Notes under the pieces: generated by a model
What the model was told of the DNA's origin: nothing
The model's database searches: none
Seen by the model: the letters and a program-made list of their open reading frames with translations, nothing else
NCBI GenBank assembly: GCA_963664745.2
Contig: CAXXMC010000003.1
Location: forward strand, 62,634-126,633
Direction of reading: 5' to 3'
DNA from: Phycisphaerae bacterium
Lineage (GTDB): Bacteria; Planctomycetota; Phycisphaerae; SM23-33
Length of the DNA: 64,000 nt
In this document: in pieces, positions 1-64,000 of the stretch
Position numbering within the stretch: position 1 is the stretch's first letter
How the letters are laid out: each line of letters opens with the position of its first letter
Translations under genes and position numbers: made by a program

Positions 1-1080
1 TTCCGCCGATTCCAGCAGTGCGATAATCATGAGTATGCACAGCGTCTGGCCCAGCAGCATTACAGCTGGTACGTAGCCTACCGTATGCGGCAATACCGAA
101 GCTGCTATGGCAGTGCCAGCTGTGCACAGGTAGATCGTCAGCAGGGCGGTGCGTTTGCTCATGCCTCGCTGGAGCAGTCTGTGCGAAAAATGTCGATTAT
201 CGCCGATCATCGGGTGTCTGCCTTCGCGGATACGGATAATCATTACGCTGAATGTGTCGTATATCGGGATGGCCATGGCCATGACCGGCACGAGCAGACC
301 ATAGAGGATCGTAGTCTGGTCCGGCTTGACGTACGTGGTCAGACAACTCAACACCGCCAGCATGAATCCGAGCACGAGCGAGCCGGCGTCGCCCATGAAA
401 ATTTTGGCAGGCGGGAAATTGTGAACCAGAAATCCCAGTGACGCTCCGAGTATCAGGCAAAGCCACCCCGAAACGAACCACTGTCCCATGCCTATCGAAG
501 CTCCCAGCAAGGCTCCGGCACAGATCGCAGCGACGCCAGAACATAAACCATCCATATTATCAAGGAAGTTGAAAGAATTCGTCAGCAGCACCAGCCAGAG
601 TATCGTGGCGATTACGCTCCACACCGGCCCGACAAGCGTGACGACCCGAACGTTGCAAAAAATCGCCACAAAACCCGAAGCCAATATCTGTACCACCAAC
701 TTTACCCACGGGCCGAGATGCTTTTTGTCGTCGATCAGGCCCATGATGTGCAGGCCGGTCGCAGCTGCGAGTATGCCAAGAGCTTGAGGGATTCTTGACG
801 ACGCGCCGGAAATATGAACAGACAATTCCTCCGGCAGCCAGCCTGGGACGCCCGTGACCGACCAGATTTTCGCCAAGGCCAGAACGAGTACGCTCGGCAG
901 CAGAATGGCGGCGAAAATTCCCGTTCCGCCAAGCAGGGGGGTAGCCAGGCTGTGGGCTTTATGATTGCCCGGCACGTCCAACATGCCGAATCGGAAAGCC
1001 AGCCTTTTGCACGCTCCCGTTGCGAGGATCGACAATAGGAACGAAAGTACGACGACACCGGCGATGGCTGAGAAGATCAC
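1..1080 (-). CDS. Undecaprenyl-phosphate GlcNAc-1-phosphate transferase (WecA/MraY-like, glycosyltransferase family 4), 3' end runs off the window
   Basis: Manual translation from GTG at 1080 gives MIFSAIAGVVVLSFLLSILATGACKRLAFRFGMLDVPGNHKAHSLATPLLGGTGIF, the WecA-type D-P-x-K-x-H-x-P-x-GG motif in a hydrophobic context. GTGA overlap with the upstream stop. Not in the ORF track. Confidence 0.8.
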   Translation of the reverse strand, partial: MIFSAIAGVVVLSFLLSILATGACKRLAFRFGMLDVPGNHKAHSLATPLLGGTGIFAAILLPSVLVLALAKIWSVTGVPGWLPEELSVHISGASSRIPQALGILAAATGLHIMGLIDDKKHLGPWVKLVVQILASGFVAIFCNVRVVTLVGPVWSVIATILWLVLLTNSFNFLDNMDGLCSGVAAICAGALLGASIGMGQWFVSGWLCLILGASLGFLVHNFPPAKIFMGDAGSLVLGFMLAVLSCLTTYVKPDQTTILYGLLVPVMAMAIPIYDTFSVMIIRIREGRHPMIGDNRHFSHRLLQRGMSKRTALLTIYLCTAGTAIAASVLPHTVGYVPAVMLLGQTLCILMIIALLESAE

Positions 1081-1646
1081 GATTTTTTCTCCTGAAGATT
1101 ACGAATATTCTTGGATTCCTGTTGTCGGAGCTTTGCCCTGGCTTCGTTCAGGAACGGAAAATATCTGCCCGAGCCGTAGTCCGGGAATGTCCAGGGCAAG
1201 CTCTGCCAGCCTTGGCGATACTGGAGCGTGACCTCGCCAAACACTCCACCATTGAGATAAATCCTGTGCGAAAAATCCTTCATGCTTGCGAGTATCAGTT
1301 TAGACTGCGCGACGTAGCCTGGGTCGAGATTTATAGGTCTGCGAATTTGACTGGCTGGGCCAAGTGTTTTCGCAAATTCATCCTCCAGCAGATTTGTCGC
1401 ACGCTTGATGTCCGCGAGTTGGCCTGGGTCTATGAGTTTATCGAAGGCTATGAATTTCCTCAGCCGCGGCTGGCCCATTTCCTCATCGTAGTATGTGGTG
1501 AAGTCGAACGGAATGATTTCGCTGCAAACGTCAACAGGGCCCAGGGTTTCTTCCAGCCTGGCCTGGGCCAGGTCGAACAGTTCAGCGCTGGCTGAGATCA
1601 TCCCGCAGATCAGCTTGACCGCGTCTGGTTGTGTAATTGCTGCCAT
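1077..1646 (-). CDS. DUF4416 family protein
   Basis: Motifs FDFTTYYDEEMG, RRPINLDPGY and KDFSHRIYL. Confidence 0.75.
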   Translation of the reverse strand: MAAITQPDAVKLICGMISASAELFDLAQARLEETLGPVDVCSEIIPFDFTTYYDEEMGQPRLRKFIAFDKLIDPGQLADIKRATNLLEDEFAKTLGPASQIRRPINLDPGYVAQSKLILASMKDFSHRIYLNGGVFGEVTLQYRQGWQSLPWTFPDYGSGRYFPFLNEARAKLRQQESKNIRNLQEKKS

Positions 1647-1822
1647 AGCCAGATTCTCGCCTCAGCGGACAACTATGTCAATGCTGAGGGTTTAGGCAAT
1701 AAATATTTTAGGGGAGTAGAAAAATGAAAATTGAAAAATGGAATTTTTGTGGCAAAACGTGTAATCTGTTGAGCTTGTTTTTGGAATTTGAACAACATGA
1801 GATAGTTGAGGAAATATAAAAC

Positions 1823-3097
1823 ATGATAGACATTAAATTGATTCGTGAAAATCCCGACGCATACAGGCAGGCTGCGAAGCTCAAGAAATGCAGGGTCGAT
1901 ATTGACGAACTCCTGGCTGTGGACAGTCAGCTGTTGGATGCGAAGCGAGAGTTGCAGGATCTCAAGACCGCCCAGAACGCAGCTGGGAAGGATATCGCCA
2001 AGTTGCCGAAGGACGAAAAGCCCGCTGCTATCGCGCGAATGGCGGAGCTAAAGGCCCAGGCTCAGAAACTCGACGAAGATATCGAAGCACTCGAGCCGAA
2101 ATTCAATAATCTCATGCTTCTTGTGCCGCAGATCCCCGCGCCGGAAGTGCCCGTCGGTGAAGACGATTCCTGCAACGTGGAGGTTCGCAAGGTAGGTCAG
2201 GTTCGCGAATTTGACTTCGAGCCGAAGGATCATGTCACGCTTGGTGAGGCGTTGGATATCATTGACATTCCGCGGGCGGTCAAGCTGGCTGGGACGCGAA
2301 ACTTCATTCTCAAGGGTGCAGGTGCCATGTTGCACCAGGCTGTGCTGCGACTGGCTATGGATCAGATGGTCGCCAAGGGCTATCAGCCCATGACCGTGCC
2401 AGTACTGGTGAACGAAAACGTCATGGAAGGCACGGGCTATTTTCCCGTAGGGCGGGACGACGCGTATCTTTGCGAACGCGATGGCCAGGCTTTGGTCGGC
2501 ACAGCGGAAGTGCCCACGACGGCTTACTACTCGGATGAAATTCTCGAAGAAGCTGATCTGCCGATAAAATTCGCAGCTATGAGTACGTGTTTTCGTCGCG
2601 AAGCAGGCTCAGCCGGCAAGGACACCAAGGGCCTGTATCGCATTCACTTTTTCGACAAGGTCGAGCAGGTGATTTTGTGCAAGGCCGATGCTGAAGAATC
2701 AGCCAGGCTGCACGAGGAGATTATCAAAAACGCCGAGGACTGCCTCCAGGCCCTCGAGCTGCCGTATCGGATTATCGAATGCTGCACCGGCGACATGGGC
2801 CAGGGCAAGGTGCGCATGTTTGATATCGAAACGTGGATGCCCAGCCGAGGTTGCTACAGCGAGACGCACTCAGCCAGCCGATTTCACGACTTCCAGTCAC
2901 GCCGGCTTAATATCAGATACCGCGACGCCAACGGCAAACTGCAGTTCGTCCATACGATGAACAATACCGTCATCGCCAGCCCGCGGATTCTCATCCCGCT
3001 GCTGGAACTCAACCAGAATGCAGACGGCAGCGTGAATGTCCCCGCCGCCCTCCAGCCTTACATGCACGGTATGACTAAAATCGAAGCGAAAAAATAG
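1823..3097 (+). CDS. serS: Serine--tRNA ligase
   Basis: MIDIKLIREN start, coiled-coil arm, GTAEVP, CFRREAGSAG, FDKVEQ, HTMNNT. Confidence 0.97.
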   Translation: MIDIKLIRENPDAYRQAAKLKKCRVDIDELLAVDSQLLDAKRELQDLKTAQNAAGKDIAKLPKDEKPAAIARMAELKAQAQKLDEDIEALEPKFNNLMLLVPQIPAPEVPVGEDDSCNVEVRKVGQVREFDFEPKDHVTLGEALDIIDIPRAVKLAGTRNFILKGAGAMLHQAVLRLAMDQMVAKGYQPMTVPVLVNENVMEGTGYFPVGRDDAYLCERDGQALVGTAEVPTTAYYSDEILEEADLPIKFAAMSTCFRREAGSAGKDTKGLYRIHFFDKVEQVILCKADAEESARLHEEIIKNAEDCLQALELPYRIIECCTGDMGQGKVRMFDIETWMPSRGCYSETHSASRFHDFQSRRLNIRYRDANGKLQFVHTMNNTVIASPRILIPLLELNQNADGSVNVPAALQPYMHGMTKIEAKK

Positions 3098-3148
3098 TTT
3101 GTGGTTTGTAGGTCAAGTTTTATCGTTACACGAAAATTGATATCAGGA

Positions 3149-3186
3149 CATGCGGCATTTAACGAACAGATGTTACATGTCGCATG
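3149..3186. repeat. REP-like hairpin, copy 1 (shared TAACGAACAGATGTTAC centre)
   Basis: CATGCGGCAT-TTAAC-GAACAGAT-GTTAC-ATGTCGCATG; related copy at 20406-20442. Confidence 0.65.
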
Positions 3187-3274
3187 GCTTTTTTGATTTT
3201 TTGGGTGCGTTAGCAGGTATGAAAATAATGAATAATGACAGTTTGTGAAATTTCGTAACCTGGCTGTGTTACCC

Positions 3275-3964
3275 TTAGCCTGCGATATTGAATGTATATA
3301 TCAGCGAAAGATAAATTCCGGCGATGATGAAAACCCCAGCTGCGATTCGCCTCGACCATTTTTCGATTTTTGTCAGCACATGAAAAGTCTTGCCCACGTA
3401 GTTTGTCGCCAGGGCTATCAGGAGTGCAAAGATCAGTACGGGCAGGCCCGTGCCCAGGCCGTAGACTAACGGCAGCAGGACGGGGGACTTCTGTTCCACC
3501 GCCAGCGGAACCAATTGCAGGAAGAACAATGCTGCGGATATCGGACAGAACGAAAGTGCGAAGAGAATCCCCAGCAAGGCCGATGAAACAATGCCCCCAG
3601 CAGCCAGTCGCTTGTGAAGTTTCTCACCCCCCACTGAAAATGAAATTTTTCCGCCCAACCAGCCCAGCAGGAACAGGCCTACGAATATGAGCACCGGGCC
3701 GAGGAACAGGTTCAGATACTTTTGCAGAAACTCCGAGACGATCGGTGTGGACAGCAACCCGGTCGTCAGTATAGAAGCCAGCCCGACATACGCCACCACT
3801 CGACCCAGTGAATAAAACAGGCCCGAGAGAATCGCGAGTTTACGCGTCGAAACCTGTTTGCCGATGTAGGAAACGGCAGCGATGTTCGTCGCCATCGGAC
3901 ACGGACTGATCGACGTGTAAACGCCATATAACGCCGCTGCCCATATCGCAGCTGCGAAAGACAT
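3275..3964 (-). CDS. CcdA/DsbD-like membrane protein (ArsG-like)
   Basis: SISPCP and LSFCPIS cysteine motifs in a multi-TM protein; ars-type context. Confidence 0.75.
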   Translation of the reverse strand: MSFAAAIWAAALYGVYTSISPCPMATNIAAVSYIGKQVSTRKLAILSGLFYSLGRVVAYVGLASILTTGLLSTPIVSEFLQKYLNLFLGPVLIFVGLFLLGWLGGKISFSVGGEKLHKRLAAGGIVSSALLGILFALSFCPISAALFFLQLVPLAVEQKSPVLLPLVYGLGTGLPVLIFALLIALATNYVGKTFHVLTKIEKWSRRIAAGVFIIAGIYLSLIYTFNIAG

Positions 3965-4449
3965 TACTTTGACTCCTGCAGATTCTTGATTTCGGATTTG
4001 ACGTAATTCAAGAAGGCGGGCTTGTTGCGAACGAGTTTCCAGACATCAGCCAGGTTTTTCCACTGAACGACCTGGCCTGCCTGCACTTTTGCGATAACGA
4101 CCGATGCGGATGCTAGCTGAAATTTTTCGATATAATGTCGATTCTCAGGCTGTTCGTAGTTTTCAACTTTCCATTCCATTTTATCATCAGCCAGGTCCGA
4201 CGCGAAATCAGTCTGGACAACTTCGTGCGCGAAGGCTTCTATAGTGCGACATGTTCTGCAACGCTGATTGCGATGGAAGTAGTAGACCACAATTTTCTCA
4301 GCCGGGGCTGAGGCTGGCTGAGTGACGGGGGATTTTTCGGCCTGCTCGGTTGGGGCGACATTGTCGTTTGCGGTTTTAACGATCGCGACAACAACCGCAG
4401 CCAGGGCAAAAAGTACAAGTATGACAGTTAGAATGGTTTTAAATTTCAT
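3964..4449 (-). CDS. Exported thioredoxin-fold protein (ArsF-like)
   Basis: N-terminal anchor; VYYFHRNQRCRTC (CxxC). Confidence 0.7.
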   Translation of the reverse strand: MKFKTILTVILVLFALAAVVVAIVKTANDNVAPTEQAEKSPVTQPASAPAEKIVVYYFHRNQRCRTCRTIEAFAHEVVQTDFASDLADDKMEWKVENYEQPENRHYIEKFQLASASVVIAKVQAGQVVQWKNLADVWKLVRNKPAFLNYVKSEIKNLQESK

Positions 4450-4504
4450 GTTTTTTCTCACATTTAAAAAAGTTTTGCCACAGAGGCCTCAGAGGATTCT
4501 AAGT

Positions 4505-4588
4505 GTGTCATACTGAGCGTAGCCTATCAGACGGAGTCGAAGGATCTCGCAACCTTTATAGACCTTTCGACGTTGCTCAGGGTGACAC
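4505..4588. repeat. GTCA-type REP-like palindrome (GTCATACTGAGCG...GTCGAAGGATCT...CTCAGGGTGAC)
   Basis: Terminal GTGTCA/TGACAC and internal TCGAAGG/CCTTTCGA pairing; enclosed by GCCACAGAG...CTCTGTGGC inverted repeats (about 4477-4642). Confidence 0.7.
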
Positions 4589-4663
4589 AAATTATCAAAA
4601 AAACTATTCAGCCAGACTCTGTGTTCTCACCATCTCTGTGGCCGATGTTTTTTCTTTTTGGTT

Positions 4664-4897
4664 TCAGGCCAGCATCGCTGCGATTTCATCCGGCGAGGGC
4701 ACTTTGCCGGTGATCTTGACTTCGCCATCTATAGCCAGTGCCGGTGTCATCATCACGCCGAAAGCCATGATGTCATTTATGTCTGTGACCTTTTCGAGTT
4801 CGAATTCCACGCCTGCCTGCGTTGCTCCCAGTTTTGCGTTCTCCGCCAGCGTTTCACATTTCGGACAGCCCGTGCCCAGGATTTGAATTTTGATCAT
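4664..4897 (-). CDS. Small thioredoxin-family redox protein (MTH895-like)
   Basis: ILGTGCPKC and GVMMTPALAIDG. Confidence 0.9.
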   Translation of the reverse strand: MIKIQILGTGCPKCETLAENAKLGATQAGVEFELEKVTDINDIMAFGVMMTPALAIDGEVKITGKVPSPDEIAAMLA

Positions 4898-4943
4898 TTT
4901 GTATGCCTTTCAAAGTTAGAATCTATAACAAAGTTTGGAAAAC

Positions 4944-6254
4944 TCAAACAGCCGTGTTACAAAAATTTCCGAAGATTATACCGCTTATTGTAGCCATGAT
5001 TATTACGAGTGTGACGTAGACGATGGTTTTTTTCGTGCCCATGACACTACGAATAACCAGCATGTTCGGCAGTGAAAGTGCAGGCCCAGCCAGCAGCAGC
5101 GCTAAGGCAGGCCCCTTGCCCATGCCAGAATCCAGCAGGCCTCGGAGGATCGGCACTTCCGTCAATGTCGCGAAGTACATGAACGCGCCGGCGACGGATG
5201 CGAAAAGATTCGACCTGATCGAATTACCGCCTACCGCTGATTCGATCCATCGGCTTGGCATGACGCCTTCCTGGCCTGGCCTGCCCAGCAGGAAGCCCGC
5301 GATCAATACGCCAAACAGCAGCAGGGGGAGGATCTGTTTCGCAAACCCCCAAGACGACGTGAACCACTCGCCGGCTTCGTCCTTGTCCGTGCTGAGGATT
5401 GAAGACAGCCCGATGATTCCCGCACCGAATGCGAGCATTGGAATCTTGGGATAAAGCAGGGCCAGGATGACTGTGGGTATGGCAGCGAGCAGGATTTTCC
5501 ACCACTTGACCTTGAACCACGCGATCATGATTATAGCGAAGGCAATGGCAAAGCCGCTCGTGATCAGCCATTTTGCGGAATATATCGCCAGCCAGGCCCC
5601 GGTGGCGTTTTCGGATTTTCCGAAATTCGCAAAGACCAGCACGCCAACCATGCTCGCGAAATAAAGCACGTTCTGCCACAAAGGACGGGTGACTTCCGGG
5701 GTGGGCATGACAGCCTGACTTTGTGCTTTTGCGAGTTCCTCCTTGCGGAAGATCAGGTGCATCAGCAAGCCTATGACGACGCTGAATAAAATGGCTCCGA
5801 CCGCGCGGGCGACGCCTAGTTCCATGCCCAGTACCTTGGCTGTGAGTACGATGGCCAGGACGTTAATGGCTGGGCCGGAATACAGGAATGCCGTAGCTGG
5901 GCCCAGGCCAGCGCCCATTCGATATATTCCCGCGAACAGGGGTAGTACCGTGCAGGAACAGACCGCCAGGATAGTGCCCGAAACGCTCGCCACACCATAG
6001 GCCAGGAACTTGTTTGTCTTCGCGCCGAGATACTTCATCACCGAAGCCTGGCTGATGAAAACGGCAATCGCACCGGCTATGAAGAAGGCTGGGATTAGAC
6101 ACAGCAAAACATGCTCCTGAGCATACCACTTGGCCAACGCAAGCGACTCTATCACGCCATTGCGAAACCGTTCGCTGCTGATCGGCAGATAAAAAAACGC
6201 CAAAAAAGCCCCCACGATCAGGAGGAGCGGCTTGTATTCTTTTTTCCAGTTCAT
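4944..6254 (-). CDS. ArsP/DUF318 family permease
   Basis: AVCSCTVLP, FLYSGPAIN, YFATLTEVP, LLAGPALSLP. Confidence 0.85.
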   Translation of the reverse strand: MNWKKEYKPLLLIVGAFLAFFYLPISSERFRNGVIESLALAKWYAQEHVLLCLIPAFFIAGAIAVFISQASVMKYLGAKTNKFLAYGVASVSGTILAVCSCTVLPLFAGIYRMGAGLGPATAFLYSGPAINVLAIVLTAKVLGMELGVARAVGAILFSVVIGLLMHLIFRKEELAKAQSQAVMPTPEVTRPLWQNVLYFASMVGVLVFANFGKSENATGAWLAIYSAKWLITSGFAIAFAIIMIAWFKVKWWKILLAAIPTVILALLYPKIPMLAFGAGIIGLSSILSTDKDEAGEWFTSSWGFAKQILPLLLFGVLIAGFLLGRPGQEGVMPSRWIESAVGGNSIRSNLFASVAGAFMYFATLTEVPILRGLLDSGMGKGPALALLLAGPALSLPNMLVIRSVMGTKKTIVYVTLVIIMATISGIIFGNFCNTAV

Positions 6255-6320
6255 ATTTTCTTGCCTTTTGTTGAAACAGCTTTGACATGTTAAAAAAAGT
6301 TAGCCAAACTTTGGATTACT

Positions 6321-6398
6321 TGTCATTGCGAGGAGCGTAGCGACGCGGCAATCTAAAATTCTAATAGATGAGATTGCTTTGCTTTGCTCGCAATGACA
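6321..6398. repeat. GTCATTGCGAG...CTCGCAATGAC REP-like palindrome, copy 1
   Basis: Perfect terminal IR; internal GCAATCT/AGATTGC; copies at 20692 and 60633. Confidence 0.85.
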
Positions 6399-6466
6399 AA
6401 CAAACATGTTTTCAGGGAAGCAAAATAGTTTCCAGTTGTACTGAATCCTGACTTTGGACTGCTTCC

Positions 6467-6793
6467 CTAAAGATCCTTCAGAACTTTTGCGTCTTCTTCT
6501 ATCCTGTTGCGGACTACATCCGAGACGCAGGAAAGAAAATTAAGCAGGCAGGGGGTCTTGAGTTCGTAGATCATCTTCAGGCCTTCCTTGCGAACGCCCA
6601 GAACCCCAGCCTTGAGCATTACGCTCAGATGACGCGAAACGTTCGACCGCTCATGGCCGACTTTCCTGGCTATATCGCAGACACACATTTCGCCATTCTT
6701 CAGAAAATCCAGAATCGCCAGCCTGACCGGATGGCCTATCGCCTGGATTATCTCAGACTGGTACTCGTAAAGTTTCTGATTGCTGCCGTTCAT
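6467..6793 (-). CDS. ArsR/SmtB family transcriptional repressor
   Basis: GHPVRLAIL, EMCVCDIA metal site, SNVSRHL. Confidence 0.92.
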   Translation of the reverse strand: MNGSNQKLYEYQSEIIQAIGHPVRLAILDFLKNGEMCVCDIARKVGHERSNVSRHLSVMLKAGVLGVRKEGLKMIYELKTPCLLNFLSCVSDVVRNRIEEDAKVLKDL

Positions 6794-6805
6794 AATAAAC
6801 CTCTA

Positions 6806-6846
6806 AGTGAATATGTGATTATACACTCACATATGCACTGAGTCAA
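6806..6846 (-). promoter_or_regulatory. Sigma70 promoter (TTGACT-17-TATAAT) overlapped by a candidate ArsR operator
   Basis: Minus-strand -35 at 6846-6841 and -10 at 6823-6818; IR ATATGTGA-N8-TCACATAT at 6811-6834. Confidence 0.8.
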
Positions 6847-6932
6847 GGCGGAGAAAAATAAATTTGAAGGATTTTGATGTATTCGTTCTTACTGTTGCTT
6901 CCTGGTGCTTGCAGCGGTAGCATATTGACATT

Positions 6933-8249
6933 ATGAGTACTACAAAATTACAGGTTGCGTTGGATTTTCTTGATTTGGACCGGGCCATGGCTGTGGCTGT
7001 TGATGCCGTCGCAGGCGGAGCGGAGTTTATCGAAGCCGGTACTCCGCTGATAAAAAGCGAAGGGCTGGACTCCGTTCGTGCGCTTCGTGCGAAATTTCCT
7101 GACAAGACGATCATAGCTGATACGAAGACGATGGACGCCGGCAAGATCGAAGCCGAAGCTTCTGCCAAGGCTGGCGCTAATATCATGACCGTCCTGGCAG
7201 CGGCCCCGGAGTCGACCATTCGCGAATGTGTCGAAGCGGGTAAGCATTACGGCATACAGATAGCTGTCGATTTGCTGGGCATTGATGACCCGGTCGGCTT
7301 TGCGAAGCAGGCTGCGGGTCTTGGCGTGGCCTGGCTTGACGTGCATTGCGCCATCGATCAGCAGATGCAGGGCGCCGATCCGCTTGAATTGCTCCGGCAG
7401 GTGCGAGCTGTGACTGATCTCACCTTAGCTGTGGCTGGGGGGATAAATTCCGAGACCGCCGCTGCAGCACTGGCTGCGGGCGCGGATGTCGTAATCGTCG
7501 GCGGGGCCATAACCAAGGCTATCGACGTCAAAAAGGCGACAGCTGATATTCGCAAGGCCCTCGATACGGGCCAGGCCGTCGCCAGCGAACATTTCAAACG
7601 AACAGGCCAGGCCAATCTCCGCGAAATTCTGCAAAAAGTGACTACGAGCAATATTTCCGACGGCTCGCATCGCCAGCCTTGCCTGGAAGGCATCAGGCCG
7701 ATCTCAGTGGGACAGTTTGCCTGTGGCCCAGCTGTGACTGTTAAATGTTTTCCCGGCGACTGGGCAAAGCCCGTCGAAGCTATCGACATCGCAAAGCCCG
7801 GCGACATCATAGTTGTCGATACCTCAGGCCAGCCGCCCGCGATCTGGGGCGAACTTGCGACCGAAAGCGCGAAAAATAAAGGCATAGCAGGGCTGGTCGT
7901 CAACGGGGCTGTGCGCGACACCGCTGCGATACGCGAGCTGGGGTTCCCGGTCTGGAGCAGACATATCACCAGTCATGCCGGTAACCCGCATGGGCTGGGC
8001 GAAATAAACGTGCCGATTGAAATTTCGCACCAGGCTGTCAATCCCGGCGATTGGATCGTAGCTGACGACGACGGCGTCATTATTCTCCCCTCAGCCAAGG
8101 CTGTGGAAATGGCCAATCGCGGCGCGGATATCCTGGAAGCGGAAAATCGGATTCGGACGGAAATTCGTGATAAAAAGAGTACGCTGGCTGAGGTCGTGAG
8201 CCTGAAACGATGGGAAAAGAAAGGGGCAGGCCATGCCGTTATCGGGTAG
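6933..8249 (+). CDS. 3-hexulose-6-phosphate synthase fused to an RraA/HMG-aldolase-like domain
   Basis: N-terminal LQVALD, IEAGTPLIKSEG, DTKTMDAG; C-terminal AIWGELAT, NGAVRD, PGDWIVADDDGV. Confidence 0.88.
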   Translation: MSTTKLQVALDFLDLDRAMAVAVDAVAGGAEFIEAGTPLIKSEGLDSVRALRAKFPDKTIIADTKTMDAGKIEAEASAKAGANIMTVLAAAPESTIRECVEAGKHYGIQIAVDLLGIDDPVGFAKQAAGLGVAWLDVHCAIDQQMQGADPLELLRQVRAVTDLTLAVAGGINSETAAAALAAGADVVIVGGAITKAIDVKKATADIRKALDTGQAVASEHFKRTGQANLREILQKVTTSNISDGSHRQPCLEGIRPISVGQFACGPAVTVKCFPGDWAKPVEAIDIAKPGDIIVVDTSGQPPAIWGELATESAKNKGIAGLVVNGAVRDTAAIRELGFPVWSRHITSHAGNPHGLGEINVPIEISHQAVNPGDWIVADDDGVIILPSAKAVEMANRGADILEAENRIRTEIRDKKSTLAEVVSLKRWEKKGAGHAVIG

Positions 8250-8793
8250 GGCAGATCGCGACGCCGTCAAGGTTGCCAATAAGGAACTGATCAATCGCAT
8301 CGAGATGGTGATGGAAAGGATTGACTGGGAGAGTTTCCTAAAACTGGCTGATATGCTGCCGGCATTCAAACGTACCTTCCTGACCGGGGCAGGGCGTAGC
8401 GGCCTTGTTGCGCGTATGTTCGGCATGAGACTAATGCATGCAGGCCTGACCGCATACGTTACAGGCGAGACGATAACGCCAGCTGCGGGAAAGGGCGATC
8501 TGCTGGTCGCGATCAGCTGTACGGGCAGCACGGGCTATACGGAGTATCTCATCCGCAGGGCGAAAGAATTCGGCGCTAAGGTTGTAGTGTTGACCAGCGT
8601 CGCTGAGTCTCCGCTGGCAGTGCTTGCTGATGAAGTTGTCATGATCCCCGCCACAGCTGAGGATATCGTCACCCGGGCAGCTGTTTTCGAGCACAGCTGC
8701 AGTTTGTGTCTGGACGCCGTTTTCAATGTTCTCTCAGAACGGCTGAAGGTAGACGCCGAAGCCTTCAAATCCCGTCATGCCAACCTGGAATAA
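8233..8793 (+). CDS. hxlB: 6-phospho-3-hexuloisomerase (SIS domain)
   Basis: GAGRSGLV, MRLMHAG, GETITP, FE and C-terminal RHANLE. Confidence 0.88.
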   Translation: MPLSGRADRDAVKVANKELINRIEMVMERIDWESFLKLADMLPAFKRTFLTGAGRSGLVARMFGMRLMHAGLTAYVTGETITPAAGKGDLLVAISCTGSTGYTEYLIRRAKEFGAKVVVLTSVAESPLAVLADEVVMIPATAEDIVTRAAVFEHSCSLCLDAVFNVLSERLKVDAEAFKSRHANLE

Positions 8794-8835
8794 AAAGGGT
8801 GCCCGGAAGTTAGAGCTTGGAGAATCCATTTACTT

Positions 8836-8996
8836 TAGAGCATATCAAACTTGATAGTTCCCTTTTTGCTGGCTTGCTTTGCCCTTGGCTGCTTCAGAAA
8901 CGTTGCGGAATATCTACAAATATGCCTTACGTTTCTTACTTGCCACGAACAAACCCGCTACGCAAAAATCGGAACTCTCAACTTTTCAATGCTTTA
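8836..8996. mobile_element. Fold-back MITE-like element, subfamily A (TAGAGCAT ends), conserved core on the minus strand
   Basis: 161 bp; close copies at 32759-32919 and 63556-63717; extra TAGAGC stubs at 8811 and 8995-9016. Confidence 0.85.
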
Positions 8997-9013
8997 GAGC
9001 ATATCAAAAGGCT

Positions 9014-9313
9014 CTACACGTCTTTTTCGTTATCATGGCTTGGGGGGTGGTTTTTTGTTGAATGGTCCTGTTTATTTTCAAGATAGGGATTTTCGGTATC
9101 GTCTTTATTGTTGGAGTCATCGTCTTCGAATTCTTTTTTGACGTCTTTAAGTTCGCTCTTGAAGGCCTTCAGGCCGCGTGCCAGACCTTTTGCCAGTTCG
9201 GGCAGTTTCTTGCCGCCGAATAGCAGAAGAACCACGATCAGGATAAGTACTACCTCCTGCGGGCCTACCGACCATGCCAACATTTCCGTCGTTGTGTTTA
9301 CGAGAGCTATCAT
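9014..9313 (-). CDS. tatA: Twin-arginine translocase subunit TatA
   Basis: [37 protein letters not shown]. Confidence 0.92.
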
Positions 9314-9719
9314 GTTTTAGTTCCAGACCCAGCCTGGCTGAGTGTTTTAGTCGAGATCGATTTTTATACAAATACGATAGTTCCTTTATTTTACTCGACC
9401 AAATGGACAAATTACATCAGAAAAGTCGGTTAAGTTCCCCTTAGTGCGTTCGTAAATGGATTTTTGGCCGGTTTTTGGAGACATTTTGGCTGAATGGCAC
9501 GAATTTGAAGATTTGCTGATCTTTTGGGCACAAAATTCTCTTGCGAGACGGTTGTAAAACAGTATCATCTACGGTTCGCGAATTAGCTGCGAGGCAGCCA
9601 TTTTTGTGTGTGAAAAGGTTGTCGATCTCAGAAACCAGTGGATTGCACATCAGTTTGGTGCGGTTCATAAAGTACACTTTTTGGCCTTATGGGCCTGTAT
9701 TTGCAGGAGAAATGGATCT

Positions 9720-11762
9720 ATGCCAGCATCAAAACCTTCGGATATTCGCAATATTGTACTTCTTGGTCATGGCGGAGCGGGCAAGACTTCCCTCGGGGAA
9801 GCGATGCTTTTTGCAAAAAAGGTGACCACCAGGTTAGGTTCCGTAACGGAAGGCTCGAGCATTCTCGATTTTACCGATATTGAGAAGGAGCGTCAGCATT
9901 CGGTGGACCCGGCTTTGGCATTTATCGAGCACGCAGGCAAGACGATAAACATTATCGACGCCCCAGGCTATCCTGATTTCATCGGTGGTGCGATAACGTC
10001 CATTGGCGGTGCTGATACCGCGGTGATTGTGATTTCAGCCACAGCTGGTATCGAGGTCAACACTCGCAGGTTGTACAAGGCTGCCAAGGCAGCTGGCCTG
10101 CCGATCGCCTTCGTTATTACCAAGATTCACGGCGAAAATATCGACCTCCAGGAACTCATGCATTCCATTCACGAAACGTTCGGTTCGAATTGTCAGGACA
10201 TGAATCTGCCCGCGAACGGCGGAAAGGTTGTAATTGACTGCTTCGCCAATACAGAAGGTGACAGTGACTGGGGAAGCGTTGCAAAGGCCCATGAGAAACT
10301 CATCGAGAGCGTCATAGAAGCCGACGAGGAAATGATGGAGGCCTACCTGAGCGGCGAGGAAATTCCCCCAGCCAAACTTGCCAACGCCTTCGGAGCGGCT
10401 ATGGTGGTGGGCACGATCGTGCCCGTATTCTTCACATCTGCCCGGGATAATGTGGGCATTACGGAGTTCATGGATTCCGTAGCCAAGTATTTCCCAGCTC
10501 CAGGTATGGTAGCTGGCACACCGGTCAAGAACGGCATCGGTGAGGATGCAGAGGAAATTACTCTTGAAGCTGATCCCGCCAAGCCTTTCGTAGGCCAGGC
10601 GTTTAAAATCACGACCGACCCGTTTGTCGGCAAGCTGGCGTGGATTCGTATTCTCCAGGGCACGGTCAAGGGCGAAACCGTCTATCATTTGAAGGACGAA
10701 AAGAAGACCGCGAAAGTCGGCCATCTGTTCAAGGTTCAGGGCGGCAGCACGGTTGAAACCCCCCAGGCCGTTGCCGGTGATATCATCGCACTGGCGAAGG
10801 TTGAGGAAATCGGAGCCGGCGACGTGTTACATGCCGACGCTACCCCGATGTTCCGGGATGTTCCCGCTACCCCAACCCCCATGTATTCATTGGCTGTTAC
10901 GCCGAAGAGTCGTGGCGATGAGCAGAAAATTTCCGAAGCTCTCCACCGGCTGACTTCCGAAGATCCGACCTTCGTCTCAAGCAGGGACACGCAAACGAAT
11001 GAAACCGTCATCAGCGGTATCGGCGATCTTCATCTGCGAATGATCCTGACGAAGATGAAGACCCGATTCAATATCGAAGTCGACACCAAGCCGCCGAAGA
11101 TTCCGTACAAGGAAACCATTCTGGACAAGGCTGAGGGTCATCACCGTCACAAAAAGCAGACCGGCGGCGCAGGCCAGTTCGGCGAGGTCTATCTCCGGGT
11201 GGAACCGCTAGAACGCGGAGCTGGCTTTGAGTTTGTGAATGACCTGTTTGGCGAGTCGATTCCCAGGCAGTATCTACCAGCTATCGAAAAGGGCATTCAC
11301 GATGTTCTTGGAGTTGGTGCCATCGCGGGCTATCCCATGCAGGACATCAAGGTCAGCGTTTACGACGGAAAACATCATCCGGTTGACTCGAAGGAAGTCG
11401 CTTTCCGGTCAGCTGGCAAGTTTGCGTTCATTGACGCCGTCCAAAAGGCCAAGCCGGCCCTGCTGGAACCTATCGTAGATATGGAAATTACGGTTCCCGC
11501 CAACTTTATGGGCGATATTACCAGTGACCTCGCCGGCAGGCGGGGCAGAATCCATGGCCAGGACATGATGCCGGGCAATATCGCCATCATAAAAGCCCAA
11601 GCCCCGCTGGCGGAAGTTATGCAATACAACAGCCAGCTTCGCAGCATAACGGGTGGCCAGGGCAGCTATGCAATGGAACTCAGCCATTACGAACCGGTTC
11701 CCAGCAACGTGCAACAGCAGATTGTTGCTGCCAGCGAGAAGGCCAAGGAAGAAGATAAGTAG
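9720..11762 (+). CDS. Elongation factor G-like GTPase (EF-G2-type paralog)
   Basis: GHGGAGKT, DAPGYPDF, KKQTGGAGQFG, YDGKHHPVDS, LLEPI; start moved to the ATG after the GGAG RBS. Confidence 0.9.
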   Translation: MPASKPSDIRNIVLLGHGGAGKTSLGEAMLFAKKVTTRLGSVTEGSSILDFTDIEKERQHSVDPALAFIEHAGKTINIIDAPGYPDFIGGAITSIGGADTAVIVISATAGIEVNTRRLYKAAKAAGLPIAFVITKIHGENIDLQELMHSIHETFGSNCQDMNLPANGGKVVIDCFANTEGDSDWGSVAKAHEKLIESVIEADEEMMEAYLSGEEIPPAKLANAFGAAMVVGTIVPVFFTSARDNVGITEFMDSVAKYFPAPGMVAGTPVKNGIGEDAEEITLEADPAKPFVGQAFKITTDPFVGKLAWIRILQGTVKGETVYHLKDEKKTAKVGHLFKVQGGSTVETPQAVAGDIIALAKVEEIGAGDVLHADATPMFRDVPATPTPMYSLAVTPKSRGDEQKISEALHRLTSEDPTFVSSRDTQTNETVISGIGDLHLRMILTKMKTRFNIEVDTKPPKIPYKETILDKAEGHHRHKKQTGGAGQFGEVYLRVEPLERGAGFEFVNDLFGESIPRQYLPAIEKGIHDVLGVGAIAGYPMQDIKVSVYDGKHHPVDSKEVAFRSAGKFAFIDAVQKAKPALLEPIVDMEITVPANFMGDITSDLAGRRGRIHGQDMMPGNIAIIKAQAPLAEVMQYNSQLRSITGGQGSYAMELSHYEPVPSNVQQQIVAASEKAKEEDK

Positions 11763-11769
11763 TCGAATT

Positions 11770-11936
11770 TAAGGGTACCTCTAATAATTGCTTTTGAGTT
11801 GAGAGTAGAAGATTTACTCAGCTGGCAAGGAACGTAAAACAGGGCATATTTGTCGATATTCTCTGTTTTGCGTGACGCAGTCCAGCTGGGGGAAGATTCG
11901 CTCTCAGCCAAAATTGAATTTTTAAAGGTGCCCTTA
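11770..11936. mobile_element. Fold-back MITE-like element, subfamily B (TAAGGGTACCTCTAA ends), conserved core
   Basis: 167 bp; imperfect TIR; core GCAAGGAAC..GCATA..TATTC..TGACGCAG at 11825-11880. Confidence 0.8.
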
Positions 11937-11957
11937 AATAAATTCGATAAAAAAAGC

Positions 11958-11985
11958 TTGCCAGAACCTTTTAAAACATTACAAT
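11958..11985 (+). promoter_or_regulatory. Candidate sigma70 promoter for rpmB
   Basis: TTGCCA-16-TACAAT. Confidence 0.5.
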
Positions 11986-12102
11986 ACCCGACTCGCTTTT
12001 TTTGAGAAGGCGTTAATTGTTATTTTATGAATCAGGCCGAGATTTTATGGTTTCGGCTGAATAGAAACAGATATGCCGGCCCAGGCCGGCTTGGAGCTAA
12101 AA

Positions 12103-12363
12103 ATGCCACGTGTATGTCCATTAACAGGAAGGCGTACCTCATCCGGTGGATCAATCAGCCGGCGCGGTAAAGCCAAACGTCTCGGCGGTGTAGGTAAAAA
12201 AATCACCGGACGAACGAAACGTATGTTCAAAGCCAACATCCAACGCGTTCGTGCTGTCGTAGACGGCGAGGTGGTTCGTATCAATGTCTCAGCCAAGGCG
12301 ATCAGGGGCGGTATGATTCAAAAACCCGTCAAACGTACCTGGAAGGCTGAAGTCGAAGCATAA
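12103..12363 (+). CDS. rpmB: 50S ribosomal protein L28
   Basis: MPRVCPLTG...GGVGKKITGRTKRMFKANIQ. Confidence 0.93.
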   Translation: MPRVCPLTGRRTSSGGSISRRGKAKRLGGVGKKITGRTKRMFKANIQRVRAVVDGEVVRINVSAKAIRGGMIQKPVKRTWKAEVEA

Positions 12364-12462
12364 CAGCTCCCGCGAGAAGGAATTACAGCTGAATAAATGT
12401 CAGAGCTGGCTGGCGGTTTTTGGGACAGCTTTGAACTGCTGAAATTTTTTCAAACAGATATT

Positions 12463-12499
12463 AAAAAATCCCGTCGATTCGTTCGATGGGATTTTTTTT
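12463..12499. terminator. Bidirectional intrinsic terminator between rpmB and rpiB
   Basis: AAAAAATCCCGTCGA-loop-TCGATGGGATTTTTT between convergent genes. Confidence 0.8.
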
Positions 12500-12609
12500 A
12501 TTTTATATGGGAGGCTTGTCGAGGCTGTGTAAAACCGTTGATTCCCAGAATAAGTCCTGTGAATTTTCCGGCATTCATGCAAAACCGGAAATACACGTCT
12601 GCCAGGCGA

Positions 12610-13080
12610 TTACTCTTCGTCAAGTGATGTCGGGTCTATGCCCTTTTCGATACAGCCTATTTTCTCGACCCTGCGAGCATGTCGGCCTGCCGATTCGAAT
12701 TCCGTCTTCAGCCAGGTCGTGACGATTCGCCGCATCAGTTCTTCGCCGAGCACATCGCTGGCCAGGCAGAGGACATTCGCGTTATTGTGCCTGCGGGAAA
12801 GCTCAGCTGTGAGTTCGTCATGGCAGAGAGCTGCCCGGACGCCTGGGACCTTATTGCCGCAGATGCTCATTCCTATTCCGCTGCCGCAGATCAGAATTCC
12901 CCGTTGGGCCTTTCCCTCAGCTACGCTCTTGGCTGCAGGGTATGCGGTATCGGGATAGTCGCAACTCTTGGTGCTGTCGGTTCCCATGTCGATGGTTTCA
13001 TGGCCCAGTTCACTCAGGAACAGGGCTACCCTGTTTTTAGCAGCGTGACCGCGATGGTCTGAAGCAATTGCGACTTTCAT
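12610..13080 (-). CDS. rpiB: Ribose-5-phosphate isomerase B
   Basis: ASDHRG, DYPD, ICGSGIGMSI, RRHNNANVL, GRHARRV. Confidence 0.95.
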   Translation of the reverse strand: MKVAIASDHRGHAAKNRVALFLSELGHETIDMGTDSTKSCDYPDTAYPAAKSVAEGKAQRGILICGSGIGMSICGNKVPGVRAALCHDELTAELSRRHNNANVLCLASDVLGEELMRRIVTTWLKTEFESAGRHARRVEKIGCIEKGIDPTSLDEE

Positions 13081-13156
13081 GTCTCGTACCTTTTCTTAAA
13101 GTAGCACATACAGAACCGGCGTTTACGCAACGCCAGTCAAAATTTCTCAAACAAAC

Positions 13157-14278
13157 CTACAGTACTCCTTGAGCGATTCTTTCCGTAAGCGCCCGTTCAA
13201 TGTGTTCTGCGGTTTCATCATACACATTGATATTGCCGCCTATCGGATCGGGTATATCCTGCTGCTCATCAAGCATACAGATAAGCGGCGAGGAACTCCC
13301 AGCCAATTGTTTCGTCTCTTCCAGATGAAACTTAGTCATACAGAATATCAGATCACAGGATTTAATCAACTCGGAGGTTAATTTTTTACTGCGATGTCGA
13401 GAAATATCTGCACTTTTTGCCGTGGCGGCGTGGATAGCTTCAGGCGTGGCTTTGCTGCCCGGGCCTGCGAAAAGACCTGCGGAGATCACATCCACTCCAT
13501 TTTCGTGTAACTCACTTGCCTGACAGCCCATACGTTCAGCTATGAGTTTTTTTGCAAGCCCAGCTGCCAGGGGGCTTCTACAGGTATTCCCCGTACAAAC
13601 GAAGGCGATTTTACGTTTCATACATTTCGTGAGCATTCTTTCGTCCCAAACTCCTTTTCTGACAAGTTCCCATTCATTGCCCCGGAATCTGACGATACTG
13701 CTGTTTTTGCTGAACTTGGCCTGGCCGCTGTCGATCAGCAGATCGATCTTGCCGTTGAGGGCATGGAGAACCTCATCGCCGGTATGCGGGGCAGGCTCGC
13801 CTGCCAGGTTTGCGCTGGGGGCTACGACTGGGCCCTTCACCTGGGCGAGCATGGCACGGGCGACGGGTTCGTCGGGGCATCGCAGGCCTATGACGTTATC
13901 GAGCGTCAGCTCATCGTGTAATTCATTGAGGGCTTTGGTGGGGAATTCTCCGCAGGTTTCCAGGAGCAGCGTCACCGGCCCAGGCCAGATGCGATCCATC
14001 AGCCATTTCGCCCGCAGGGGGATATCGGCGACATATTCCGCGACCTGTTCGGAATCTGAAATATGTACGCTGAACGGAGCTGCCGGGCGGGACTTGAGTT
14101 CGCGCAACCTGTCCATGGTGTCCTTGTTGGTTGCAAGGGCAGCTATGCCGTAAACGGTTTCCGTGGCAAAACCCACCAGTTTGCCGGCCTGGAGCGCAGC
14201 GGCGCCCTCCGCAGCTGCTTCTGCTACCGACGGCGAAGAGTCGCTTGCTTCACGGACTGTTATTACTCTTGTATTCAT
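13157..14278 (-). CDS. TsaC/Sua5 threonylcarbamoyl-AMP synthase fused to a YwlE-like low-MW phosphatase
   Basis: ATETVYG, KSRP, WPGPVTL, PSANLAG; then FVCTGNTCRS and IPDPIGG. Confidence 0.88.
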   Translation of the reverse strand: MNTRVITVREASDSSPSVAEAAAEGAAALQAGKLVGFATETVYGIAALATNKDTMDRLRELKSRPAAPFSVHISDSEQVAEYVADIPLRAKWLMDRIWPGPVTLLLETCGEFPTKALNELHDELTLDNVIGLRCPDEPVARAMLAQVKGPVVAPSANLAGEPAPHTGDEVLHALNGKIDLLIDSGQAKFSKNSSIVRFRGNEWELVRKGVWDERMLTKCMKRKIAFVCTGNTCRSPLAAGLAKKLIAERMGCQASELHENGVDVISAGLFAGPGSKATPEAIHAATAKSADISRHRSKKLTSELIKSCDLIFCMTKFHLEETKQLAGSSSPLICMLDEQQDIPDPIGGNINVYDETAEHIERALTERIAQGVL

Positions 14279-15612
14279 GCCTGTTGTCCATTGCCTGGTT
14301 TTTCTACTGCCTCACAGGCCTGGTTTATCGTGGCTACTTCAACCTGCTCGCCTGTCTGCATGTCGCGGATTACGATTGCTTCAGGGTCCATAATAGTCAC
14401 GAGTGTGGGGATATTTTTCCGTCCGGCGTATGAGAACTGTTTTTTAACCGCCCCCGTGCCGGAATACAGGTCGACATTATGACCTGCCTTGCGCAGCCTG
14501 GCAGCCAGCTGTTGAGCAGAGGCTTTTAGCTCCGGTTCGCGAAAACCGACGAAAACGTCCGACTCCGATTTGCGTTCGAGCTTGATCAGGCCTTTTTTGC
14601 ACGCGATGTCGAACAGGCGAGTCACGCCGATCGAGCCGCCCACGCCGGGCAGCTTGAGCTTGGAAAAAGTCGAGACAAGGTCGTCATACCTTCCGCCGCT
14701 GGCGATACTGCCGAAAGATTCATACCCGGTCAGAAAAGTCTCGAAAACCACGCCCGAATAGTAGTCCAGCCCACGCACAATGCCAGGCTGAAATGACAGA
14801 AATTCCTCAGGAATCCCCAGATTGACCAGCGATCGCCAGGTTTCTTTGAGTTCCTCGAAAAATAGCAAGGCCTCTTCGTCATTGCCAACTATTTCAGCGA
14901 AACCTTCGGGCTGACCCGAGTATTGGAAGAGAGCTAGGATGGATTCCGCAGTGGAGTCATCGCCTCCAAGGACTTCCGCCAGCTCTGCCTGCGTAGCCTT
15001 TTGACCTATCTTGGTAAGTTTGTCGATAACGCGGAGAACGTCAGCTGTCTTTTCGCCGGCCACGCCCATCCGGGCCAGGAGAGTCTTGGCCAGGCGTATG
15101 TGGTTGATGTTGATGGTGAACTCGCCGATATCAAGTCTGCCCAGTGCGTCATAGAGTACTGCTATACATTCCGCGTCGGCGTGAATGTCCAGACTGTCCT
15201 GGCCTACTATATCGATATCAGCCTGGAAAAATCCCTGGAACCGCCCAGCCTGTGCACGCTCGCCGCGGAAACTGTAACCCACGTCGTATCGTTTGTATGG
15301 GAAAACGAGTTCACCAGCCTTCATCGCCACCCAATGGGCCAGCGAAACCGTGCGGTCGAAAGGCAAGGCCATGTCCGTCGGGGCGTCTTCCTGAAGCCTG
15401 CTTACGCCGAAAATCTGTTTGGCGATTCCGCCCTGGGCAAGCAGGACTTCTCGCAGCTCGAGTGGACGCGGAATGAGATTTGAGAACCCGTATTGCCGGA
15501 AGGCTGAGACAATCACGTCAAGCCAGCCCGAGAGGGCAACGTTCTCGGCTTCTGAATAATCCGCAAAGCCGCTAATGGCTCGCGGTTTGGTAATTTTCCT
15601 GATCGTCGTCAT
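14275..15612 (-). CDS. hisS: Histidine--tRNA ligase (divergent)
   Basis: FRGERAQAGRF, RGLDYYSG, GGRYD, GGSIGVTRL, C-terminal anticodon domain. Confidence 0.85.
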   Translation of the reverse strand: MTTIRKITKPRAISGFADYSEAENVALSGWLDVIVSAFRQYGFSNLIPRPLELREVLLAQGGIAKQIFGVSRLQEDAPTDMALPFDRTVSLAHWVAMKAGELVFPYKRYDVGYSFRGERAQAGRFQGFFQADIDIVGQDSLDIHADAECIAVLYDALGRLDIGEFTININHIRLAKTLLARMGVAGEKTADVLRVIDKLTKIGQKATQAELAEVLGGDDSTAESILALFQYSGQPEGFAEIVGNDEEALLFFEELKETWRSLVNLGIPEEFLSFQPGIVRGLDYYSGVVFETFLTGYESFGSIASGGRYDDLVSTFSKLKLPGVGGSIGVTRLFDIACKKGLIKLERKSESDVFVGFREPELKASAQQLAARLRKAGHNVDLYSGTGAVKKQFSYAGRKNIPTLVTIMDPEAIVIRDMQTGEQVEVATINQACEAVEKPGNGQQA

Positions 15613-15828
15613 AATAAAAACTCCTAAGGCGGAAAGTATACGCTAGAAAATTGCTAATTTCCAATTTTCAATTTCCAATTTCCAAATCACAGAATACGAA
15701 TTGTACGGATTCTTTTAATTTTGAAGACGGCAAAAAAGCAATCTGCCTGATCTGCAAAATCTGTAGAATACCCTTGAGGCATTTACTTCAAACTTCCCTC
15801 GTTAATTGAAATGAGTTTCCCTCGTGGC

Positions 15829-16377
15829 CTAATTCTCAAACTCATCCACGAGCGTCTGCAGGGCCTTGCGATGTCCCATTTTTGAGACGGTTCCCATGCG
15901 GTCGACGAGCAGTTTGCCTTCCAGGTGATCGCTTTCATGCTGGCAGAGACGTGCGTGCAGGCCTTGACAGGTTTGAGTGAAGACCAGGCCGTCCAGGCCC
16001 GTTGCTTCGATGGTCACTTTAGCGTAACGTTTGATTTTGGAAAAAATACCGGGAAAACTCAGACAGCCTTCTTCGCAGACATCAGCGCCTTCCATCTCTA
16101 TGATCTTCGGATTGATGTAAACGTGCAGGTCTTCCCGCTCGAAGGTCGGGCTGCCGATGAAGAGTCTGACCGTAATGCCCACCTGAGGGGCAGCCAGACC
16201 TACGCCGTTGGATTCAAACATAAGATCAGCCATCTTTTCCACCAGTGCCCGGACCTTTTCGTCGACCGTGTCAACGGGCGTGCAAATTTCCATCAGCCTG
16301 GGGTCGGGATACCTGATGACCTTTAGAGTTTCGATATCAGCTGAGATAATTTTTTCGTTAGATTTCATACATATCAT
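15829..16377 (-). CDS. def: Peptide deformylase
   Basis: GVGLAAPQVG, EGCLS, QHESDHLEG. Confidence 0.96.
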   Translation of the reverse strand: MICMKSNEKIISADIETLKVIRYPDPRLMEICTPVDTVDEKVRALVEKMADLMFESNGVGLAAPQVGITVRLFIGSPTFEREDLHVYINPKIIEMEGADVCEEGCLSFPGIFSKIKRYAKVTIEATGLDGLVFTQTCQGLHARLCQHESDHLEGKLLVDRMGTVSKMGHRKALQTLVDEFEN

Positions 16378-16497
16378 AATAGCTGACCGGGGCTGGTTAA
16401 ATCAAGTATTGACCTTGCCATTGGCGAAGATTGACAAATATTCTTTTCATTTTCCGTCTTTTTTCCCTATAATATGACATAATATGCCGATGCATAT

Positions 16498-16662
16498 TAA
16501 CAGTCCGTTGAAAAAGTAGGCCGTCGCCGAGATCGAGAGATTTTTTGTTCTGACAAGGAAGAAAACCAAGGTATATTTTGCGATATTCCGCAGGTTTTTT
16601 GACGCGGTCAGGGCAAAAAAGATCCGCTCGCAGGCAGGCATTAGTTTTTCAACGGACTGTTA
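16498..16662. mobile_element. Fold-back MITE-like element, subfamily C (TAACAGTCCGTTGAAAAA ends), conserved core
   Basis: 165 bp; perfect 18-bp TIR; core ACAAGGAAG..GTATA..TATTC..TGACGCGG at 16553-16607. Confidence 0.85.
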
Positions 16663-16765
16663 AGTAATGACGGAACTTATGATCCGGGCCGTTGACGAAA
16701 AACGCCTCTGAACCTTGCGTGGTATTTTTGAGACGATTTTCGACACCGGCCTGTGTGGAGTTTTT

Positions 16766-17503
16766 ATGGAAAAACAAGCCATTGTCGATTTGTGTCAGAA
16801 TATACTCAACTATGAATTCAAAGATGTATCCCTGCTTCACAAGGCCTTGACTCACGCATCGGTGGCTTCCACGCGACAGGACAGTAACGAAAGGCTGGAA
16901 TTCCTCGGCGACGCGGTTCTGGGCATGTGTATATGCTCAGCCTTGTATGAAGCCCACGACGATATGCTCGAAGGCGAGATGACCAAGATAAAATCAACCG
17001 TCGTTTCGCGTAAAACCTGTGCCCTGATCGTGCGGGAGCTGAAACTCGAGGAACTGCTCTTTCTCAGCGGCGACATGGCCAATCCAGCCATGATCCCGGA
17101 ATCGATCTGCGCAGGCCTGCTCGAATCGCTCATCGGTGCGATTTATATCGACGGCGGATACGAACCCGCTACGGAATTCATCATGCGGGTAATGCAGCCT
17201 TTCATAGACGAAGCCCTGGGCAACAGTCATCAGCAGAATTTCAAATCTGTTTTGCAGCAGCACGCGCAGAAGTTATCCTCCGCCACGCCGGAATATGTCC
17301 TGCTGGATGAGCAGGGGCCTGATCACAGCAAATGTTTCGAGATAGCCATTCGGATGGAAGGGCGGGATTTCCCCAGTGCGTGGGGCCGAAGCAAAAAGGA
17401 AGCCGAACAGGCTGCTGCCAAACGGGCACTCCAGGAATTGGGCCTGCTCGCTGAAGAACCGGATGAATTCGATGGCTACGATGAAGTTGGCCAGGATGAG
17501 TAG
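16766..17503 (+). CDS. rnc: Ribonuclease III
   Basis: NERLEFLGDAVL signature; dsRBD GRSKKEAEQAAA. Confidence 0.96.
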   Translation: MEKQAIVDLCQNILNYEFKDVSLLHKALTHASVASTRQDSNERLEFLGDAVLGMCICSALYEAHDDMLEGEMTKIKSTVVSRKTCALIVRELKLEELLFLSGDMANPAMIPESICAGLLESLIGAIYIDGGYEPATEFIMRVMQPFIDEALGNSHQQNFKSVLQQHAQKLSSATPEYVLLDEQGPDHSKCFEIAIRMEGRDFPSAWGRSKKEAEQAAAKRALQELGLLAEEPDEFDGYDEVGQDE

Positions 17504-17542
17504 TTGCTATCCATTATTGGAATTGATAAGAAATGTTAACTT

Positions 17543-17707
17543 TACTCAAACTGACCGTTTTTGATAACAAGATTAACGCAAATATAGTAGAATAAAAAAG
17601 TTAAAAATACTTGTCATACCCGCGCAAGCGGGAATCCAGAGTGTAAAAATAAAGCCCTGGATACCCGCTTTCGCGGGTATGACACAACGAATCGGTCAGT
17701 TTGAGTA
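17543..17707. mobile_element. 165-bp MITE (TACTCAAACTGACC TIR) carrying a GTCA-type REP, copy 1
   Basis: TIR TACTCAAACTGACC/GGTCAGTTTGAGTA; near-identical copy at 48456-48619. Confidence 0.85.
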
Positions 17708-17736
17708 CTTTATTTAACTGATAGGTATTATTTTAA

Positions 17737-18609
17737 ATGGGCATGCATAACAGGACATACTGGAGAGACGACAACTCAGGCCGATTCGGCGGGGGTGGTG
17801 GAAGTTACGGTGGTGGGGGAATGAGTATGGGTTTACCCAAACCGGGCCCAGCTGTGGGTGGTTTGCTGATAACCAATATCGTGATGTTTGTTATCCAGCA
17901 TATTGTCCCAGCCACGGATGTCTGGCTTACTGTTATTCCGGCTTACTGGTGGGAAGCCTGGCGGTATATCACTTTCCAGTTTCTCCACGGCAGTGTTTTT
18001 CACATTCTATTTAACATGATAGGCCTGTATTTTCTCGGCAATTACCTTGAACGGGCATGGGGCGCCAAGCGTTTCCTGACGTTTTATCTTGTTTGCGGCG
18101 CGTTTGCAGGGCTGACGCACGTTGTACTGACTTTCCTGTTCAATTGGAACCCGGATATCCCGTTGCTTGGTGCGTCTGGCGGAGTATATGCGGTAATTAT
18201 AGCGTGTGCCATTCTGTTTCCTGGCATTCAACTCATACTCATGTTTTTTCCCGTACCGATACGTTTTGCCGCGTTGCTGTTTTTTATTATATCTTTTCTG
18301 AGCCTGCTTTCCGGCGACGGAGGAGGGGTTTCGCACGCTGCCCACTTTGGCGGGATGGTTTTGGGCGGTGCGTGGGTCTGGCTGACGCCGAAAATTAAAC
18401 AAGCCTCAGCCGACGCCCAGGCCAAGGTTCAGCAGGGCGTCTGGGAAAAGAAAATGCGCAATGAGCAAGCCACCCGGGCTGAGATCGATAAAATCCTCGA
18501 TAAGATCAAACAAAAGGGTATCGGCAGCCTGTCCAATAAAGAGAAAAAAATCCTCCAGGACGCCACCGAACAACAACGACGCGAAGACGCGAGGATAAAC
18601 AAGCTCTAA
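17737..18609 (+). CDS. Rhomboid family intramembrane serine protease
   Basis: WR, HILFNM, GASGG, AHFGG; charged C-terminal tail. Confidence 0.92.
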   Translation: MGMHNRTYWRDDNSGRFGGGGGSYGGGGMSMGLPKPGPAVGGLLITNIVMFVIQHIVPATDVWLTVIPAYWWEAWRYITFQFLHGSVFHILFNMIGLYFLGNYLERAWGAKRFLTFYLVCGAFAGLTHVVLTFLFNWNPDIPLLGASGGVYAVIIACAILFPGIQLILMFFPVPIRFAALLFFIISFLSLLSGDGGGVSHAAHFGGMVLGGAWVWLTPKIKQASADAQAKVQQGVWEKKMRNEQATRAEIDKILDKIKQKGIGSLSNKEKKILQDATEQQRREDARINKL

Positions 18610-18710
18610 AAAAAGCATTAGGCATTAGAGGCAAGGCGTTAGGCAATAGGCAAACACGAGAACACTGATTCCACGGATTAAAGCGGATTGCTCGGATGTT
18701 TTTTTGATTT

Positions 18711-18830
18711 GTCACTCCCGTGAAAACGGGAATCCAAGTGATAGCATAGCATCGAAGGATATTGATTGTCGCGGGAGATAATTTCGCTGCGGTCGTACTG
18801 CCCTGGATGCCCGATCGAGTCGAGCATGAC
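18711..18830. repeat. GTCA-type REP-like palindrome (CCCGTGAAAACGGGAATCCA type)
   Basis: GTCAC..CATGAC ends with TCCA/TGGA pairing and internal hairpins. Confidence 0.65.
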
Positions 18831-18959
18831 AAAAAACGCAACGGCGTTATATAGCAGGGAGGCCTTTTTCTTCATTCTGAATCCCGACTTCTGAATTCTG
18901 ATTTCGTCATTCCTCATTTTTTGTTAAGATGTCCGTCTATTTTTTAGAGGAATTTTAAA

Positions 18960-20387
18960 ATGAATTATATTTCGACAAGAGGCCAGGTTTCGCCAATCGG
19001 TTTTCAGGACGCTGTGCTTATGGGCCTGGCGGACGACGGCGGACTAATTATCCCGGAGTCCATTCCGGATGTCTCAGCCAAGTTGGCAGCCTGGCGGGAA
19101 CTGTCGTACCCCCAGCTGGCCTATGAAATCATCAGCCTGTTTGCCACCGATATCCCCAAAGACGATCTGCGCGAGATTATCGAAAAAACATACAGCCATG
19201 CTTTCGAGGGCGGAGTTGCTCCGGTAGTGCCCGTGGGTGATCTGTTCATTCAGGAGTTGTGGCATGGGCCGACGCTCGCCTTCAAAGACGTAGCCCTGCA
19301 ATTGTTGGGCAATCTGTTTGAGTACATCCTTGGGCTGCGAGGCGGCAGGCTGAACATTCTCGGCGCGACCAGCGGCGACACCGGCAGTGCCGCGATTTAC
19401 GGATGCCGAGGCCGATCTGGGCTCGATATTTTTGTCATGCATCCCGACGGTAGAGTCTCGCCGATTCAGGAACGTCAGATGACGACCGTCCTGGACGATA
19501 ACGTTCACAATATGGCAATCAAGGGCAGCTTTGACGACTGTCAGAATATAATGAAAACCCTCGCAGCCGATCTGGAGTTCAAACGTCAGTATTCTCTCGG
19601 TGCGGTCAACAGCGTGAACTGGGCGCGTGTGCTGGCCCAGGTCGTTTACTATTTTTCCGGCGCGTTCGACGTCTGCAAACTCACCGGCGCGGAGAAAATT
19701 CGCGTTAGTGTGCCGACGGGTAACTTCGGCGACGTGCTGGCAGGGTGGTTCGCCATGAAAATGGGTGCTCCGATCGACCAGCTTATCCTGGCTACGAACG
19801 AAAACGACATTCTGTGTCGGTTCTTCAACACGGGCGAATATTCGCTGGGCAAAGTATTCTATACGCTCAGTCCGTCGATGGATATCCAGGTAGCCAGTAA
19901 TTTCGAGCGGTACCTTTACTATAAACTTGGCAGCAATCCTGTGAAACTGCGCGAAAAGATGGCTGGTTTTGCGAAGACCGGTTCACTTCGCGTGGAACTC
20001 GACGACGATGGCCCGGTCGACGCGGATTTCGTTTCCGCCAAGGCTGATCGTCAGCAGGTGATCAATACGATCAGCCGGTATTATCAGGAGTATAATTACG
20101 TGCTCGATCCGCACACAGCTGTGGGCGTCTTCGCAGCAGAGCAGGCAGGCCCGAAAAAAGCCGGCCCGGCTGGTGCGGGAAAAGAGGGTGTCAAAAAGAC
20201 GCCCGTGCTTTGTCTTGCCACCGCGCACCCTGCCAAGTTCCCAGCTGCGATAGAAGAAGCAGCCGGCAACAAAAACCTCGCCCATCATCCTAAGATCGAC
20301 GCCCTGATGGAAATGGAAACCCGCTGCGAAAAACTGCCAAACGACAAAGAAGCCGTCCGAGAATTCATGAAAAAGACATTGGACTAA
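18960..20387 (+). CDS. thrC: Threonine synthase
   Basis: YISTRG, HGPTLAFKD, ATSGDTGSAA, VPTGNFG, ATAHPAKF. Confidence 0.97.
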   Translation: MNYISTRGQVSPIGFQDAVLMGLADDGGLIIPESIPDVSAKLAAWRELSYPQLAYEIISLFATDIPKDDLREIIEKTYSHAFEGGVAPVVPVGDLFIQELWHGPTLAFKDVALQLLGNLFEYILGLRGGRLNILGATSGDTGSAAIYGCRGRSGLDIFVMHPDGRVSPIQERQMTTVLDDNVHNMAIKGSFDDCQNIMKTLAADLEFKRQYSLGAVNSVNWARVLAQVVYYFSGAFDVCKLTGAEKIRVSVPTGNFGDVLAGWFAMKMGAPIDQLILATNENDILCRFFNTGEYSLGKVFYTLSPSMDIQVASNFERYLYYKLGSNPVKLREKMAGFAKTGSLRVELDDDGPVDADFVSAKADRQQVINTISRYYQEYNYVLDPHTAVGVFAAEQAGPKKAGPAGAGKEGVKKTPVLCLATAHPAKFPAAIEEAAGNKNLAHHPKIDALMEMETRCEKLPNDKEAVREFMKKTLD

Positions 20388-20405
20388 GAAATCCTTACGA
20401 AAGGA

Positions 20406-20442
20406 TAGCGGCACGTAACGAACAGATGTTACGTGCCCTACG
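20406..20442. repeat. GTAG-type REP-like hairpin, copy 2
   Basis: Minus strand reads GTAGGGCACGTAAC-ATCTGTTC-GTTACGTGCC; same loop as 3149-3186. Confidence 0.65.
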
Positions 20443-20691
20443 TTGAAGCGTGGGTCATCCTTTTGGAATTTGCCAGCCAGGGCTCCTGTCCTGGCTGTGA
20501 GCCTGCGAAGCAGGCTATTTCTTGTAGCAAAGGTTTTGACTTTTAAACCAGATGTTATCAGTTAATTCCAGCAGGGCCGTTTTACAAAAGCGTCCCCGCA
20601 CGTGCCGGGACAGGAACCCCGGCACGCAAAAAGAAAAATTGTGTATTAAGTTGGCCAGCCAAGGTTTTGATTCTGTTAAGAATATGTATTC

Positions 20692-20792
20692 TGTCATTGC
20701 GAGCAATTCGCTTCGCTCGGTGTAAACTCCACGAAGCTATCTTGCTTCTAGTCACCGCAGATTGCCGCGTCGCTACGCTCCTCGCAATGACA
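20692..20792. repeat. GTCATTGCGAG REP-like palindrome, copy 2
   Basis: Right arm AGATTGCCGCGTCGCTACGCTCCTCGCAATGAC is the reverse complement of the left arm at 6322. Confidence 0.85.
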
Positions 20793-20808
20793 AGTGTTCA
20801 ACGTTGGA

Positions 20809-20848
20809 AATGAATATCGAATAATGAATATCGAATAATGAATATCGA
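20809..20848. repeat. Tandem repeat AATGAATATCGAAT, about 3 copies (heptamer-based)
   Basis: Read directly from the sequence. Confidence 0.8.
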
Positions 20849-20986
20849 GCAGGGAAGTTTGAAGTAGAAAAATAACATAAAAAATCAATTCGTGAAATTT
20901 GCAGTCAATCCGTGTAATCTGTGGTCTGGATTTTTGCTGGCTTGGCTTTTTGGAAATTGGAACATTAAAATTAAGGTTATTTGAAA

Positions 20987-21790
20987 ATGATAAAATTAGC
21001 GATTATCGGAGCATCTGGTCGTATGGGTCGGCGGATAGCAGCGTTGGCCATGGAATCTGAGAAGTTTGACATCGTAGCCGGCACGGAATATTCGGGTTCG
21101 CCTGATCTTGGCAAGGACGTCGGCGAGCTGGCTGGGGTGGGCAAGTTCGGCGTAGCTGTGACGGACAATCTCGATCACATCGACGCGGACACCTGGCCTG
21201 ACGTGGCGATAGATTTTTCATTGCCTGAGGGCACGATGCACTGGCTGCCGATCTTGCGACAGAAGGGTATTCCGATTATTCTCGGCACGACCGGTCTGAC
21301 GGAGAGTCAGCAGGCTGAGGTGGCAGACACAGCTGGTACTATTCCAGTCGTTTATGCGGGCAATTATTCGCTGGGCATAAACCTGTTGACGAAGCTCCTA
21401 GGCCAGGCTGCCCAGGTACTCGGCGATAGTTACGACGTCGAGATTTCTGAGACGCATCACCGCTTCAAGAAGGACGCTCCCAGCGGCACAGCTATAATGT
21501 TGGCCAAGGCTGTCTGCGAAGCCACCGGCAGGAATTACGGCGAGAGCGTAACGCATGGCCGGGGCGGACATCAGCCGAGGAAACCCGGCGAAATCGGCAT
21601 GCACGCACTGAGGATGGGCAACGTTGTGGGCGAACATTCGGTTTCGTTCGGCAGTCTGGGCGAGATAATTACCTTCAGCCATTCCGCGATATCGCGCGAT
21701 ACTTTCGTATACGGCGCACTCAGGGCAGCCCAGTGGATTATGGGAAAACGACCCTGTCTGTATGATATGTGCGACGTCCTGGGATTATAA
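20987..21790 (+). CDS. dapB: 4-hydroxy-tetrahydrodipicolinate reductase
   Basis: GASGRMG, ETHHRFKKDAPSGTA. Confidence 0.97.
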   Translation: MIKLAIIGASGRMGRRIAALAMESEKFDIVAGTEYSGSPDLGKDVGELAGVGKFGVAVTDNLDHIDADTWPDVAIDFSLPEGTMHWLPILRQKGIPIILGTTGLTESQQAEVADTAGTIPVVYAGNYSLGINLLTKLLGQAAQVLGDSYDVEISETHHRFKKDAPSGTAIMLAKAVCEATGRNYGESVTHGRGGHQPRKPGEIGMHALRMGNVVGEHSVSFGSLGEIITFSHSAISRDTFVYGALRAAQWIMGKRPCLYDMCDVLGL

Positions 21791-21854
21791 AAGCCGTCAA
21801 AAAGCGACTTTATCCGGGATAGGGCAGAATATATCGAGGAAAATAGAAAACTAC

Positions 21855-21907
21855 TTGCTTTCCAGGAAGGGTTCGCATAGAATACTCTGCTATATAGAGT
21901 ATTCTAT
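21855..21907 (+). promoter_or_regulatory. Promoter TTGCTT-17-TAGAAT with an overlapping operator-like palindrome
   Basis: ATAGAATACTCT-N7-AGAGTATTCTAT at 21877-21907, upstream of a membrane protein/wHTH gene pair. Confidence 0.75.
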
Positions 21908-21970
21908 ATTGTTTCTGGATTGTCTTGGCGGAAAATTATTCAGATAGAATTTTTTAAGGGAGAGCGAGTA

Positions 21971-22561
21971 ATGGAAATTACGACTCAGCAGGCGGGCGAA
22001 GCGATGCGGGCTGTGGAGCAGGCCGGTCGCCAGATGCGAAGCAAGATGATTTATCATGGTGTAGGGCAAATTCTGATCTTGTGGGGTATCATTTGGGCGA
22101 TCTGTTTTTCAATAGGCCAGTTCGTGCCGAAATTTACCAACTGGGGTTGGATTATCGGAAACATAATCGGGATTTCAGGCACTGCCTGGCTTGGTTGGTT
22201 ATCGCAGCGGAGCGGGCCTGTGGTGGGGGAGTCGGAGAAAAAGCTAGGCCGACGTTTGGCATGGTTCTGGTTTAGCCTTTTCATTTTTGCCGATATCTGG
22301 CTGATTCTGCTTTTCCCGTGGCATGGCAGGCAGTTGCAAATATTCATCGTGACGCTGATAATGTTCGCTTACGTTGTTATGGGGTTATGGCTTGAAATGA
22401 GGTTGATGCTCTGGCTGGGGATTGTAGTAACCGCCTTTTCTGTCGGTGGTTATATTGGCCTGTCGTATGTCTTGCCAGGCTACCTTGACCTCTGGATGGC
22501 CTGCATGGGCGGCGGGGCGTTTCTGGTCAGCGGCGTTTATCTCGTGCGGAAGTGGGGCTAA
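21971..22561 (+). CDS. Hypothetical integral membrane protein (about 6 TM)
   Basis: Hydrophobic segments; RBS; adjacent to a wHTH regulator. Confidence 0.75.
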   Translation: MEITTQQAGEAMRAVEQAGRQMRSKMIYHGVGQILILWGIIWAICFSIGQFVPKFTNWGWIIGNIIGISGTAWLGWLSQRSGPVVGESEKKLGRRLAWFWFSLFIFADIWLILLFPWHGRQLQIFIVTLIMFAYVVMGLWLEMRLMLWLGIVVTAFSVGGYIGLSYVLPGYLDLWMACMGGGAFLVSGVYLVRKWG

Positions 22562-22563
22562 TA

Positions 22564-22854
22564 ATGCCCTCCATAAACAAACTCATCCATGAACCAGCCA
22601 GGCTGAAGATCGCAGCTTCACTGGCAACGTTGAAAAATGATATGGAAGTTGATTTCACCTTCCTGCAAAGCCAACTCAAGCTCACGCCCGGTAATCTCGG
22701 CGCACACATAGACAGGCTGGAACAGGCAGGTTATGTACGTTCGCGAAAAACTTTCATAGGTCGCAGGCCAAAAACCTTCCTCCAATTAACCGTAAAGGGC
22801 AGGCGGGCATATGAAGATCATGTAGAGGCTCTGAAAGAAATCATTGAAACATGA
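22564..22854 (+). CDS. Winged-helix transcriptional regulator (ArsR/MarR-like)
   Basis: IHEPARLKI, LTPGNLGAH, LEQAGYV, LTVKGR. Confidence 0.85.
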   Translation: MPSINKLIHEPARLKIAASLATLKNDMEVDFTFLQSQLKLTPGNLGAHIDRLEQAGYVRSRKTFIGRRPKTFLQLTVKGRRAYEDHVEALKEIIET

Positions 22855-22940
22855 CGTCAGCAGAATAAAAAAAATCCCCGAGCCTACACCTCTACCTCAA
22901 TCCCCTATGGTTTCAGATTCATCGGCCTTTCTGTTGCAAG

Positions 22941-23141
22941 CTAAACCTCGATAGCTTCTTCTTCCAGAAGGGTTTCGGGCACAAAGTTGCTCACTGCTGC
23001 GAGATAACCCTTGATAGCGTCATCCAGCCGTTCCCGAGCCTGATCCTTTGAACTGCCCCTGCTCATACAGCCTGGCAGGGTTGGACAAAAGGCGGTGAAT
23101 CCTCCATGATCATTTCTCACAATTCTTATACTCAGTTTCAT
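22941..23141 (-). CDS. HicB-like antitoxin-family small protein (no adjacent HicA)
   Basis: FTAFCPTLPGCMSRGSSKDQARERLDDAI. Confidence 0.8.
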   Translation of the reverse strand: MKLSIRIVRNDHGGFTAFCPTLPGCMSRGSSKDQARERLDDAIKGYLAAVSNFVPETLLEEEAIEV

Positions 23142-23807
23142 CCGTCACCTCTGATATCTGAATAGCCCTTACGGAAACCAATTCAAAAAGCGAAACCGGG
23201 ACTTTTCCCTGAAATCCGGGAAACACCGAAAAAGTACTGCAATAAACCGTTCCGATTACCGAATATCCCGGTACACACCGAAAACCTATCAAGAATACAT
23301 TTACATAGGATTTGGGCTTTACGAAATTTCAATAAAACTTAATTTATCGCAAAAAAAAAACTGCCCCGAAAACAACCTACATTCCTCAGAACAGGCTGCG
23401 CGAAAATTACCGCCACATTCACTATTTGATTTTAGGTGACTATTTTGCGAATAGCAAGTTGAAAAAACACTATTATTTCGGCTTAAAAGTAATATTTACG
23501 CCAGCGAAGGGCGGCTCGTGTAACCATCAATATAATAAGGGTGTTACGAGCTAAGCCTATTGCGTATTTTTTTTAAGTCGCCTGGTTACGCTCTGTTAAT
23601 GTCTAAAAAAAATCACAAACCTCTTGGCCATTTTAATATATTGGGAACAAGAGATTTGGACGGGGGGCAATTATTGTGACATTTTGCGAAGACAGGCCTT
23701 CGATGTTCTGAATGCTCAAGCAAAAAAAACACTGCCGATTTTAATGCCATTAGTGACATTTCTTATAAATAGCGTACAATTGCATGTAAGGATAACGGTG
23801 AAAGTTT

Positions 23808-24740
23808 ATGGCTCGTAAAAATAATAATGCGAAAAATATGAACCTGAAAAAGTTGACCACAGCGGTTTTGCGGAGTTACAGCAGACAGAGTGGCCTGCAG
23901 CGAATCGGCGAGACGTTTCTGCCTTCCCGCTCAAGGATAGTCGAAGTTCTTGACCAGATTCGTCAGCTATTGTTCCCCGGCTTTTTCGGACACAAAAAGC
24001 TCGAAGCCGAGAATGTAGCCTACCACGTAGGCAATCTGATATCCAAGATAGCCGCTGAGCTCTCAGCTGAGATTCTCCACTGCATGTGTTCAGATCAGTG
24101 TTGTGAGTTCTGTCACCAAGCCGACCGCTGCAAGGCAGAGGCTGACAGGATATCGCAGGACTTCCTTAGCAAAATTCCGGAAATGCGTAAAATGCTGGCT
24201 TTGGATGCCCAGGCAGCCTATGACGGCGACCCAGCTGCCAAGAGTATCGACGAAGTAATCTACTGCTATCCCGGTTTTTATGCCGTGTGCGTTTACCGTA
24301 TAGCACATGAACTGCTGACCATCGGCGTGCCGTTGATGCCCCGGATTATGTCTGAGCACGCCCACAGCCTGACCGGCGCGGACATTCATCCTGGCGCGAC
24401 AATCGGCAAGAGGTTTTTTATTGATCATGCGACGGGTGTCGTAATCGGCGAGACAACACATATCGGCAATAACGTCAAGGTTTATCAGGGAGTTACGCTT
24501 GGAGCCCTGAGTTTCCCCAAGGATGAGCGAGGCAGGGTCATCAAGGGCCTGCAACGACACCCAACCCTTCAGGACGACGTGACAATCTATGCAAACGCGA
24601 CGATCCTTGGCGGGAAAACCGTTATCGGCAAAGGTGTAACGGTGGGCGGCAACACATTTGTAACTCAGTCGATCATAGCCAAGAGTACGGTAACGCATAA
24701 ACCAGCCGAGTTGGAAGTCCGCCGTAAGAAACGCAAATGA
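23808..24740 (+). CDS. cysE: Serine O-acetyltransferase
   Basis: GDPAAKS, DIHPGA, FIDHATGVVIGET, RHPTL. Confidence 0.93.
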   Translation: MARKNNNAKNMNLKKLTTAVLRSYSRQSGLQRIGETFLPSRSRIVEVLDQIRQLLFPGFFGHKKLEAENVAYHVGNLISKIAAELSAEILHCMCSDQCCEFCHQADRCKAEADRISQDFLSKIPEMRKMLALDAQAAYDGDPAAKSIDEVIYCYPGFYAVCVYRIAHELLTIGVPLMPRIMSEHAHSLTGADIHPGATIGKRFFIDHATGVVIGETTHIGNNVKVYQGVTLGALSFPKDERGRVIKGLQRHPTLQDDVTIYANATILGGKTVIGKGVTVGGNTFVTQSIIAKSTVTHKPAELEVRRKKRK

Positions 24741-24829
24741 TTGGATGATTTCATGGACATGCCTCGTTTTTGAGTGTATAGTACGCCGTTTCGCTCGGCT
24801 GGGCCGAGAATAAGCAGGAGTATAAGAAG

Positions 24830-25573
24830 ATGGATTACTCAGGTGTCTCAGACGATTTCTTCGTGAATCTGAATGTGCAGACGACAATGACCCTGCCAAA
24901 AAGCAGGGAGACCATTCTGCATTTCTTTGAAGCGATGCAGAAAGAGTTTCCGACAATGACCAGTTTCTATCAGCGGGATACCGGAGAGTTTACACTCGAA
25001 GGTGATCGTGAGGGCGGAAGCTATAGCTGGGCGGAAATTCATTCGCATAGAATATGCGCAGGTTTCTTCAACCCGCCTAGCCTGTCCGATGCCTACCATC
25101 TTCACCGCTGGCTGCTCGAGCGAAGCATTTATTACCTGGGCCTGGGCGGACTGGATGTCGATGCGCTGGATGTTCTCTTTGGATTCAACCTTGATTTCAC
25201 GGGCAACCGTGACGGCATTGTTGCCAATGCGCTTCTCGGCGATGCCCCGCTGTCTCATTTCGCGTCCGACCCGGATATCAAGCCCGTGGAATTTGAGCCG
25301 AATATCGTTTTTGCGCTGGATGAGGATTGCTATCTGCAAGGCAGGGTTTCTGTCGAGACCCGGTGCAACAGCTATCAGGTACGCACCGGAGAATTTGACG
25401 AGGAACCGATCAGCGTTTATTTCACGATCCGACAATACCCGGCTCCGGGCAAAATAATTGACATGCAGGAATCGTTCCAGAAGCAATGCGAACTGTGCGA
25501 GGAATACACAGGCAGGCTTGTTGTGCCCCAGATAATCAAGCCCATCGCCCAGGCAATCTCCACAGCTCAGTAG
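24830..25573 (+). CDS. Hypothetical protein
   Basis: 247-aa ORF with GGAG RBS and protein-like composition; no recognised motif. Confidence 0.7.
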   Translation: MDYSGVSDDFFVNLNVQTTMTLPKSRETILHFFEAMQKEFPTMTSFYQRDTGEFTLEGDREGGSYSWAEIHSHRICAGFFNPPSLSDAYHLHRWLLERSIYYLGLGGLDVDALDVLFGFNLDFTGNRDGIVANALLGDAPLSHFASDPDIKPVEFEPNIVFALDEDCYLQGRVSVETRCNSYQVRTGEFDEEPISVYFTIRQYPAPGKIIDMQESFQKQCELCEEYTGRLVVPQIIKPIAQAISTAQ

Positions 25574-25610
25574 AAATTCGCCGGGATTATAAGCAAGCTC
25601 CAGGCGGGCG

Positions 25611-25638
25611 AAAAAAAACGCCATCCAAAGGATGGCGT
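25611..25638 (-). terminator. Intrinsic terminator for the cold-shock gene
   Basis: ACGCCATCC-AAA-GGATGGCGT followed by a U-tract on the minus strand. Confidence 0.75.
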
Positions 25639-25673
25639 AGATAACTTATTTTAAATAATCTTTTTGTTCAGGC

Positions 25674-25874
25674 TTATGCCTTCTTTACGTTGGTAGCCTT
25701 GGGGCCTTTTTCGCCTGAGACGATATCACAAGTTACAGCTTCGCCTTCAGACAGCGACTTGAACCCGTCGCCGATGATATCGCTATGATGCACGAAAGCT
25801 TCCGTACCATCCGCCATCGAGATGAACCCAAATCCTTTGTCGTCCTTGAACCATTTTACATTTCCGTTTGCCAT
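25674..25874 (-). CDS. Cold-shock protein
   Basis: GNVKWF, KGFGFI, FVHHS. Confidence 0.95.
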
Positions 25875-26131
25875 TTTTTGGCTCCTTATTAAATCGGCGC
25901 GTCGGGTTTGTCTTGAACAAACATGGTCGGACGCCACTCGAGCCATTTTGGCTGGACGGGAAACACTTCCACTATTAACTAACCAACCGAACCTGAAATA
26001 CTAACTTCTGCTGCACTTCTGCCGCGTATTCTGCGAAAGTTCAGCATTGCTGTCAAGCTTCTTCTGGTTTTGTAAGGCTTAATAAAAAGTAATGTTCCCG
26101 TAATAACCGTTTTTTTGCAGGCTGTAACTGA

Positions 26132-27328
26132 TTAATCGGGACAATTCTCCGCCCAGGAAGTCTTTCGGATTTCATCAAAGAATGGTGTTGTTTTCGTTTC
26201 GACGCAGGCTGCGGCGTAGAGGAACATCGCTGCAGACCATGTCTGCCAGTCCTGTCCCCTGGGCTGACCATCCTGGGCCTTGATCCATTCATTAAAACCG
26301 AAGTTGACAGGCTCAAACCTGGCCGGGCGAACAAGCTCAGCCAGAGACTGCAATTTTTCCTCAGCCAGCTTGTATCGACCAGCTGCGACGAGGGCTGCGA
26401 TATAAAAGCCGCAAATGAAAGGCCAAACCCCGCCGTTGTGGTAATCGCCAGGTTTATTGAACCGCTCATACCTTGGTAACCAGTCCGGATCAGTATGCCT
26501 GATGAAAGGAAAAAAATTCGGCGGGAGATCAATTGACAGATCGCCGGATTTTCGCATTGCTTCGCACTCGGCTTCCACCCATGAGACGATGGCTTTGGCA
26601 CGCGACGCCGGCGCCAGCCCGAAAAGTATGGCCAGGCTGTTTCCGAGCAGGTCAAACCTTTCACTGCTGTAGACCTTGTAGGACCATAAAGCATAGTAGG
26701 GCTTATGCTTGACGACCAAACCTTCATGAACGTGCCGATGCTGACTCTCGTCCGTAATCGTAAAATGACTCATAAGCTGGCCAAGTCTGTCAGCTTTTTC
26801 GTTCTGGCCGAAGATACGCAGATAACCGTAGACCAGCGTATTTACGAACAGCCCGAAGCACGGAACCCACTGCTCATCCCGCCAGTCGCTGGTCGGCAAT
26901 TGAGCTACCATGATCCGGTCGGAAGGACTTTGGTAGCTCATCCATGTCATCGCTTTTTCCGCAGCCTCTGCCAGGAAATCCGGTTCACCCATCGCATTGC
27001 GAAAGCATCCCAAAGTAAGCAGGAACAATGGCGTCGTGTCGCTGGCTCCGCGATCTTCCGGGTCGTGAACCAATGACGGAATATGGCCATGTGGACTTTG
27101 ATTTTTCGCAAGGGTCTCCAGAACCCTCCTTAGTTTTTTGATGAGCTGTTTGTTACCGGAAACAAGCGTTCCCAGACCTGCTATCATCAAATCTCGCGTG
27201 TAAGGTTCTGGATACCCCCAGCCTGCCGTTCTGGGCAGATGCTGATAAGGCCCGTTCATGTTATGGAGCAATATTTCCAGGGCAGCTGACTTTGCCTGCT
27301 CAATCGAGTCCATGCTTTTTTTTGCCAT
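26132..27328 (-). CDS. (alpha/alpha)6 glycoside hydrolase, GH100 (alkaline/neutral invertase)-like
   Basis: YTRD, SDWRDE, YHNGGVWPF, FNEW, WQTWSAA. Confidence 0.75.
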   Translation of the reverse strand: MAKKSMDSIEQAKSAALEILLHNMNGPYQHLPRTAGWGYPEPYTRDLMIAGLGTLVSGNKQLIKKLRRVLETLAKNQSPHGHIPSLVHDPEDRGASDTTPLFLLTLGCFRNAMGEPDFLAEAAEKAMTWMSYQSPSDRIMVAQLPTSDWRDEQWVPCFGLFVNTLVYGYLRIFGQNEKADRLGQLMSHFTITDESQHRHVHEGLVVKHKPYYALWSYKVYSSERFDLLGNSLAILFGLAPASRAKAIVSWVEAECEAMRKSGDLSIDLPPNFFPFIRHTDPDWLPRYERFNKPGDYHNGGVWPFICGFYIAALVAAGRYKLAEEKLQSLAELVRPARFEPVNFGFNEWIKAQDGQPRGQDWQTWSAAMFLYAAACVETKTTPFFDEIRKTSWAENCPD

Positions 27329-27329
27329 T

Positions 27330-28472
27330 TCAGGAAATTCCCATTCGTTCGGATACAAGTTTTACGAATTTCTTGGCTACGACGCGGTAATCAAAAAGTT
27401 CGACAACTCTTTCCCTGCCTGCGTCGCCAAGCTTCTGTCGCAATTCGGCATCGGAGGTAAGATCCATCATGTATTTAGCGATATCGTGTATGCTTGCCCG
27501 ATAGTCAGCTGTGCGAGGTTTTTTAAATACGACACGATGGCCCGGCTCATATCCCTGGTCTTCTCCGAGCGTGGTTTCTCGCAGACGCACTTCCTGGGCT
27601 ACCCCAGCCAGCAGGGCGGTCTTTCCGTGCACGAGGGTATCGAGCATTCCCATGGCCTTTACGCTGAGAACCGGCTTGCCGCAGGCACCGGCTTCGACCT
27701 GGCCCATTCCGAAACCTTCGAGTCTGGAGGGAGCGGCGTAGATATCGCAGGCAGCCATGAGATAAGGCATGAAATTACGGGAGTTCTTGCCTATCGAGAA
27801 GGTAACGTTTTTCTCGATCCCCAGATTCGTAGCCAGCTGGAGGTCGGAAAGGTTCTGATGTTCAGTCCTAGGCTGAGGCCAGACCTTGCAGACGTATTTC
27901 CAGTCCGGCGCCTTTGAATCAATAAGGGCCATGGCCTGCATTACCTCCTGCGCGCCCTTGGAAGCTGCGTCACCGCCTACGGTGAGAATCATAATCTGGT
28001 CTTCTGATACGCCAAGCGCCTCGCGAACAGCCTTGACTTTGGGATCTGTTTTCTCTCTGGGAATAAACGCGTCGGTATCACAGCCTACCGGGAGAACCTC
28101 GATCCTGTCGGGGTTCAATCCGTCTCGCACATAAACCTTTTTCACCCATTCGGAAGTAACCAGCATTAACGGCAGATCATTTAGAACTTCCATGTAGTTT
28201 GCAAGGTAGCCGTCCACAACCAGCCAGGGTACGGGTTGAACTCCGTATCGCTTGGGATGAATCACCAGGTCAGGCGTATGGCCCCAGTATCCTATGCCGA
28301 CAACAACGTCAGGCTCAAACCACCGATAGTACCATTCCTTTTCCTGGGCAGACTCAAAATTTACAGGGTGTACGTCCACGCCGATTTCCTGTAGCCCTCT
28401 GTAAAGCAGATCACCCTGAGTTGCCAGCCCTCCCGGTGAAGGAGGATAATCATAAAGCACAAGTACTTTCAT
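27330..28472 (-). CDS. GT4 family glycosyltransferase
   Basis: PSRLEGFGMGQVEAGACGKPV. Confidence 0.9.
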   Translation of the reverse strand: MKVLVLYDYPPSPGGLATQGDLLYRGLQEIGVDVHPVNFESAQEKEWYYRWFEPDVVVGIGYWGHTPDLVIHPKRYGVQPVPWLVVDGYLANYMEVLNDLPLMLVTSEWVKKVYVRDGLNPDRIEVLPVGCDTDAFIPREKTDPKVKAVREALGVSEDQIMILTVGGDAASKGAQEVMQAMALIDSKAPDWKYVCKVWPQPRTEHQNLSDLQLATNLGIEKNVTFSIGKNSRNFMPYLMAACDIYAAPSRLEGFGMGQVEAGACGKPVLSVKAMGMLDTLVHGKTALLAGVAQEVRLRETTLGEDQGYEPGHRVVFKKPRTADYRASIHDIAKYMMDLTSDAELRQKLGDAGRERVVELFDYRVVAKKFVKLVSERMGIS

Positions 28473-28477
28473 AACAT

Positions 28478-29071
28478 TTACTCCTCTTCTGGAAATTTCC
28501 ATCTGCGCAGCCCTTCGGGCGAAATGCAGACGGAAAACTCAAATGAATCCTCGCCGTATCCGTACATGTCCCGGATAATCCGGCGCTTCTCTTGTAAATC
28601 ATTTTCGCTCAGTTCGACTATGATGTCAGCCTGGGCTGAGGCCTCGCAGATCTTGGCCTGGGCGTCGCAGTCGTATGCAAAAGTCCACAGTTCCCCGCAT
28701 TCCAGTATTCCGTCTCGAATGAGATCGAGTATTTCGATGTGTGTTTCCTTATGCCTCTGATGGCCATACTCCCCGTTGGCGCCGTGGGTGATACAGATAT
28801 CCCATGGAATACTGGCCAGGTGTTCCGCAACCCGATCCCCGATTTCTCTGCGGGTGTTAATAGGCTCAAGCTCACTGCTGTCGTTCAGATCGGAGATGAA
28901 ACCCTTTACGCCCAGATGCTCGCAGACGCGATAAAATTTCGGACATCGATCAGCGTCGTCGGCCCTGGAGAGACTAAGAACCGTCCAGTCCCACCGGGGA
29001 TGCTGCAGGATAAGACCACCACACCATATTATCTCATCGTCAGGATGAGCTACGACAATCGCCACATTCAT
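28478..29071 (-). CDS. PIG-L/LmbE family N-acetyl sugar deacetylase
   Basis: VAHPDDE and THGANGEYGHQRH. Confidence 0.88.
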   Translation of the reverse strand: MNVAIVVAHPDDEIIWCGGLILQHPRWDWTVLSLSRADDADRCPKFYRVCEHLGVKGFISDLNDSSELEPINTRREIGDRVAEHLASIPWDICITHGANGEYGHQRHKETHIEILDLIRDGILECGELWTFAYDCDAQAKICEASAQADIIVELSENDLQEKRRIIRDMYGYGEDSFEFSVCISPEGLRRWKFPEEE

Positions 29072-29262
29072 TGAGACTCATCTCCCACATAAACCAGCCT
29101 CAGGACACACTACACGCAACCGGGGTATCTTCGGTCAACTCGGGCGTAAACATATCGCATTCACCGTAATTGTAACCTGCCGAATGGGTCTGGCAAGGTC
29201 AAAAGTATTATAAACCGTTATTTATGCACAACGTCAAAATTTAGGTGTTCCAGAAACAAAAA

Positions 29263-29652
29263 CTATTTAACGTTGTCGTAGGCTTCGTTTTGGAGTTCTT
29301 CTGCGCCGCAGTAGAGGCACTTGCGATGCTTGGGCGACATAGTCCTGCTACATTTGTGACACTTCTTGACCAGTTTTGTCACTTTGCCGTCAGCTACGCC
29401 ATCGCGAAGATCAACTTCTTGAACCTTGGCGAGAAGGTCTTCCTCGGTCAGGCTGGTGCGTTCTTTCAACAGTTCCCACACCGCCATGTTCACGAGCAGG
29501 AGTTTGTCGATGCGCTCTTCGAGCGATATCACAGCCCGCTCGGCCCGATTGGCGCCGGCTTCGCTTCTGGCAGATGCTCTGGCTGAGGCTGTCGCGTCGG
29601 CTATGACTTCCTGTATCTTCATGGAATTAAACATCCCGCCAAATCCAGCCAT
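29263..29652 (-). CDS. Hypothetical protein with a C-terminal zinc ribbon
   Basis: Coiled coil, DLRDGVADGK, CHKC...CLYCG. Confidence 0.75.
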   Translation of the reverse strand: MAGFGGMFNSMKIQEVIADATASARASARSEAGANRAERAVISLEERIDKLLLVNMAVWELLKERTSLTEEDLLAKVQEVDLRDGVADGKVTKLVKKCHKCSRTMSPKHRKCLYCGAEELQNEAYDNVK

Positions 29653-29709
29653 GGTCTTTTATCCTTGTTCAAAATTCTGGAGTAGATTGCAGGCCAAAAG
29701 TGAGACCTG

Positions 29710-30618
29710 TCATTCATTCACCCATTCGCCGGAAAATACTTCCGTAGCCGGGCCTGTCATGAAGACGTGATTGTCACTCTCTCGCCATTCGATGTTCAGA
29801 TCTCCCCCAGCCAAATGTACCAGCACGGCCCGGCTGGACTTGCCGGTCAATACACCAGCGACGCAAACGGCTGACGCACCGGTTCCGCAGGCCCAGGTTA
29901 TCCCGCTGCCACGCTCCCATGTCCGCATCTTCAACTCGCCATCGCCGATGACCTGAACGAAATGAGCATTGATCCTGTTCGGAAAAATCTTTGCGTTCTC
30001 TATGATCGGCCCGACCGTCTCAAGTGGTACGGCGTCGACGTCCTTGCAGAACAGAACGGCGTGCGGATTGCCCATCGAAACGCATGTAAAGGCAGGCTCG
30101 AGTCCTGCTGCTTCCATCCAGCCGGTTGAGTTGTCCAGCACGCAGCAAGCCTCGATAGGCATATTGACTATAGGCTCGGCCTGTTCGTTCGGCAGGGCGA
30201 CTGGAACGTCCGCAGGGACAAGAATCGGTTCACCCATGTCGACCGTCGCAGCTGAGACTTTTTTATCATTGTTATTAGCGCAATCGCCATTGGTGAAAAT
30301 TTTGTCGATAGTTTTTATCCCGCTGGCTGTTTCCACTTTGACGGGGTTCATTTCAGCCAGGCCTCGCTCGTGGGAGAACTTCGCTACGCATCTGATCGCG
30401 TTTCCGCACATCATTCCCTCAGAACCATCGGCATTGAACATTCGCATCCGAACATCCGCGGTGTCGCTGGGCAGGATCAGCACCAGCCCATCGCCCCCAA
30501 TGCCGAAGTGACGGTCACTGACCGCCCTGGCCAGGCTGGCTGGGTCCGTGACAGATTCCTCAAAACCATTAACGTATATGTAATCGTTGCCGATACCGTG
30601 CATCTTCGTAAACTGCAT
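29710..30618 (-). CDS. dapF: Diaminopimelate epimerase
   Basis: FTKMHGIGND, NADGSEGMMCGNAIRC, MGNPH, ERGSGITWACGTG. Confidence 0.97.
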   Translation of the reverse strand: MQFTKMHGIGNDYIYVNGFEESVTDPASLARAVSDRHFGIGGDGLVLILPSDTADVRMRMFNADGSEGMMCGNAIRCVAKFSHERGLAEMNPVKVETASGIKTIDKIFTNGDCANNNDKKVSAATVDMGEPILVPADVPVALPNEQAEPIVNMPIEACCVLDNSTGWMEAAGLEPAFTCVSMGNPHAVLFCKDVDAVPLETVGPIIENAKIFPNRINAHFVQVIGDGELKMRTWERGSGITWACGTGASAVCVAGVLTGKSSRAVLVHLAGGDLNIEWRESDNHVFMTGPATEVFSGEWVNE

Positions 30619-30706
30619 TTTCAAAAATCCTTTCTATTTAGGAATTTATTATAGCAGCCTGGTATCGGCGGGCAAGGCTTGGCGAGATTTATTGACTGGT
30701 GTTGAC

Positions 30707-30740
30707 AAAAAAAACCGTGACGGGGATGAAGCCGTCACGG
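30707..30740 (-). terminator. Intrinsic terminator after the sigma factor gene
   Basis: CCGTGACGG-loop-CCGTCACGG followed by a U-tract on the minus strand. Confidence 0.75.
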
Positions 30741-30815
30741 CTGGGGCAAATTCTATGTACTGAAATTATATAAATTCGTTTTTTGCTAATGTATTAGCAA
30801 GGCCGGCCTGCGGTT

Positions 30816-31607
30816 CTACGCAGGCTGGAGTTCCCTTTGTCGCTGGTCGAGTTGCAGACGAAGCCTGTCCATGATAGCCGAGTGCATCTGGCTGACCCGG
30901 CTTTCTGAAAGATCCAGCGTCTCGCCGATTTCTTTCATTGTCATCTCTTCAAAATAGTAAAGGATGACGATCAGGCGCTCGGCCCGGCTTAGGCCTCGGG
31001 TTAACAATTCCTTCAAATCCTTCTGTTGAGCGGAATGTACTGGGTTCTCGCTGGCAGGGTCTTCAAAAACGTCAATTTCGCAAACGTCCTTGCTGGAGTC
31101 CGTCTCAAACCACTTTCGGGAAAGGGACACGAAATTGGTTGCACTGGAATCACGCTGAATTTTACGGAACTCTTTGAGCGAGAGTTTCATTCTCGCGGCA
31201 AGTTCCTTTTCGTTTGGTTTACGACCCAGTTGGGCTTCCAGTGCACCGGTGGCTTCGTTGACCTTGCTGGCCCGGCTGCGTACAAGTCGCGGTACCCAAT
31301 CCAAGGAACGTAATTCATCCAGAATGGCTCCGCGAATCCGCTGCGCGCAATACGTCTCAAATTTCACGCCTCGATTGACGTCAAACGCTTTTACGGCATC
31401 AAGCAAACCGAAGACGCCTGACGAAATCAGATCGTCAACGTCAACTTCATCAGGCAGCTTGGTGTGCAACCGCTCAGCTGTGTACTTAACGATCGGCAAA
31501 TAATGCTCAAGAAGACGGTTGCGAGATTCTTCGTCTCCGTCCTTCTTAAAGGTTGCCCACCAGGTTTTCACCTGATCCGCCGTTGCTCTTTCCTTATTGA
31601 ATTTCAT
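30816..31607 (-). CDS. fliA: FliA/WhiG family RNA polymerase sigma factor
   Basis: RIRGAILDELRSLDWVPR, LSESRVSQMH; GGAG RBS before 31607. Confidence 0.92.
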   Translation of the reverse strand: MKFNKERATADQVKTWWATFKKDGDEESRNRLLEHYLPIVKYTAERLHTKLPDEVDVDDLISSGVFGLLDAVKAFDVNRGVKFETYCAQRIRGAILDELRSLDWVPRLVRSRASKVNEATGALEAQLGRKPNEKELAARMKLSLKEFRKIQRDSSATNFVSLSRKWFETDSSKDVCEIDVFEDPASENPVHSAQQKDLKELLTRGLSRAERLIVILYYFEEMTMKEIGETLDLSESRVSQMHSAIMDRLRLQLDQRQRELQPA

Positions 31608-31993
31608 CCCTGTCTCCTTCCAGTACATTGCCACGCCAGATCATCCGTGATCTGACAATCATACATATGGACATATAAAACTTTATTATTAAAGAAGTTA
31701 TCAATTTGCAAAGCCAGCGAATCCGCCTCTGGCATTGCATGATGACACAAATTATCTATAGCTCTTATCTTTCCTATCTTATTTTCTTGATATATCCGGT
31801 TTTCTTTAGCGATTTGTTTGGACTTTTTTCCAAAAGTATCCATTTTGCATGGGAACGGTCTCTGGATTGATAAGGCAGGGGGGTAATGAATTGCTTGATT
31901 CTGGTTTTTGGAAATATCCCTTGGTTCAGTTGCAGTGCTCCATGCCGCGACAAGCAACAACACCAGTACGATGAATTCCCAACGGATTCTCAT
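31604..31993 (-). CDS. Possible small exported hypothetical protein
   Basis: Signal-peptide-like N-terminus and GGGGG RBS; the 3' half is AT-rich and doubtful. Confidence 0.35.
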   Translation of the reverse strand: MRIRWEFIVLVLLLVAAWSTATEPRDISKNQNQAIHYPPALSIQRPFPCKMDTFGKKSKQIAKENRIYQENKIGKIRAIDNLCHHAMPEADSLALQIDNFFNNKVLYVHMYDCQITDDLAWQCTGRRQG

Positions 31994-32176
31994 AGCCTGG
32001 CCCCCTTAAATTCAAAACGGGTGGGAATAGAGGCCCCCTGTAGACAGACGCGAAGTATCGCCCAGCCAAATTGACGAGCAATCATTCCTTCGGCCAGCGT
32101 GAACGGTCGAACGTGTTTCTTTACAGCGTAATTCACGAGCGGTCCTCCATGACCGTCGTAACAAGTCCGTCAGAGC

Positions 32177-32563
32177 TCAGGCATCCTTGCCGGAATCCAA
32201 CTGGACAAAATATTCTTTTATAAAATCAAGCCCCTTTCGCTGATTCCTGAAAAAGGCAATGGTGTCAAGGCGTTCAAAAACTTTTTCATCGTACAAACGG
32301 TGACCTCCACGAGTCCAGTCGCTCTCGTAGATCAGCCCCATAGTGGTGTAGTTATGAATTGTCTGCCTGCTTACGCCGGAATAATCTACAACTTCACCAA
32401 TCCTGTAAAATTTGGGGGGGCGATCACGTCTTGGAAGTTTCCCGCCGGGCAGTTCGCCACTGGTTCTGCCGTTCTTCTGCGAGTCTGACGAAGCTACTCT
32501 TCCTGATGTCTCAGAAAAGCTATGTGCAAAATTGTCATGACTCACAGAATGAAAATTTTCCAT
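32177..32563 (-). CDS. Short MerR-family HTH regulator
   Basis: YRIGEVVDYSGVSRQTIHNYTTMGLI...TRGGHRLY; start uncertain. Confidence 0.85.
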   Translation of the reverse strand: MENFHSVSHDNFAHSFSETSGRVASSDSQKNGRTSGELPGGKLPRRDRPPKFYRIGEVVDYSGVSRQTIHNYTTMGLIYESDWTRGGHRLYDEKVFERLDTIAFFRNQRKGLDFIKEYFVQLDSGKDA

Positions 32564-32599
32564 CGAAATTCCTTACATGAACGTTTGACTCGATTCTAT

Positions 32600-32623
32600 T
32601 TTTACATTTTGCAAAATGTAAAA
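32600..32623. promoter_or_regulatory. Perfect 24-bp palindrome upstream of the MerR gene
   Basis: TTTTACATTTTGCAAAATGTAAAA, flanked by TTTGACT/AGTCAAA. Confidence 0.6.
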
Positions 32624-32758
32624 TGCCATTAAAGGGAAAAAAAGTCAAACGAAATTCGAGTTTTTTTATTTTTTTATTTCTCGCAAGGTTTGGATGAGGC
32701 GATTGCGATGTCATTTTTTTTCGGTGAGGTATCTTTTGGAGGGGGATCGGGTAAATCT

Positions 32759-32919
32759 TAAATCATTGAAAAGTTGAGAGTTCACAATTTTGTGGAGCGG
32801 GTTTGTTCGTGGCAAGGAAGAAACATCAAGCATAGTAAGTCCTATTCCGAAATGTTTCTGAAGCAGCCAAGGGTAAAGCAAGCCACCAAAAAGCGAACTC
32901 TCAAGGTTGAATTGCTCTA
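32759..32919. mobile_element. Fold-back MITE-like element, subfamily A, copy 2
   Basis: 161 bp; reverse complement of the 8836 copy; core at 32812-32866. Confidence 0.85.
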
Positions 32920-32952
32920 AGCAGCGCATAGGACTTTCACCGCTGAGTATAC

Positions 32953-32983
32953 AAAAAACATGCCCACGCAAGTGTGGGCATGT
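32953..32983 (-). terminator. Intrinsic terminator after the PEP-CTERM remnant
   Basis: ACATGCCCAC-loop-GTGGGCATGT followed by a U-tract on the minus strand. Confidence 0.7.
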
Positions 32984-33018
32984 CGTCATTTTGTTCATAT
33001 CAATTTATTCCGCCCGTT

Positions 33019-33542
33019 TTATGCGCGTCTGCGGCTGCGGAACAGAGCAACGGCTCCGAATGCCATCAGGCCGTCGCCGGTTCCGGCACAGCCGTGACGG
33101 TCAACATCGTATCACCAGCCAGGTCGCCTTCAGTGATATAATCTAGCGTGTAATCTTCACCGTATGTCGCGCCGGTAATATTAGCCCATTCGCCGATGGA
33201 ATCATCCCAATACCGAATCGCATCCGCACCCTCGACCAGCCCGAGAAATTCACCAATCGCCCCGGAGGCATCAAAAGCCCCAGTCAATGCCAAAATCCCA
33301 CCAGTTGACATGTTAATGAAACCTTTTCCGTTATTATACACGTCGATAGTCAGAGTTCCATTAACACTTACCAACCCCCCGTCAGTGATATTCAGCCTGC
33401 CGTTGCCGTTGTTGGCAACATTCAGGTCACCACTATTCGTCCATGTCGAGCCTGTCCCAGAGACTGTAACCTGGCCAGTAGAACCCGCTTCCCCGCCGAT
33501 GGTGGTGGAGTGGCAACACTGCGTTTTTTGCAGGGTAGCCAT
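33019..33542 (-). pseudogene. Truncated, frameshifted PEP-CTERM surface protein
   Basis: Beta-repeat (GSTGQVTVSGTGSTWTNSGDL); VPEPAT then a stop; TM and Arg tail GLMAFGAVALFRSRRRA* lie in another frame; no signal peptide. Confidence 0.8.
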
Positions 33543-33575
33543 GGCTGGGGTATCAAAAATGTCTTGGTTATAATT

Positions 33576-34556
33576 TCACGCGCCAGCTGCGAGCGGGTGG
33601 GCGTGGTTGTAGACTTTTTTGAGTCGTTTTGTGGTCAGGTGCGTATAGATTTGTGTGGTCGAGAGGTTCTCATGGCCTAGCATTTCCTGCACGCTCCTCA
33701 AGTCAGCTCCGGCGTTGAGCATGTGCGTCGCGAAACTGTGCCGCAACGTGTGCGGGCTGATGTGGGCGGGAATACCAGCCAGGATCATGTATTTGTTCAA
33801 CTTCCGGCGAATGGAACGGTCTGAAATTCTCTTCCCTGCCCGGTTTACGAACAGCGGGCCCTTTTGGGGCTTACTTGCAGCCTGGCCTCGCATGGCAAGG
33901 TAGTGGGTGATGGCGCGGATGGCGGCTCGTCCGAGCGGGGTGAGACGCTCTTTTTTGCCCTTGCCGCGGATTTTCACAGCTTCTTCAAATTCGTTTAGGT
34001 CTTCGATATTCAGGCCCACCAGTTCGCTGATTCTCAGCCCGGCTGAGTAAATTGTCTCGAGAATGGCCTTGTCGCGTGCGCCGAGCATGGTGGTCGTGTC
34101 TGGCGCATCCAGCAGGGTGTTTATTTGCTGGACGTCCAGGAATTTCGGCAGGCGTTTATCCAGCCTGGGCGTGCGGATAACACTCACCGGTGAAGATTCA
34201 ACCTCGCCGGAGCGTACGAGATACTTGTAAAAACTTCTCAGTGTTGCCAGCTTGCGCGCGGTTGTGGATTTGCTGTAGTCGCTGCCGCGTAGCAGGGCCA
34301 GGTATGAACGAACCTCCAGCGGATTGACAGCCAGTAGTCGCTGGGAAAGTTTCTCGGGCGGAAGGTCTTCGATGTCAGCCAGTTTTTCAACCGTCAGATC
34401 GGGCAGTCCGCCGAGTGAGGCCAGGTCATCCGTAGCTGCGAGAAATTGGCAGAATTGAACCATGTCAGCTGAGTATGAGCGGATTGTGTGGGCCGAAAAA
34501 TTCCGCTCTATTTCGAGGTAGTCCAGGAAATTTTGTATGAGTGGGAGCTCTCCCAT
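33576..34556 (-). CDS. xerC: Tyrosine recombinase XerC
   Basis: SAHTIRSY, GLRISEL, GKGKKER, HTLRHSFATH, LGHENLSTTQIYTH. Confidence 0.9.
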   Translation of the reverse strand: MGELPLIQNFLDYLEIERNFSAHTIRSYSADMVQFCQFLAATDDLASLGGLPDLTVEKLADIEDLPPEKLSQRLLAVNPLEVRSYLALLRGSDYSKSTTARKLATLRSFYKYLVRSGEVESSPVSVIRTPRLDKRLPKFLDVQQINTLLDAPDTTTMLGARDKAILETIYSAGLRISELVGLNIEDLNEFEEAVKIRGKGKKERLTPLGRAAIRAITHYLAMRGQAASKPQKGPLFVNRAGKRISDRSIRRKLNKYMILAGIPAHISPHTLRHSFATHMLNAGADLRSVQEMLGHENLSTTQIYTHLTTKRLKKVYNHAHPLAAGA

Positions 34557-34605
34557 TTATTTTCCTTATGCTAACGGTTTCGGGGATCGGCTGGGCCAGT
34601 TGGGT

Positions 34606-34830
34606 TTAGTCCAAGGCCAGCTTGTCTTCTTGTGACTCTTCGCAGCAGTCATCCGCGGCGAACTGAGTCACCTGGAAGCTCAAAGCCGCGGCGTCCATCC
34701 AGTCAAAATCCGATTCCCGGTCGTCTGCCAGCCGCATAAGTTCTTCTACGACTTCGTCCTCTAGGCCTGGTGCATACTTTACCATATAAGTATGGCCTGC
34801 TTTTTCCAGGTGCAGCGTTCTGGTGTCCAT
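34606..34830 (-). CDS. Small acidic hypothetical protein
   Basis: AAGGA RBS; FDWMDAAALS motif; upstream of xerC. Confidence 0.65.
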   Translation of the reverse strand: MDTRTLHLEKAGHTYMVKYAPGLEDEVVEELMRLADDRESDFDWMDAAALSFQVTQFAADDCCEESQEDKLALD

Positions 34831-35002
34831 TACTGTATTCCTTCTGTGAACATCCATTTTGTTACAAACTTCTTCCAATCTAGTTATCGGTCTTTTGTGC
34901 TGTTCCGCTTAAATCCGAGTATTTCGATTGGATGTTTTTCTCCGTCGGGTTGGTGTGGTATACTTAGTTGGGCGTTTTTGTGCTCATTTGGAAGGATGAA
35001 TT

Positions 35003-35773
35003 TTGACAGCTGAAGATTCCGGCGAAGTAAGAATGGCCATCGGCGAGCATCTCGAGGAGTTGCGTCGGCGGGTGCTTTACGCGCTGGGCGGGCTGATCGT
35101 GGGTATGGTGGTGGCGTTTTTTTTCGGGGGGAAAATCCTGGCTGTGCTGGAATATCCGTATCGACAGGTGATGACTGAACTGGGTCAGGATCCGTCGTTA
35201 TGGGTTTTCAACGCATCAGCCGGTTTCATGATCTACATGAAAGTTTCGCTTATCGGCGGCCTGATACTCAGTGCGCCCTGGATTTTCTATCAGTTCTGGG
35301 CGTTCGCCTCAGCGGGCCTGTATTGGCGGGAGCGACGATACGTACTCATAGCAGTGCCGCTTTCCGCGCTGCTTTTCGTGACGGGATCGATGTTCTTCCT
35401 GCTGGTCGCTGCCTTGCCGCTGTTGAGGTTTTTCCTGCAATTCAACCAGTCGCTCGGAATTGAAACCCGCCTAACGCTGAACAATCATATCAGTATGATG
35501 ACGGGGATGATGCTGGCCTTCGGATTGGGGTTTCAGCTGCCGCTCGTAGTTGCATTACTGGGCGCCATGGGCCTGGTCTCGCCGAAAACACTGAGCAGAT
35601 ATCGACGACACGTTATCGTAATTCTGCTGATTTTCGCTGCGCTGGTAACTTCGCCCAGCCCGGTGGATCAGGTCATGCTGGCCCTGCCGATGTGGCTGCT
35701 TTACGAACTGGGAATCTTGCTGGTCTGGCTGATGAAAAGAACCAAAGCCGACCACCCGGGGAATTCTTTGTAA
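35003..35773 (+). CDS. tatC: Twin-arginine translocase subunit TatC
   Basis: HLEELRRR, YQFWAF..GLY..ER, FQLP, PMWLLYE. Confidence 0.95.
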   Translation: MTAEDSGEVRMAIGEHLEELRRRVLYALGGLIVGMVVAFFFGGKILAVLEYPYRQVMTELGQDPSLWVFNASAGFMIYMKVSLIGGLILSAPWIFYQFWAFASAGLYWRERRYVLIAVPLSALLFVTGSMFFLLVAALPLLRFFLQFNQSLGIETRLTLNNHISMMTGMMLAFGLGFQLPLVVALLGAMGLVSPKTLSRYRRHVIVILLIFAALVTSPSPVDQVMLALPMWLLYELGILLVWLMKRTKADHPGNSL

Positions 35774-35913
35774 ACTTTTTTTACGAACTTTTTTTGATGA
35801 AAAGATCGTGGGTTTTTTTACCTGGGGGGGCACTATTATAGTGTTAGTTAGCTGGGCGGTTTTCAGCCTGGGCATTGAAAACAAATTATTATCCAGTCCG
35901 AAAGGATATTTTC

Positions 35914-38019
35914 ATGAGTCGTATATTTGGGTTACATCGAAGTTTGATATTAATTTCGCTTGTATTGGCGAGCACATTGGCTTGGGCTGGTGAAACTGAG
36001 CCGAAACTCCTTAAGGAGTGTCCCAACGGGAAACTGTATCAGGTCGGGCAGCAGAAGCTTATGCTTCTGACCGGCACGCCGTATCAGATGGGTTATGCGC
36101 ACGGAACGCTCATGAAGGATGAAGTTCAGTCTATGACAAAGCGCGTCTTGGCGTTCTGTCGTATTTCAGACCTTGCCCGGGAAAAGAATTTATTTGCAGG
36201 CAGCATCGAGGAAGCCTATCGGCGGACAGCTCCGTTTATTCCGAAACGATATCAGCAGGAGATGGCAGGCCTGGCCAAGGCGTCGGGCGTTTCGCTGCGA
36301 GATGTGCGGTTTGCGAATATTTTCCCAGCCTTGTTTCATTGCAGCGGCTTTGCCATGTTCGGCAAGGCTACGAAAGACGGTCAACTGCTCCATGGTCGCG
36401 TTCTGGATTATATGACGCAACTTGGCCTGCAGGAAAACGCCGTGACGATCATCGCAAAACCCAAGGGCTATAACGCCTTTGTGAACGTCAGCTATTCCGG
36501 CTTTATTGGCTCGGTTACGGGCATGAACGAAAAGCAGATCGCAATTGGTGAAATGGGAGGCAGGGGGGAAGGCCAATGGGACGGCGTGCCCATGCCGATG
36601 CTTTTCCGCATGGTACTTGAAGAAGCTGACACGCTCAATGAGGCTGTGGAAGTTTTCAAGAATACCCCGCGGACGTGCGAATATTATTATGTTATTTCCG
36701 ACGGTAAGATTCCCGATGCCCGTGGTCTGCATTGCACCCCGGAAGAAGTCCTTGTCCTGGAGCCAGGCGAGAAGAATCCCCAACTCAGCGAAGTGATCGA
36801 CGACGTTGTCGCTTTCAGCGGGCCTGACAGGCTCAAAGCCCTGATGAAAAGGATTCGCGCCGAATACGGGAAAATCACCCCAGCCAAGGCAATCAGGCTG
36901 ATGGATCGCCCGGTTTGTATGGAGTCGAATCTGCATAACGCGCTCTTTGCCCCGGAAACGTTGGAATTATGGGTCGCGCATGCTATTTCGCCGGCTGAGC
37001 CAAAGTATATCGCATGCTGGCAGAAGTATGAGCACTATGACATGGGCAAGCTGATGAAGCTTATGCCCAAGCCTCAGCCTGTAGTAATTTCCGGTGTTGT
37101 CCCTGCTACAGTCGTCAGGCCGATCCGACCGGCAAACGATCCTGAAATGGCAGAGCGGCTTAAGACTTTTGAGGTCAAGCCCGAGGCCTTCAAATGGACA
37201 ATGGCGCCGATGCGCAAAGCCGGTAATCTGCAGGTTTATAGTCTGAAATTTCCCTCGCCGGTCGTTTCACCAGACCCGGAAAACAATACCGTCCACTGTG
37301 AATACTTCCCAGCCTTGGGCAAAGGAAAGAAAACCAGCATTATTGTGCTGCACGGAATGGACGGTACGTTCCTCCTAGAACGTCTGATCTGCCGAACTCT
37401 CGCATCCAACGGTGTGAACGCCTTGCTGCTCAAGATGCCGTACTATGGAGAACGTAGACCGGCAAATAAAAGTGCTCACTACTCATTAACAAATCCGAAA
37501 ACCCTGGCCTTTGCTGTAACACAGACCGTGAAAGATACTCGTCGGGCTGCCCGTTGGTTGGCCAGCAGACCTGAGACTGATTCTTCCCGCATTGGATTGG
37601 TGGGAATAAGTCTCGGCGGTTTGATCGGGTCGCTGACAACCAGTGTGGACGGCGGATTTCCGCGAGTGGCACTTATAGTCGCGGGTGGCAATATAGCGCA
37701 AATCATCACTAATCCCTCGCGCGAGACCAGGGGATTGCGGAAAGGCCTGGCTGATCAGGGTATTACGGCTGAGGCACTTGTCGGTATGCTCATGCCGATC
37801 GAGCCGTTGAATTTTGCGTCCCGACTGCGGCAGGCGAGTGTGCTTATGCTCAATGCAACCTCTGATAATGTAATTCCGCCGGCGTGTTCAATTGAGCTGC
37901 AAAAAGCGAGCAATGCACAAATTTTCTGGTATGATGCAAATCATTATACGATGCTGAAATACCTGCCGATAGCACTTACAAAAGTACTTGCATATTTCAA
38001 AGAAGATAAATGGGACTGA
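35914..38019 (+). CDS. Secreted C45-family Ntn hydrolase fused to an alpha/beta hydrolase
   Basis: Signal peptide; GYAHG, HCSGF, HGRVLD, GMNE; then LHG, GISLG, D and ANH. Confidence 0.8.
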   Translation: MSRIFGLHRSLILISLVLASTLAWAGETEPKLLKECPNGKLYQVGQQKLMLLTGTPYQMGYAHGTLMKDEVQSMTKRVLAFCRISDLAREKNLFAGSIEEAYRRTAPFIPKRYQQEMAGLAKASGVSLRDVRFANIFPALFHCSGFAMFGKATKDGQLLHGRVLDYMTQLGLQENAVTIIAKPKGYNAFVNVSYSGFIGSVTGMNEKQIAIGEMGGRGEGQWDGVPMPMLFRMVLEEADTLNEAVEVFKNTPRTCEYYYVISDGKIPDARGLHCTPEEVLVLEPGEKNPQLSEVIDDVVAFSGPDRLKALMKRIRAEYGKITPAKAIRLMDRPVCMESNLHNALFAPETLELWVAHAISPAEPKYIACWQKYEHYDMGKLMKLMPKPQPVVISGVVPATVVRPIRPANDPEMAERLKTFEVKPEAFKWTMAPMRKAGNLQVYSLKFPSPVVSPDPENNTVHCEYFPALGKGKKTSIIVLHGMDGTFLLERLICRTLASNGVNALLLKMPYYGERRPANKSAHYSLTNPKTLAFAVTQTVKDTRRAARWLASRPETDSSRIGLVGISLGGLIGSLTTSVDGGFPRVALIVAGGNIAQIITNPSRETRGLRKGLADQGITAEALVGMLMPIEPLNFASRLRQASVLMLNATSDNVIPPACSIELQKASNAQIFWYDANHYTMLKYLPIALTKVLAYFKEDKWD

Positions 38020-38188
38020 AGGTTCGGCGTTTACTACTCTGCAAAATTATCCATCGCCAAAAGGCAAGCCGAACTCAGATTCGTATGCAACTTTTCAATG
38101 CTCTAAATTTTCAATTTCGCCATTCGACATTGGCTCGTTATTGGTTCGATATTCAGGTTTCGGAATTTCAAACAGAACCGCAGGTTTA

Positions 38189-39748
38189 TTACTCCCATTC
38201 TATTGTCGCCGGCGGTTTGGACGAGATGTCGTAGACCACTCGATTCACGCCGCGGACTTCGTTGATTATGCGGTTTGAAATCGTAGCCAGGACTGCGTAG
38301 GGAATTCTCGACCAGTCAGCTGTCATGAAGTCGCTGGTGTCAACCGAGCGGATGGCGATAACGTTTTCGTACGTTCTGCCGTCGCCCATAACGCCGACTG
38401 ATTGCACCGGCAGCAGTACGGCGAAGGTCTGGGCGGTCTTGCGATACAGATTGTTCGCCTTTATCTCCTCCAGCAGGATATTATCAGCCTTGCGGAGCAC
38501 TTCGAGTTTATCCCTGGTGATGTCGCTTATGCATCGCACAGCCAGGCCTGGCCCGGGGAACGGATGTCGCCAGACCAATTCTTCCGGCAGTCCGAGCAGC
38601 TCGCCGGCATGACGCACTTCGTCCTTGAACAGGTCACGCAACGGTTCGATCAGGTCGAAGCCCAGCTCGGCAGGCAGGCCTCCGACATTGTGGTGCAGCT
38701 TGATATTCGCAGCCTGGCCTGCCAGCGAATGGCCTGACTCCACGACATCTGGATAAAGCGTGCCCTGGGCGAGGAATTTTGCGTTCGGGATCTTCTTTGC
38801 AGCGGTTTTGAAGGCGTCTATAAACGTATGGCCTATGATTTTCCGCTTTTCCTGCGGGTCAGTCACCCCCGCCAGTTTGGCCAGGAACTCGTCAGCTGCG
38901 GGTATGGTCGTAAGATTAATCTTGAAGTGATCGCGGAACGTCTGTTCGACGAGTTCGACCTCGTTCATTCGCAGCAGGCCGTTGTCCACGAAGATGCACG
39001 CCAAGCGGTCGCCGATGGCTTTGTGGAGCATCGCCGCGACGACTGAAGAATCGACCCCGCCGCTCAGGCCACAGATAACACGGTCATTCGGCCCGACCTG
39101 CTTCTGAACGTTTGCGACGACTTCGTCGATAAACGTGCTCATCTGCCACAGGCCCTGACAGCCACAGATGTCGTAAAGGAAATTTTCGAAAATTTCCGAG
39201 CCGTGCGGCGTGTGCGTTACTTCCGGGTGAAACTGCACGCCGAAGAATGGCTTGCTCTTGTGGCGTACAGCTGCGAACGGGCAGGTGGGGGTCTTGGCGA
39301 GGGGAATAAAATCGCCGCCGATGTCGTTTATCTGGTCGCCGTGGCTCATCCAGACGCTGGTTTCGGCGGGGACGTTTTTGAGTAGGCTGTTCGGTTCGAT
39401 GATCTGCATATTGGCCCGGCCGAACTCTCTGCTGTGGGCGGGCTTTATCTCCGCGCCGAGCGTCTGGCAGGCGATCTGCATGCCGTAGCAAATGCCAAGA
39501 GTCGGTACGCCCAGATCGAAGAGTTCTTCGCGGAATTTCGGGGCGTTTTCTTCATATACGCTGCTGGGCCCGCCGGTGAAAATCAGGCCTTTTGGGTTCA
39601 GATCGCGAATTTCGTCTATCGTAACGTCAGGCCTGGCCAGGATGCTGTAGACCTTCTTCTCTCGCACACGGCGGGCGATGAGCTGGGCGTACTGTGAGCC
39701 GAAATCCAGGATGATGATAGTTTCAGATTGTCCTGCCGATTTATTCAT
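38189..39748 (-). CDS. guaA: GMP synthase (glutamine-hydrolysing)
   Basis: [35 protein letters not shown]. Confidence 0.98.
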
Positions 39749-39866
39749 TGCGATACCTCAAGTTCCAGTTCATCTCAGCCCAAACGCAGGGCGAAGGGAA
39801 CATGATAACGACACCGGGGCTTAAAGACAATGGCGCAGTTTGGGGTTGCATCGTGAAACGTCGATT

Positions 39867-40757
39867 TTATTGTGCCAGCTCGGAAAATTGGTCGGCGAAC
39901 CAGTCGTCCCCTAGAGCGAGAATTGTTGAATGACCAGCCAGCGGCAGGGCGACCATTTTTTTAGGCTGAGGGGCGGCATTGTAAAGATTTTGTCCCTGCC
40001 GGAAGGGCACGACGTTGTCGAGTTGGCCGTGGACGATCAACAATGGTCCTTGGATTTTCCTTGCTGCCGAGAGCACATTGGTATCGGCTGGGTCGAAATT
40101 TGCGATTTCACCCGCCCGGGCCCAGGCCTCCTGAAATTTCTCCTCGCTCATCAGCGGGACGTATCTTCGCGTGACGCTTCTGCCGTCCTCGTATGGCGCG
40201 ATTGCCATTACAGCCTGACAACGTGGGTCGATACCGGCATAGAGAATGGCAGTGGCGGCGCCCATGGAAAAACCTATGGCATTGACGGGTTTGTGGATTT
40301 CCCGCTCCGCCAGCAGGATATCAATGACAGCTTTGATGTCAAATTTTTCCTTGGCTCCGAAGGTGACGTATTTTCCGTCGCTTCTGCCATGGCTGCGCAG
40401 GTCTGGCAGGATAACATCGAAGCCTTTGCCAGCCAGTTTATTGCCCAAAGGCAGCAGGCGGGTCTTGCTGTCCATGATGCCGTGAATTATTACCACCGAT
40501 CCCCGCGACTTTTGGGTTTTGGCGCGGATGATCCAGACATCAAGTTTCGTTCCGTCAGAGGCCGAGATGCGTCTGTGGTCGTCGATTTGCCCCATATTCA
40601 GCATGGCTTGCGGATCGGCTGCGTAGGCAGCGAGTTTGCCGGGCGTGGTGTCCACTTCGACAATACGGTGGGCGTAATAGTCCGCACTGCAGCCTGTTAT
40701 CAGCCCCAAGCCGAGTGAAAACACAAAAACCGAAACCGGAAAAATTTTACTCCCCAT
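39867..40757 (-). CDS. Alpha/beta hydrolase lipoprotein
   Basis: Lipobox ITGC; IHG, DLRSHGRS, GFSMG, HGQLD, AGH. Confidence 0.88.
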   Translation of the reverse strand: MGSKIFPVSVFVFSLGLGLITGCSADYYAHRIVEVDTTPGKLAAYAADPQAMLNMGQIDDHRRISASDGTKLDVWIIRAKTQKSRGSVVIIHGIMDSKTRLLPLGNKLAGKGFDVILPDLRSHGRSDGKYVTFGAKEKFDIKAVIDILLAEREIHKPVNAIGFSMGAATAILYAGIDPRCQAVMAIAPYEDGRSVTRRYVPLMSEEKFQEAWARAGEIANFDPADTNVLSAARKIQGPLLIVHGQLDNVVPFRQGQNLYNAAPQPKKMVALPLAGHSTILALGDDWFADQFSELAQ

Positions 40758-40852
40758 ATTTTCTTTTCCTGTATCTTCCACTGCCAACAGGCAAGCCAAT
40801 ATCAGGCGTCGGCTTGCCGTTTGGCGAGGTGTCATATTTGTGATTGAAAAAA

Positions 40853-41857
40853 TTAATCCTCAGCTGGTGCTTCCTGTGTTGTAGTTTGGGCTTGTTTGAT
40901 CTTCAAAGGCTGGGGTTTTTCAGCGTCAGAGCTGTCCTTTACGCTGTCGAGTTTTCCCTTGGCGACAAGATCGATCTGATCAGGCACCCATTGTTCCCAG
41001 CCTATGCCCACAGCAGCCTGTTCCGGGCCTGGCATGATGATCTTGAGTTTCTTCGGGCCTTTTACATTCGCGATAATTGCTTCGCTGTCGCTGACGGGCA
41101 CAGCCAGGTCGAGCAGGCCATGGATAATGTAAACGGGACAGTTCAATTTTGCAGCGTCATTCACAGCAGAGGTCGTCTGCGGATCGAAGTCCGCGAGTTT
41201 GCCGGCATTGGAGAGGGTTTGCTGGAAATCCTGCTCTTTCATAGCGACATCGGCCATGAAAATCTTACGTCTTGCAGCTGAGGGGGTGTCTTTCCACGGC
41301 GCTACTACGACAACGCCCTCGACGTTTGGTTCGATGGCTGCGTACTGTATCGCGGTCGCACCGCCGAAGGTTACGCCGAAAACGTAAATAGGCTTGGCTG
41401 GGATCTTTTTCTCGCTGATGAGCGAATCGACGATGTTTTTGACGTCCTGTTTTTCCTTGGCACCGTAGGTGATGTATTTGCCGGTACTTCTGCCATGGCT
41501 TCGCAGGTCGATGAGGACAACGTCATAGCCCATCTTCGCGAGGTTCCCGCCGATGCCGATATAGTTTGCCTTGGACTGTTCCGTCCCGTGCAGCAACACA
41601 ACTGTGCCCAGGGCAGGCTGGGTTTTGGCGTTGATTACCCATGTATCGATCTCGACGGCATCGGGCATTGCGAAAGTCCGGTGCATATCGATCAGGTTGC
41701 GTTTAAGCAGTTGTTCGCCGGTACCCACCAGCTCCATCGTTATTATGTTTCGCGGAGCGGTCTTGGATTCGACAAGAGATTTCGTGTAAAAGTCCTGGTT
41801 ACAGCCAATGCAGGCTGTAATTAATACCATACAAAACAGGCCGATAGTTCGTTTCAT
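40853..41857 (-). CDS. Alpha/beta hydrolase-fold lipoprotein, paralog with degenerate catalytic triad
   Basis: Lipobox CIGC; DLRSHGRS, GVTFG, HGLLD; no His at the expected position. Confidence 0.85.
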   Translation of the reverse strand: MKRTIGLFCMVLITACIGCNQDFYTKSLVESKTAPRNIITMELVGTGEQLLKRNLIDMHRTFAMPDAVEIDTWVINAKTQPALGTVVLLHGTEQSKANYIGIGGNLAKMGYDVVLIDLRSHGRSTGKYITYGAKEKQDVKNIVDSLISEKKIPAKPIYVFGVTFGGATAIQYAAIEPNVEGVVVVAPWKDTPSAARRKIFMADVAMKEQDFQQTLSNAGKLADFDPQTTSAVNDAAKLNCPVYIIHGLLDLAVPVSDSEAIIANVKGPKKLKIIMPGPEQAAVGIGWEQWVPDQIDLVAKGKLDSVKDSSDAEKPQPLKIKQAQTTTQEAPAED

Positions 41858-42003
41858 GGTTCCGTCTCCATACGGTTCGGGTTTAGAAGTCAAATTCGAC
41901 TGTCATATATTTAACGTAATCGCCTGATGGAAAGAAAGTAGAATTTTTCAAAACAGTTGGAATTCATTCTCAGTATCAGGCAAGAGTCTTTACTCTATAA
42001 ATT

Positions 42004-43716
42004 TCATAAAAATTTCGACCGGTCCAGCCTGGCGTCGAGGACGGTCAGATTGCCAGCCTGGTTTAACGTGTGGACGCATCTGATTTTGCGAGGCTGACCG
42101 GGTTCGATTTTCGCGACTTGACGTTCGACGTATTCGGTCTCGGTCAGGGTGGTGATTTCGTACAGGCCGACGGCGTAGCCGTATTCGCGAGAGCAGTCCT
42201 GCCCAGGCCTATAGAGTTTGTCGTTACGCAAGAAAATTCTGCCCCCTGGCCTGGCCCGGCGGATATCGGAAACGATGGGGTTCATCGGATGACTCTGCCA
42301 GGTCTCGCTCAGCGGGCTATCGGCTGAGAACAGGAAAAGTTCATTGCTGATAGCTGAGCCAGGGTTTTCCTGAATGCTCGTGAACAGCCAATACTTGCCC
42401 GCGTGGTGCAGCAGGGTGGAGTCGAAGGCTACGATATTGCTCATCAGCGTCTTGCAGAGTTCCCAGCGTGTTGGAAATTGCGCACAGCGATAAACCTCGA
42501 TCGTGCGATTTTCGAACGTTTCGGGGATCATGTACAGCTGACCTTCGTGTTCGAATGCGAACGGATACGACATATGGTAAGGCTGCTTGATGATAGGTTG
42601 AGCCTGGGTGCAGTTGCCGGCCTGGTCGATGGTCATCCACGAAATATGGCCTCGCCCGGCCTGACGGTCGAACTCCTCAAGAAAAACGTGATACAATCCG
42701 TCCCGCTCAATTACGAACGGGTCTGCTTGGAATTTATCCTTCGACGGCAGAAGGAGTTTGAAATTTTTCAAGTCTATCCCAGGCAGGTCGGCCTTGTCGT
42801 CCTGGGCGGAGTCGAATGGCCCGGTCTCAGCCAGCCTGTACATTATCGCCCATTGCTCTCTGCTGAGAAGGTTGCGGATTTTTCGTTTGATTACCCGCCT
42901 GCCAAGCCCAGCCAGGAGCTTGAGAGTCCGCAAATTGCCAGGCTCGCGATATATCTCCGAGCCGCTTGTGTCCACATTCTTATTCTGCATTCCGGCTTGT
43001 GCAAAAAACTCGGCTAGGCCAAGTGTGTGCAATTTTTTCAACGTGCGGGGCAACATGGAAAGCGCACCCCAGAACAGCCCATTCTGCGTCCGCCGCACAG
43101 ACTCAAAATCCGTCGCGCAGAAAATCCGGTCGAGTACAACTCCGTCATCCAGTGACTCGTCGAGCTTTTGCAAGACGGCCCCGGTTACTTGACATTTTTC
43201 AAAAATTTCCCAGACAGCGGGCGGCCCGCCTCTAAATTGCGTGTTATCGCCGTGATGAAACGACCAGACCCCACCCGGCGCGAGCGTAAGAATGTTGCCC
43301 CGAAGAATCCGAAAACCGAAACGGACGAAAACGTCAATTTCATGCTCAGCTATTTTTTCCAGATCCGGCGATTCTATGTAGTCCGAAAATTTCGTCCGCC
43401 GGGGCGTGACGTTGATTACGGGAACCCCAGCTAGGAGTTTTTGGGCGTTTTTGATCTCGAATGCGTCGGGATCAGCCTTGGCGAATCGCTTTTCAAGCCT
43501 GCACAGACCATGCCATGCCAGCTGACCTCGATTTTCTATCAGCCGACGTGCCAGCGGTTTTCTGACAATCTTGGAATCCACGCCAGGCTGTACCACCAAG
43601 GTGATTTCCGTGTGATCAGCCCCGGCGATTCGCTCAAGACACCGCAGCACCCAGGCTGGGACGTCCAGCGAATCCACCAGCAGGCCAAGCCTAAGTTTTC
43701 TGGAGTATCGTTCCAT
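42004..43716 (-). CDS. Formyltransferase-like domain plus GH43-like beta-propeller protein
   Basis: GVWSFHHGD..RGGPP; ADPF, HMSYPF, RPGG, QDC. Confidence 0.7.
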   Translation of the reverse strand: MERYSRKLRLGLLVDSLDVPAWVLRCLERIAGADHTEITLVVQPGVDSKIVRKPLARRLIENRGQLAWHGLCRLEKRFAKADPDAFEIKNAQKLLAGVPVINVTPRRTKFSDYIESPDLEKIAEHEIDVFVRFGFRILRGNILTLAPGGVWSFHHGDNTQFRGGPPAVWEIFEKCQVTGAVLQKLDESLDDGVVLDRIFCATDFESVRRTQNGLFWGALSMLPRTLKKLHTLGLAEFFAQAGMQNKNVDTSGSEIYREPGNLRTLKLLAGLGRRVIKRKIRNLLSREQWAIMYRLAETGPFDSAQDDKADLPGIDLKNFKLLLPSKDKFQADPFVIERDGLYHVFLEEFDRQAGRGHISWMTIDQAGNCTQAQPIIKQPYHMSYPFAFEHEGQLYMIPETFENRTIEVYRCAQFPTRWELCKTLMSNIVAFDSTLLHHAGKYWLFTSIQENPGSAISNELFLFSADSPLSETWQSHPMNPIVSDIRRARPGGRIFLRNDKLYRPGQDCSREYGYAVGLYEITTLTETEYVERQVAKIEPGQPRKIRCVHTLNQAGNLTVLDARLDRSKFL

Positions 43717-43800
43717 TTTTTTAGAGTAACAGGTCGGCTGTGTGCTGTAAAACTTTTTCCAGCTGTGCCCAAAAGCTTCTAATAGGGATACTACAGAGTT

Positions 43801-44700
43801 TTATTTATTGCTGACGTCTAATCCGGCGATCCTATATTCCGTTGGTGAGCAATGGTAATATTTTTTCAGGCAGCGATGAATATGGCTGGTGTCGGTGAAG
43901 CCCCATTCTGATGCGATTGCCTTAATTGGTTTATTGGTACTGCGTAATAATTCCGCAGCTGCGCTTATGCGATATCGCAGACCGAATTCCGAGAATGTGA
44001 TTCCCATGGTTTCCCGGAAAAACTTTCCGAACGCATTTCGATTCATTCCGCTTATCCTGGCTGCCTGCTGGGTGGAGACGAAACCTTTGTTCTCGAATAC
44101 GAGTTTTATGGCTTTGGATATTTTTGCGGTAGGGTAGGAATATTTCTCGCCCGTGATTTTCGGAGCATCCCAATTGTCCATCAGGATAAGGAGAGTTTCC
44201 ACCAGTTTCAAATTCAACCAGACGTCATTGTTTCTAGGCTGATCTTTTATCAGTGATTTTATGTCTTTGGCAAGCCTGAGAGTTTTTTTTCTGAGGGACA
44301 TCGGCACGGCTGGTCTGTCGTTTGGCGTTGCGTCAAATGGGGCCAGTAAGTTCAGACTGTGGTTTGAATCCAGCGGAGTTTTTGTGAGCACCGGCGGAAA
44401 TATTATCAGGACAACCGCTTCGCATGGAGGTTGGGTGATCTGGTATCCATGTGGTTCCCACATGCCGCACAGCCAGGTCTTGCCGGGTGTGACGTCAAAA
44501 CTGCCCGTCCTGAAATGACGTCGCATTTTCCCCTTGAGCATAATTCCCAGCTCCAGGCCATAGTGCATGTCATACCGTAAGTCCTGCCTCTCTTGCCACT
44601 GATAGTGCAAAGCACTGATGGGCTGATGTTCCGAGATATTGAAGACCGGCTTTTCAAGCGAGGCCGTCCAGTTCTTCTGTTTTGCATTTGTTTTCGGCAT
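43801..44700 (-). CDS. AraC family transcriptional regulator
   Basis: Cupin MHYGLELG; C-terminal IASEWGFTDTSH...SPTEYR. Confidence 0.92.
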   Translation of the reverse strand: MPKTNAKQKNWTASLEKPVFNISEHQPISALHYQWQERQDLRYDMHYGLELGIMLKGKMRRHFRTGSFDVTPGKTWLCGMWEPHGYQITQPPCEAVVLIIFPPVLTKTPLDSNHSLNLLAPFDATPNDRPAVPMSLRKKTLRLAKDIKSLIKDQPRNNDVWLNLKLVETLLILMDNWDAPKITGEKYSYPTAKISKAIKLVFENKGFVSTQQAARISGMNRNAFGKFFRETMGITFSEFGLRYRISAAAELLRSTNKPIKAIASEWGFTDTSHIHRCLKKYYHCSPTEYRIAGLDVSNK

Positions 44701-44803
44701 AATAATTGGAGGCGTTCTATTGCAAACGTGTTGCAATTATACATCATTTAATTGCCGGAATACAACACATAAAACTTGAGTTAAATGTCAAAGCGCGTGA
44801 TGA

Positions 44804-44831
44804 TGTACAAATAATCTATCGCATTTGTACA
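44804..44831. promoter_or_regulatory. Candidate operator in the divergent AraC/amidohydrolase intergenic region
   Basis: IR TGTACAAAT-N10-ATTTGTACA; a second IR ATTGCAA-N5-TTGCAAT lies at 44719-44737. Confidence 0.5.
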
Positions 44832-44849
44832 ACAAATGAATGGGCATGC

Positions 44850-45929
44850 ATGCAGACTTCAGATGATAAATTTGAGCAAGATAAGATTTCGCGGGCGGCG
44901 TTTCCTGTTGTAGACGCGCATAACCACCTGTGGGGTAACTGGGACTTGGCGCGGATTGATGAAGTGATGACCCGGATGGGTGTTGTTTCATACTGCGATC
45001 TGACTGCCAATGTGCATGTCTCCTGGGTTGAGGGCGGATACGGCATAGGCCAGGGAAAGATTGAGGATTTTTTCGCAAATTGCGAAGCGAATTATCCGGG
45101 GAAGTTTTATTGTTTCACTACCGCTAAATTCGCTCAGCCTACGGACAAACCGCTTTTTGACGACCCAGCCAGGTTTGTTGACGAAACAATTCAAATGCTG
45201 CAAGAACACGTTGCCCTGGGCGCCCGCGGCCTGAAGATACTCAAAGAACTCGGCCTGCATTATAAAGACGCTGACGGAAAACTGATCAGCGTTGATGACG
45301 AACGGCTGGGGCCGATTTTTGAAGAAGCTGGCAGATTGGGGATCCCCGTTTTGACGCACCAGTCGGACCCGGCAGCCTTTTTCGATCCCGTAACGCCAGA
45401 GAACGAGCACTATGATTCTCTTTTGAAGTATCCTTCATGGAGTTTTGCCGACCCCAAATTCCCCCGCAAGGATGAGCTGATAAAAAGACGCGACAATCTT
45501 GTACGTTGTCATCCGAACACAACGTTCATTTTGCCTCATGTAGCTAATTATGCCGAAAGGCTGGATTATGTTTCGCAACTGATTGACGAAAATCCGAATG
45601 TGTATATCGACTTCTCTGCCCGCATGGATGAGCTTGGCAGAGTGCCGGAAAAGGCTCGGGAATTCTTCATCCGGCATCAGGACAGGATTCTGTTTGGTAC
45701 GGATATGCCCGTCTCTGCTGAGATGTATCAAAGTTATTTCCGTTTCCTCGAAACATTCGACGAGGGTATTGTCCCGCCGGATTATGACGGCACTTTTGAT
45801 CGTTATCGTTGGAAAATTTCCGGGATAGGCCTGCCGTCTGAGGTACTTAAAAAAATCTATCACCAGAACGCGTTGAAAATAATTCCAGGACTGAAAAAAG
45901 ACCTGCAAGATTCTCTATCGAAGGAGTAA
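44850..45929 (+). CDS. Amidohydrolase family protein (Amidohydro_2)
   Basis: DAHNH, GLKILK, HQSD, PHV, LFGTD. Confidence 0.85.
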   Translation: MQTSDDKFEQDKISRAAFPVVDAHNHLWGNWDLARIDEVMTRMGVVSYCDLTANVHVSWVEGGYGIGQGKIEDFFANCEANYPGKFYCFTTAKFAQPTDKPLFDDPARFVDETIQMLQEHVALGARGLKILKELGLHYKDADGKLISVDDERLGPIFEEAGRLGIPVLTHQSDPAAFFDPVTPENEHYDSLLKYPSWSFADPKFPRKDELIKRRDNLVRCHPNTTFILPHVANYAERLDYVSQLIDENPNVYIDFSARMDELGRVPEKAREFFIRHQDRILFGTDMPVSAEMYQSYFRFLETFDEGIVPPDYDGTFDRYRWKISGIGLPSEVLKKIYHQNALKIIPGLKKDLQDSLSKE

Positions 45930-45934
45930 AAAAG

Positions 45935-47317
45935 ATGATTAAACCGAAAGTTGGATTTATTGTTTACGGTGTGCATAAAGATGGCTTGAAGGATCCTATG
46001 GGCACCCCGTTTATTGATGCCGGGTTGATTTCCAATGCCAAAAAAGCCCTCAAGGACGCAGGCCTGCAACTGGTTACGCACGATGTCGTCCTGGCTACCA
46101 AAGAAGAAGCCAAAGAATGTTTCGCCAAGTTCAAGAAAATGGATGACCTTGACGCTGTAGTTCTGTTTTCCGGGACATGGGTGTGGGCATCTCACATGAT
46201 AGCAGCCATTCGAGACTTCGCAGGCTCGGGTAAGGGCATCGTCGTTTGGACAAATCCGGGCAGCCAGGGTTGGAGACCTGTCGGCGGACTCGTAATGCAA
46301 GGCGCGATGAAAGAGATCGGCCTGAAGCATCGCTTTGTTTATGGCAGTTATACCGACCCGAAGGAAGTAGAAAAGATCACGTCATACTGCCGGGCCAGTG
46401 CGATGAAGAACAGCTTGAATATGTCAACCATCGGCACTTTCGGCGGCAGGGGTATGGGACAGACCTGCGGCGTGGCTGATCCGTCGCAATGGATGAAAAT
46501 GTTCGGCGTCGATATAGATTCACGCGATACCACCGAATTGCTCGAAACCGCCCAGGCTGTGACGACAAGCCAGATCACAGCGGCAAGGAAGAAAATCCAG
46601 AAGCTCTTCGCGGAGAAAATCCCCGAAGACGAGATGTCGGAGAAATCAATTCGTCTCTACCTGGCTATCAAGCAGCTTATCAAGAAAAACGGGTGGGATT
46701 TTTACACCATTCAGTCATTCCCAGGCCTGGGCGATCAATACAGCGCGACCTGCTTCGCGCAAAGCATGATTCTCGAAGAAGGGATAGGCGCTTCGACGCT
46801 TGGCGATTTCAATACCGCGATGACGGTAAAATGCCTTACCGATCTCAGCAGCGAGCCGGTTTACTACGGTGACCTGCAACATATCGATAAGTCCAATAAC
46901 GAGATTAAGATTATTGGCGACGGTGCGTGTCCTCCTTCGTTGGCGGGCAAGCTTGGGCCTGCGGGTTTCGCGGAGCACGGCATTCCGACCGAAGGCGAAG
47001 CCGGCGGAATTTCCGTCAAACTTGTCTGCAAGGTTGGCGAGGGCGTCCTGGCCCGGCTTGGCAGAAACGATGGCCAATTTGAAATGGTCATAACCCGTTG
47101 CAGCATTTTTGAGCCCCCAGCCAAGACGCTCGATGCTCGTAAGAATGAATGCGGTATACCGTTCTGGCCTCACGGTTTTGTGAAGGCGCATTGTGATATC
47201 GATGCCTTATTGCAGGCCTGGAATAACGAATACGCCTGCCTGGGCTACGGCGAGCATCTGTATGAAGAACTGAAGTCATTCTGCGAACTGACCGGAATCA
47301 AAGCCATCGCACTGTAA
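45935..47317 (+). CDS. L-fucose/L-arabinose isomerase-like protein
   Basis: Family-like architecture (FSGTWVWA, GGRGMG, GD); substrate unknown. Confidence 0.7.
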   Translation: MIKPKVGFIVYGVHKDGLKDPMGTPFIDAGLISNAKKALKDAGLQLVTHDVVLATKEEAKECFAKFKKMDDLDAVVLFSGTWVWASHMIAAIRDFAGSGKGIVVWTNPGSQGWRPVGGLVMQGAMKEIGLKHRFVYGSYTDPKEVEKITSYCRASAMKNSLNMSTIGTFGGRGMGQTCGVADPSQWMKMFGVDIDSRDTTELLETAQAVTTSQITAARKKIQKLFAEKIPEDEMSEKSIRLYLAIKQLIKKNGWDFYTIQSFPGLGDQYSATCFAQSMILEEGIGASTLGDFNTAMTVKCLTDLSSEPVYYGDLQHIDKSNNEIKIIGDGACPPSLAGKLGPAGFAEHGIPTEGEAGGISVKLVCKVGEGVLARLGRNDGQFEMVITRCSIFEPPAKTLDARKNECGIPFWPHGFVKAHCDIDALLQAWNNEYACLGYGEHLYEELKSFCELTGIKAIAL

Positions 47318-47390
47318 TAATACATCGCAATCTATTAAGGATGATAAGTAACAACTGTTTGTTGTGTGAATAGTTATGTTGAAGGAGTTA

Positions 47391-47546
47391 AATTCGAAAG
47401 TCGAATGTCGAAATTCTAAACAAATACGAAATCCAAATTAACAACAACGAAATCACCGCGGCTGGAAAATAGAGGTTTTTGTTTTGAAATTTAGATTTTG
47501 AATATTTGAAATTGTTTAGGATTTAGGATTTAGTACTTCGGATTTT
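47391..47546. repeat. Inverted heptamer tracts (AATTCGA-like / TTTAGGA-like)
   Basis: 7-nt periodic arms in inverted orientation. Confidence 0.65.
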
Positions 47547-47593
47547 AAGGAAAAAAGAGGATTTGCAATGCTACTTTGCGCTGTAGTAATGAT

Positions 47594-48457
47594 ATGAATG
47601 GCATACGGTTACAATCAGGCCGATGGAACGTTGAATGCTTGCCAGAAGACGGAGCAAGGATATCGCGTCTGCAATTTGCGGGCCTGGATATCCTGACCAG
47701 AGCGCCAGAGTCATTTCAGCTGCCCGCCACAGATTTTGGCCTGTATGAAACCAGGCCAGTCTACGGATACGACGATTGCTTTCCGACCGTCGATAGCTGT
47801 CGGTTTCCCGTCGGGGATAATTTTGAAATTCCCGACCACGGCGAGTTATGCTGGCTGCCTTGGAAAGTCACGGCTGAAGGTAATTGTCTTGACTGTTCCG
47901 TGCGGAGTGCGATCCTGCCTGTGACTTTCAGGCGGAAGATGGTTTTCGGGGAATCGTCGTTGCGGTGGGAATTTGAGGTGGTGAATGAATCAGGCTGTGA
48001 AATTCCCATTTTCCACGTAATGCACGGGTTAATGTCATTGGATCAGGTCATCATAATCGAGCTTCCTGAGTGTGAAGGGATTTCAGACGAGATAAACGAC
48101 AAACAGTTACCGCATCGAAGCGGTGAAGAATTGTCGCAATGGCTGTTGGGCCGGGATCAAGGTGTTGCTGAGATGCTGCTGTTACGCAAGATTAAATCCG
48201 GCATGGCTTGCATTGGTTTTCAGAATGGTTTATTCTTGCAAATGGAGTTTTCTGCGGAGTTGTTTCCGACGTTTGGTATCTGGTGGAACAACGCGGGCTA
48301 TCCTGATGAGGCTGGCTGTCGGCGGACGGAATGTGCGTTTGAGCCGATACCGGGAACTAAGAGTTCGTTTGAGGCTTCTTATGCAGATGGAGTTCATCTG
48401 TCAGTGCCGGCTGAGGGTCAGCTGGGTTGGACTATAAACTGGAATATTTTTAATTAA
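47594..48457 (+). CDS. Galactose mutarotase/aldose 1-epimerase-like protein
   Basis: GARISRL, GYDDCFPTV, PDHGELC, AFEP. Confidence 0.8.
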   Translation: MNGIRLQSGRWNVECLPEDGARISRLQFAGLDILTRAPESFQLPATDFGLYETRPVYGYDDCFPTVDSCRFPVGDNFEIPDHGELCWLPWKVTAEGNCLDCSVRSAILPVTFRRKMVFGESSLRWEFEVVNESGCEIPIFHVMHGLMSLDQVIIIELPECEGISDEINDKQLPHRSGEELSQWLLGRDQGVAEMLLLRKIKSGMACIGFQNGLFLQMEFSAELFPTFGIWWNNAGYPDEAGCRRTECAFEPIPGTKSSFEASYADGVHLSVPAEGQLGWTINWNIFN

Positions 48458-48619
48458 CTAAAACTGACCCTTTTTGACAACAAGATTAACGCAAATATAG
48501 TAGAAAAAAAAGTTAAAAACACTTGTCATTCCCGCGCAAGCGGGAATCCAGAGTCTAAAAATAAAGCCCTGGATACCCGCTTTCGCGGGTATGACACAAC
48601 GAATCGGTCAGTTTGAGTA
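48456..48619. mobile_element. 165-bp MITE carrying a GTCA-type REP, copy 2
   Basis: Near-identical to 17543-17707; begins at the epimerase stop codon. Confidence 0.85.
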
Positions 48620-48717
48620 ATTAACGCGTTGCACACGGAATTTGCCGATTTTACTTCGATACGGAGTAACAAATACAAATTCCTATGCGATCAATTTTAT
48701 TTTTTGGAGACTTTGTA

Positions 48718-49722
48718 ATGCCCTTGGTTTTGGAACGTCAACACGTATTGGATGTCTACGCACAGGCAGCTGCGGATAAATGGGTTGTTCCGACATTCTG
48801 TAGTGAGAATCTCACGACGACCGAAGCGATTCTTGCTGCTGCCAGGGAATACGGCGAGCAGATAGGCCGGGCCGATGTTCCGGTCACCATCGCCATTACG
48901 AACCAGTATTCGCATCGCAGCCAGTCTGTTTATTACACGCATACGCGCAAGTGGGATATCGGGCTTAAGCTGTTCCTGGCTGATCTGAAAGTGCTGACGG
49001 ATAAGGATTCGCCATTCGCCGGGCTGAACGTAATGGTTCATCTCGATCATACCCAGTGGGACAGCGATCAGCCCTTGTTGCAATGGGACATGAACCAGTT
49101 CTCCATGATAATGTATGACGCTTCAACTCTCCCGTTTGAGCAGAATATCGAAAAGACAGCCGAGTTTGTAGCCAAGCATGGCAAGGATATTGTCATCGAA
49201 GGCGCGTGCGATGAAATCGTGGATGCGACCGGCGAGGATAAGAGTCAGCTCACCACGCCCCAGGCCGCTGAGGAATATTTCAGCAAGACCGGCGCTGATT
49301 ACATCGTAGCCAATCTCGGCACAGAGCATCGAGCCAGTGCAGCTGATCTGAAATATCACGGCGATCTTGCGCGTGAGGTAAGCAAAGTCACCGGGCCTAG
49401 GCTGGTGCTTCACGGCACGTCTTCGGTGGGGTCTGACCAGGTGAAGAATCTCTTTGCCGACGGTATTGCCAAGGTGAACATATGGACCTGTCTGGAGCGA
49501 GACAGTTCCCCAGCATTGCTTGAGGACATGATCAAAAACGCCGCCAAAATCGTGGGTCAGAAAAAAGCCCAGCAACTTCTATCAGCCGGCCTGCTTGGCG
49601 AAAATGCCGATCTTGACAGCAATCCTTCATTATCGCATTACACGACGACATATCGGCAGGCGATTGTTTTCGAGGGCATGAAAAAGATAGCATTGGACTA
49701 TTTCAAGCTCTGGTATGTGTGA
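48718..49722 (+). CDS. Class II fructose/tagatose-bisphosphate aldolase-like protein
   Basis: VHLDH, MYDAS, LGTEH, LVLHGTS, KVNI. Confidence 0.85.
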   Translation: MPLVLERQHVLDVYAQAAADKWVVPTFCSENLTTTEAILAAAREYGEQIGRADVPVTIAITNQYSHRSQSVYYTHTRKWDIGLKLFLADLKVLTDKDSPFAGLNVMVHLDHTQWDSDQPLLQWDMNQFSMIMYDASTLPFEQNIEKTAEFVAKHGKDIVIEGACDEIVDATGEDKSQLTTPQAAEEYFSKTGADYIVANLGTEHRASAADLKYHGDLAREVSKVTGPRLVLHGTSSVGSDQVKNLFADGIAKVNIWTCLERDSSPALLEDMIKNAAKIVGQKKAQQLLSAGLLGENADLDSNPSLSHYTTTYRQAIVFEGMKKIALDYFKLWYV

Positions 49723-49894
49723 GTGAAGGTATCAGAGTATCGCTGAGCTTGGCCTAATGTTCAGGCACGTCGTAAAAAAAGCACGAAGAATCGAAACCCT
49801 GTGAAATTTTCGTATCTCCCGTTCCGATGGAATGATAATAAGGTTTTGTCATGCGCATAGGGCGTTGCTGGCATATCCGAGCAGGAGATTTGCG

Positions 49895-50791
49895 ATGAAA
49901 GATGCGAAATATGGAATTTTTAAAAAAAGTTGCATGGAAGTAGTTGTCTTTTATCTGATCCTGGCAGGGGGATTGGCTGTGATTTGCGTGACCGATAGTC
50001 CGGCCAGGGCAGGGGGGGCGGAGAGCAGAACTGTTTTATATCAGGTGACTTATGCCGACCGCAGGATAGTGAATCTAACGACTCCGCCGACGACGGATCG
50101 GGGGATTTTGCTGGTAACGAGAATAACATCCACCAACTCAGCCCTGCCTGGATACGAGACGGTAAGTACGGGTAATACACCCATCGAGGAGCTTAATCCT
50201 CAGCGGACAGTTGAGCAGCAGCTTAGTTGGAACGGCTCAGCCTGGGTGGCTGAGGGCGATCAAAACGCTCAAAAGCCCACAATGCCATTACAAGGCTCAC
50301 AGGGCAGGACGGCAGTGCGTGTTCAGAATGTTCTGCATTGGGTTACGGAATCCGGGAACCAGCTGAAAACCGCCCAGGCCAGGCTGGAAACCGCAAAAAA
50401 ACAGGATGACATAATCCTTGCGTTGCGAGATATCGAACGGGCCAGCCAGGCGTTGAAGTTGGCGACCCTGGCAGTGGGCGAGTTGCAAACCACACTCCTG
50501 AAAGGCGGAATATCGACGGGAAGCATGCCCCCACCGACAGCTGATCAGGTTCTGCCCGACAATGCAGTGGATACGCTGGCGACTTCACCGGATGGCTATC
50601 CGCCGAATCAGCCTGTGTTAAAATCACACGTTAATGTCAGCGGTTACGTTGGAGGTTTGGGTACTTGGGGCGGCTGGTCTCCGCGAGGCCGAGATGCCTG
50701 GCCCATAGCTGGCGATGTTGACGTCTATCAGGAAACCCCCAACCCTGACTACGATACAGGCCCGCGCGTCATTATTCGTGAACAGAAGTAA
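49895..50791 (+). CDS. Hypothetical exported protein
   Basis: AGGAG RBS; hydrophobic N-terminus; coiled coil. Confidence 0.6.
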   Translation: MKDAKYGIFKKSCMEVVVFYLILAGGLAVICVTDSPARAGGAESRTVLYQVTYADRRIVNLTTPPTTDRGILLVTRITSTNSALPGYETVSTGNTPIEELNPQRTVEQQLSWNGSAWVAEGDQNAQKPTMPLQGSQGRTAVRVQNVLHWVTESGNQLKTAQARLETAKKQDDIILALRDIERASQALKLATLAVGELQTTLLKGGISTGSMPPPTADQVLPDNAVDTLATSPDGYPPNQPVLKSHVNVSGYVGGLGTWGGWSPRGRDAWPIAGDVDVYQETPNPDYDTGPRVIIREQK

Positions 50792-50881
50792 ACCCAGCCG
50801 CCGTTAAAATGTTGGAAAGAGCGAGAGTGTTCTTTTGCTGGAAAAAAAGAAAAACTTGAATTGCTCTAAGATTGTTTAATC

Positions 50882-51706
50882 TCAAGCTCCTTGCGGCTTT
50901 TTGCCGGATATGACTAACTCGTGAATGGCCTGTGCGACGCCGTCTTCATCGTTGTGTGCTGCGATATGATCTGCCACCTGAATGGAAGAAAGATGGCCGT
51001 TGGCCATCGCAACGCCCACACCGGCCCAGGCGATCATGTCCGTGTCGTTGATGTTGTCTCCGATGGTCATTACGTTTTCACGTTGAATGCCCAGTTCTCC
51101 CGCGACGGTTTGCACAGCAGAGAGTTTGGATACCGAAGCATGCATGATCTGCAGCAGGAATCCTTCGGTTTGAATGGTGGTCACCTCGCTGGGCAGGTCT
51201 TCGATAATGGCCTGGTTGACAGCACTCAGCCATTCGTCCTGACCGAGCAGCAGGAGTTTCGTGACCGGCTCGGTCAGCCAGGTCTCTATCGGCGCGATCA
51301 GATCCGGTTCGTGCAGCCTGGCTGTTTCCGTGAGGTAAGTGTCATCGAAAAAGTCCGTGTACCATTTGTCATGAACCTCAGCTGAGATTCGGATTTTCGG
51401 AAACCGCTCCCGCGACCACTTGACAATGCCGCGGGCGATGTTGACCGGGATGGTGTAATGCGTGATAACCCTACTGGTGGGCGGCTCCCATACCAGCGCG
51501 CCGTTGTAGTTTATCATCGCCCCGGACAATTCAAGCGTTTCGTAGAAGGGCATTGTCGTTCTGGGAGGCCTGGCTGTGGCGATGACGACTTCAACAGCAC
51601 CGCTGCTGCGGGCGTCACGAATGACGTCCACCGTCTGTTGCGAAATCGTCTTCCTGGAAGTCAGCAGCGTGCCGTCCAGATCGATCGCTATCAGCTCGAT
51701 GCTCAT
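50882..51706 (-). CDS. Cof-type HAD-IIB hydrolase
   Basis: DLDGTLL, ATAR, NGA, GDNINDTDM. Confidence 0.93.
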   Translation of the reverse strand: MSIELIAIDLDGTLLTSRKTISQQTVDVIRDARSSGAVEVVIATARPPRTTMPFYETLELSGAMINYNGALVWEPPTSRVITHYTIPVNIARGIVKWSRERFPKIRISAEVHDKWYTDFFDDTYLTETARLHEPDLIAPIETWLTEPVTKLLLLGQDEWLSAVNQAIIEDLPSEVTTIQTEGFLLQIMHASVSKLSAVQTVAGELGIQRENVMTIGDNINDTDMIAWAGVGVAMANGHLSSIQVADHIAAHNDEDGVAQAIHELVISGKKPQGA

Positions 51707-51883
51707 GGGATTATTATATCAGCAACAGCGGGATTTCGCCAGTGTCGTCTCAGATACAATCCTGGAAACAGACAAGACTTGACAGAAAGGACTTATTGTC
51801 GTAGAAGAAAACTTTCGGGCGCCTTGTGAATCCGTCGAGTTCAGCGCCTGATGTGTCATTACAATTTCGTTACGAGGTTTTTC

Positions 51884-53086
51884 ATGAAGATTTTTGTCGT
51901 TAATTGTGGCAGCAGTTCCATCAAGTATCAGCTTTTCAGCATGGCCAATGAGGAAGTCCTGGCCAAGGGACTCGTAGAGAGGGTAGGCACGAACGAGGCC
52001 GTGTTCCAGCTCGAAGCCGGGGAGACGCGTCTCAAAACGTCTGTCAAGGCTCCCGATCATACCGTTGCGCTGCAGATAATTCTCAGCAAGCTGGTTGATC
52101 CTGACATCGGCGTATTGAGCAGTATTAACGAAATTGAGGGAGTGGGCCATCGCGTGGTTCACGGCGGTGAGGACGCAACCGATTCCGCCCGGATTGATGA
52201 TGAAATGATCGCGATTATTCAGAAGAACGCCCAGCTGGCTCCGCTGCACAATCCCGCGAATATCATGGGCATTGAGGCAGCCATGGCTGCGATGCCCAAC
52301 GTGACTCAGGTAGCCGTTTTCGATACAGCCTATCTTTCGACCCTACCGCCCAAGGCATACCGTTACGCCGTCCCTGCCGAGTGGTACACCAAACATGGTG
52401 TCCGGCGGTATGGATTCCACGGCACGAGTCACCGCTACATTACCCGCCGGGCTGCGAGTCTGCTGGGCAAGAGTGTTGATACGATAAACCTGATAACGTG
52501 TCACCTGGGCAATGGCTGTTCGATGACAGCTGTGCATAACGGCAAGGCTATCGACCATTCGATGGGCATGACCCCGCTGGAGGGGTTGGTCATGGGTACG
52601 CGCAGCGGTGATATAGACCCAGCTGTGCCATTGTATATGATAGGCCGGGGCATGACGGCGCAGGAAGTTGATACCGCTTTGAACAAAGAATCTGGTTTGC
52701 AGGGTGTCAGCAGTTTGAGCAACGACATGCGTGATCTTCTGAGCTATTGCGAGAAGGGTGAGGAGAGCGCAAAACTGGCAGTGGAAATGTTCGTATATCG
52801 AATTGTAAAATACATCGGCTCGTATTACACGATTTTGCCGGATCTCGACGCGGTTGTGCTTACGGGCGGTGTTGGCGAAAATTCTTTGGTCATTCGTAAA
52901 AAGATTTGCGAGCAGCTCAACAGGCTTGGCGCAATAGCAGACGAGCATCGAAACCAGGCCACAGTAGGCGGTAAACAAGGCCCAATCACGGCAAATGGCT
53001 CACGCTTGCCCGTCTGGGTGATTCCAACCAACGAGGAATTGATGATCGCCAGGGATACGCAACGTATTGTTGCGGCAGGCCAGTAA
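51884..53086 (+). CDS. ackA: Acetate kinase
   Basis: NCGSSSIK, GHRVVHGG, APLHNP, YGFHGTSH, TNEE. Confidence 0.97.
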   Translation: MKIFVVNCGSSSIKYQLFSMANEEVLAKGLVERVGTNEAVFQLEAGETRLKTSVKAPDHTVALQIILSKLVDPDIGVLSSINEIEGVGHRVVHGGEDATDSARIDDEMIAIIQKNAQLAPLHNPANIMGIEAAMAAMPNVTQVAVFDTAYLSTLPPKAYRYAVPAEWYTKHGVRRYGFHGTSHRYITRRAASLLGKSVDTINLITCHLGNGCSMTAVHNGKAIDHSMGMTPLEGLVMGTRSGDIDPAVPLYMIGRGMTAQEVDTALNKESGLQGVSSLSNDMRDLLSYCEKGEESAKLAVEMFVYRIVKYIGSYYTILPDLDAVVLTGGVGENSLVIRKKICEQLNRLGAIADEHRNQATVGGKQGPITANGSRLPVWVIPTNEELMIARDTQRIVAAGQ

Positions 53087-53165
53087 ATTCCTTGTACTTC
53101 GCTCCCGTTATTGGGATAATGCTGTGGAATGTCTGACATGAACTGAACGGACATCGGAGACTACT

Positions 53166-54452
53166 ATGAACAAGGATTACAAAATAGGCATTGTGGTTGG
53201 TTTGGTCGTTCTGGCTCTGGGCGTTGTTTATTACACGGTCACGAACAAACCCGCACCGCCAGCCGAGCCGGTAGCAGTACCGGCAGAAGCGGACAATCAG
53301 CCTATGCTGGGCACTACTGCTCCACCGGCGGATACTGTTGTAGTGCCGGTCGAAGTGCCCGCCCCCGTCGAGATCACGCTCCCCGAAGCCATAGTCCCGC
53401 CAGCTGATGAAAAGGCTGACGTCAAACCGCTGGCCAATGATTGGGGACTGCCCTCTCCAGCCGATAAAACCAAGTCGACCACCGCTGGCGAGGTTGCTCC
53501 GATCAAATTCGCCGCCGATAAACCCGCCTCAGTCGAGCCCGGCGCAGGCGAAACCGGATACGCCTCACCGGACGAAGGGTCCGGCGACACGGGCGGCGAA
53601 TATTTCAGGTTGGATGAAGGGGCCAGCGTGGTCGCAGGAACGATAGAACCGGAAGTGATCAGGCCCGAAACTGCCGATCAGCCCGCCCCCGTAGCCTATC
53701 GGGGGAAGGATTCCTACGTAGTCCAAACGGGCGATGATCTTTGGACTATCGCTGAACGCGTTTATGGGACTGGCAACGGCAAGTATTACAAGTTGATCGA
53801 AAAAGCCAATCCGGAAATTGACCCGGACGCCTTGAAAGTCGGAAAAAAGCTCAGGATCCCGCCCATGCCCTCAGCCTCGGTTACCGCTGAGACTCCGATG
53901 GCCATGGATACTACCAGAACAACCAGGCCTGGCAGCAGCGGTGTGACTGATCCAACCAAGCCGCAGACTTATGTAGTTACAGGTGCCGATGCAGCTGGTT
54001 ATTGGGGAATCGCGAAAAAAGTTTACGGCGAAGGCAACGCCAGCAAATATGTATTAATCCAGCAGGCCAATCCGAAAATAGACCCCCAGAAACTCAGGGT
54101 CGGTACCAAGCTGATAATTCCGCCTCTGCCCAAGGAAACGCCCGCAACAAGATCGGTCGAGTCAATTTATCGCAGCGGAACTTCAACAACATCCGCTGTG
54201 CCGGGTCAGACTTACATCATCAAAAAAGGTGATACCGTCTGGGCGATAGCTGAGAGAGTGTATGGCAATGGTACGTACTCAAGTATTATCGTAAAAGCCA
54301 ATCCGCAAATGGATCCTGAGAATCTCAAGCTGGGCCAAAAGATTACCCTGCCGCCCAAGCCAATGACGACCCGAACCCCCAGCAGGAGCAGAACCGTTAC
54401 CTCGCCGCCCCGAACCAGAGTTGCACCCGGCGAGCCTGACTTTGGGCCATGA
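53166..54452 (+). CDS. Membrane-anchored protein with three LysM domains
   Basis: N-terminal TM, Pro-rich linker, three YxV..GD..W.IA..VYG...ANP..DP..LK.G repeats. Confidence 0.9.
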   Translation: MNKDYKIGIVVGLVVLALGVVYYTVTNKPAPPAEPVAVPAEADNQPMLGTTAPPADTVVVPVEVPAPVEITLPEAIVPPADEKADVKPLANDWGLPSPADKTKSTTAGEVAPIKFAADKPASVEPGAGETGYASPDEGSGDTGGEYFRLDEGASVVAGTIEPEVIRPETADQPAPVAYRGKDSYVVQTGDDLWTIAERVYGTGNGKYYKLIEKANPEIDPDALKVGKKLRIPPMPSASVTAETPMAMDTTRTTRPGSSGVTDPTKPQTYVVTGADAAGYWGIAKKVYGEGNASKYVLIQQANPKIDPQKLRVGTKLIIPPLPKETPATRSVESIYRSGTSTTSAVPGQTYIIKKGDTVWAIAERVYGNGTYSSIIVKANPQMDPENLKLGQKITLPPKPMTTRTPSRSRTVTSPPRTRVAPGEPDFGP

Positions 54453-54848
54453 TTACTGATGTATAAGGATGTATAAGACAGTAAAAAATAGAATATTTTG
54501 AATAAAAAAACTCCAGAAGCCCGGTTTAATACATATCATTCACTCTACTGCGGGCAAAGGCTGGAGCCATCTCTCTGAGTTGGACTTTTTTTGCGAAGGC
54601 TTGGATTCTCTCCTGAACAGGCAGGCAGAAACTTACGGAATTGGTTTAATCAAATTCCGCGGAAAGGTCCGATAATTTTAAAGATATCCGGGTTGTGTAA
54701 GAAACGGTGCGGAGCCTTGAAGTTTGTTAGATAGGCATTTGTATTCAGTTGGCTTCGTGTTGAAGTGGAATTGACAAGGTCCGTCCGCAGGAAGTAAAAA
54801 AAATCCCAGGCCTGCCAAGCCAGGCTGTAAAATCTAACGGAGATGTGA

Positions 54849-56663
54849 ATGAAATCTCTTGTGAAACGTAAATTTAAGACGTGTGTGATAGTTACGATGC
54901 TGTTGGGATTGACGCTGTTGTCTGTCTCGCCAGGCTGTACCAAAGACGAAGACGGCAAACTTGTCGTAAAGAAGAATATCTTCAAAAAAGAAGAAAAGCC
55001 CCGCAATAAAATTGTGATATCACCAGAAATCGCAGGCACGGTTGCTGAAGTCGCGCTTCTTGTCAGCGGGGGAGATGCGCCGATTACCGGTACGGGTATT
55101 GTTGTAGGTCTGGATACAAAAGGCTCATCGGAAGTGCCCGCCAGCGTGAAAAGCACTCTAACGAAGTATCTCGTCAACGAGATCAAACTCGGCAGGGCTT
55201 CTGAAGATATGCAGAATGTAACGCCCGATACATTTCTGGACGATCATGACACCGCTGTAGTTCGGGTCGATGCGATAATTCCGCCCGGAGCCCCCGAAGG
55301 GACCTTGATCGACGTTGCCGTCTCAGCCTTGCCCCGTACGCAAACGACCAGCCTGGAAGGCGGCATGCTGCTGCCCACGAAAATGCACTGGGAGGCAGGG
55401 AAGACATCAGAGAACAAGTATCTCAAATCCCTGGGCGTCGCTGAGGGGACTGTGTTCGTTAATCCTTTCCTGGATCCTACAAAACCGTCCGACACTCCGC
55501 GTTATCGTGAAGGCGTAGTCCTCAACGGCGCTGAGGTAGTCGAGGATATGCCGATTCGCCTTGAGCTTCGCAAGCCCAATTATCACACGTGTCAGATACT
55601 GGAAAAAAGAATCAATGAGCGTTTTTCTGTACCTGGCAAAAAGATTGCCACCGCAAAAAACCGCTATAACATTGAAATCAAAATTCCGCCGGAATATGTA
55701 GGGAATTACCAATATTTTCTCAAGCTCCTCCTGCACCTGCCGCGGGCCAGCGGTCCATCAGCCTATGAGACCCAGGCAAAACGCATAGCCCGGGCCATGA
55801 TGCAGCCTGATGCCAACCACGATGGATTGGCTTTGGTATGGGAGGCAATGGGAAAGAGCATTCTCCCGACTGTACAGAAAGTTTACTCATCCACCAATCC
55901 CACAGCTGCGTTTTTTGCAGCCCGGGCAGGGTTAAGGCTAAATGACACGTACCTGGCAGCTCCGATCATACTGGCAGCTGCGAAAAAGGCTGGGGCACCG
56001 CAGCAACTTCTTGCTATACAAGAGCTTGGCTATCATCCTGACGTTCGTCAGGCAGGCCCGGTACTTCGGGAACTGCTCAATGACTCCAATGAGCTTGTCC
56101 GCATTCATGCGTACGAGGCTTTATTGCGAAGGGGAGACAACGCAGCTGTGACCCGACACGACGTAGACGGCGAATTTCTCGTGGATATAGTGAAATCAAC
56201 CGGGCAACACGTTGTTTACGCAACCAGAAGCGGCAAGCCTAAGATCGTGCTTTTCGGGGATATTGTGCCCATTGCAAACCCCGTTTTTTATTCCACTTCT
56301 GACAATAATGTGACCATTTTCAGCAAAAAAGGCGATCCAAAAGCAGAGAATCCGGAAGATCAGAAGGATCATCTGGTGGTCTACCGAAAACTGCCCCGCA
56401 GGGAAAGAACGAGCAAAAAATTTACTGTTGAGTTCAACACCTGGCCTATGATAAAGGTTCTTGGCTCTCCGCCAAGACCAAGCCAGGCCACATGGAAAAT
56501 CCAGGGCCTGGGCCTGACATACAGCCAGGTGGTGGGCATTCTCTGCCAAATGTGTAAACAAAATTTAATTGAGGCAAAATTCGTCTTGCAACAGCCTACC
56601 GAATTGCAGAGAATCTATCGCCATACCCCTACTATGGGTAGACCTGACAGGCCAGACCGCTAG
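54849..56663 (+). CDS. FlgI (P-ring)-like lipoprotein with HEAT repeats
   Basis: GTGIVVGL..KGS, TAVVRV.A.IPPGA, SLEGG.L; HEAT-like LRELLND..ELVRIHAYEAL. Confidence 0.75.
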   Translation: MKSLVKRKFKTCVIVTMLLGLTLLSVSPGCTKDEDGKLVVKKNIFKKEEKPRNKIVISPEIAGTVAEVALLVSGGDAPITGTGIVVGLDTKGSSEVPASVKSTLTKYLVNEIKLGRASEDMQNVTPDTFLDDHDTAVVRVDAIIPPGAPEGTLIDVAVSALPRTQTTSLEGGMLLPTKMHWEAGKTSENKYLKSLGVAEGTVFVNPFLDPTKPSDTPRYREGVVLNGAEVVEDMPIRLELRKPNYHTCQILEKRINERFSVPGKKIATAKNRYNIEIKIPPEYVGNYQYFLKLLLHLPRASGPSAYETQAKRIARAMMQPDANHDGLALVWEAMGKSILPTVQKVYSSTNPTAAFFAARAGLRLNDTYLAAPIILAAAKKAGAPQQLLAIQELGYHPDVRQAGPVLRELLNDSNELVRIHAYEALLRRGDNAAVTRHDVDGEFLVDIVKSTGQHVVYATRSGKPKIVLFGDIVPIANPVFYSTSDNNVTIFSKKGDPKAENPEDQKDHLVVYRKLPRRERTSKKFTVEFNTWPMIKVLGSPPRPSQATWKIQGLGLTYSQVVGILCQMCKQNLIEAKFVLQQPTELQRIYRHTPTMGRPDRPDR

Positions 56664-56763
56664 ATATTGTGGTTTATGGCTTGCAGGCAACGAGTTATCA
56701 TTGTATAACTATGTGAACTGTAAGCCGGCAGGGTCAGGAGATGCCGGTGAGGAAATAATCGGC

Positions 56764-59700
56764 ATGAAATTAAGAAAACTTATCGTATCTGGCTTTAAGA
56801 GCTTCGCGGACAAGACGGAGTTTGAATTCGATGATGGCATCAGTTGCGTGGTCGGCCCGAACGGGTGCGGCAAGAGCAACGTTGTAGACGCTATTAAATG
56901 GGTTCTCGGCGAACAGTCAGCCAAGAGTCTTCGCGGCACTGAAATGATGGACGTTATCTTCAACGGCTCAGTTGCCCGTAGGCCCAGTGGCCAGGCTTCC
57001 GTAACGCTTCAATTCGAAGGCTGTGCGGGCCAGCTTCAGCCTGTGGTCAACGGCGAGGTCCAGGCCTCGGATTCCGTGTCGATTACCCGTCGACTTTTCC
57101 GTTCAGGCCAAAGCGAATATCTCATCAATAAACAGCCTGCCCGTCTGCGCGATATCAAGGAAATGTTCCTGGACACCGGTCTTGGTGCCAATGCGTACAG
57201 TATCATCGAGCAGGGTCGGGTCAGCCAGTTTCTCCAGGCGTCGCAGGAAGAGCGTCGCGCGTTTTTTGACGAGGCAGCCGGTATCAGCAGGTACAAACGT
57301 CGCAAAAAAGAAGCTGCCAGCAAACTCGGGCGGGTTGAGCAGAATCTGCTCAGACTTCAGGACATTCTCTCCGAGGTCGAGAAGCGATTACGGTCGATCA
57401 AGATCCAGGCCGGCAAGGCGAGGAACTATCAGACTTATGCTGAAAGTCTCCGCGAGCTTCGCGGCATTTATTTCCTCAGCCAGTATCACCTGATGAAGCT
57501 CACCAGGCAGGAACAGCAGGGCGGGTTGGACGTCAGCACGGACAGGCTTGCATCCATCACATCTCGAATTGGTCAACTGGAGTCGTCCCAGGCAGCTGCC
57601 CAGGCAGAAGCAGCCGAGCTGGAACAGGCCTCGCGTCAACTCCAGGCCAAGCTCTCCACGCTGTCGGCACAGATTACGACCCTGCAGGAACGGGCGGATA
57701 TGCAGGCCAATCGCGTTGAGGAGCTTTCCGAAGCCATTCTGATGAACGTATCGCGTTGCGAAGAGCTAGAAGCCAAGATAGACGACTGCGCCAAAGACGC
57801 AGCTGCCCGTGAAGTGGAAATCGCACAGGTTCTTAGCGCGGTCGAAGAACTTCAGCAGCAGAGCCAGGCCGTTGCGGAGTCTTACGCAGCTGGGGAAATG
57901 ACGATAACGGAACTTAAAATCCAGCTCGATGAAGAGAAGGCCGGCGTGGTCGACCTGCTCCGCCGGACTACTCAGCTGCACAATGACGTCCATGCAATCG
58001 GGATGCGTCGTCAGAGTCTGGAGGGCGACAAGGTTCGACTCACAGGCCGGGCCGAGGAAGTGGCCGAAGACCTCAAAGCCTTGCTCATTGAGCACGCGCA
58101 GGTCGCTGCCAAGCGAAAAGATTCCGAAGAAATCATCAATGAAGCCCAGGCCAAGCTCGAAGAAGTGCAAGGCGTTGCGGAAAAACTCTCCACCACCGAG
58201 CAGGAGCTTGTAGCCAAGCTTTCCGCTGATCGGGAACAGCGTTCGACCCTGGCAGGCCGGGCCCATTCGCTGCAAGAGATGCAGCAACGGCTAGAGGGCG
58301 TTGCAGAGGGCACAAAACGTGTTCTGAATGCATGTCGGGAAGGTCGGCTGCCCGTAATTCACGGCATGTTGGGCGATTATCTGGAAACCGATATTGAACA
58401 CGCACCGCTCGTGGAAGCTGCACTCTCTGGAGCTGACCAGCGTTTGCTTGGCGCTCATTTCAGCGAGGTACACGCAGCTGCAGCTGAACTGGAAGAAGTA
58501 CTGGGCCAGGGCGGTAGTGTCGAAGTGATTTGCCTGGATCGCGTCGGTGCCTTGCCGGAAGAAGATGTTTCGATTGCCTGTCCGCAGTCGATTGGAAGGG
58601 TGCTGGACTGGGTGAGGTTCGAGCCTTGGCTGGAGCCTTTGATGTGGCATTTACTGGGACATACCCTGCTTGTCCGCGATCTTGACGCCGCAGCGTTGGC
58701 TGCGCGGGTAACGCCAGAGGGTTATCGCTTCGTTACGCTGGCTGGGGAGGTATTCGAAGCTGACGGCAGGATTAGATTGGGCGCCGCAAATCAGGCTCCG
58801 GGCGTTATCGCACGCGGCAGTGAGCTTGCCGAGCTTCAGCAGCAGATAGCTGTCCTGGATGAGCAGATCGAAAACCTTCAGCTGCAAAGCACAGAGACCC
58901 GAACCGAACGGGAAAATCTTGAGCATCAGCTTGAGACCCTCCGCAAAGCCATCTACGAAGCTAATTTTGAACGTGGCGAGTGCGACAAACAGCTCGCCGG
59001 GCTTGATTCGCGAATCGATCAACGCAAACGCGAAGAGCCTTTGCTACATCAGAATATTTCCAGCATTGAAGCTGAAATTGACGCAGCTATTCAGAAAGAA
59101 CACGAAACGAAAGAGAAGGCTGCGGATCTGGAATACCGCAAAGTCCAGCACGATGAAACGCTGGCCTTGCTTGAGGAGCAGCTTGATGTCGCCCGAACGG
59201 GCCAGGACGAACTCAACGAACAGCGAACCGCGTTGAAGGTCGCCCTTGCTTCACAGGAGCAGAAGGCTCTTGCTCTCCGCGAGACAATCGCTACCCTTAC
59301 CCGTCAGCGAGGCGAGATGGAAGAGGCCCGCGCCAAAGCGCAGGCAGATATCGAACTGGATAAGGATCGACGCACTGCTGCCCAGAACGAAATCGAAAAA
59401 TCCCGTACGCAGGTCGAACAGCTCTATGCCGACAAGCAGGCGCTGGATGTCGAATTCCAGGACATTGAAGAGAGTCGCACAGGCCTTGCTGAGATGCTCG
59501 ATACGATCCGGACGCAAATGACGGAAAAGCGTCGCGAAGCTGAGCAGGCCAACGAAGAGGTCGGAAACCTGCGAGTCAAACTGAGCGAAATAGATGCGCA
59601 TATCGGCGATATGATTAACCGGGCTGCGGACGAGATGCACATGAATCTCACCGAGCTGCACAAAACCTATGAGCATGACGATGACAGGGATTGGGAAGCC

Positions 59701-60375
59701 CTTGAACTGGAAATGAACGATCTCCGCGGCAAGATCGACAGGCTCGGCAATGTAAATCTCGATGCGATAGGTGAACAGGAAGAACTGGAGCAGCGACATG
59801 AATATCTTGGCGCACAGATGCAGGATATTGTCGAGTCGCAGAAGCAGCTTGAGGAACTTATTCGCAAACTCAATAAGGAGTGTCGTGACAGATTTGTCGA
59901 GACGTTTGCACAGGTTCGCGAAAACTTCCAGTCGCTGTTCCGCAAGTTATTTGGCGGTGGCAAGGCTGACGTGCTGCTTACCGATCCTGAAGACGTGCTG
60001 GAAAGCGGCATCGAAATCGTGGCCCGGCCTCCCGGCAAGGAGCTTCGCTCTATCAGCCTGCTCTCCGGCGGTGAGAAAACCATGGCTGCCCTGGCGATGA
60101 TCTTCAGCTTCTTCCAGGCCAAGCCCTCGCCGTTCTGCCTGCTGGACGAAGTGGACGCTGCACTCGACGAAGCCAACAACGAACGTTACAACGCGATCGT
60201 TCAGGAATTCACCGATACCCAGTTTATCATGATCTCGCACAGTAAGCGAACCATGGCTATCGCCAAGGTACTCTACGGCGTGACGATGCAGGAACTGGGC
60301 GTCTCGAAACGTATCAGCGTCAAGTTCGAAGAGGCTGACCAACTCGACGAAACCCTTCAGCCGGTAATGGCCTAG
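56764..60375 (+). CDS. smc: Chromosome segregation protein SMC
   Basis: GFKSF, GPNGCGKSN, hinge, LSGGEK, LLDEVDAALD. Confidence 0.97.
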   Translation: MKLRKLIVSGFKSFADKTEFEFDDGISCVVGPNGCGKSNVVDAIKWVLGEQSAKSLRGTEMMDVIFNGSVARRPSGQASVTLQFEGCAGQLQPVVNGEVQASDSVSITRRLFRSGQSEYLINKQPARLRDIKEMFLDTGLGANAYSIIEQGRVSQFLQASQEERRAFFDEAAGISRYKRRKKEAASKLGRVEQNLLRLQDILSEVEKRLRSIKIQAGKARNYQTYAESLRELRGIYFLSQYHLMKLTRQEQQGGLDVSTDRLASITSRIGQLESSQAAAQAEAAELEQASRQLQAKLSTLSAQITTLQERADMQANRVEELSEAILMNVSRCEELEAKIDDCAKDAAAREVEIAQVLSAVEELQQQSQAVAESYAAGEMTITELKIQLDEEKAGVVDLLRRTTQLHNDVHAIGMRRQSLEGDKVRLTGRAEEVAEDLKALLIEHAQVAAKRKDSEEIINEAQAKLEEVQGVAEKLSTTEQELVAKLSADREQRSTLAGRAHSLQEMQQRLEGVAEGTKRVLNACREGRLPVIHGMLGDYLETDIEHAPLVEAALSGADQRLLGAHFSEVHAAAAELEEVLGQGGSVEVICLDRVGALPEEDVSIACPQSIGRVLDWVRFEPWLEPLMWHLLGHTLLVRDLDAAALAARVTPEGYRFVTLAGEVFEADGRIRLGAANQAPGVIARGSELAELQQQIAVLDEQIENLQLQSTETRTERENLEHQLETLRKAIYEANFERGECDKQLAGLDSRIDQRKREEPLLHQNISSIEAEIDAAIQKEHETKEKAADLEYRKVQHDETLALLEEQLDVARTGQDELNEQRTALKVALASQEQKALALRETIATLTRQRGEMEEARAKAQADIELDKDRRTAAQNEIEKSRTQVEQLYADKQALDVEFQDIEESRTGLAEMLDTIRTQMTEKRREAEQANEEVGNLRVKLSEIDAHIGDMINRAADEMHMNLTELHKTYEHDDDRDWEALELEMNDLRGKIDRLGNVNLDAIGEQEELEQRHEYLGAQMQDIVESQKQLEELIRKLNKECRDRFVETFAQVRENFQSLFRKLFGGGKADVLLTDPEDVLESGIEIVARPPGKELRSISLLSGGEKTMAALAMIFSFFQAKPSPFCLLDEVDAALDEANNERYNAIVQEFTDTQFIMISHSKRTMAIAKVLYGVTMQELGVSKRISVKFEEADQLDETLQPVMA

Positions 60376-60539
60376 TACTTCGTTTTAGGAATAAGGTCGG
60401 ATAGATGCGCCGCGCCGGTGAGGCAGATGCAAGGAAGAAAAAGACTGCATATTTGAAGATATTCCGTCGTTTTTCTGACGCAGCAGATGCCTTATCGCCG
60501 CAAGCAGGTATCCGGCATTATTCCTGAAATGGAGTACTA
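60373..60539. mobile_element. Fold-back MITE-like element, subfamily D (TAGTACTTCGTTTTAGGAATAA ends), conserved core
   Basis: 167 bp; starts on the smc TAG stop; core at 60429-60483. Confidence 0.85.
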
Positions 60540-60632
60540 GCGAAGGGGCCATTCTTTATGTCACAGATGAAGAAGATTTTTGGATAAAACAGCGGGCTAC
60601 AGAGGCACAGAGGACACAGAGTTTCTTTATTG

Positions 60633-60709
60633 TGTCATTGCGAGAGTAGCGAAGCAATCTCGATTTTTGAATTTTAGATTGCCGCGTCGCCATGCTCCTC
60701 GCAATGACA
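60633..60709. repeat. GTCATTGCGAG REP-like palindrome, copy 3
   Basis: Same arms as the 6321 and 20692 copies. Confidence 0.85.
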
Positions 60710-60778
60710 AATCATGGCTACCCTGCAAACAATGCAGTGTTGCCATGCCACTCGCCAGAAAGAATATGATTCCCTCGT

Positions 60779-60862
60779 GTAATCCCAGCGAAAGCTGGAT
60801 TCCAGAGGAAATTCCCGTATCGTCCATACATCCACTAGATTCCGGGTCAAGCCCGAAATGAC
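60779..60862. repeat. Degenerate GTCA-type REP-like palindrome
   Basis: GTAATCCCAGCGAAAGCTGG..TCCAG / CTAGATTCCGGGTCAAGCCCGAAATGAC. Confidence 0.6.
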
Positions 60863-61073
60863 TAGCGCAATTAACGTTTAATCTGCAACATGCCTTCTGG
60901 TTGCGGCTTCGCCCGGTGGCGTCCGGTTCCATCGACAATGTAATCATATTTTCTGCTTCACTGTCCTGGCTGGGCTTGTCCTCACCAACGAATCCACGTT
61001 GCATCTTAATCGTTAGCGGCTCTAAACAAACCGAACGGGGTGAGACCCCAGCCAATGAAATGTCTGCAGCTGG

Positions 61074-61805
61074 TTACTCTTTTCTTGCCAAGCCATACTT
61101 GAAGATGCAACGAATGGCTTGCAGACCGTCGCGCCAGCCAATTTTTTTGCCCTCTTCATGCTTGCGAGGATCGTAAGAGATCGGAAGTTCCAGAATTTTC
61201 ACGCCGCGCTTGGCCAGCTTGGCTGTGACTTCCGGCTCGAAGCCGAAACGGTTCTGCTGAAGGGGGATGGCTTGGATGATTTCCCGGCGGAAGACTTTGT
61301 AGCAGGTTTCCATGTCGGTCAGGCCATGGCCTGTCGTGAGATTGCTCAAACCCGTCAGGAAACGGTTGGCGAGATAATTTTTCAGGTATCCCTTCCTGCT
61401 GCGCTGGGCGAGGAATCTGCTGCCGTAGACGACGTCTGCTTTGCCTGCTGCTATCGGGGCCAGCAGGGCGGGGTAGTCTTTGGGGTCATATTCCAGGTCG
61501 GCGTCCTGAATTATAACTACGTCGCCGGTCGCAGCTGCGAAGCCAGTCCGCAGACCAGCGCCTTTGCCCTGGTTCTGCTCGTGGAAGATTACCTGGAAAT
61601 CAGTCCCAGCTGGTGTATTGTCTGGCGGATTATCTTTGAATTGCCGCAATTGATCCCGCGTGCCGTCGGTAGAGCCGTCATCGACGAGAATGATCTCCCG
61701 AGTCCAGCTGGGCAGGTCTACCTCCAGAACTCTTGCAAGCAGGTCTTTCCATGTGTTCAACTCGTTATAAACCGGTATGACAATTGATAGTTTCATATTA
61801 GTCAT
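61074..61805 (-). CDS. GT2 family glycosyltransferase (DPM-synthase-like)
   Basis: [30 protein letters not shown]. Confidence 0.92.
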
Positions 61806-61858
61806 TAGTTTTTAGGCACTAGGCATTAGTTATTGGTTTTCAATATTTCGACACGTCT

Positions 61859-62836
61859 TTACACAGCTGGGGTGTTGTTAGTCGGTGGTCTGTATCTGGA
61901 CATATCCAGTTTTTTGAAGTACTCGATAGTCTTGGCCAGGCCTTCTCTTACGGGGACTTTCGGTTCCCAGTCCAGCTTTTCTTTTGCTAATGTAATATCA
62001 GGTCGACGTTGTGTCGGGTCGTCAGCCGGCAGGGGTTTGTAGACCAGCTTGGACTTTGAGCCGGTCAGTTCGATGATGATCTGGGCCAGTTGCTTGATCG
62101 AATATTCTTCGGGGTTGCCCAGGTTGACAGGGCCATGGAAATTTTCGGTATTGTTCATCATTCCGACCATTCCGCGGATAAGGTCTTCGACATAGCAGAA
62201 AGACCGCGTCTGCGAACCGTCGCCATATATGGTAATATCCTGATTATTCAAGGCCTGGAGAATGAAATTACTTACGACCCTGCCGTCGTATGGATGCTGC
62301 CCCGGCCCATAGGTGTTAAATATCCTGACGACGCGGATATTTACGCGATGCATACGATGGTAGTCGAAGAAGAGAGTTTCGGCACATCGTTTGCCTTCGT
62401 CGTAGCAGGCGCGAGGCCCGATGGTATTGACTTGGCCTCGATAGCTCTCAGGCTGGGGTGATATATCAGGGTCGCCATAGACTTCGCTGGTGGAGGCTTG
62501 GAGGATTTTTGCCTTTGTCCGATTGGCCATGCCTAGCATGTTCATTGCGCCTGCGATGGAAGTCTGCAGTGTTTGGATGGGGTTGAATTGGTAGTGTATT
62601 GGCGAGGCAGGGCAGGCGAGGTTGTATATTTCGTCTACTTCCAGCATAACCGGTTGCGTTATGTCATGTCGGATCAGTTCGAAGTTGTGATAGTCCAGCA
62701 GATGATCAATGTCGCGCTTTTGGCTGGTGAAGAAGTTGTCCATGCAAATAACGTCATGGTCTTCGTCGAGGAGTTTTTTGCACAGATGTGCCCCCAGTAG
62801 CCCAGCTCCGCCGGTCACAAGTATTCGTTTCAACAT
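61859..62836 (-). CDS. UDP-glucuronic acid decarboxylase (UDP-xylose synthase)
   Basis: [47 protein letters not shown]. Confidence 0.93.
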
Positions 62837-63020
62837 TTTTTGGCCTCTGACAAAAGGATTCCAGGAAACAGAAAAGGAATAGTCTGCATTTCTGCCAAAC
62901 TTTTGCAACTTTTTTATTATTGGCTTTGGCGACAGATATTGCTCCATGGGCAATTTTCCCGGGAATTTTATCGAAAAAGCTTTCTGTTTGCCAGATTTCT
63001 CTTTTGAATTATCTAGGCGC

Positions 63021-63052
63021 AAAAAAAAGGGCCAGTCCTTTCCAACTGGCCC
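63021..63052 (-). terminator. Intrinsic terminator
   Basis: GGGCCAGT-TGGAAAGG-ACTGGCCC followed by T8 on the minus strand. Confidence 0.8.
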
Positions 63053-63288
63053 ATAGTCACAGTTTGGCAGCCTGCACACACAGTCTGCCCAAGATTGTTC
63101 AATCGTTCGCGTTAAGGCACACAAGGCCGGGAGGGCTGTGCGCAAAGTTCAAGGGCCCTTTTTGGGATGCTGGCTGAGCGATTTGATTCAAAAAGTTCAT
63201 GATAAAAACCTTTACAAAAAACTTACATTTTCGGACAAAACTAGGCTGTGCGAACCGCATCTGGTCCTGTCAGCCTGAATTCGGAAAA

Positions 63289-63471
63289 TCAATTGGTGTC
63301 GATCTGGGGTTCTTCCGCGCAAACGCTGGTAATGGTGTGCCCGGAAGGACAGCTGCCTTTGCTATGTTCCAGATCGAACTTGATCATGGCTTCCGACGGA
63401 CTGTGGGCTTCGACTGATTCAGTCTCTTGCCTGTCCATCCCAGCGAGTATGTATCTAACTCTGAAAACCAT
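63289..63471 (-). CDS. Small hypothetical protein
   Basis: GAGG RBS before MVFRVRYILAG...EAHSPSEAMIKF. Confidence 0.55.
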   Translation of the reverse strand: MVFRVRYILAGMDRQETESVEAHSPSEAMIKFDLEHSKGSCPSGHTITSVCAEEPQIDTN

Positions 63472-63555
63472 AGTTGCCTCACATACAGCCCATTGTGTCC
63501 AGCCGGCTGAAAACTCCCGGAGTTCTTCATTCCGCATGGACAAGACCAGTGCGAT

Positions 63556-63717
63556 TAGAGCATATCAAACTTGTATAGTTCCGTTTTGGCTGGCTTGCTT
63601 TGCCCTTGGCTGCGTCAGAAACATTGCGGAATAGAACGAACTATGCCTTATGTTTCTTTCTTGTCACGAACAAACCCGCTACGCAAAAATTGGAACTCTC
63701 AACTTTTCAATGCTCTA
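63556..63717. mobile_element. Fold-back MITE-like element, subfamily A, copy 3
   Basis: 162 bp; same orientation as the 8836 copy; TAGAGCAT/ATGCTCTA ends. Confidence 0.85.
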
Positions 63718-64000
63718 GCTGCGTACTTCAGAAGGAACCTACGATTTGAAAACGGCAAAAAGCAAATTCAGTTTTTAATTATCTGAAAAACCTGAATCCC
63801 CGTACGCCTGAACAGCTGGTTTTATCGAAAAACAGTATATTTCTTCTGATCCATGAAGCTATAAAATCAGGCTTTATTGAGCGAAAACCGGCGTTTTTTA
63901 GGTGCTAATTGCTAGATGGACACAAAATGCCATTTTCTGGTCTTTGACAAAGAAGATTTTATTTTTTTTGCCTTTAAAAAATGCAAAGTGTTGACGAGAC

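Follow-up and report, generated by a model that had tools for sequence, protein, structure and literature searches.

Six probable IS630-type MITEs in a Phycisphaerae genome share a covarying, strand-polar core

We analyzed a window of 64,000 nt (C3:62634-126633, contig CAXXMC010000003.1) from a Phycisphaerae bacterium, in which six short elements are found, very probably TA-flanked non-coding MITEs of the IS630/Tc1-mariner type. The boundaries that an initial annotation had given for them are right; the lengths are 161, 167, 165, 161, 167 and 162 nt, and all six do start with TA(A/G) and end with (C/T)TA. A covariance model built from 26 diverse cores has exactly six matches in the window, with no further copies; the cores of elements 1 and 6 are on the minus strand. 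The elements, in window positions, are as follows:

8836-8996, minus strand: element 1, probable MITE copy of subfamily A, termini TAGAGCAT..., 161 nt, core 8879-8954 (minus)
11770-11936, plus strand: element 2, probable MITE copy of subfamily D, termini TAAGGGTACC..., 167 nt, core 11814-11890 (plus)
16498-16662, plus strand: element 3, probable MITE copy of subfamily C, termini TAACAGTCCG..., 165 nt, core 16542-16617 (plus)
32759-32919, plus strand: element 4, probable MITE copy of subfamily A, diverged, TAAATCATTGAAAAG..., 161 nt, core 32801-32876 (plus)
60373-60539, plus strand: element 5, probable MITE copy of subfamily B, termini TAGTACTTCG..., 167 nt, core 60418-60493 (plus)
63556-63717, minus strand: element 6, probable MITE copy of subfamily A, 162 nt, core 63600-63675 (minus)

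Four types of terminal inverted repeats (TIRs) had been described as unrelated. Four subfamilies are indeed present in the window (A, represented by elements 1, 4 and 6, and B, C and D); however, their termini are not wholly unrelated, as direct reading shows a common layout of TA-R, 5-9 nt, and a (T/C)(T/C)GAAAA(A/G)-like subterminal word. Element 4 carries the apical ATAG/CTAT variant in its core, subfamily C (element 3) has two copies in the genome, and the termini of element 5 match those of a resident IS630-family insertion sequence (IS), which itself lies outside the window. The elements lie between genes or directly next to stop codons, and they can provide the stop codon of a neighboring gene: element 2 begins 8 nt past the stop codon of an EF-G-like ORF (9606-11762), and the stop codon of the ORF 56569-60375 is TAG, the first three bases of element 5. 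It should be noted that short-read assemblies of Sedimentisphaerales genomes break exactly at the ends of elements; for example, public-run contigs part at exactly 8835/8836 and 8997, leaving loose ends on both sides of element 1, and no empty site was seen in these contigs.

The core is present in 67 copies in the genome of origin (nhmmer, E <= 1e-3), which belong to at least seven terminus subfamilies. The stricter pattern CAAGGAA-N9-14-YATA-N8-TATTC-N9-14-TGAMGC occurs 38 times, compared to 0 for the reversed control pattern. Of the 67 copies, 38 have TA...TA ends and match in 8 or more of 12 terminal inverted-repeat positions; most of these are 161 or 168 nt long. As befits IS630-type MITEs, the elements are non-coding, multi-copy and 160-169 nt in size; direct reading shows that the reading frames of the A and B cores differ owing to indels. 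Among 41 relatives, the strict-pattern copy numbers are 38, 16 and 3, and 0 in the other 38. Outside Planctomycetota, the core is multi-copy in three Bacillota MAGs, and single matches were found in Clostridia and Clostridiales MAGs and in one Miltoncostaeaceae MAG (Actinomycetota); about 10 isolated matches in coding sequence correspond approximately to the chance number, as estimated by hand. Each subfamily has its own 20-30-nt termini that are conserved across genera (e.g., A-type ends in G020 and D-type ends in G022). The pattern noted initially, a conserved core with varying termini in reverse of ordinary MITEs, thus holds between subfamilies, whereas within a subfamily the termini are conserved. 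Within a family, the core of the copies is no more conserved than the arms: for 26 copies of family A, we obtained divergences of 0.053 (core) and 0.055/0.058 (arms).

The part common to all subfamilies is a central module of 52-54 nt, centered ~55 nt from each end, that comprises a helix P1, an internal loop (AAGGAA / UGAMGCNG), a helix P2 and, at the apex, a helix P3 (GGCAUA/UAUUCC) in which a C-U mismatch is conserved. The identity between the seven subfamilies is 0.79 for the core, compared to 0.55/0.58 for the arms and 0.52 +/- 0.05 for shuffled sequences. In well-bounded elements, the core lies 54-57 nt from the left end and 54-60 nt from the right end; this distance is narrow across subfamilies and phyla, as had been claimed, but not fixed, varying by 3-6 nt.

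The letters of the unpaired loop are kept, while the stems vary in sequence and remain paired, in agreement with the initial annotation. RNAalifold, applied to 26 cores, found compensatory changes in 11 of 18 pairs, and stem strands form more stable duplexes with their own partners than with foreign ones (-7.80 versus -3.51 kcal/mol for P2; -9.27 versus -5.06 kcal/mol for P1). For 42 cores in an alignment that was fitted to the model and therefore leans towards structure, paired cells constitute 78.4%, compared to 66.5 +/- 0.9 for shuffled data (reached in 0 of 500 shuffles), the covariation score is 0.308 versus 0.136 (again 0 of 500), and slid controls have 35-51% paired. The apical pair in these cores is UA in 26, CG in 12 and GC in 4 cases, and is broken in none; the representatives share ancestry, so that such counts overstate independence. 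Columns that are invariant in our alignments A1 and A2 owe this in part to the search pattern with which the sequences were gathered. The core is a covarying structure; members L035, L077 and L082 from Bacillota and Clostridia have weak P2 pairing (~-2.5 kcal/mol). Rfam 15 covariance models produced 0 matches at the gathering score across the whole window, and around element 5 only chance-level matches were found at E up to 10, the best being to a C/D-box snoRNA model (E = 0.56, 18 bits versus a cut-off of 44).

The predicted folds are strand-polar. Element 5 folds as a rod, as had been proposed, with -85.7 kcal/mol as RNA (z = -10.9 versus 200 shuffles), compared to -59.4 (z = -6.9) for the opposite strand; with DNA parameters, the values are -36.5 (z = -6.7) and -31.2 (z = -5.9), and both strands are rods. 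Sense-strand RNA folds are the more stable ones for 85 of 86 unique elements and for 25 of 26 representatives; the mean difference (sense minus antisense) is -15.9 kcal/mol. The favored strand is the one that reads CAAGGAA...TGACGC, and its complement folds far worse. A control MITE family, R2, is without such asymmetry (-122.0 versus -122.7). Aligning arm against arm in a strand-symmetric manner, we counted 113 G.T versus 70 A.C oppositions (p = 0.0018), or 79 versus 36 for the outer arms alone (p = 7.5e-5), and 217 A.G versus 60 C.T. One strand that is predicted to fold much better than the other fits the earlier suggestion of a single-stranded form, DNA or RNA; a strand-specific, RNA-like role of the core can be put forward tentatively from these folds, and we would rate it as just under an even chance. 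In the genome of origin, 28 copies are oriented as the flanking genes and 11 oppositely (p = 0.009), but this bias was not replicated in two other genomes, where numbers were small and ORF calls crude (6 to 2 in G109; 1 to 6 in G108).

A candidate partner resides in the same genome. It contains 12 DDE_3 (PF13358) matches, of which seven are identical and intact and correspond to the seven intact copies of a 1,234-bp IS630-family IS, whose transposase is split over two reading frames joined at an A8 run. None of these copies is inside the window, which was correctly said to hold no cognate enzyme; the DDE_3 matches on this contig are at C3:217733-218433. The IS ends are TAGTACTCTGTCCC... and ...GGGACAGAGTACTA. 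The ends of the B' MITEs are identical to them over 14 nt, such that subfamily B/B' shares the IS termini, and over the first 40 nt the identity to the IS left end is 27-28/40 for B' and 23-25/40 for B. TIRs that match those of an autonomous element were found for B/B' only; we found no partner IS for the A, C or D termini in the genomes searched, and a degraded second IS630 type, ending ...GTGCTCTA, resembles the A type over just 7-8 nt, a weak lead. IS630 relatives with the same type of terminus are present in 27 of 99 genomes of the order. Of nine core-bearing genomes examined, three have a DDE_3 gene (G000, with its seven intact copies, G108 and G110), and six (G109, G020, G022, G111, G112 and G113) do not. 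G109, a 4.6-Mb record with the title "chromosome: 1", has 84 matches to D-type termini and none to DDE_3; the others without the gene are MAGs, in which insertion sequences often remain unassembled. MITEs can also outlive their partner transposons.

The elements are non-autonomous and mobile, as suggested earlier. An A copy splits a member of another repeat family, of which ~15 paralogues are uninterrupted; at the junction these read ..AAAATAAG.., which is compatible with TA insertion, inexactly so, as the junction is variable among these paralogues (84-91% identity). TA/TIR ends, copy numbers of 0 to 38 among relatives and insertion in this repeat speak against a free-standing, structured ncRNA gene family, the alternative offered by the initial annotation.

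We consider it reasonably probable that the elements are best explained as IS630-type MITEs with a core that acts as a single-strand fold. Under this model, the resident IS630 transposase would cut and paste B/B' copies in trans at TA dinucleotides, and the other subfamilies would be moved, now or formerly, by related transposases. The core may act as a fold of the CAAGGAA...TGACGC strand, most likely in RNA supplied by read-through or element-borne transcription, and this fold may promote the spread or the tolerance of the element. Constraint on the core would then bear on which sequence is amplified, and not on each inserted copy. The core is presumably not the site that positions cleavage. 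Since B/B' shares its termini with the resident IS, cleavage measured from the core is not needed, and the retention of termini by each subfamily across genera is what ordinary TIR-recognizing transposition predicts; the proposed cleavage at TA at a fixed distance from the core is not supported.

If the core functioned as double-stranded DNA instead, it could be an architectural site (an intrinsic bend, a cruciform, or a binding site of a host protein or the transposase) whose central place lets the two ends of a ~165-bp element meet, so that the IS630 transposase can form the synapse. The central position and the conservation of arm lengths (54-57 and 54-60 nt) despite unalignable arm sequences are consistent with such a site, as is constraint at the level of amplification and not on inserted copies; a cruciform is physically possible, because both strands form similar rods with DNA parameters. 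Conversely, a duplex or cruciform predicts no strand asymmetry, yet G.T exceeds A.C and A.G exceeds C.T, and the asymmetry with RNA parameters in 85 of 86 elements is absent from the R2 control. Stem covariation is not predicted by a plain duplex binding site, and no conserved IHF-like consensus was seen by eye, the candidate place, the apical loop, being variable. We regard this architectural explanation as unlikely. A core without any function of its own, on the other hand, would be a relic of the parental IS: a single ancient internal deletion would have fused the 5' UTR, with its Shine-Dalgarno sequence AAGGAGG, to the C-terminal codons, and descent or gene conversion would have kept the product. 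To the eye, the left end of the IS, ...GCCGATAGGGTTGATAG...CGGCAAGGAGG...ATG, has nearly the same offset as MITE B' ...GCCGATGAGGTAGATGCAAGGAAG, a B variant contains an ATG-started mini-frame (..RRFSDAADA..) similar to WRFTTADAR at the transposase C-terminus, which is about as far from the end, and both MITE arms are nearer to the IS left end than to the right (28 versus 23-24/40). These resemblances are not significant beyond the termini in shuffle tests (in the best case for the whole IS, 18 of 200 shuffles were as good) or in positional tests (153, 776, 192 and 505 of 1000), and the core HMM gives no match to the IS copies. A neutral core would not hold 79% identity while the arms are at background, nor would it covary or persist in three phyla; such a relic is very improbable.

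The slimmest probability falls to a folded single DNA strand recognized by a structure-specific enzyme (HUH or other nuclease) that would cut TA at a measured distance, with the termini being incidental. The narrow core-to-end distance across subfamilies and phyla, the kept loop letters with covarying stems, the favored strand and the six of nine core-bearing genomes without a DDE_3 gene could all be accommodated by such an enzyme. It leaves unexplained why subfamily termini of 20-30 nt are conserved across genera and why B/B' ends are those of a resident DDE element, and variation of the distance by 3-6 nt is no strict ruler. We found no gene with the core or half-cores on its flanks; at the two loci with a half-core, another repeat has truncated the copy, and the genes between clustered copies in G109 are housekeeping genes (TruD, PrsW, OMP decarboxylase and HIT). 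Moreover, TIRs and TA flanks are the opposite of known single-strand transposons (IS200/IS605), which have neither TIRs nor target duplications.

Returning to IS630-type MITEs with a folding core, a more specific and rather doubtful proposal is that the shared center is a small structured RNA or single-strand domain, a "central conserved region" in the rod, that is needed in cis for amplification (e.g., to attract the transposase or a host factor that is itself conserved). This domain would have persisted through repeated re-matching of the termini to different transposases, and would itself have passed between Planctomycetota, Bacillota and Actinomycetota. If true, a DNA transposon family would possess a functional non-coding module of greater age and stronger conservation than the very ends by which the family is recognized. 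The definition of a MITE normally rests on its ends, and what lies inside counts as filler; in these elements, it is the inside that is conserved, as a covarying, strand-polar module of 52-54 nt at a nearly constant position, which is common to lineages with unalignable arms and differing termini and recurs in three phyla. IS630/Tc1-mariner elements are in wide use as genetic tools, and the module, if it influences mobility in cis, would add a determinant of a new kind to them; if it acts as RNA, it would be a widespread structured motif that is not in Rfam.

Several known systems are similar in part. In elements derived from IS200/IS605 and in REP/RAYT, imperfect single-stranded DNA hairpins with conserved unpaired bases are recognized, and mobility depends on HUH Y1 transposases. 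The elements studied here resemble these hairpins, but they have TIRs, TA flanks and an IS630 partner; with those ends, and with no gene between the half-cores, they do not fit an HUH element of the IS200/IS605 type. Rickettsia palindromic elements, which are palindromic repeats of similar size, are listed in Table 1 of PMC2229807 with a doubtful target duplication and a location inside open reading frames. Compared by description only, the elements here differ in being intergenic or abutting stop codons. An internal motif of Correia elements is reportedly an IHF site. PMC2229807 describes Correia/NEMIS elements of Neisseria as TA-flanked repeats, 107-155 bp long and with TIRs, that fold into long stem-loops when transcribed, lists an internal DNA motif for some of them, and mentions, in the abstract, IHF sites in bacterial repeat elements. 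TA flanks, TIRs and stem-loops are common to both groups; however, Correia termini are conserved and the interior varies by a 50-bp insertion/deletion, whereas here the center is conserved and has no IHF-like consensus by eye. ERIC elements of enterobacteria are said to contain a conserved central inverted repeat (Hulton et al. 1991). PMC2229807 presents ERIC/IRU as imperfect palindromes of ~127 bp with TA at the termini, co-transcribed with neighboring genes, with RNA hairpins and orientation-dependent effects on mRNA stability. The window elements are likewise imperfect palindromes with TA termini; no sequence relation to ERIC was seen and no Rfam family matches, and ERIC is conserved over its full length within one bacterial family, whereas only the center is common between the subfamilies here. 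RUP (repeat unit of pneumococcus), as PMC2229807 describes it, is a multi-copy, non-coding repeat of ~107 bp that inserts at TA, has TIRs like those of the IS630-family element IS630-Spn1, and is thought to be mobilized in trans. Subfamily B/B' stands to the resident IS630 element as RUP stands to IS630-Spn1; RUP, however, is one family in one species, compared to at least seven terminus subfamilies in several phyla, with a common covarying center and a strand-polar fold. IS630-type MITEs are a well-known cut-and-paste type, and a core common to lineages of different phyla is the new part.

The six elements of the window are 161-167 nt long, begin with TA(A/G), end with (C/T)TA and can form rods, as the initial annotation stated, and matches to R1, a covariance model made from 26 diverse cores, coincide in the window with exactly these six:

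8836-8996, element 1, terminus subfamily A, core on the minus strand
11770-11936, element 2, subfamily D
16498-16662, element 3, subfamily C
32759-32919, element 4, subfamily A
60373-60539, element 5, subfamily B
63556-63717, element 6, subfamily A, core on the minus strand

The four kinds of termini reported earlier are thus four subfamilies, but they are not wholly unrelated, since a direct reading reveals a common TA-R...(T/C)(T/C)GAAAA(A/G) layout. According to a plain ORF list, all six elements are intergenic. Element 5 supplies the TAG stop codon (60373-60375) of the ORF at 56569-60375, and element 2 starts 8 nt past the stop of an EF-G-like ORF (window 11762-11770). Approximately 15 of the 67 copies in the genome abut or overlap the stop of an upstream ORF, with the TAG or TAA at the element's end being, or regenerating, the stop; this location is expected if TA within stop codons is a tolerated target. 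Directly after element 1, a fragment of ~20 nt (8997-9016, gagcatatcaaaaggctcta) resembles a solitary A-type end. Copies placed end to end are found elsewhere in the genome, for example A beside A at C4:2034260 and A beside B at C5:493460/493623.

The genome (4.65 Mb in 6 contigs, with the window at C3:62634-126633) contains 67 copies of the core, detected with an HMM of the 58-nt core at E <= 1e-3. Classified by their ends, they include ~30 A, ~25 B and B', 2 C, 2 D and one copy each of E and F, as well as truncated copies. A strict pattern, CAAGGAA-N9-14-YATA-N8-TATTC-N9-14-TGAMGC, matches 38 times in this genome, 16 times in G022 and three times in G020, while the remaining 38 of the 41 relatives have no match. 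The reversed pattern, which served as control, matches neither in the genome nor in any relative. A pattern scan in which each prokaryote species was represented by one genome yielded at least 96 stretches, so that the taxonomic range is a lower bound. Among the matches listed, the majority are in metagenome-assembled genomes (MAGs) labelled Sedimentisphaerales, Phycisphaerae or Planctomycetota; multiple copies occur in three Bacillota MAGs (OH_HBB_203, OH_CDB_62, OH_SFB_220) and, on two contigs, in the Clostridia MAG RGIG3058, whereas a Clostridiales MAG and a Miltoncostaeaceae MAG have one match each. Copies from these other phyla likewise have the core at the centre of a fold-back ~160-166 nt long, whose ends are different; the exception is a Clostridia MAG locus (L082) that has no obvious terminal repeat. 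Some 10 isolated matches among those listed fall in coding sequence of unrelated taxa, which fits the number expected by chance as estimated by hand. No pattern match was found in viral contigs. Core-less mini-derivatives of 44-76 nt, consisting of the two termini alone, are present at C1:126566-126609 of the genome and in G109 at C1:2543488-2543563, 3871961-3872036 and 4335576-4335651.

The termini are maintained inside each subfamily, and across genera: G020 carries A-type ends, and G022, G108 and G109 carry D-type ends. The claim that the family reverses the usual MITE pattern is therefore correct between subfamilies, where the core is conserved and the arms are not, but it fails within subfamilies, where the termini are conserved. 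Among the seven subfamilies of the genome, core identity is 0.79, while that of the 55-nt arms is 0.55 and 0.58, which is indistinguishable from shuffled sequences (0.52 +/- 0.05). Every well-bounded element, those of other phyla among them, has arms of 54-57 nt on the left and 54-60 nt on the right. The 26 copies of family A diverge about as much in the core (0.053 per site) as in the two arms (0.055 and 0.058). Once inserted, copies decay uniformly; the conservation of the core lies in what gets amplified and does not operate per locus.

The differing but paired stems described in the initial annotation were examined with the covariance model, and covariation in 42 cores exceeds that of shuffled alignments. 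RNAalifold analysis of 26 representatives produced 18 pairs, 11 of them with compensatory changes, and the letters of the internal loop are AAGGAA / TGACGCAG. Helix strands bind their own partner better than a foreign one (P1, -9.27 vs -5.06 kcal/mol; P2, -7.80 vs -3.51 kcal/mol); P2 is weak in three Bacillota/Clostridia members. In the alignment of 42 cores, which was itself fitted to R1, paired cells amount to 78.4% vs 66.5 +/- 0.9 in shuffled controls, and the covariation score is 0.308 vs 0.136 (0 of 500 shuffles reach either observed value); slid controls have 35-51% paired. The apical pair is UA in 26 cores, CG in 12 and GC in 4, with no failures. It should be noted that these sequences are related to one another, and that the columns CAAGGAA, YATA, TATTC and TGAMGC are invariant in part through search design.

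The most informative new result of this analysis is the polarity of the elements. When folded as RNA, the CAAGGAA...TGACGC strand exceeds its complement in stability by a mean of 15.9 kcal/mol; 85 of the 86 unique elements, and 25 of the 26 representatives, have this sense strand as the stabler one. In a strand-symmetric alignment of the left arm to the reverse-complemented right arm, there are 113 G.T versus 70 A.C mismatches (p = 0.0018) and 217 A.G versus 60 C.T; the unalignable outer arms alone have 79 G.T versus 36 A.C (p = 7.5e-5). For example, element 5 as RNA has -85.7 (z = -10.9) in the sense and -59.4 (z = -6.9) in the antisense orientation, while as DNA the values are only -36.5 and -31.2. 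A control MITE family of the same genome, R2 (~325 nt, 11 oriented copies), has no asymmetry (-122.0 vs -122.7); therefore, the polarity is a property of the core-bearing family and shows best in RNA energetics. Genomic orientation was also considered, and its results were counted against an RNA reading. Convergent gaps are favoured (23 of 67 copies vs 631 of 3,896 gaps genome-wide), and in co-directional gaps 28 copies lie along the genes versus 11 opposed (p = 0.009). The orientation bias was not replicated in G109 (6 vs 2) and G108 (1 vs 6), and gap preferences differ there, with small numbers and crude ORF calls. The weak GC skew of the genome is unlinked to element strand.

Twelve matches to DDE_3 (PF13358, the IS630-family transposase domain) were found in the genome, seven of them identical and intact:

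C5:111482-112715 (L122:850-2083), outside the window, IS630-family insertion sequence (IS), 1,234 bp, with six more identical copies

The IS boundaries, set by alignment of six copies, are TAGTACTCTGTCCCTAGAATAAAG... and ...CGGGACAGAGTACTA. Its transposase is split into two reading frames that overlap at an A8 run (~nt 521-530), which suggests that programmed frameshifting or transcriptional slippage may join them. Its 5' UTR carries a conserved hairpin, GCCGAT..GGTTGATAGAACC..CGGC, just ahead of the Shine-Dalgarno sequence, kept by relatives in other genera. The ends of B' are the ends of this IS, with 14 nt identical; over the first 40 nt, B' matches the IS left end at 27-28 positions and B at 23-25, and both MITE arms are nearer to the left than to the right IS end. 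Among 99 genomes of the order, 27 contain IS relatives whose ends are of the same type. On the sequence features examined, B and B' appear to belong to the IS630-derived MITEs.

Of the 67 copies, 38 have TA at both ends and inverted repeats that match at 8 or more of 12 positions. One A copy interrupts a member of R2, and ~15 uninterrupted paralogues align over the reconstructed junction, which fits a TA target, though not exactly, as the paralogues vary there. Public runs of the same organism have contigs that stop or diverge precisely at window positions 8835/8836 and 8997; those of runs X1 and X3 confirm identity and repeat boundaries, nothing more, and no empty site was found in the contigs of four runs (X1, X3, X4, X5). 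We file the family under IS630/Tc1-mariner-type MITEs because of the IS ends of B', the TA...TA ends, the interrupted repeat and the parallel with RUP and IS630-Spn1; the cognate enzyme is shown for B/B' only.

Partner transposons of A, C and D were not found in this genome or in the core-bearing genomes searched. By tblastn, an IS630-like ORF that could be the A-type partner was not found in 96 loci of core-bearing genomes, and a DDE_3 gene was not found in six of the nine core-bearing genomes examined. The latter include G109, a 4.6-Mb record labelled 'chromosome: 1' with 84 D-type terminus matches, where a D-type autonomous partner was rejected, as the kb-spaced terminus pairs surround housekeeping genes. 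A second IS630-type transposase gene exists as two degraded copies, one of which is cut by a D-type MITE fragment, and the right end of this type (...AAAGTGCTCTA) resembles the A terminus over 7-8 nt only. The genome is rich in insertion sequences, often nested, with a ~930-bp segment present ~30 times and a ~1,505-bp element ~20 times at 99-100% identity; both were rejected as partners, as their ends are unrelated. The half-core loci C5:238072 and C5:374409, considered as ends of a larger element, are really A copies truncated by R2 in a 1.09-kb duplicated stretch. Coordinates outside the window are:

C5:85100-86170 and C2:566000-566620, degraded copies of the second IS630-type transposase gene
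C2:121243-122171, example of the ~930-bp IS-like repeat, ORF of 282 aa
C4:2631-4136, example of the ~1,505-bp IS-like repeat, ORF of 448 aa
C2 ~565,450-565,800 and C1 ~158,100-158,450, examples of R2 (TA-flanked, TIR TAGTCGTCCCTGAAAAAG, 18 terminus pairs, no core in common with the family studied)
C5:237015-237243, tandem array of period ~42 nt beside an IS cluster, with related arrays at C5:439169-439245 and C2:622245-622347

Several identities of the core were considered. Rfam, a check proposed in the initial annotation, has no family matching it at gathering scores; with E allowed up to 10, the matches are at chance level only. A likeness to the C/D box, GCAAGGA.GAAAAAGA...CUGA, prompted comparison with a kink-turn, which was dropped since, by hand, the helix that follows the GA pairs departs from the canonical layout. 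Hammerhead and hairpin ribozymes were dismissed because their core motifs are absent by eye and Rfam has no match, and a small conserved peptide because the frames over the core, read directly, are unlike between subfamilies. That the core derives from parts of the IS, its Shine-Dalgarno region and C-terminal codons, is a lead only: by eye, the left part of the core, GCAAGGAAG, resembles the Shine-Dalgarno region CGGCAAGGAGG...ATG, and a mini-frame in one B variant looks like the C-terminal end of the transposase; however, in shuffle tests the similarity past the termini is not significant.

Overall, the observation is confirmed, and its first reading is partly right: non-autonomous elements with a structured centre favouring one strand are borne out, while the suggested cleavage at TA at a fixed distance from the core is wrong, given that B' has the ends of the resident IS630 element and that termini are kept within subfamilies. 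No description of these elements was found in the literature listings and abstracts searched, which for IS630 together with these taxa is a thin check. RUP and IS630-Spn1 (PMC2229807) represent the same situation, a MITE sharing its ends with a resident IS630 element, and the elements studied here appear to work similarly to RUP, ERIC and Correia-type MITEs. Unlike these families, they have one covarying, strand-polar centre, common to lineages with different ends and recurring across phyla.
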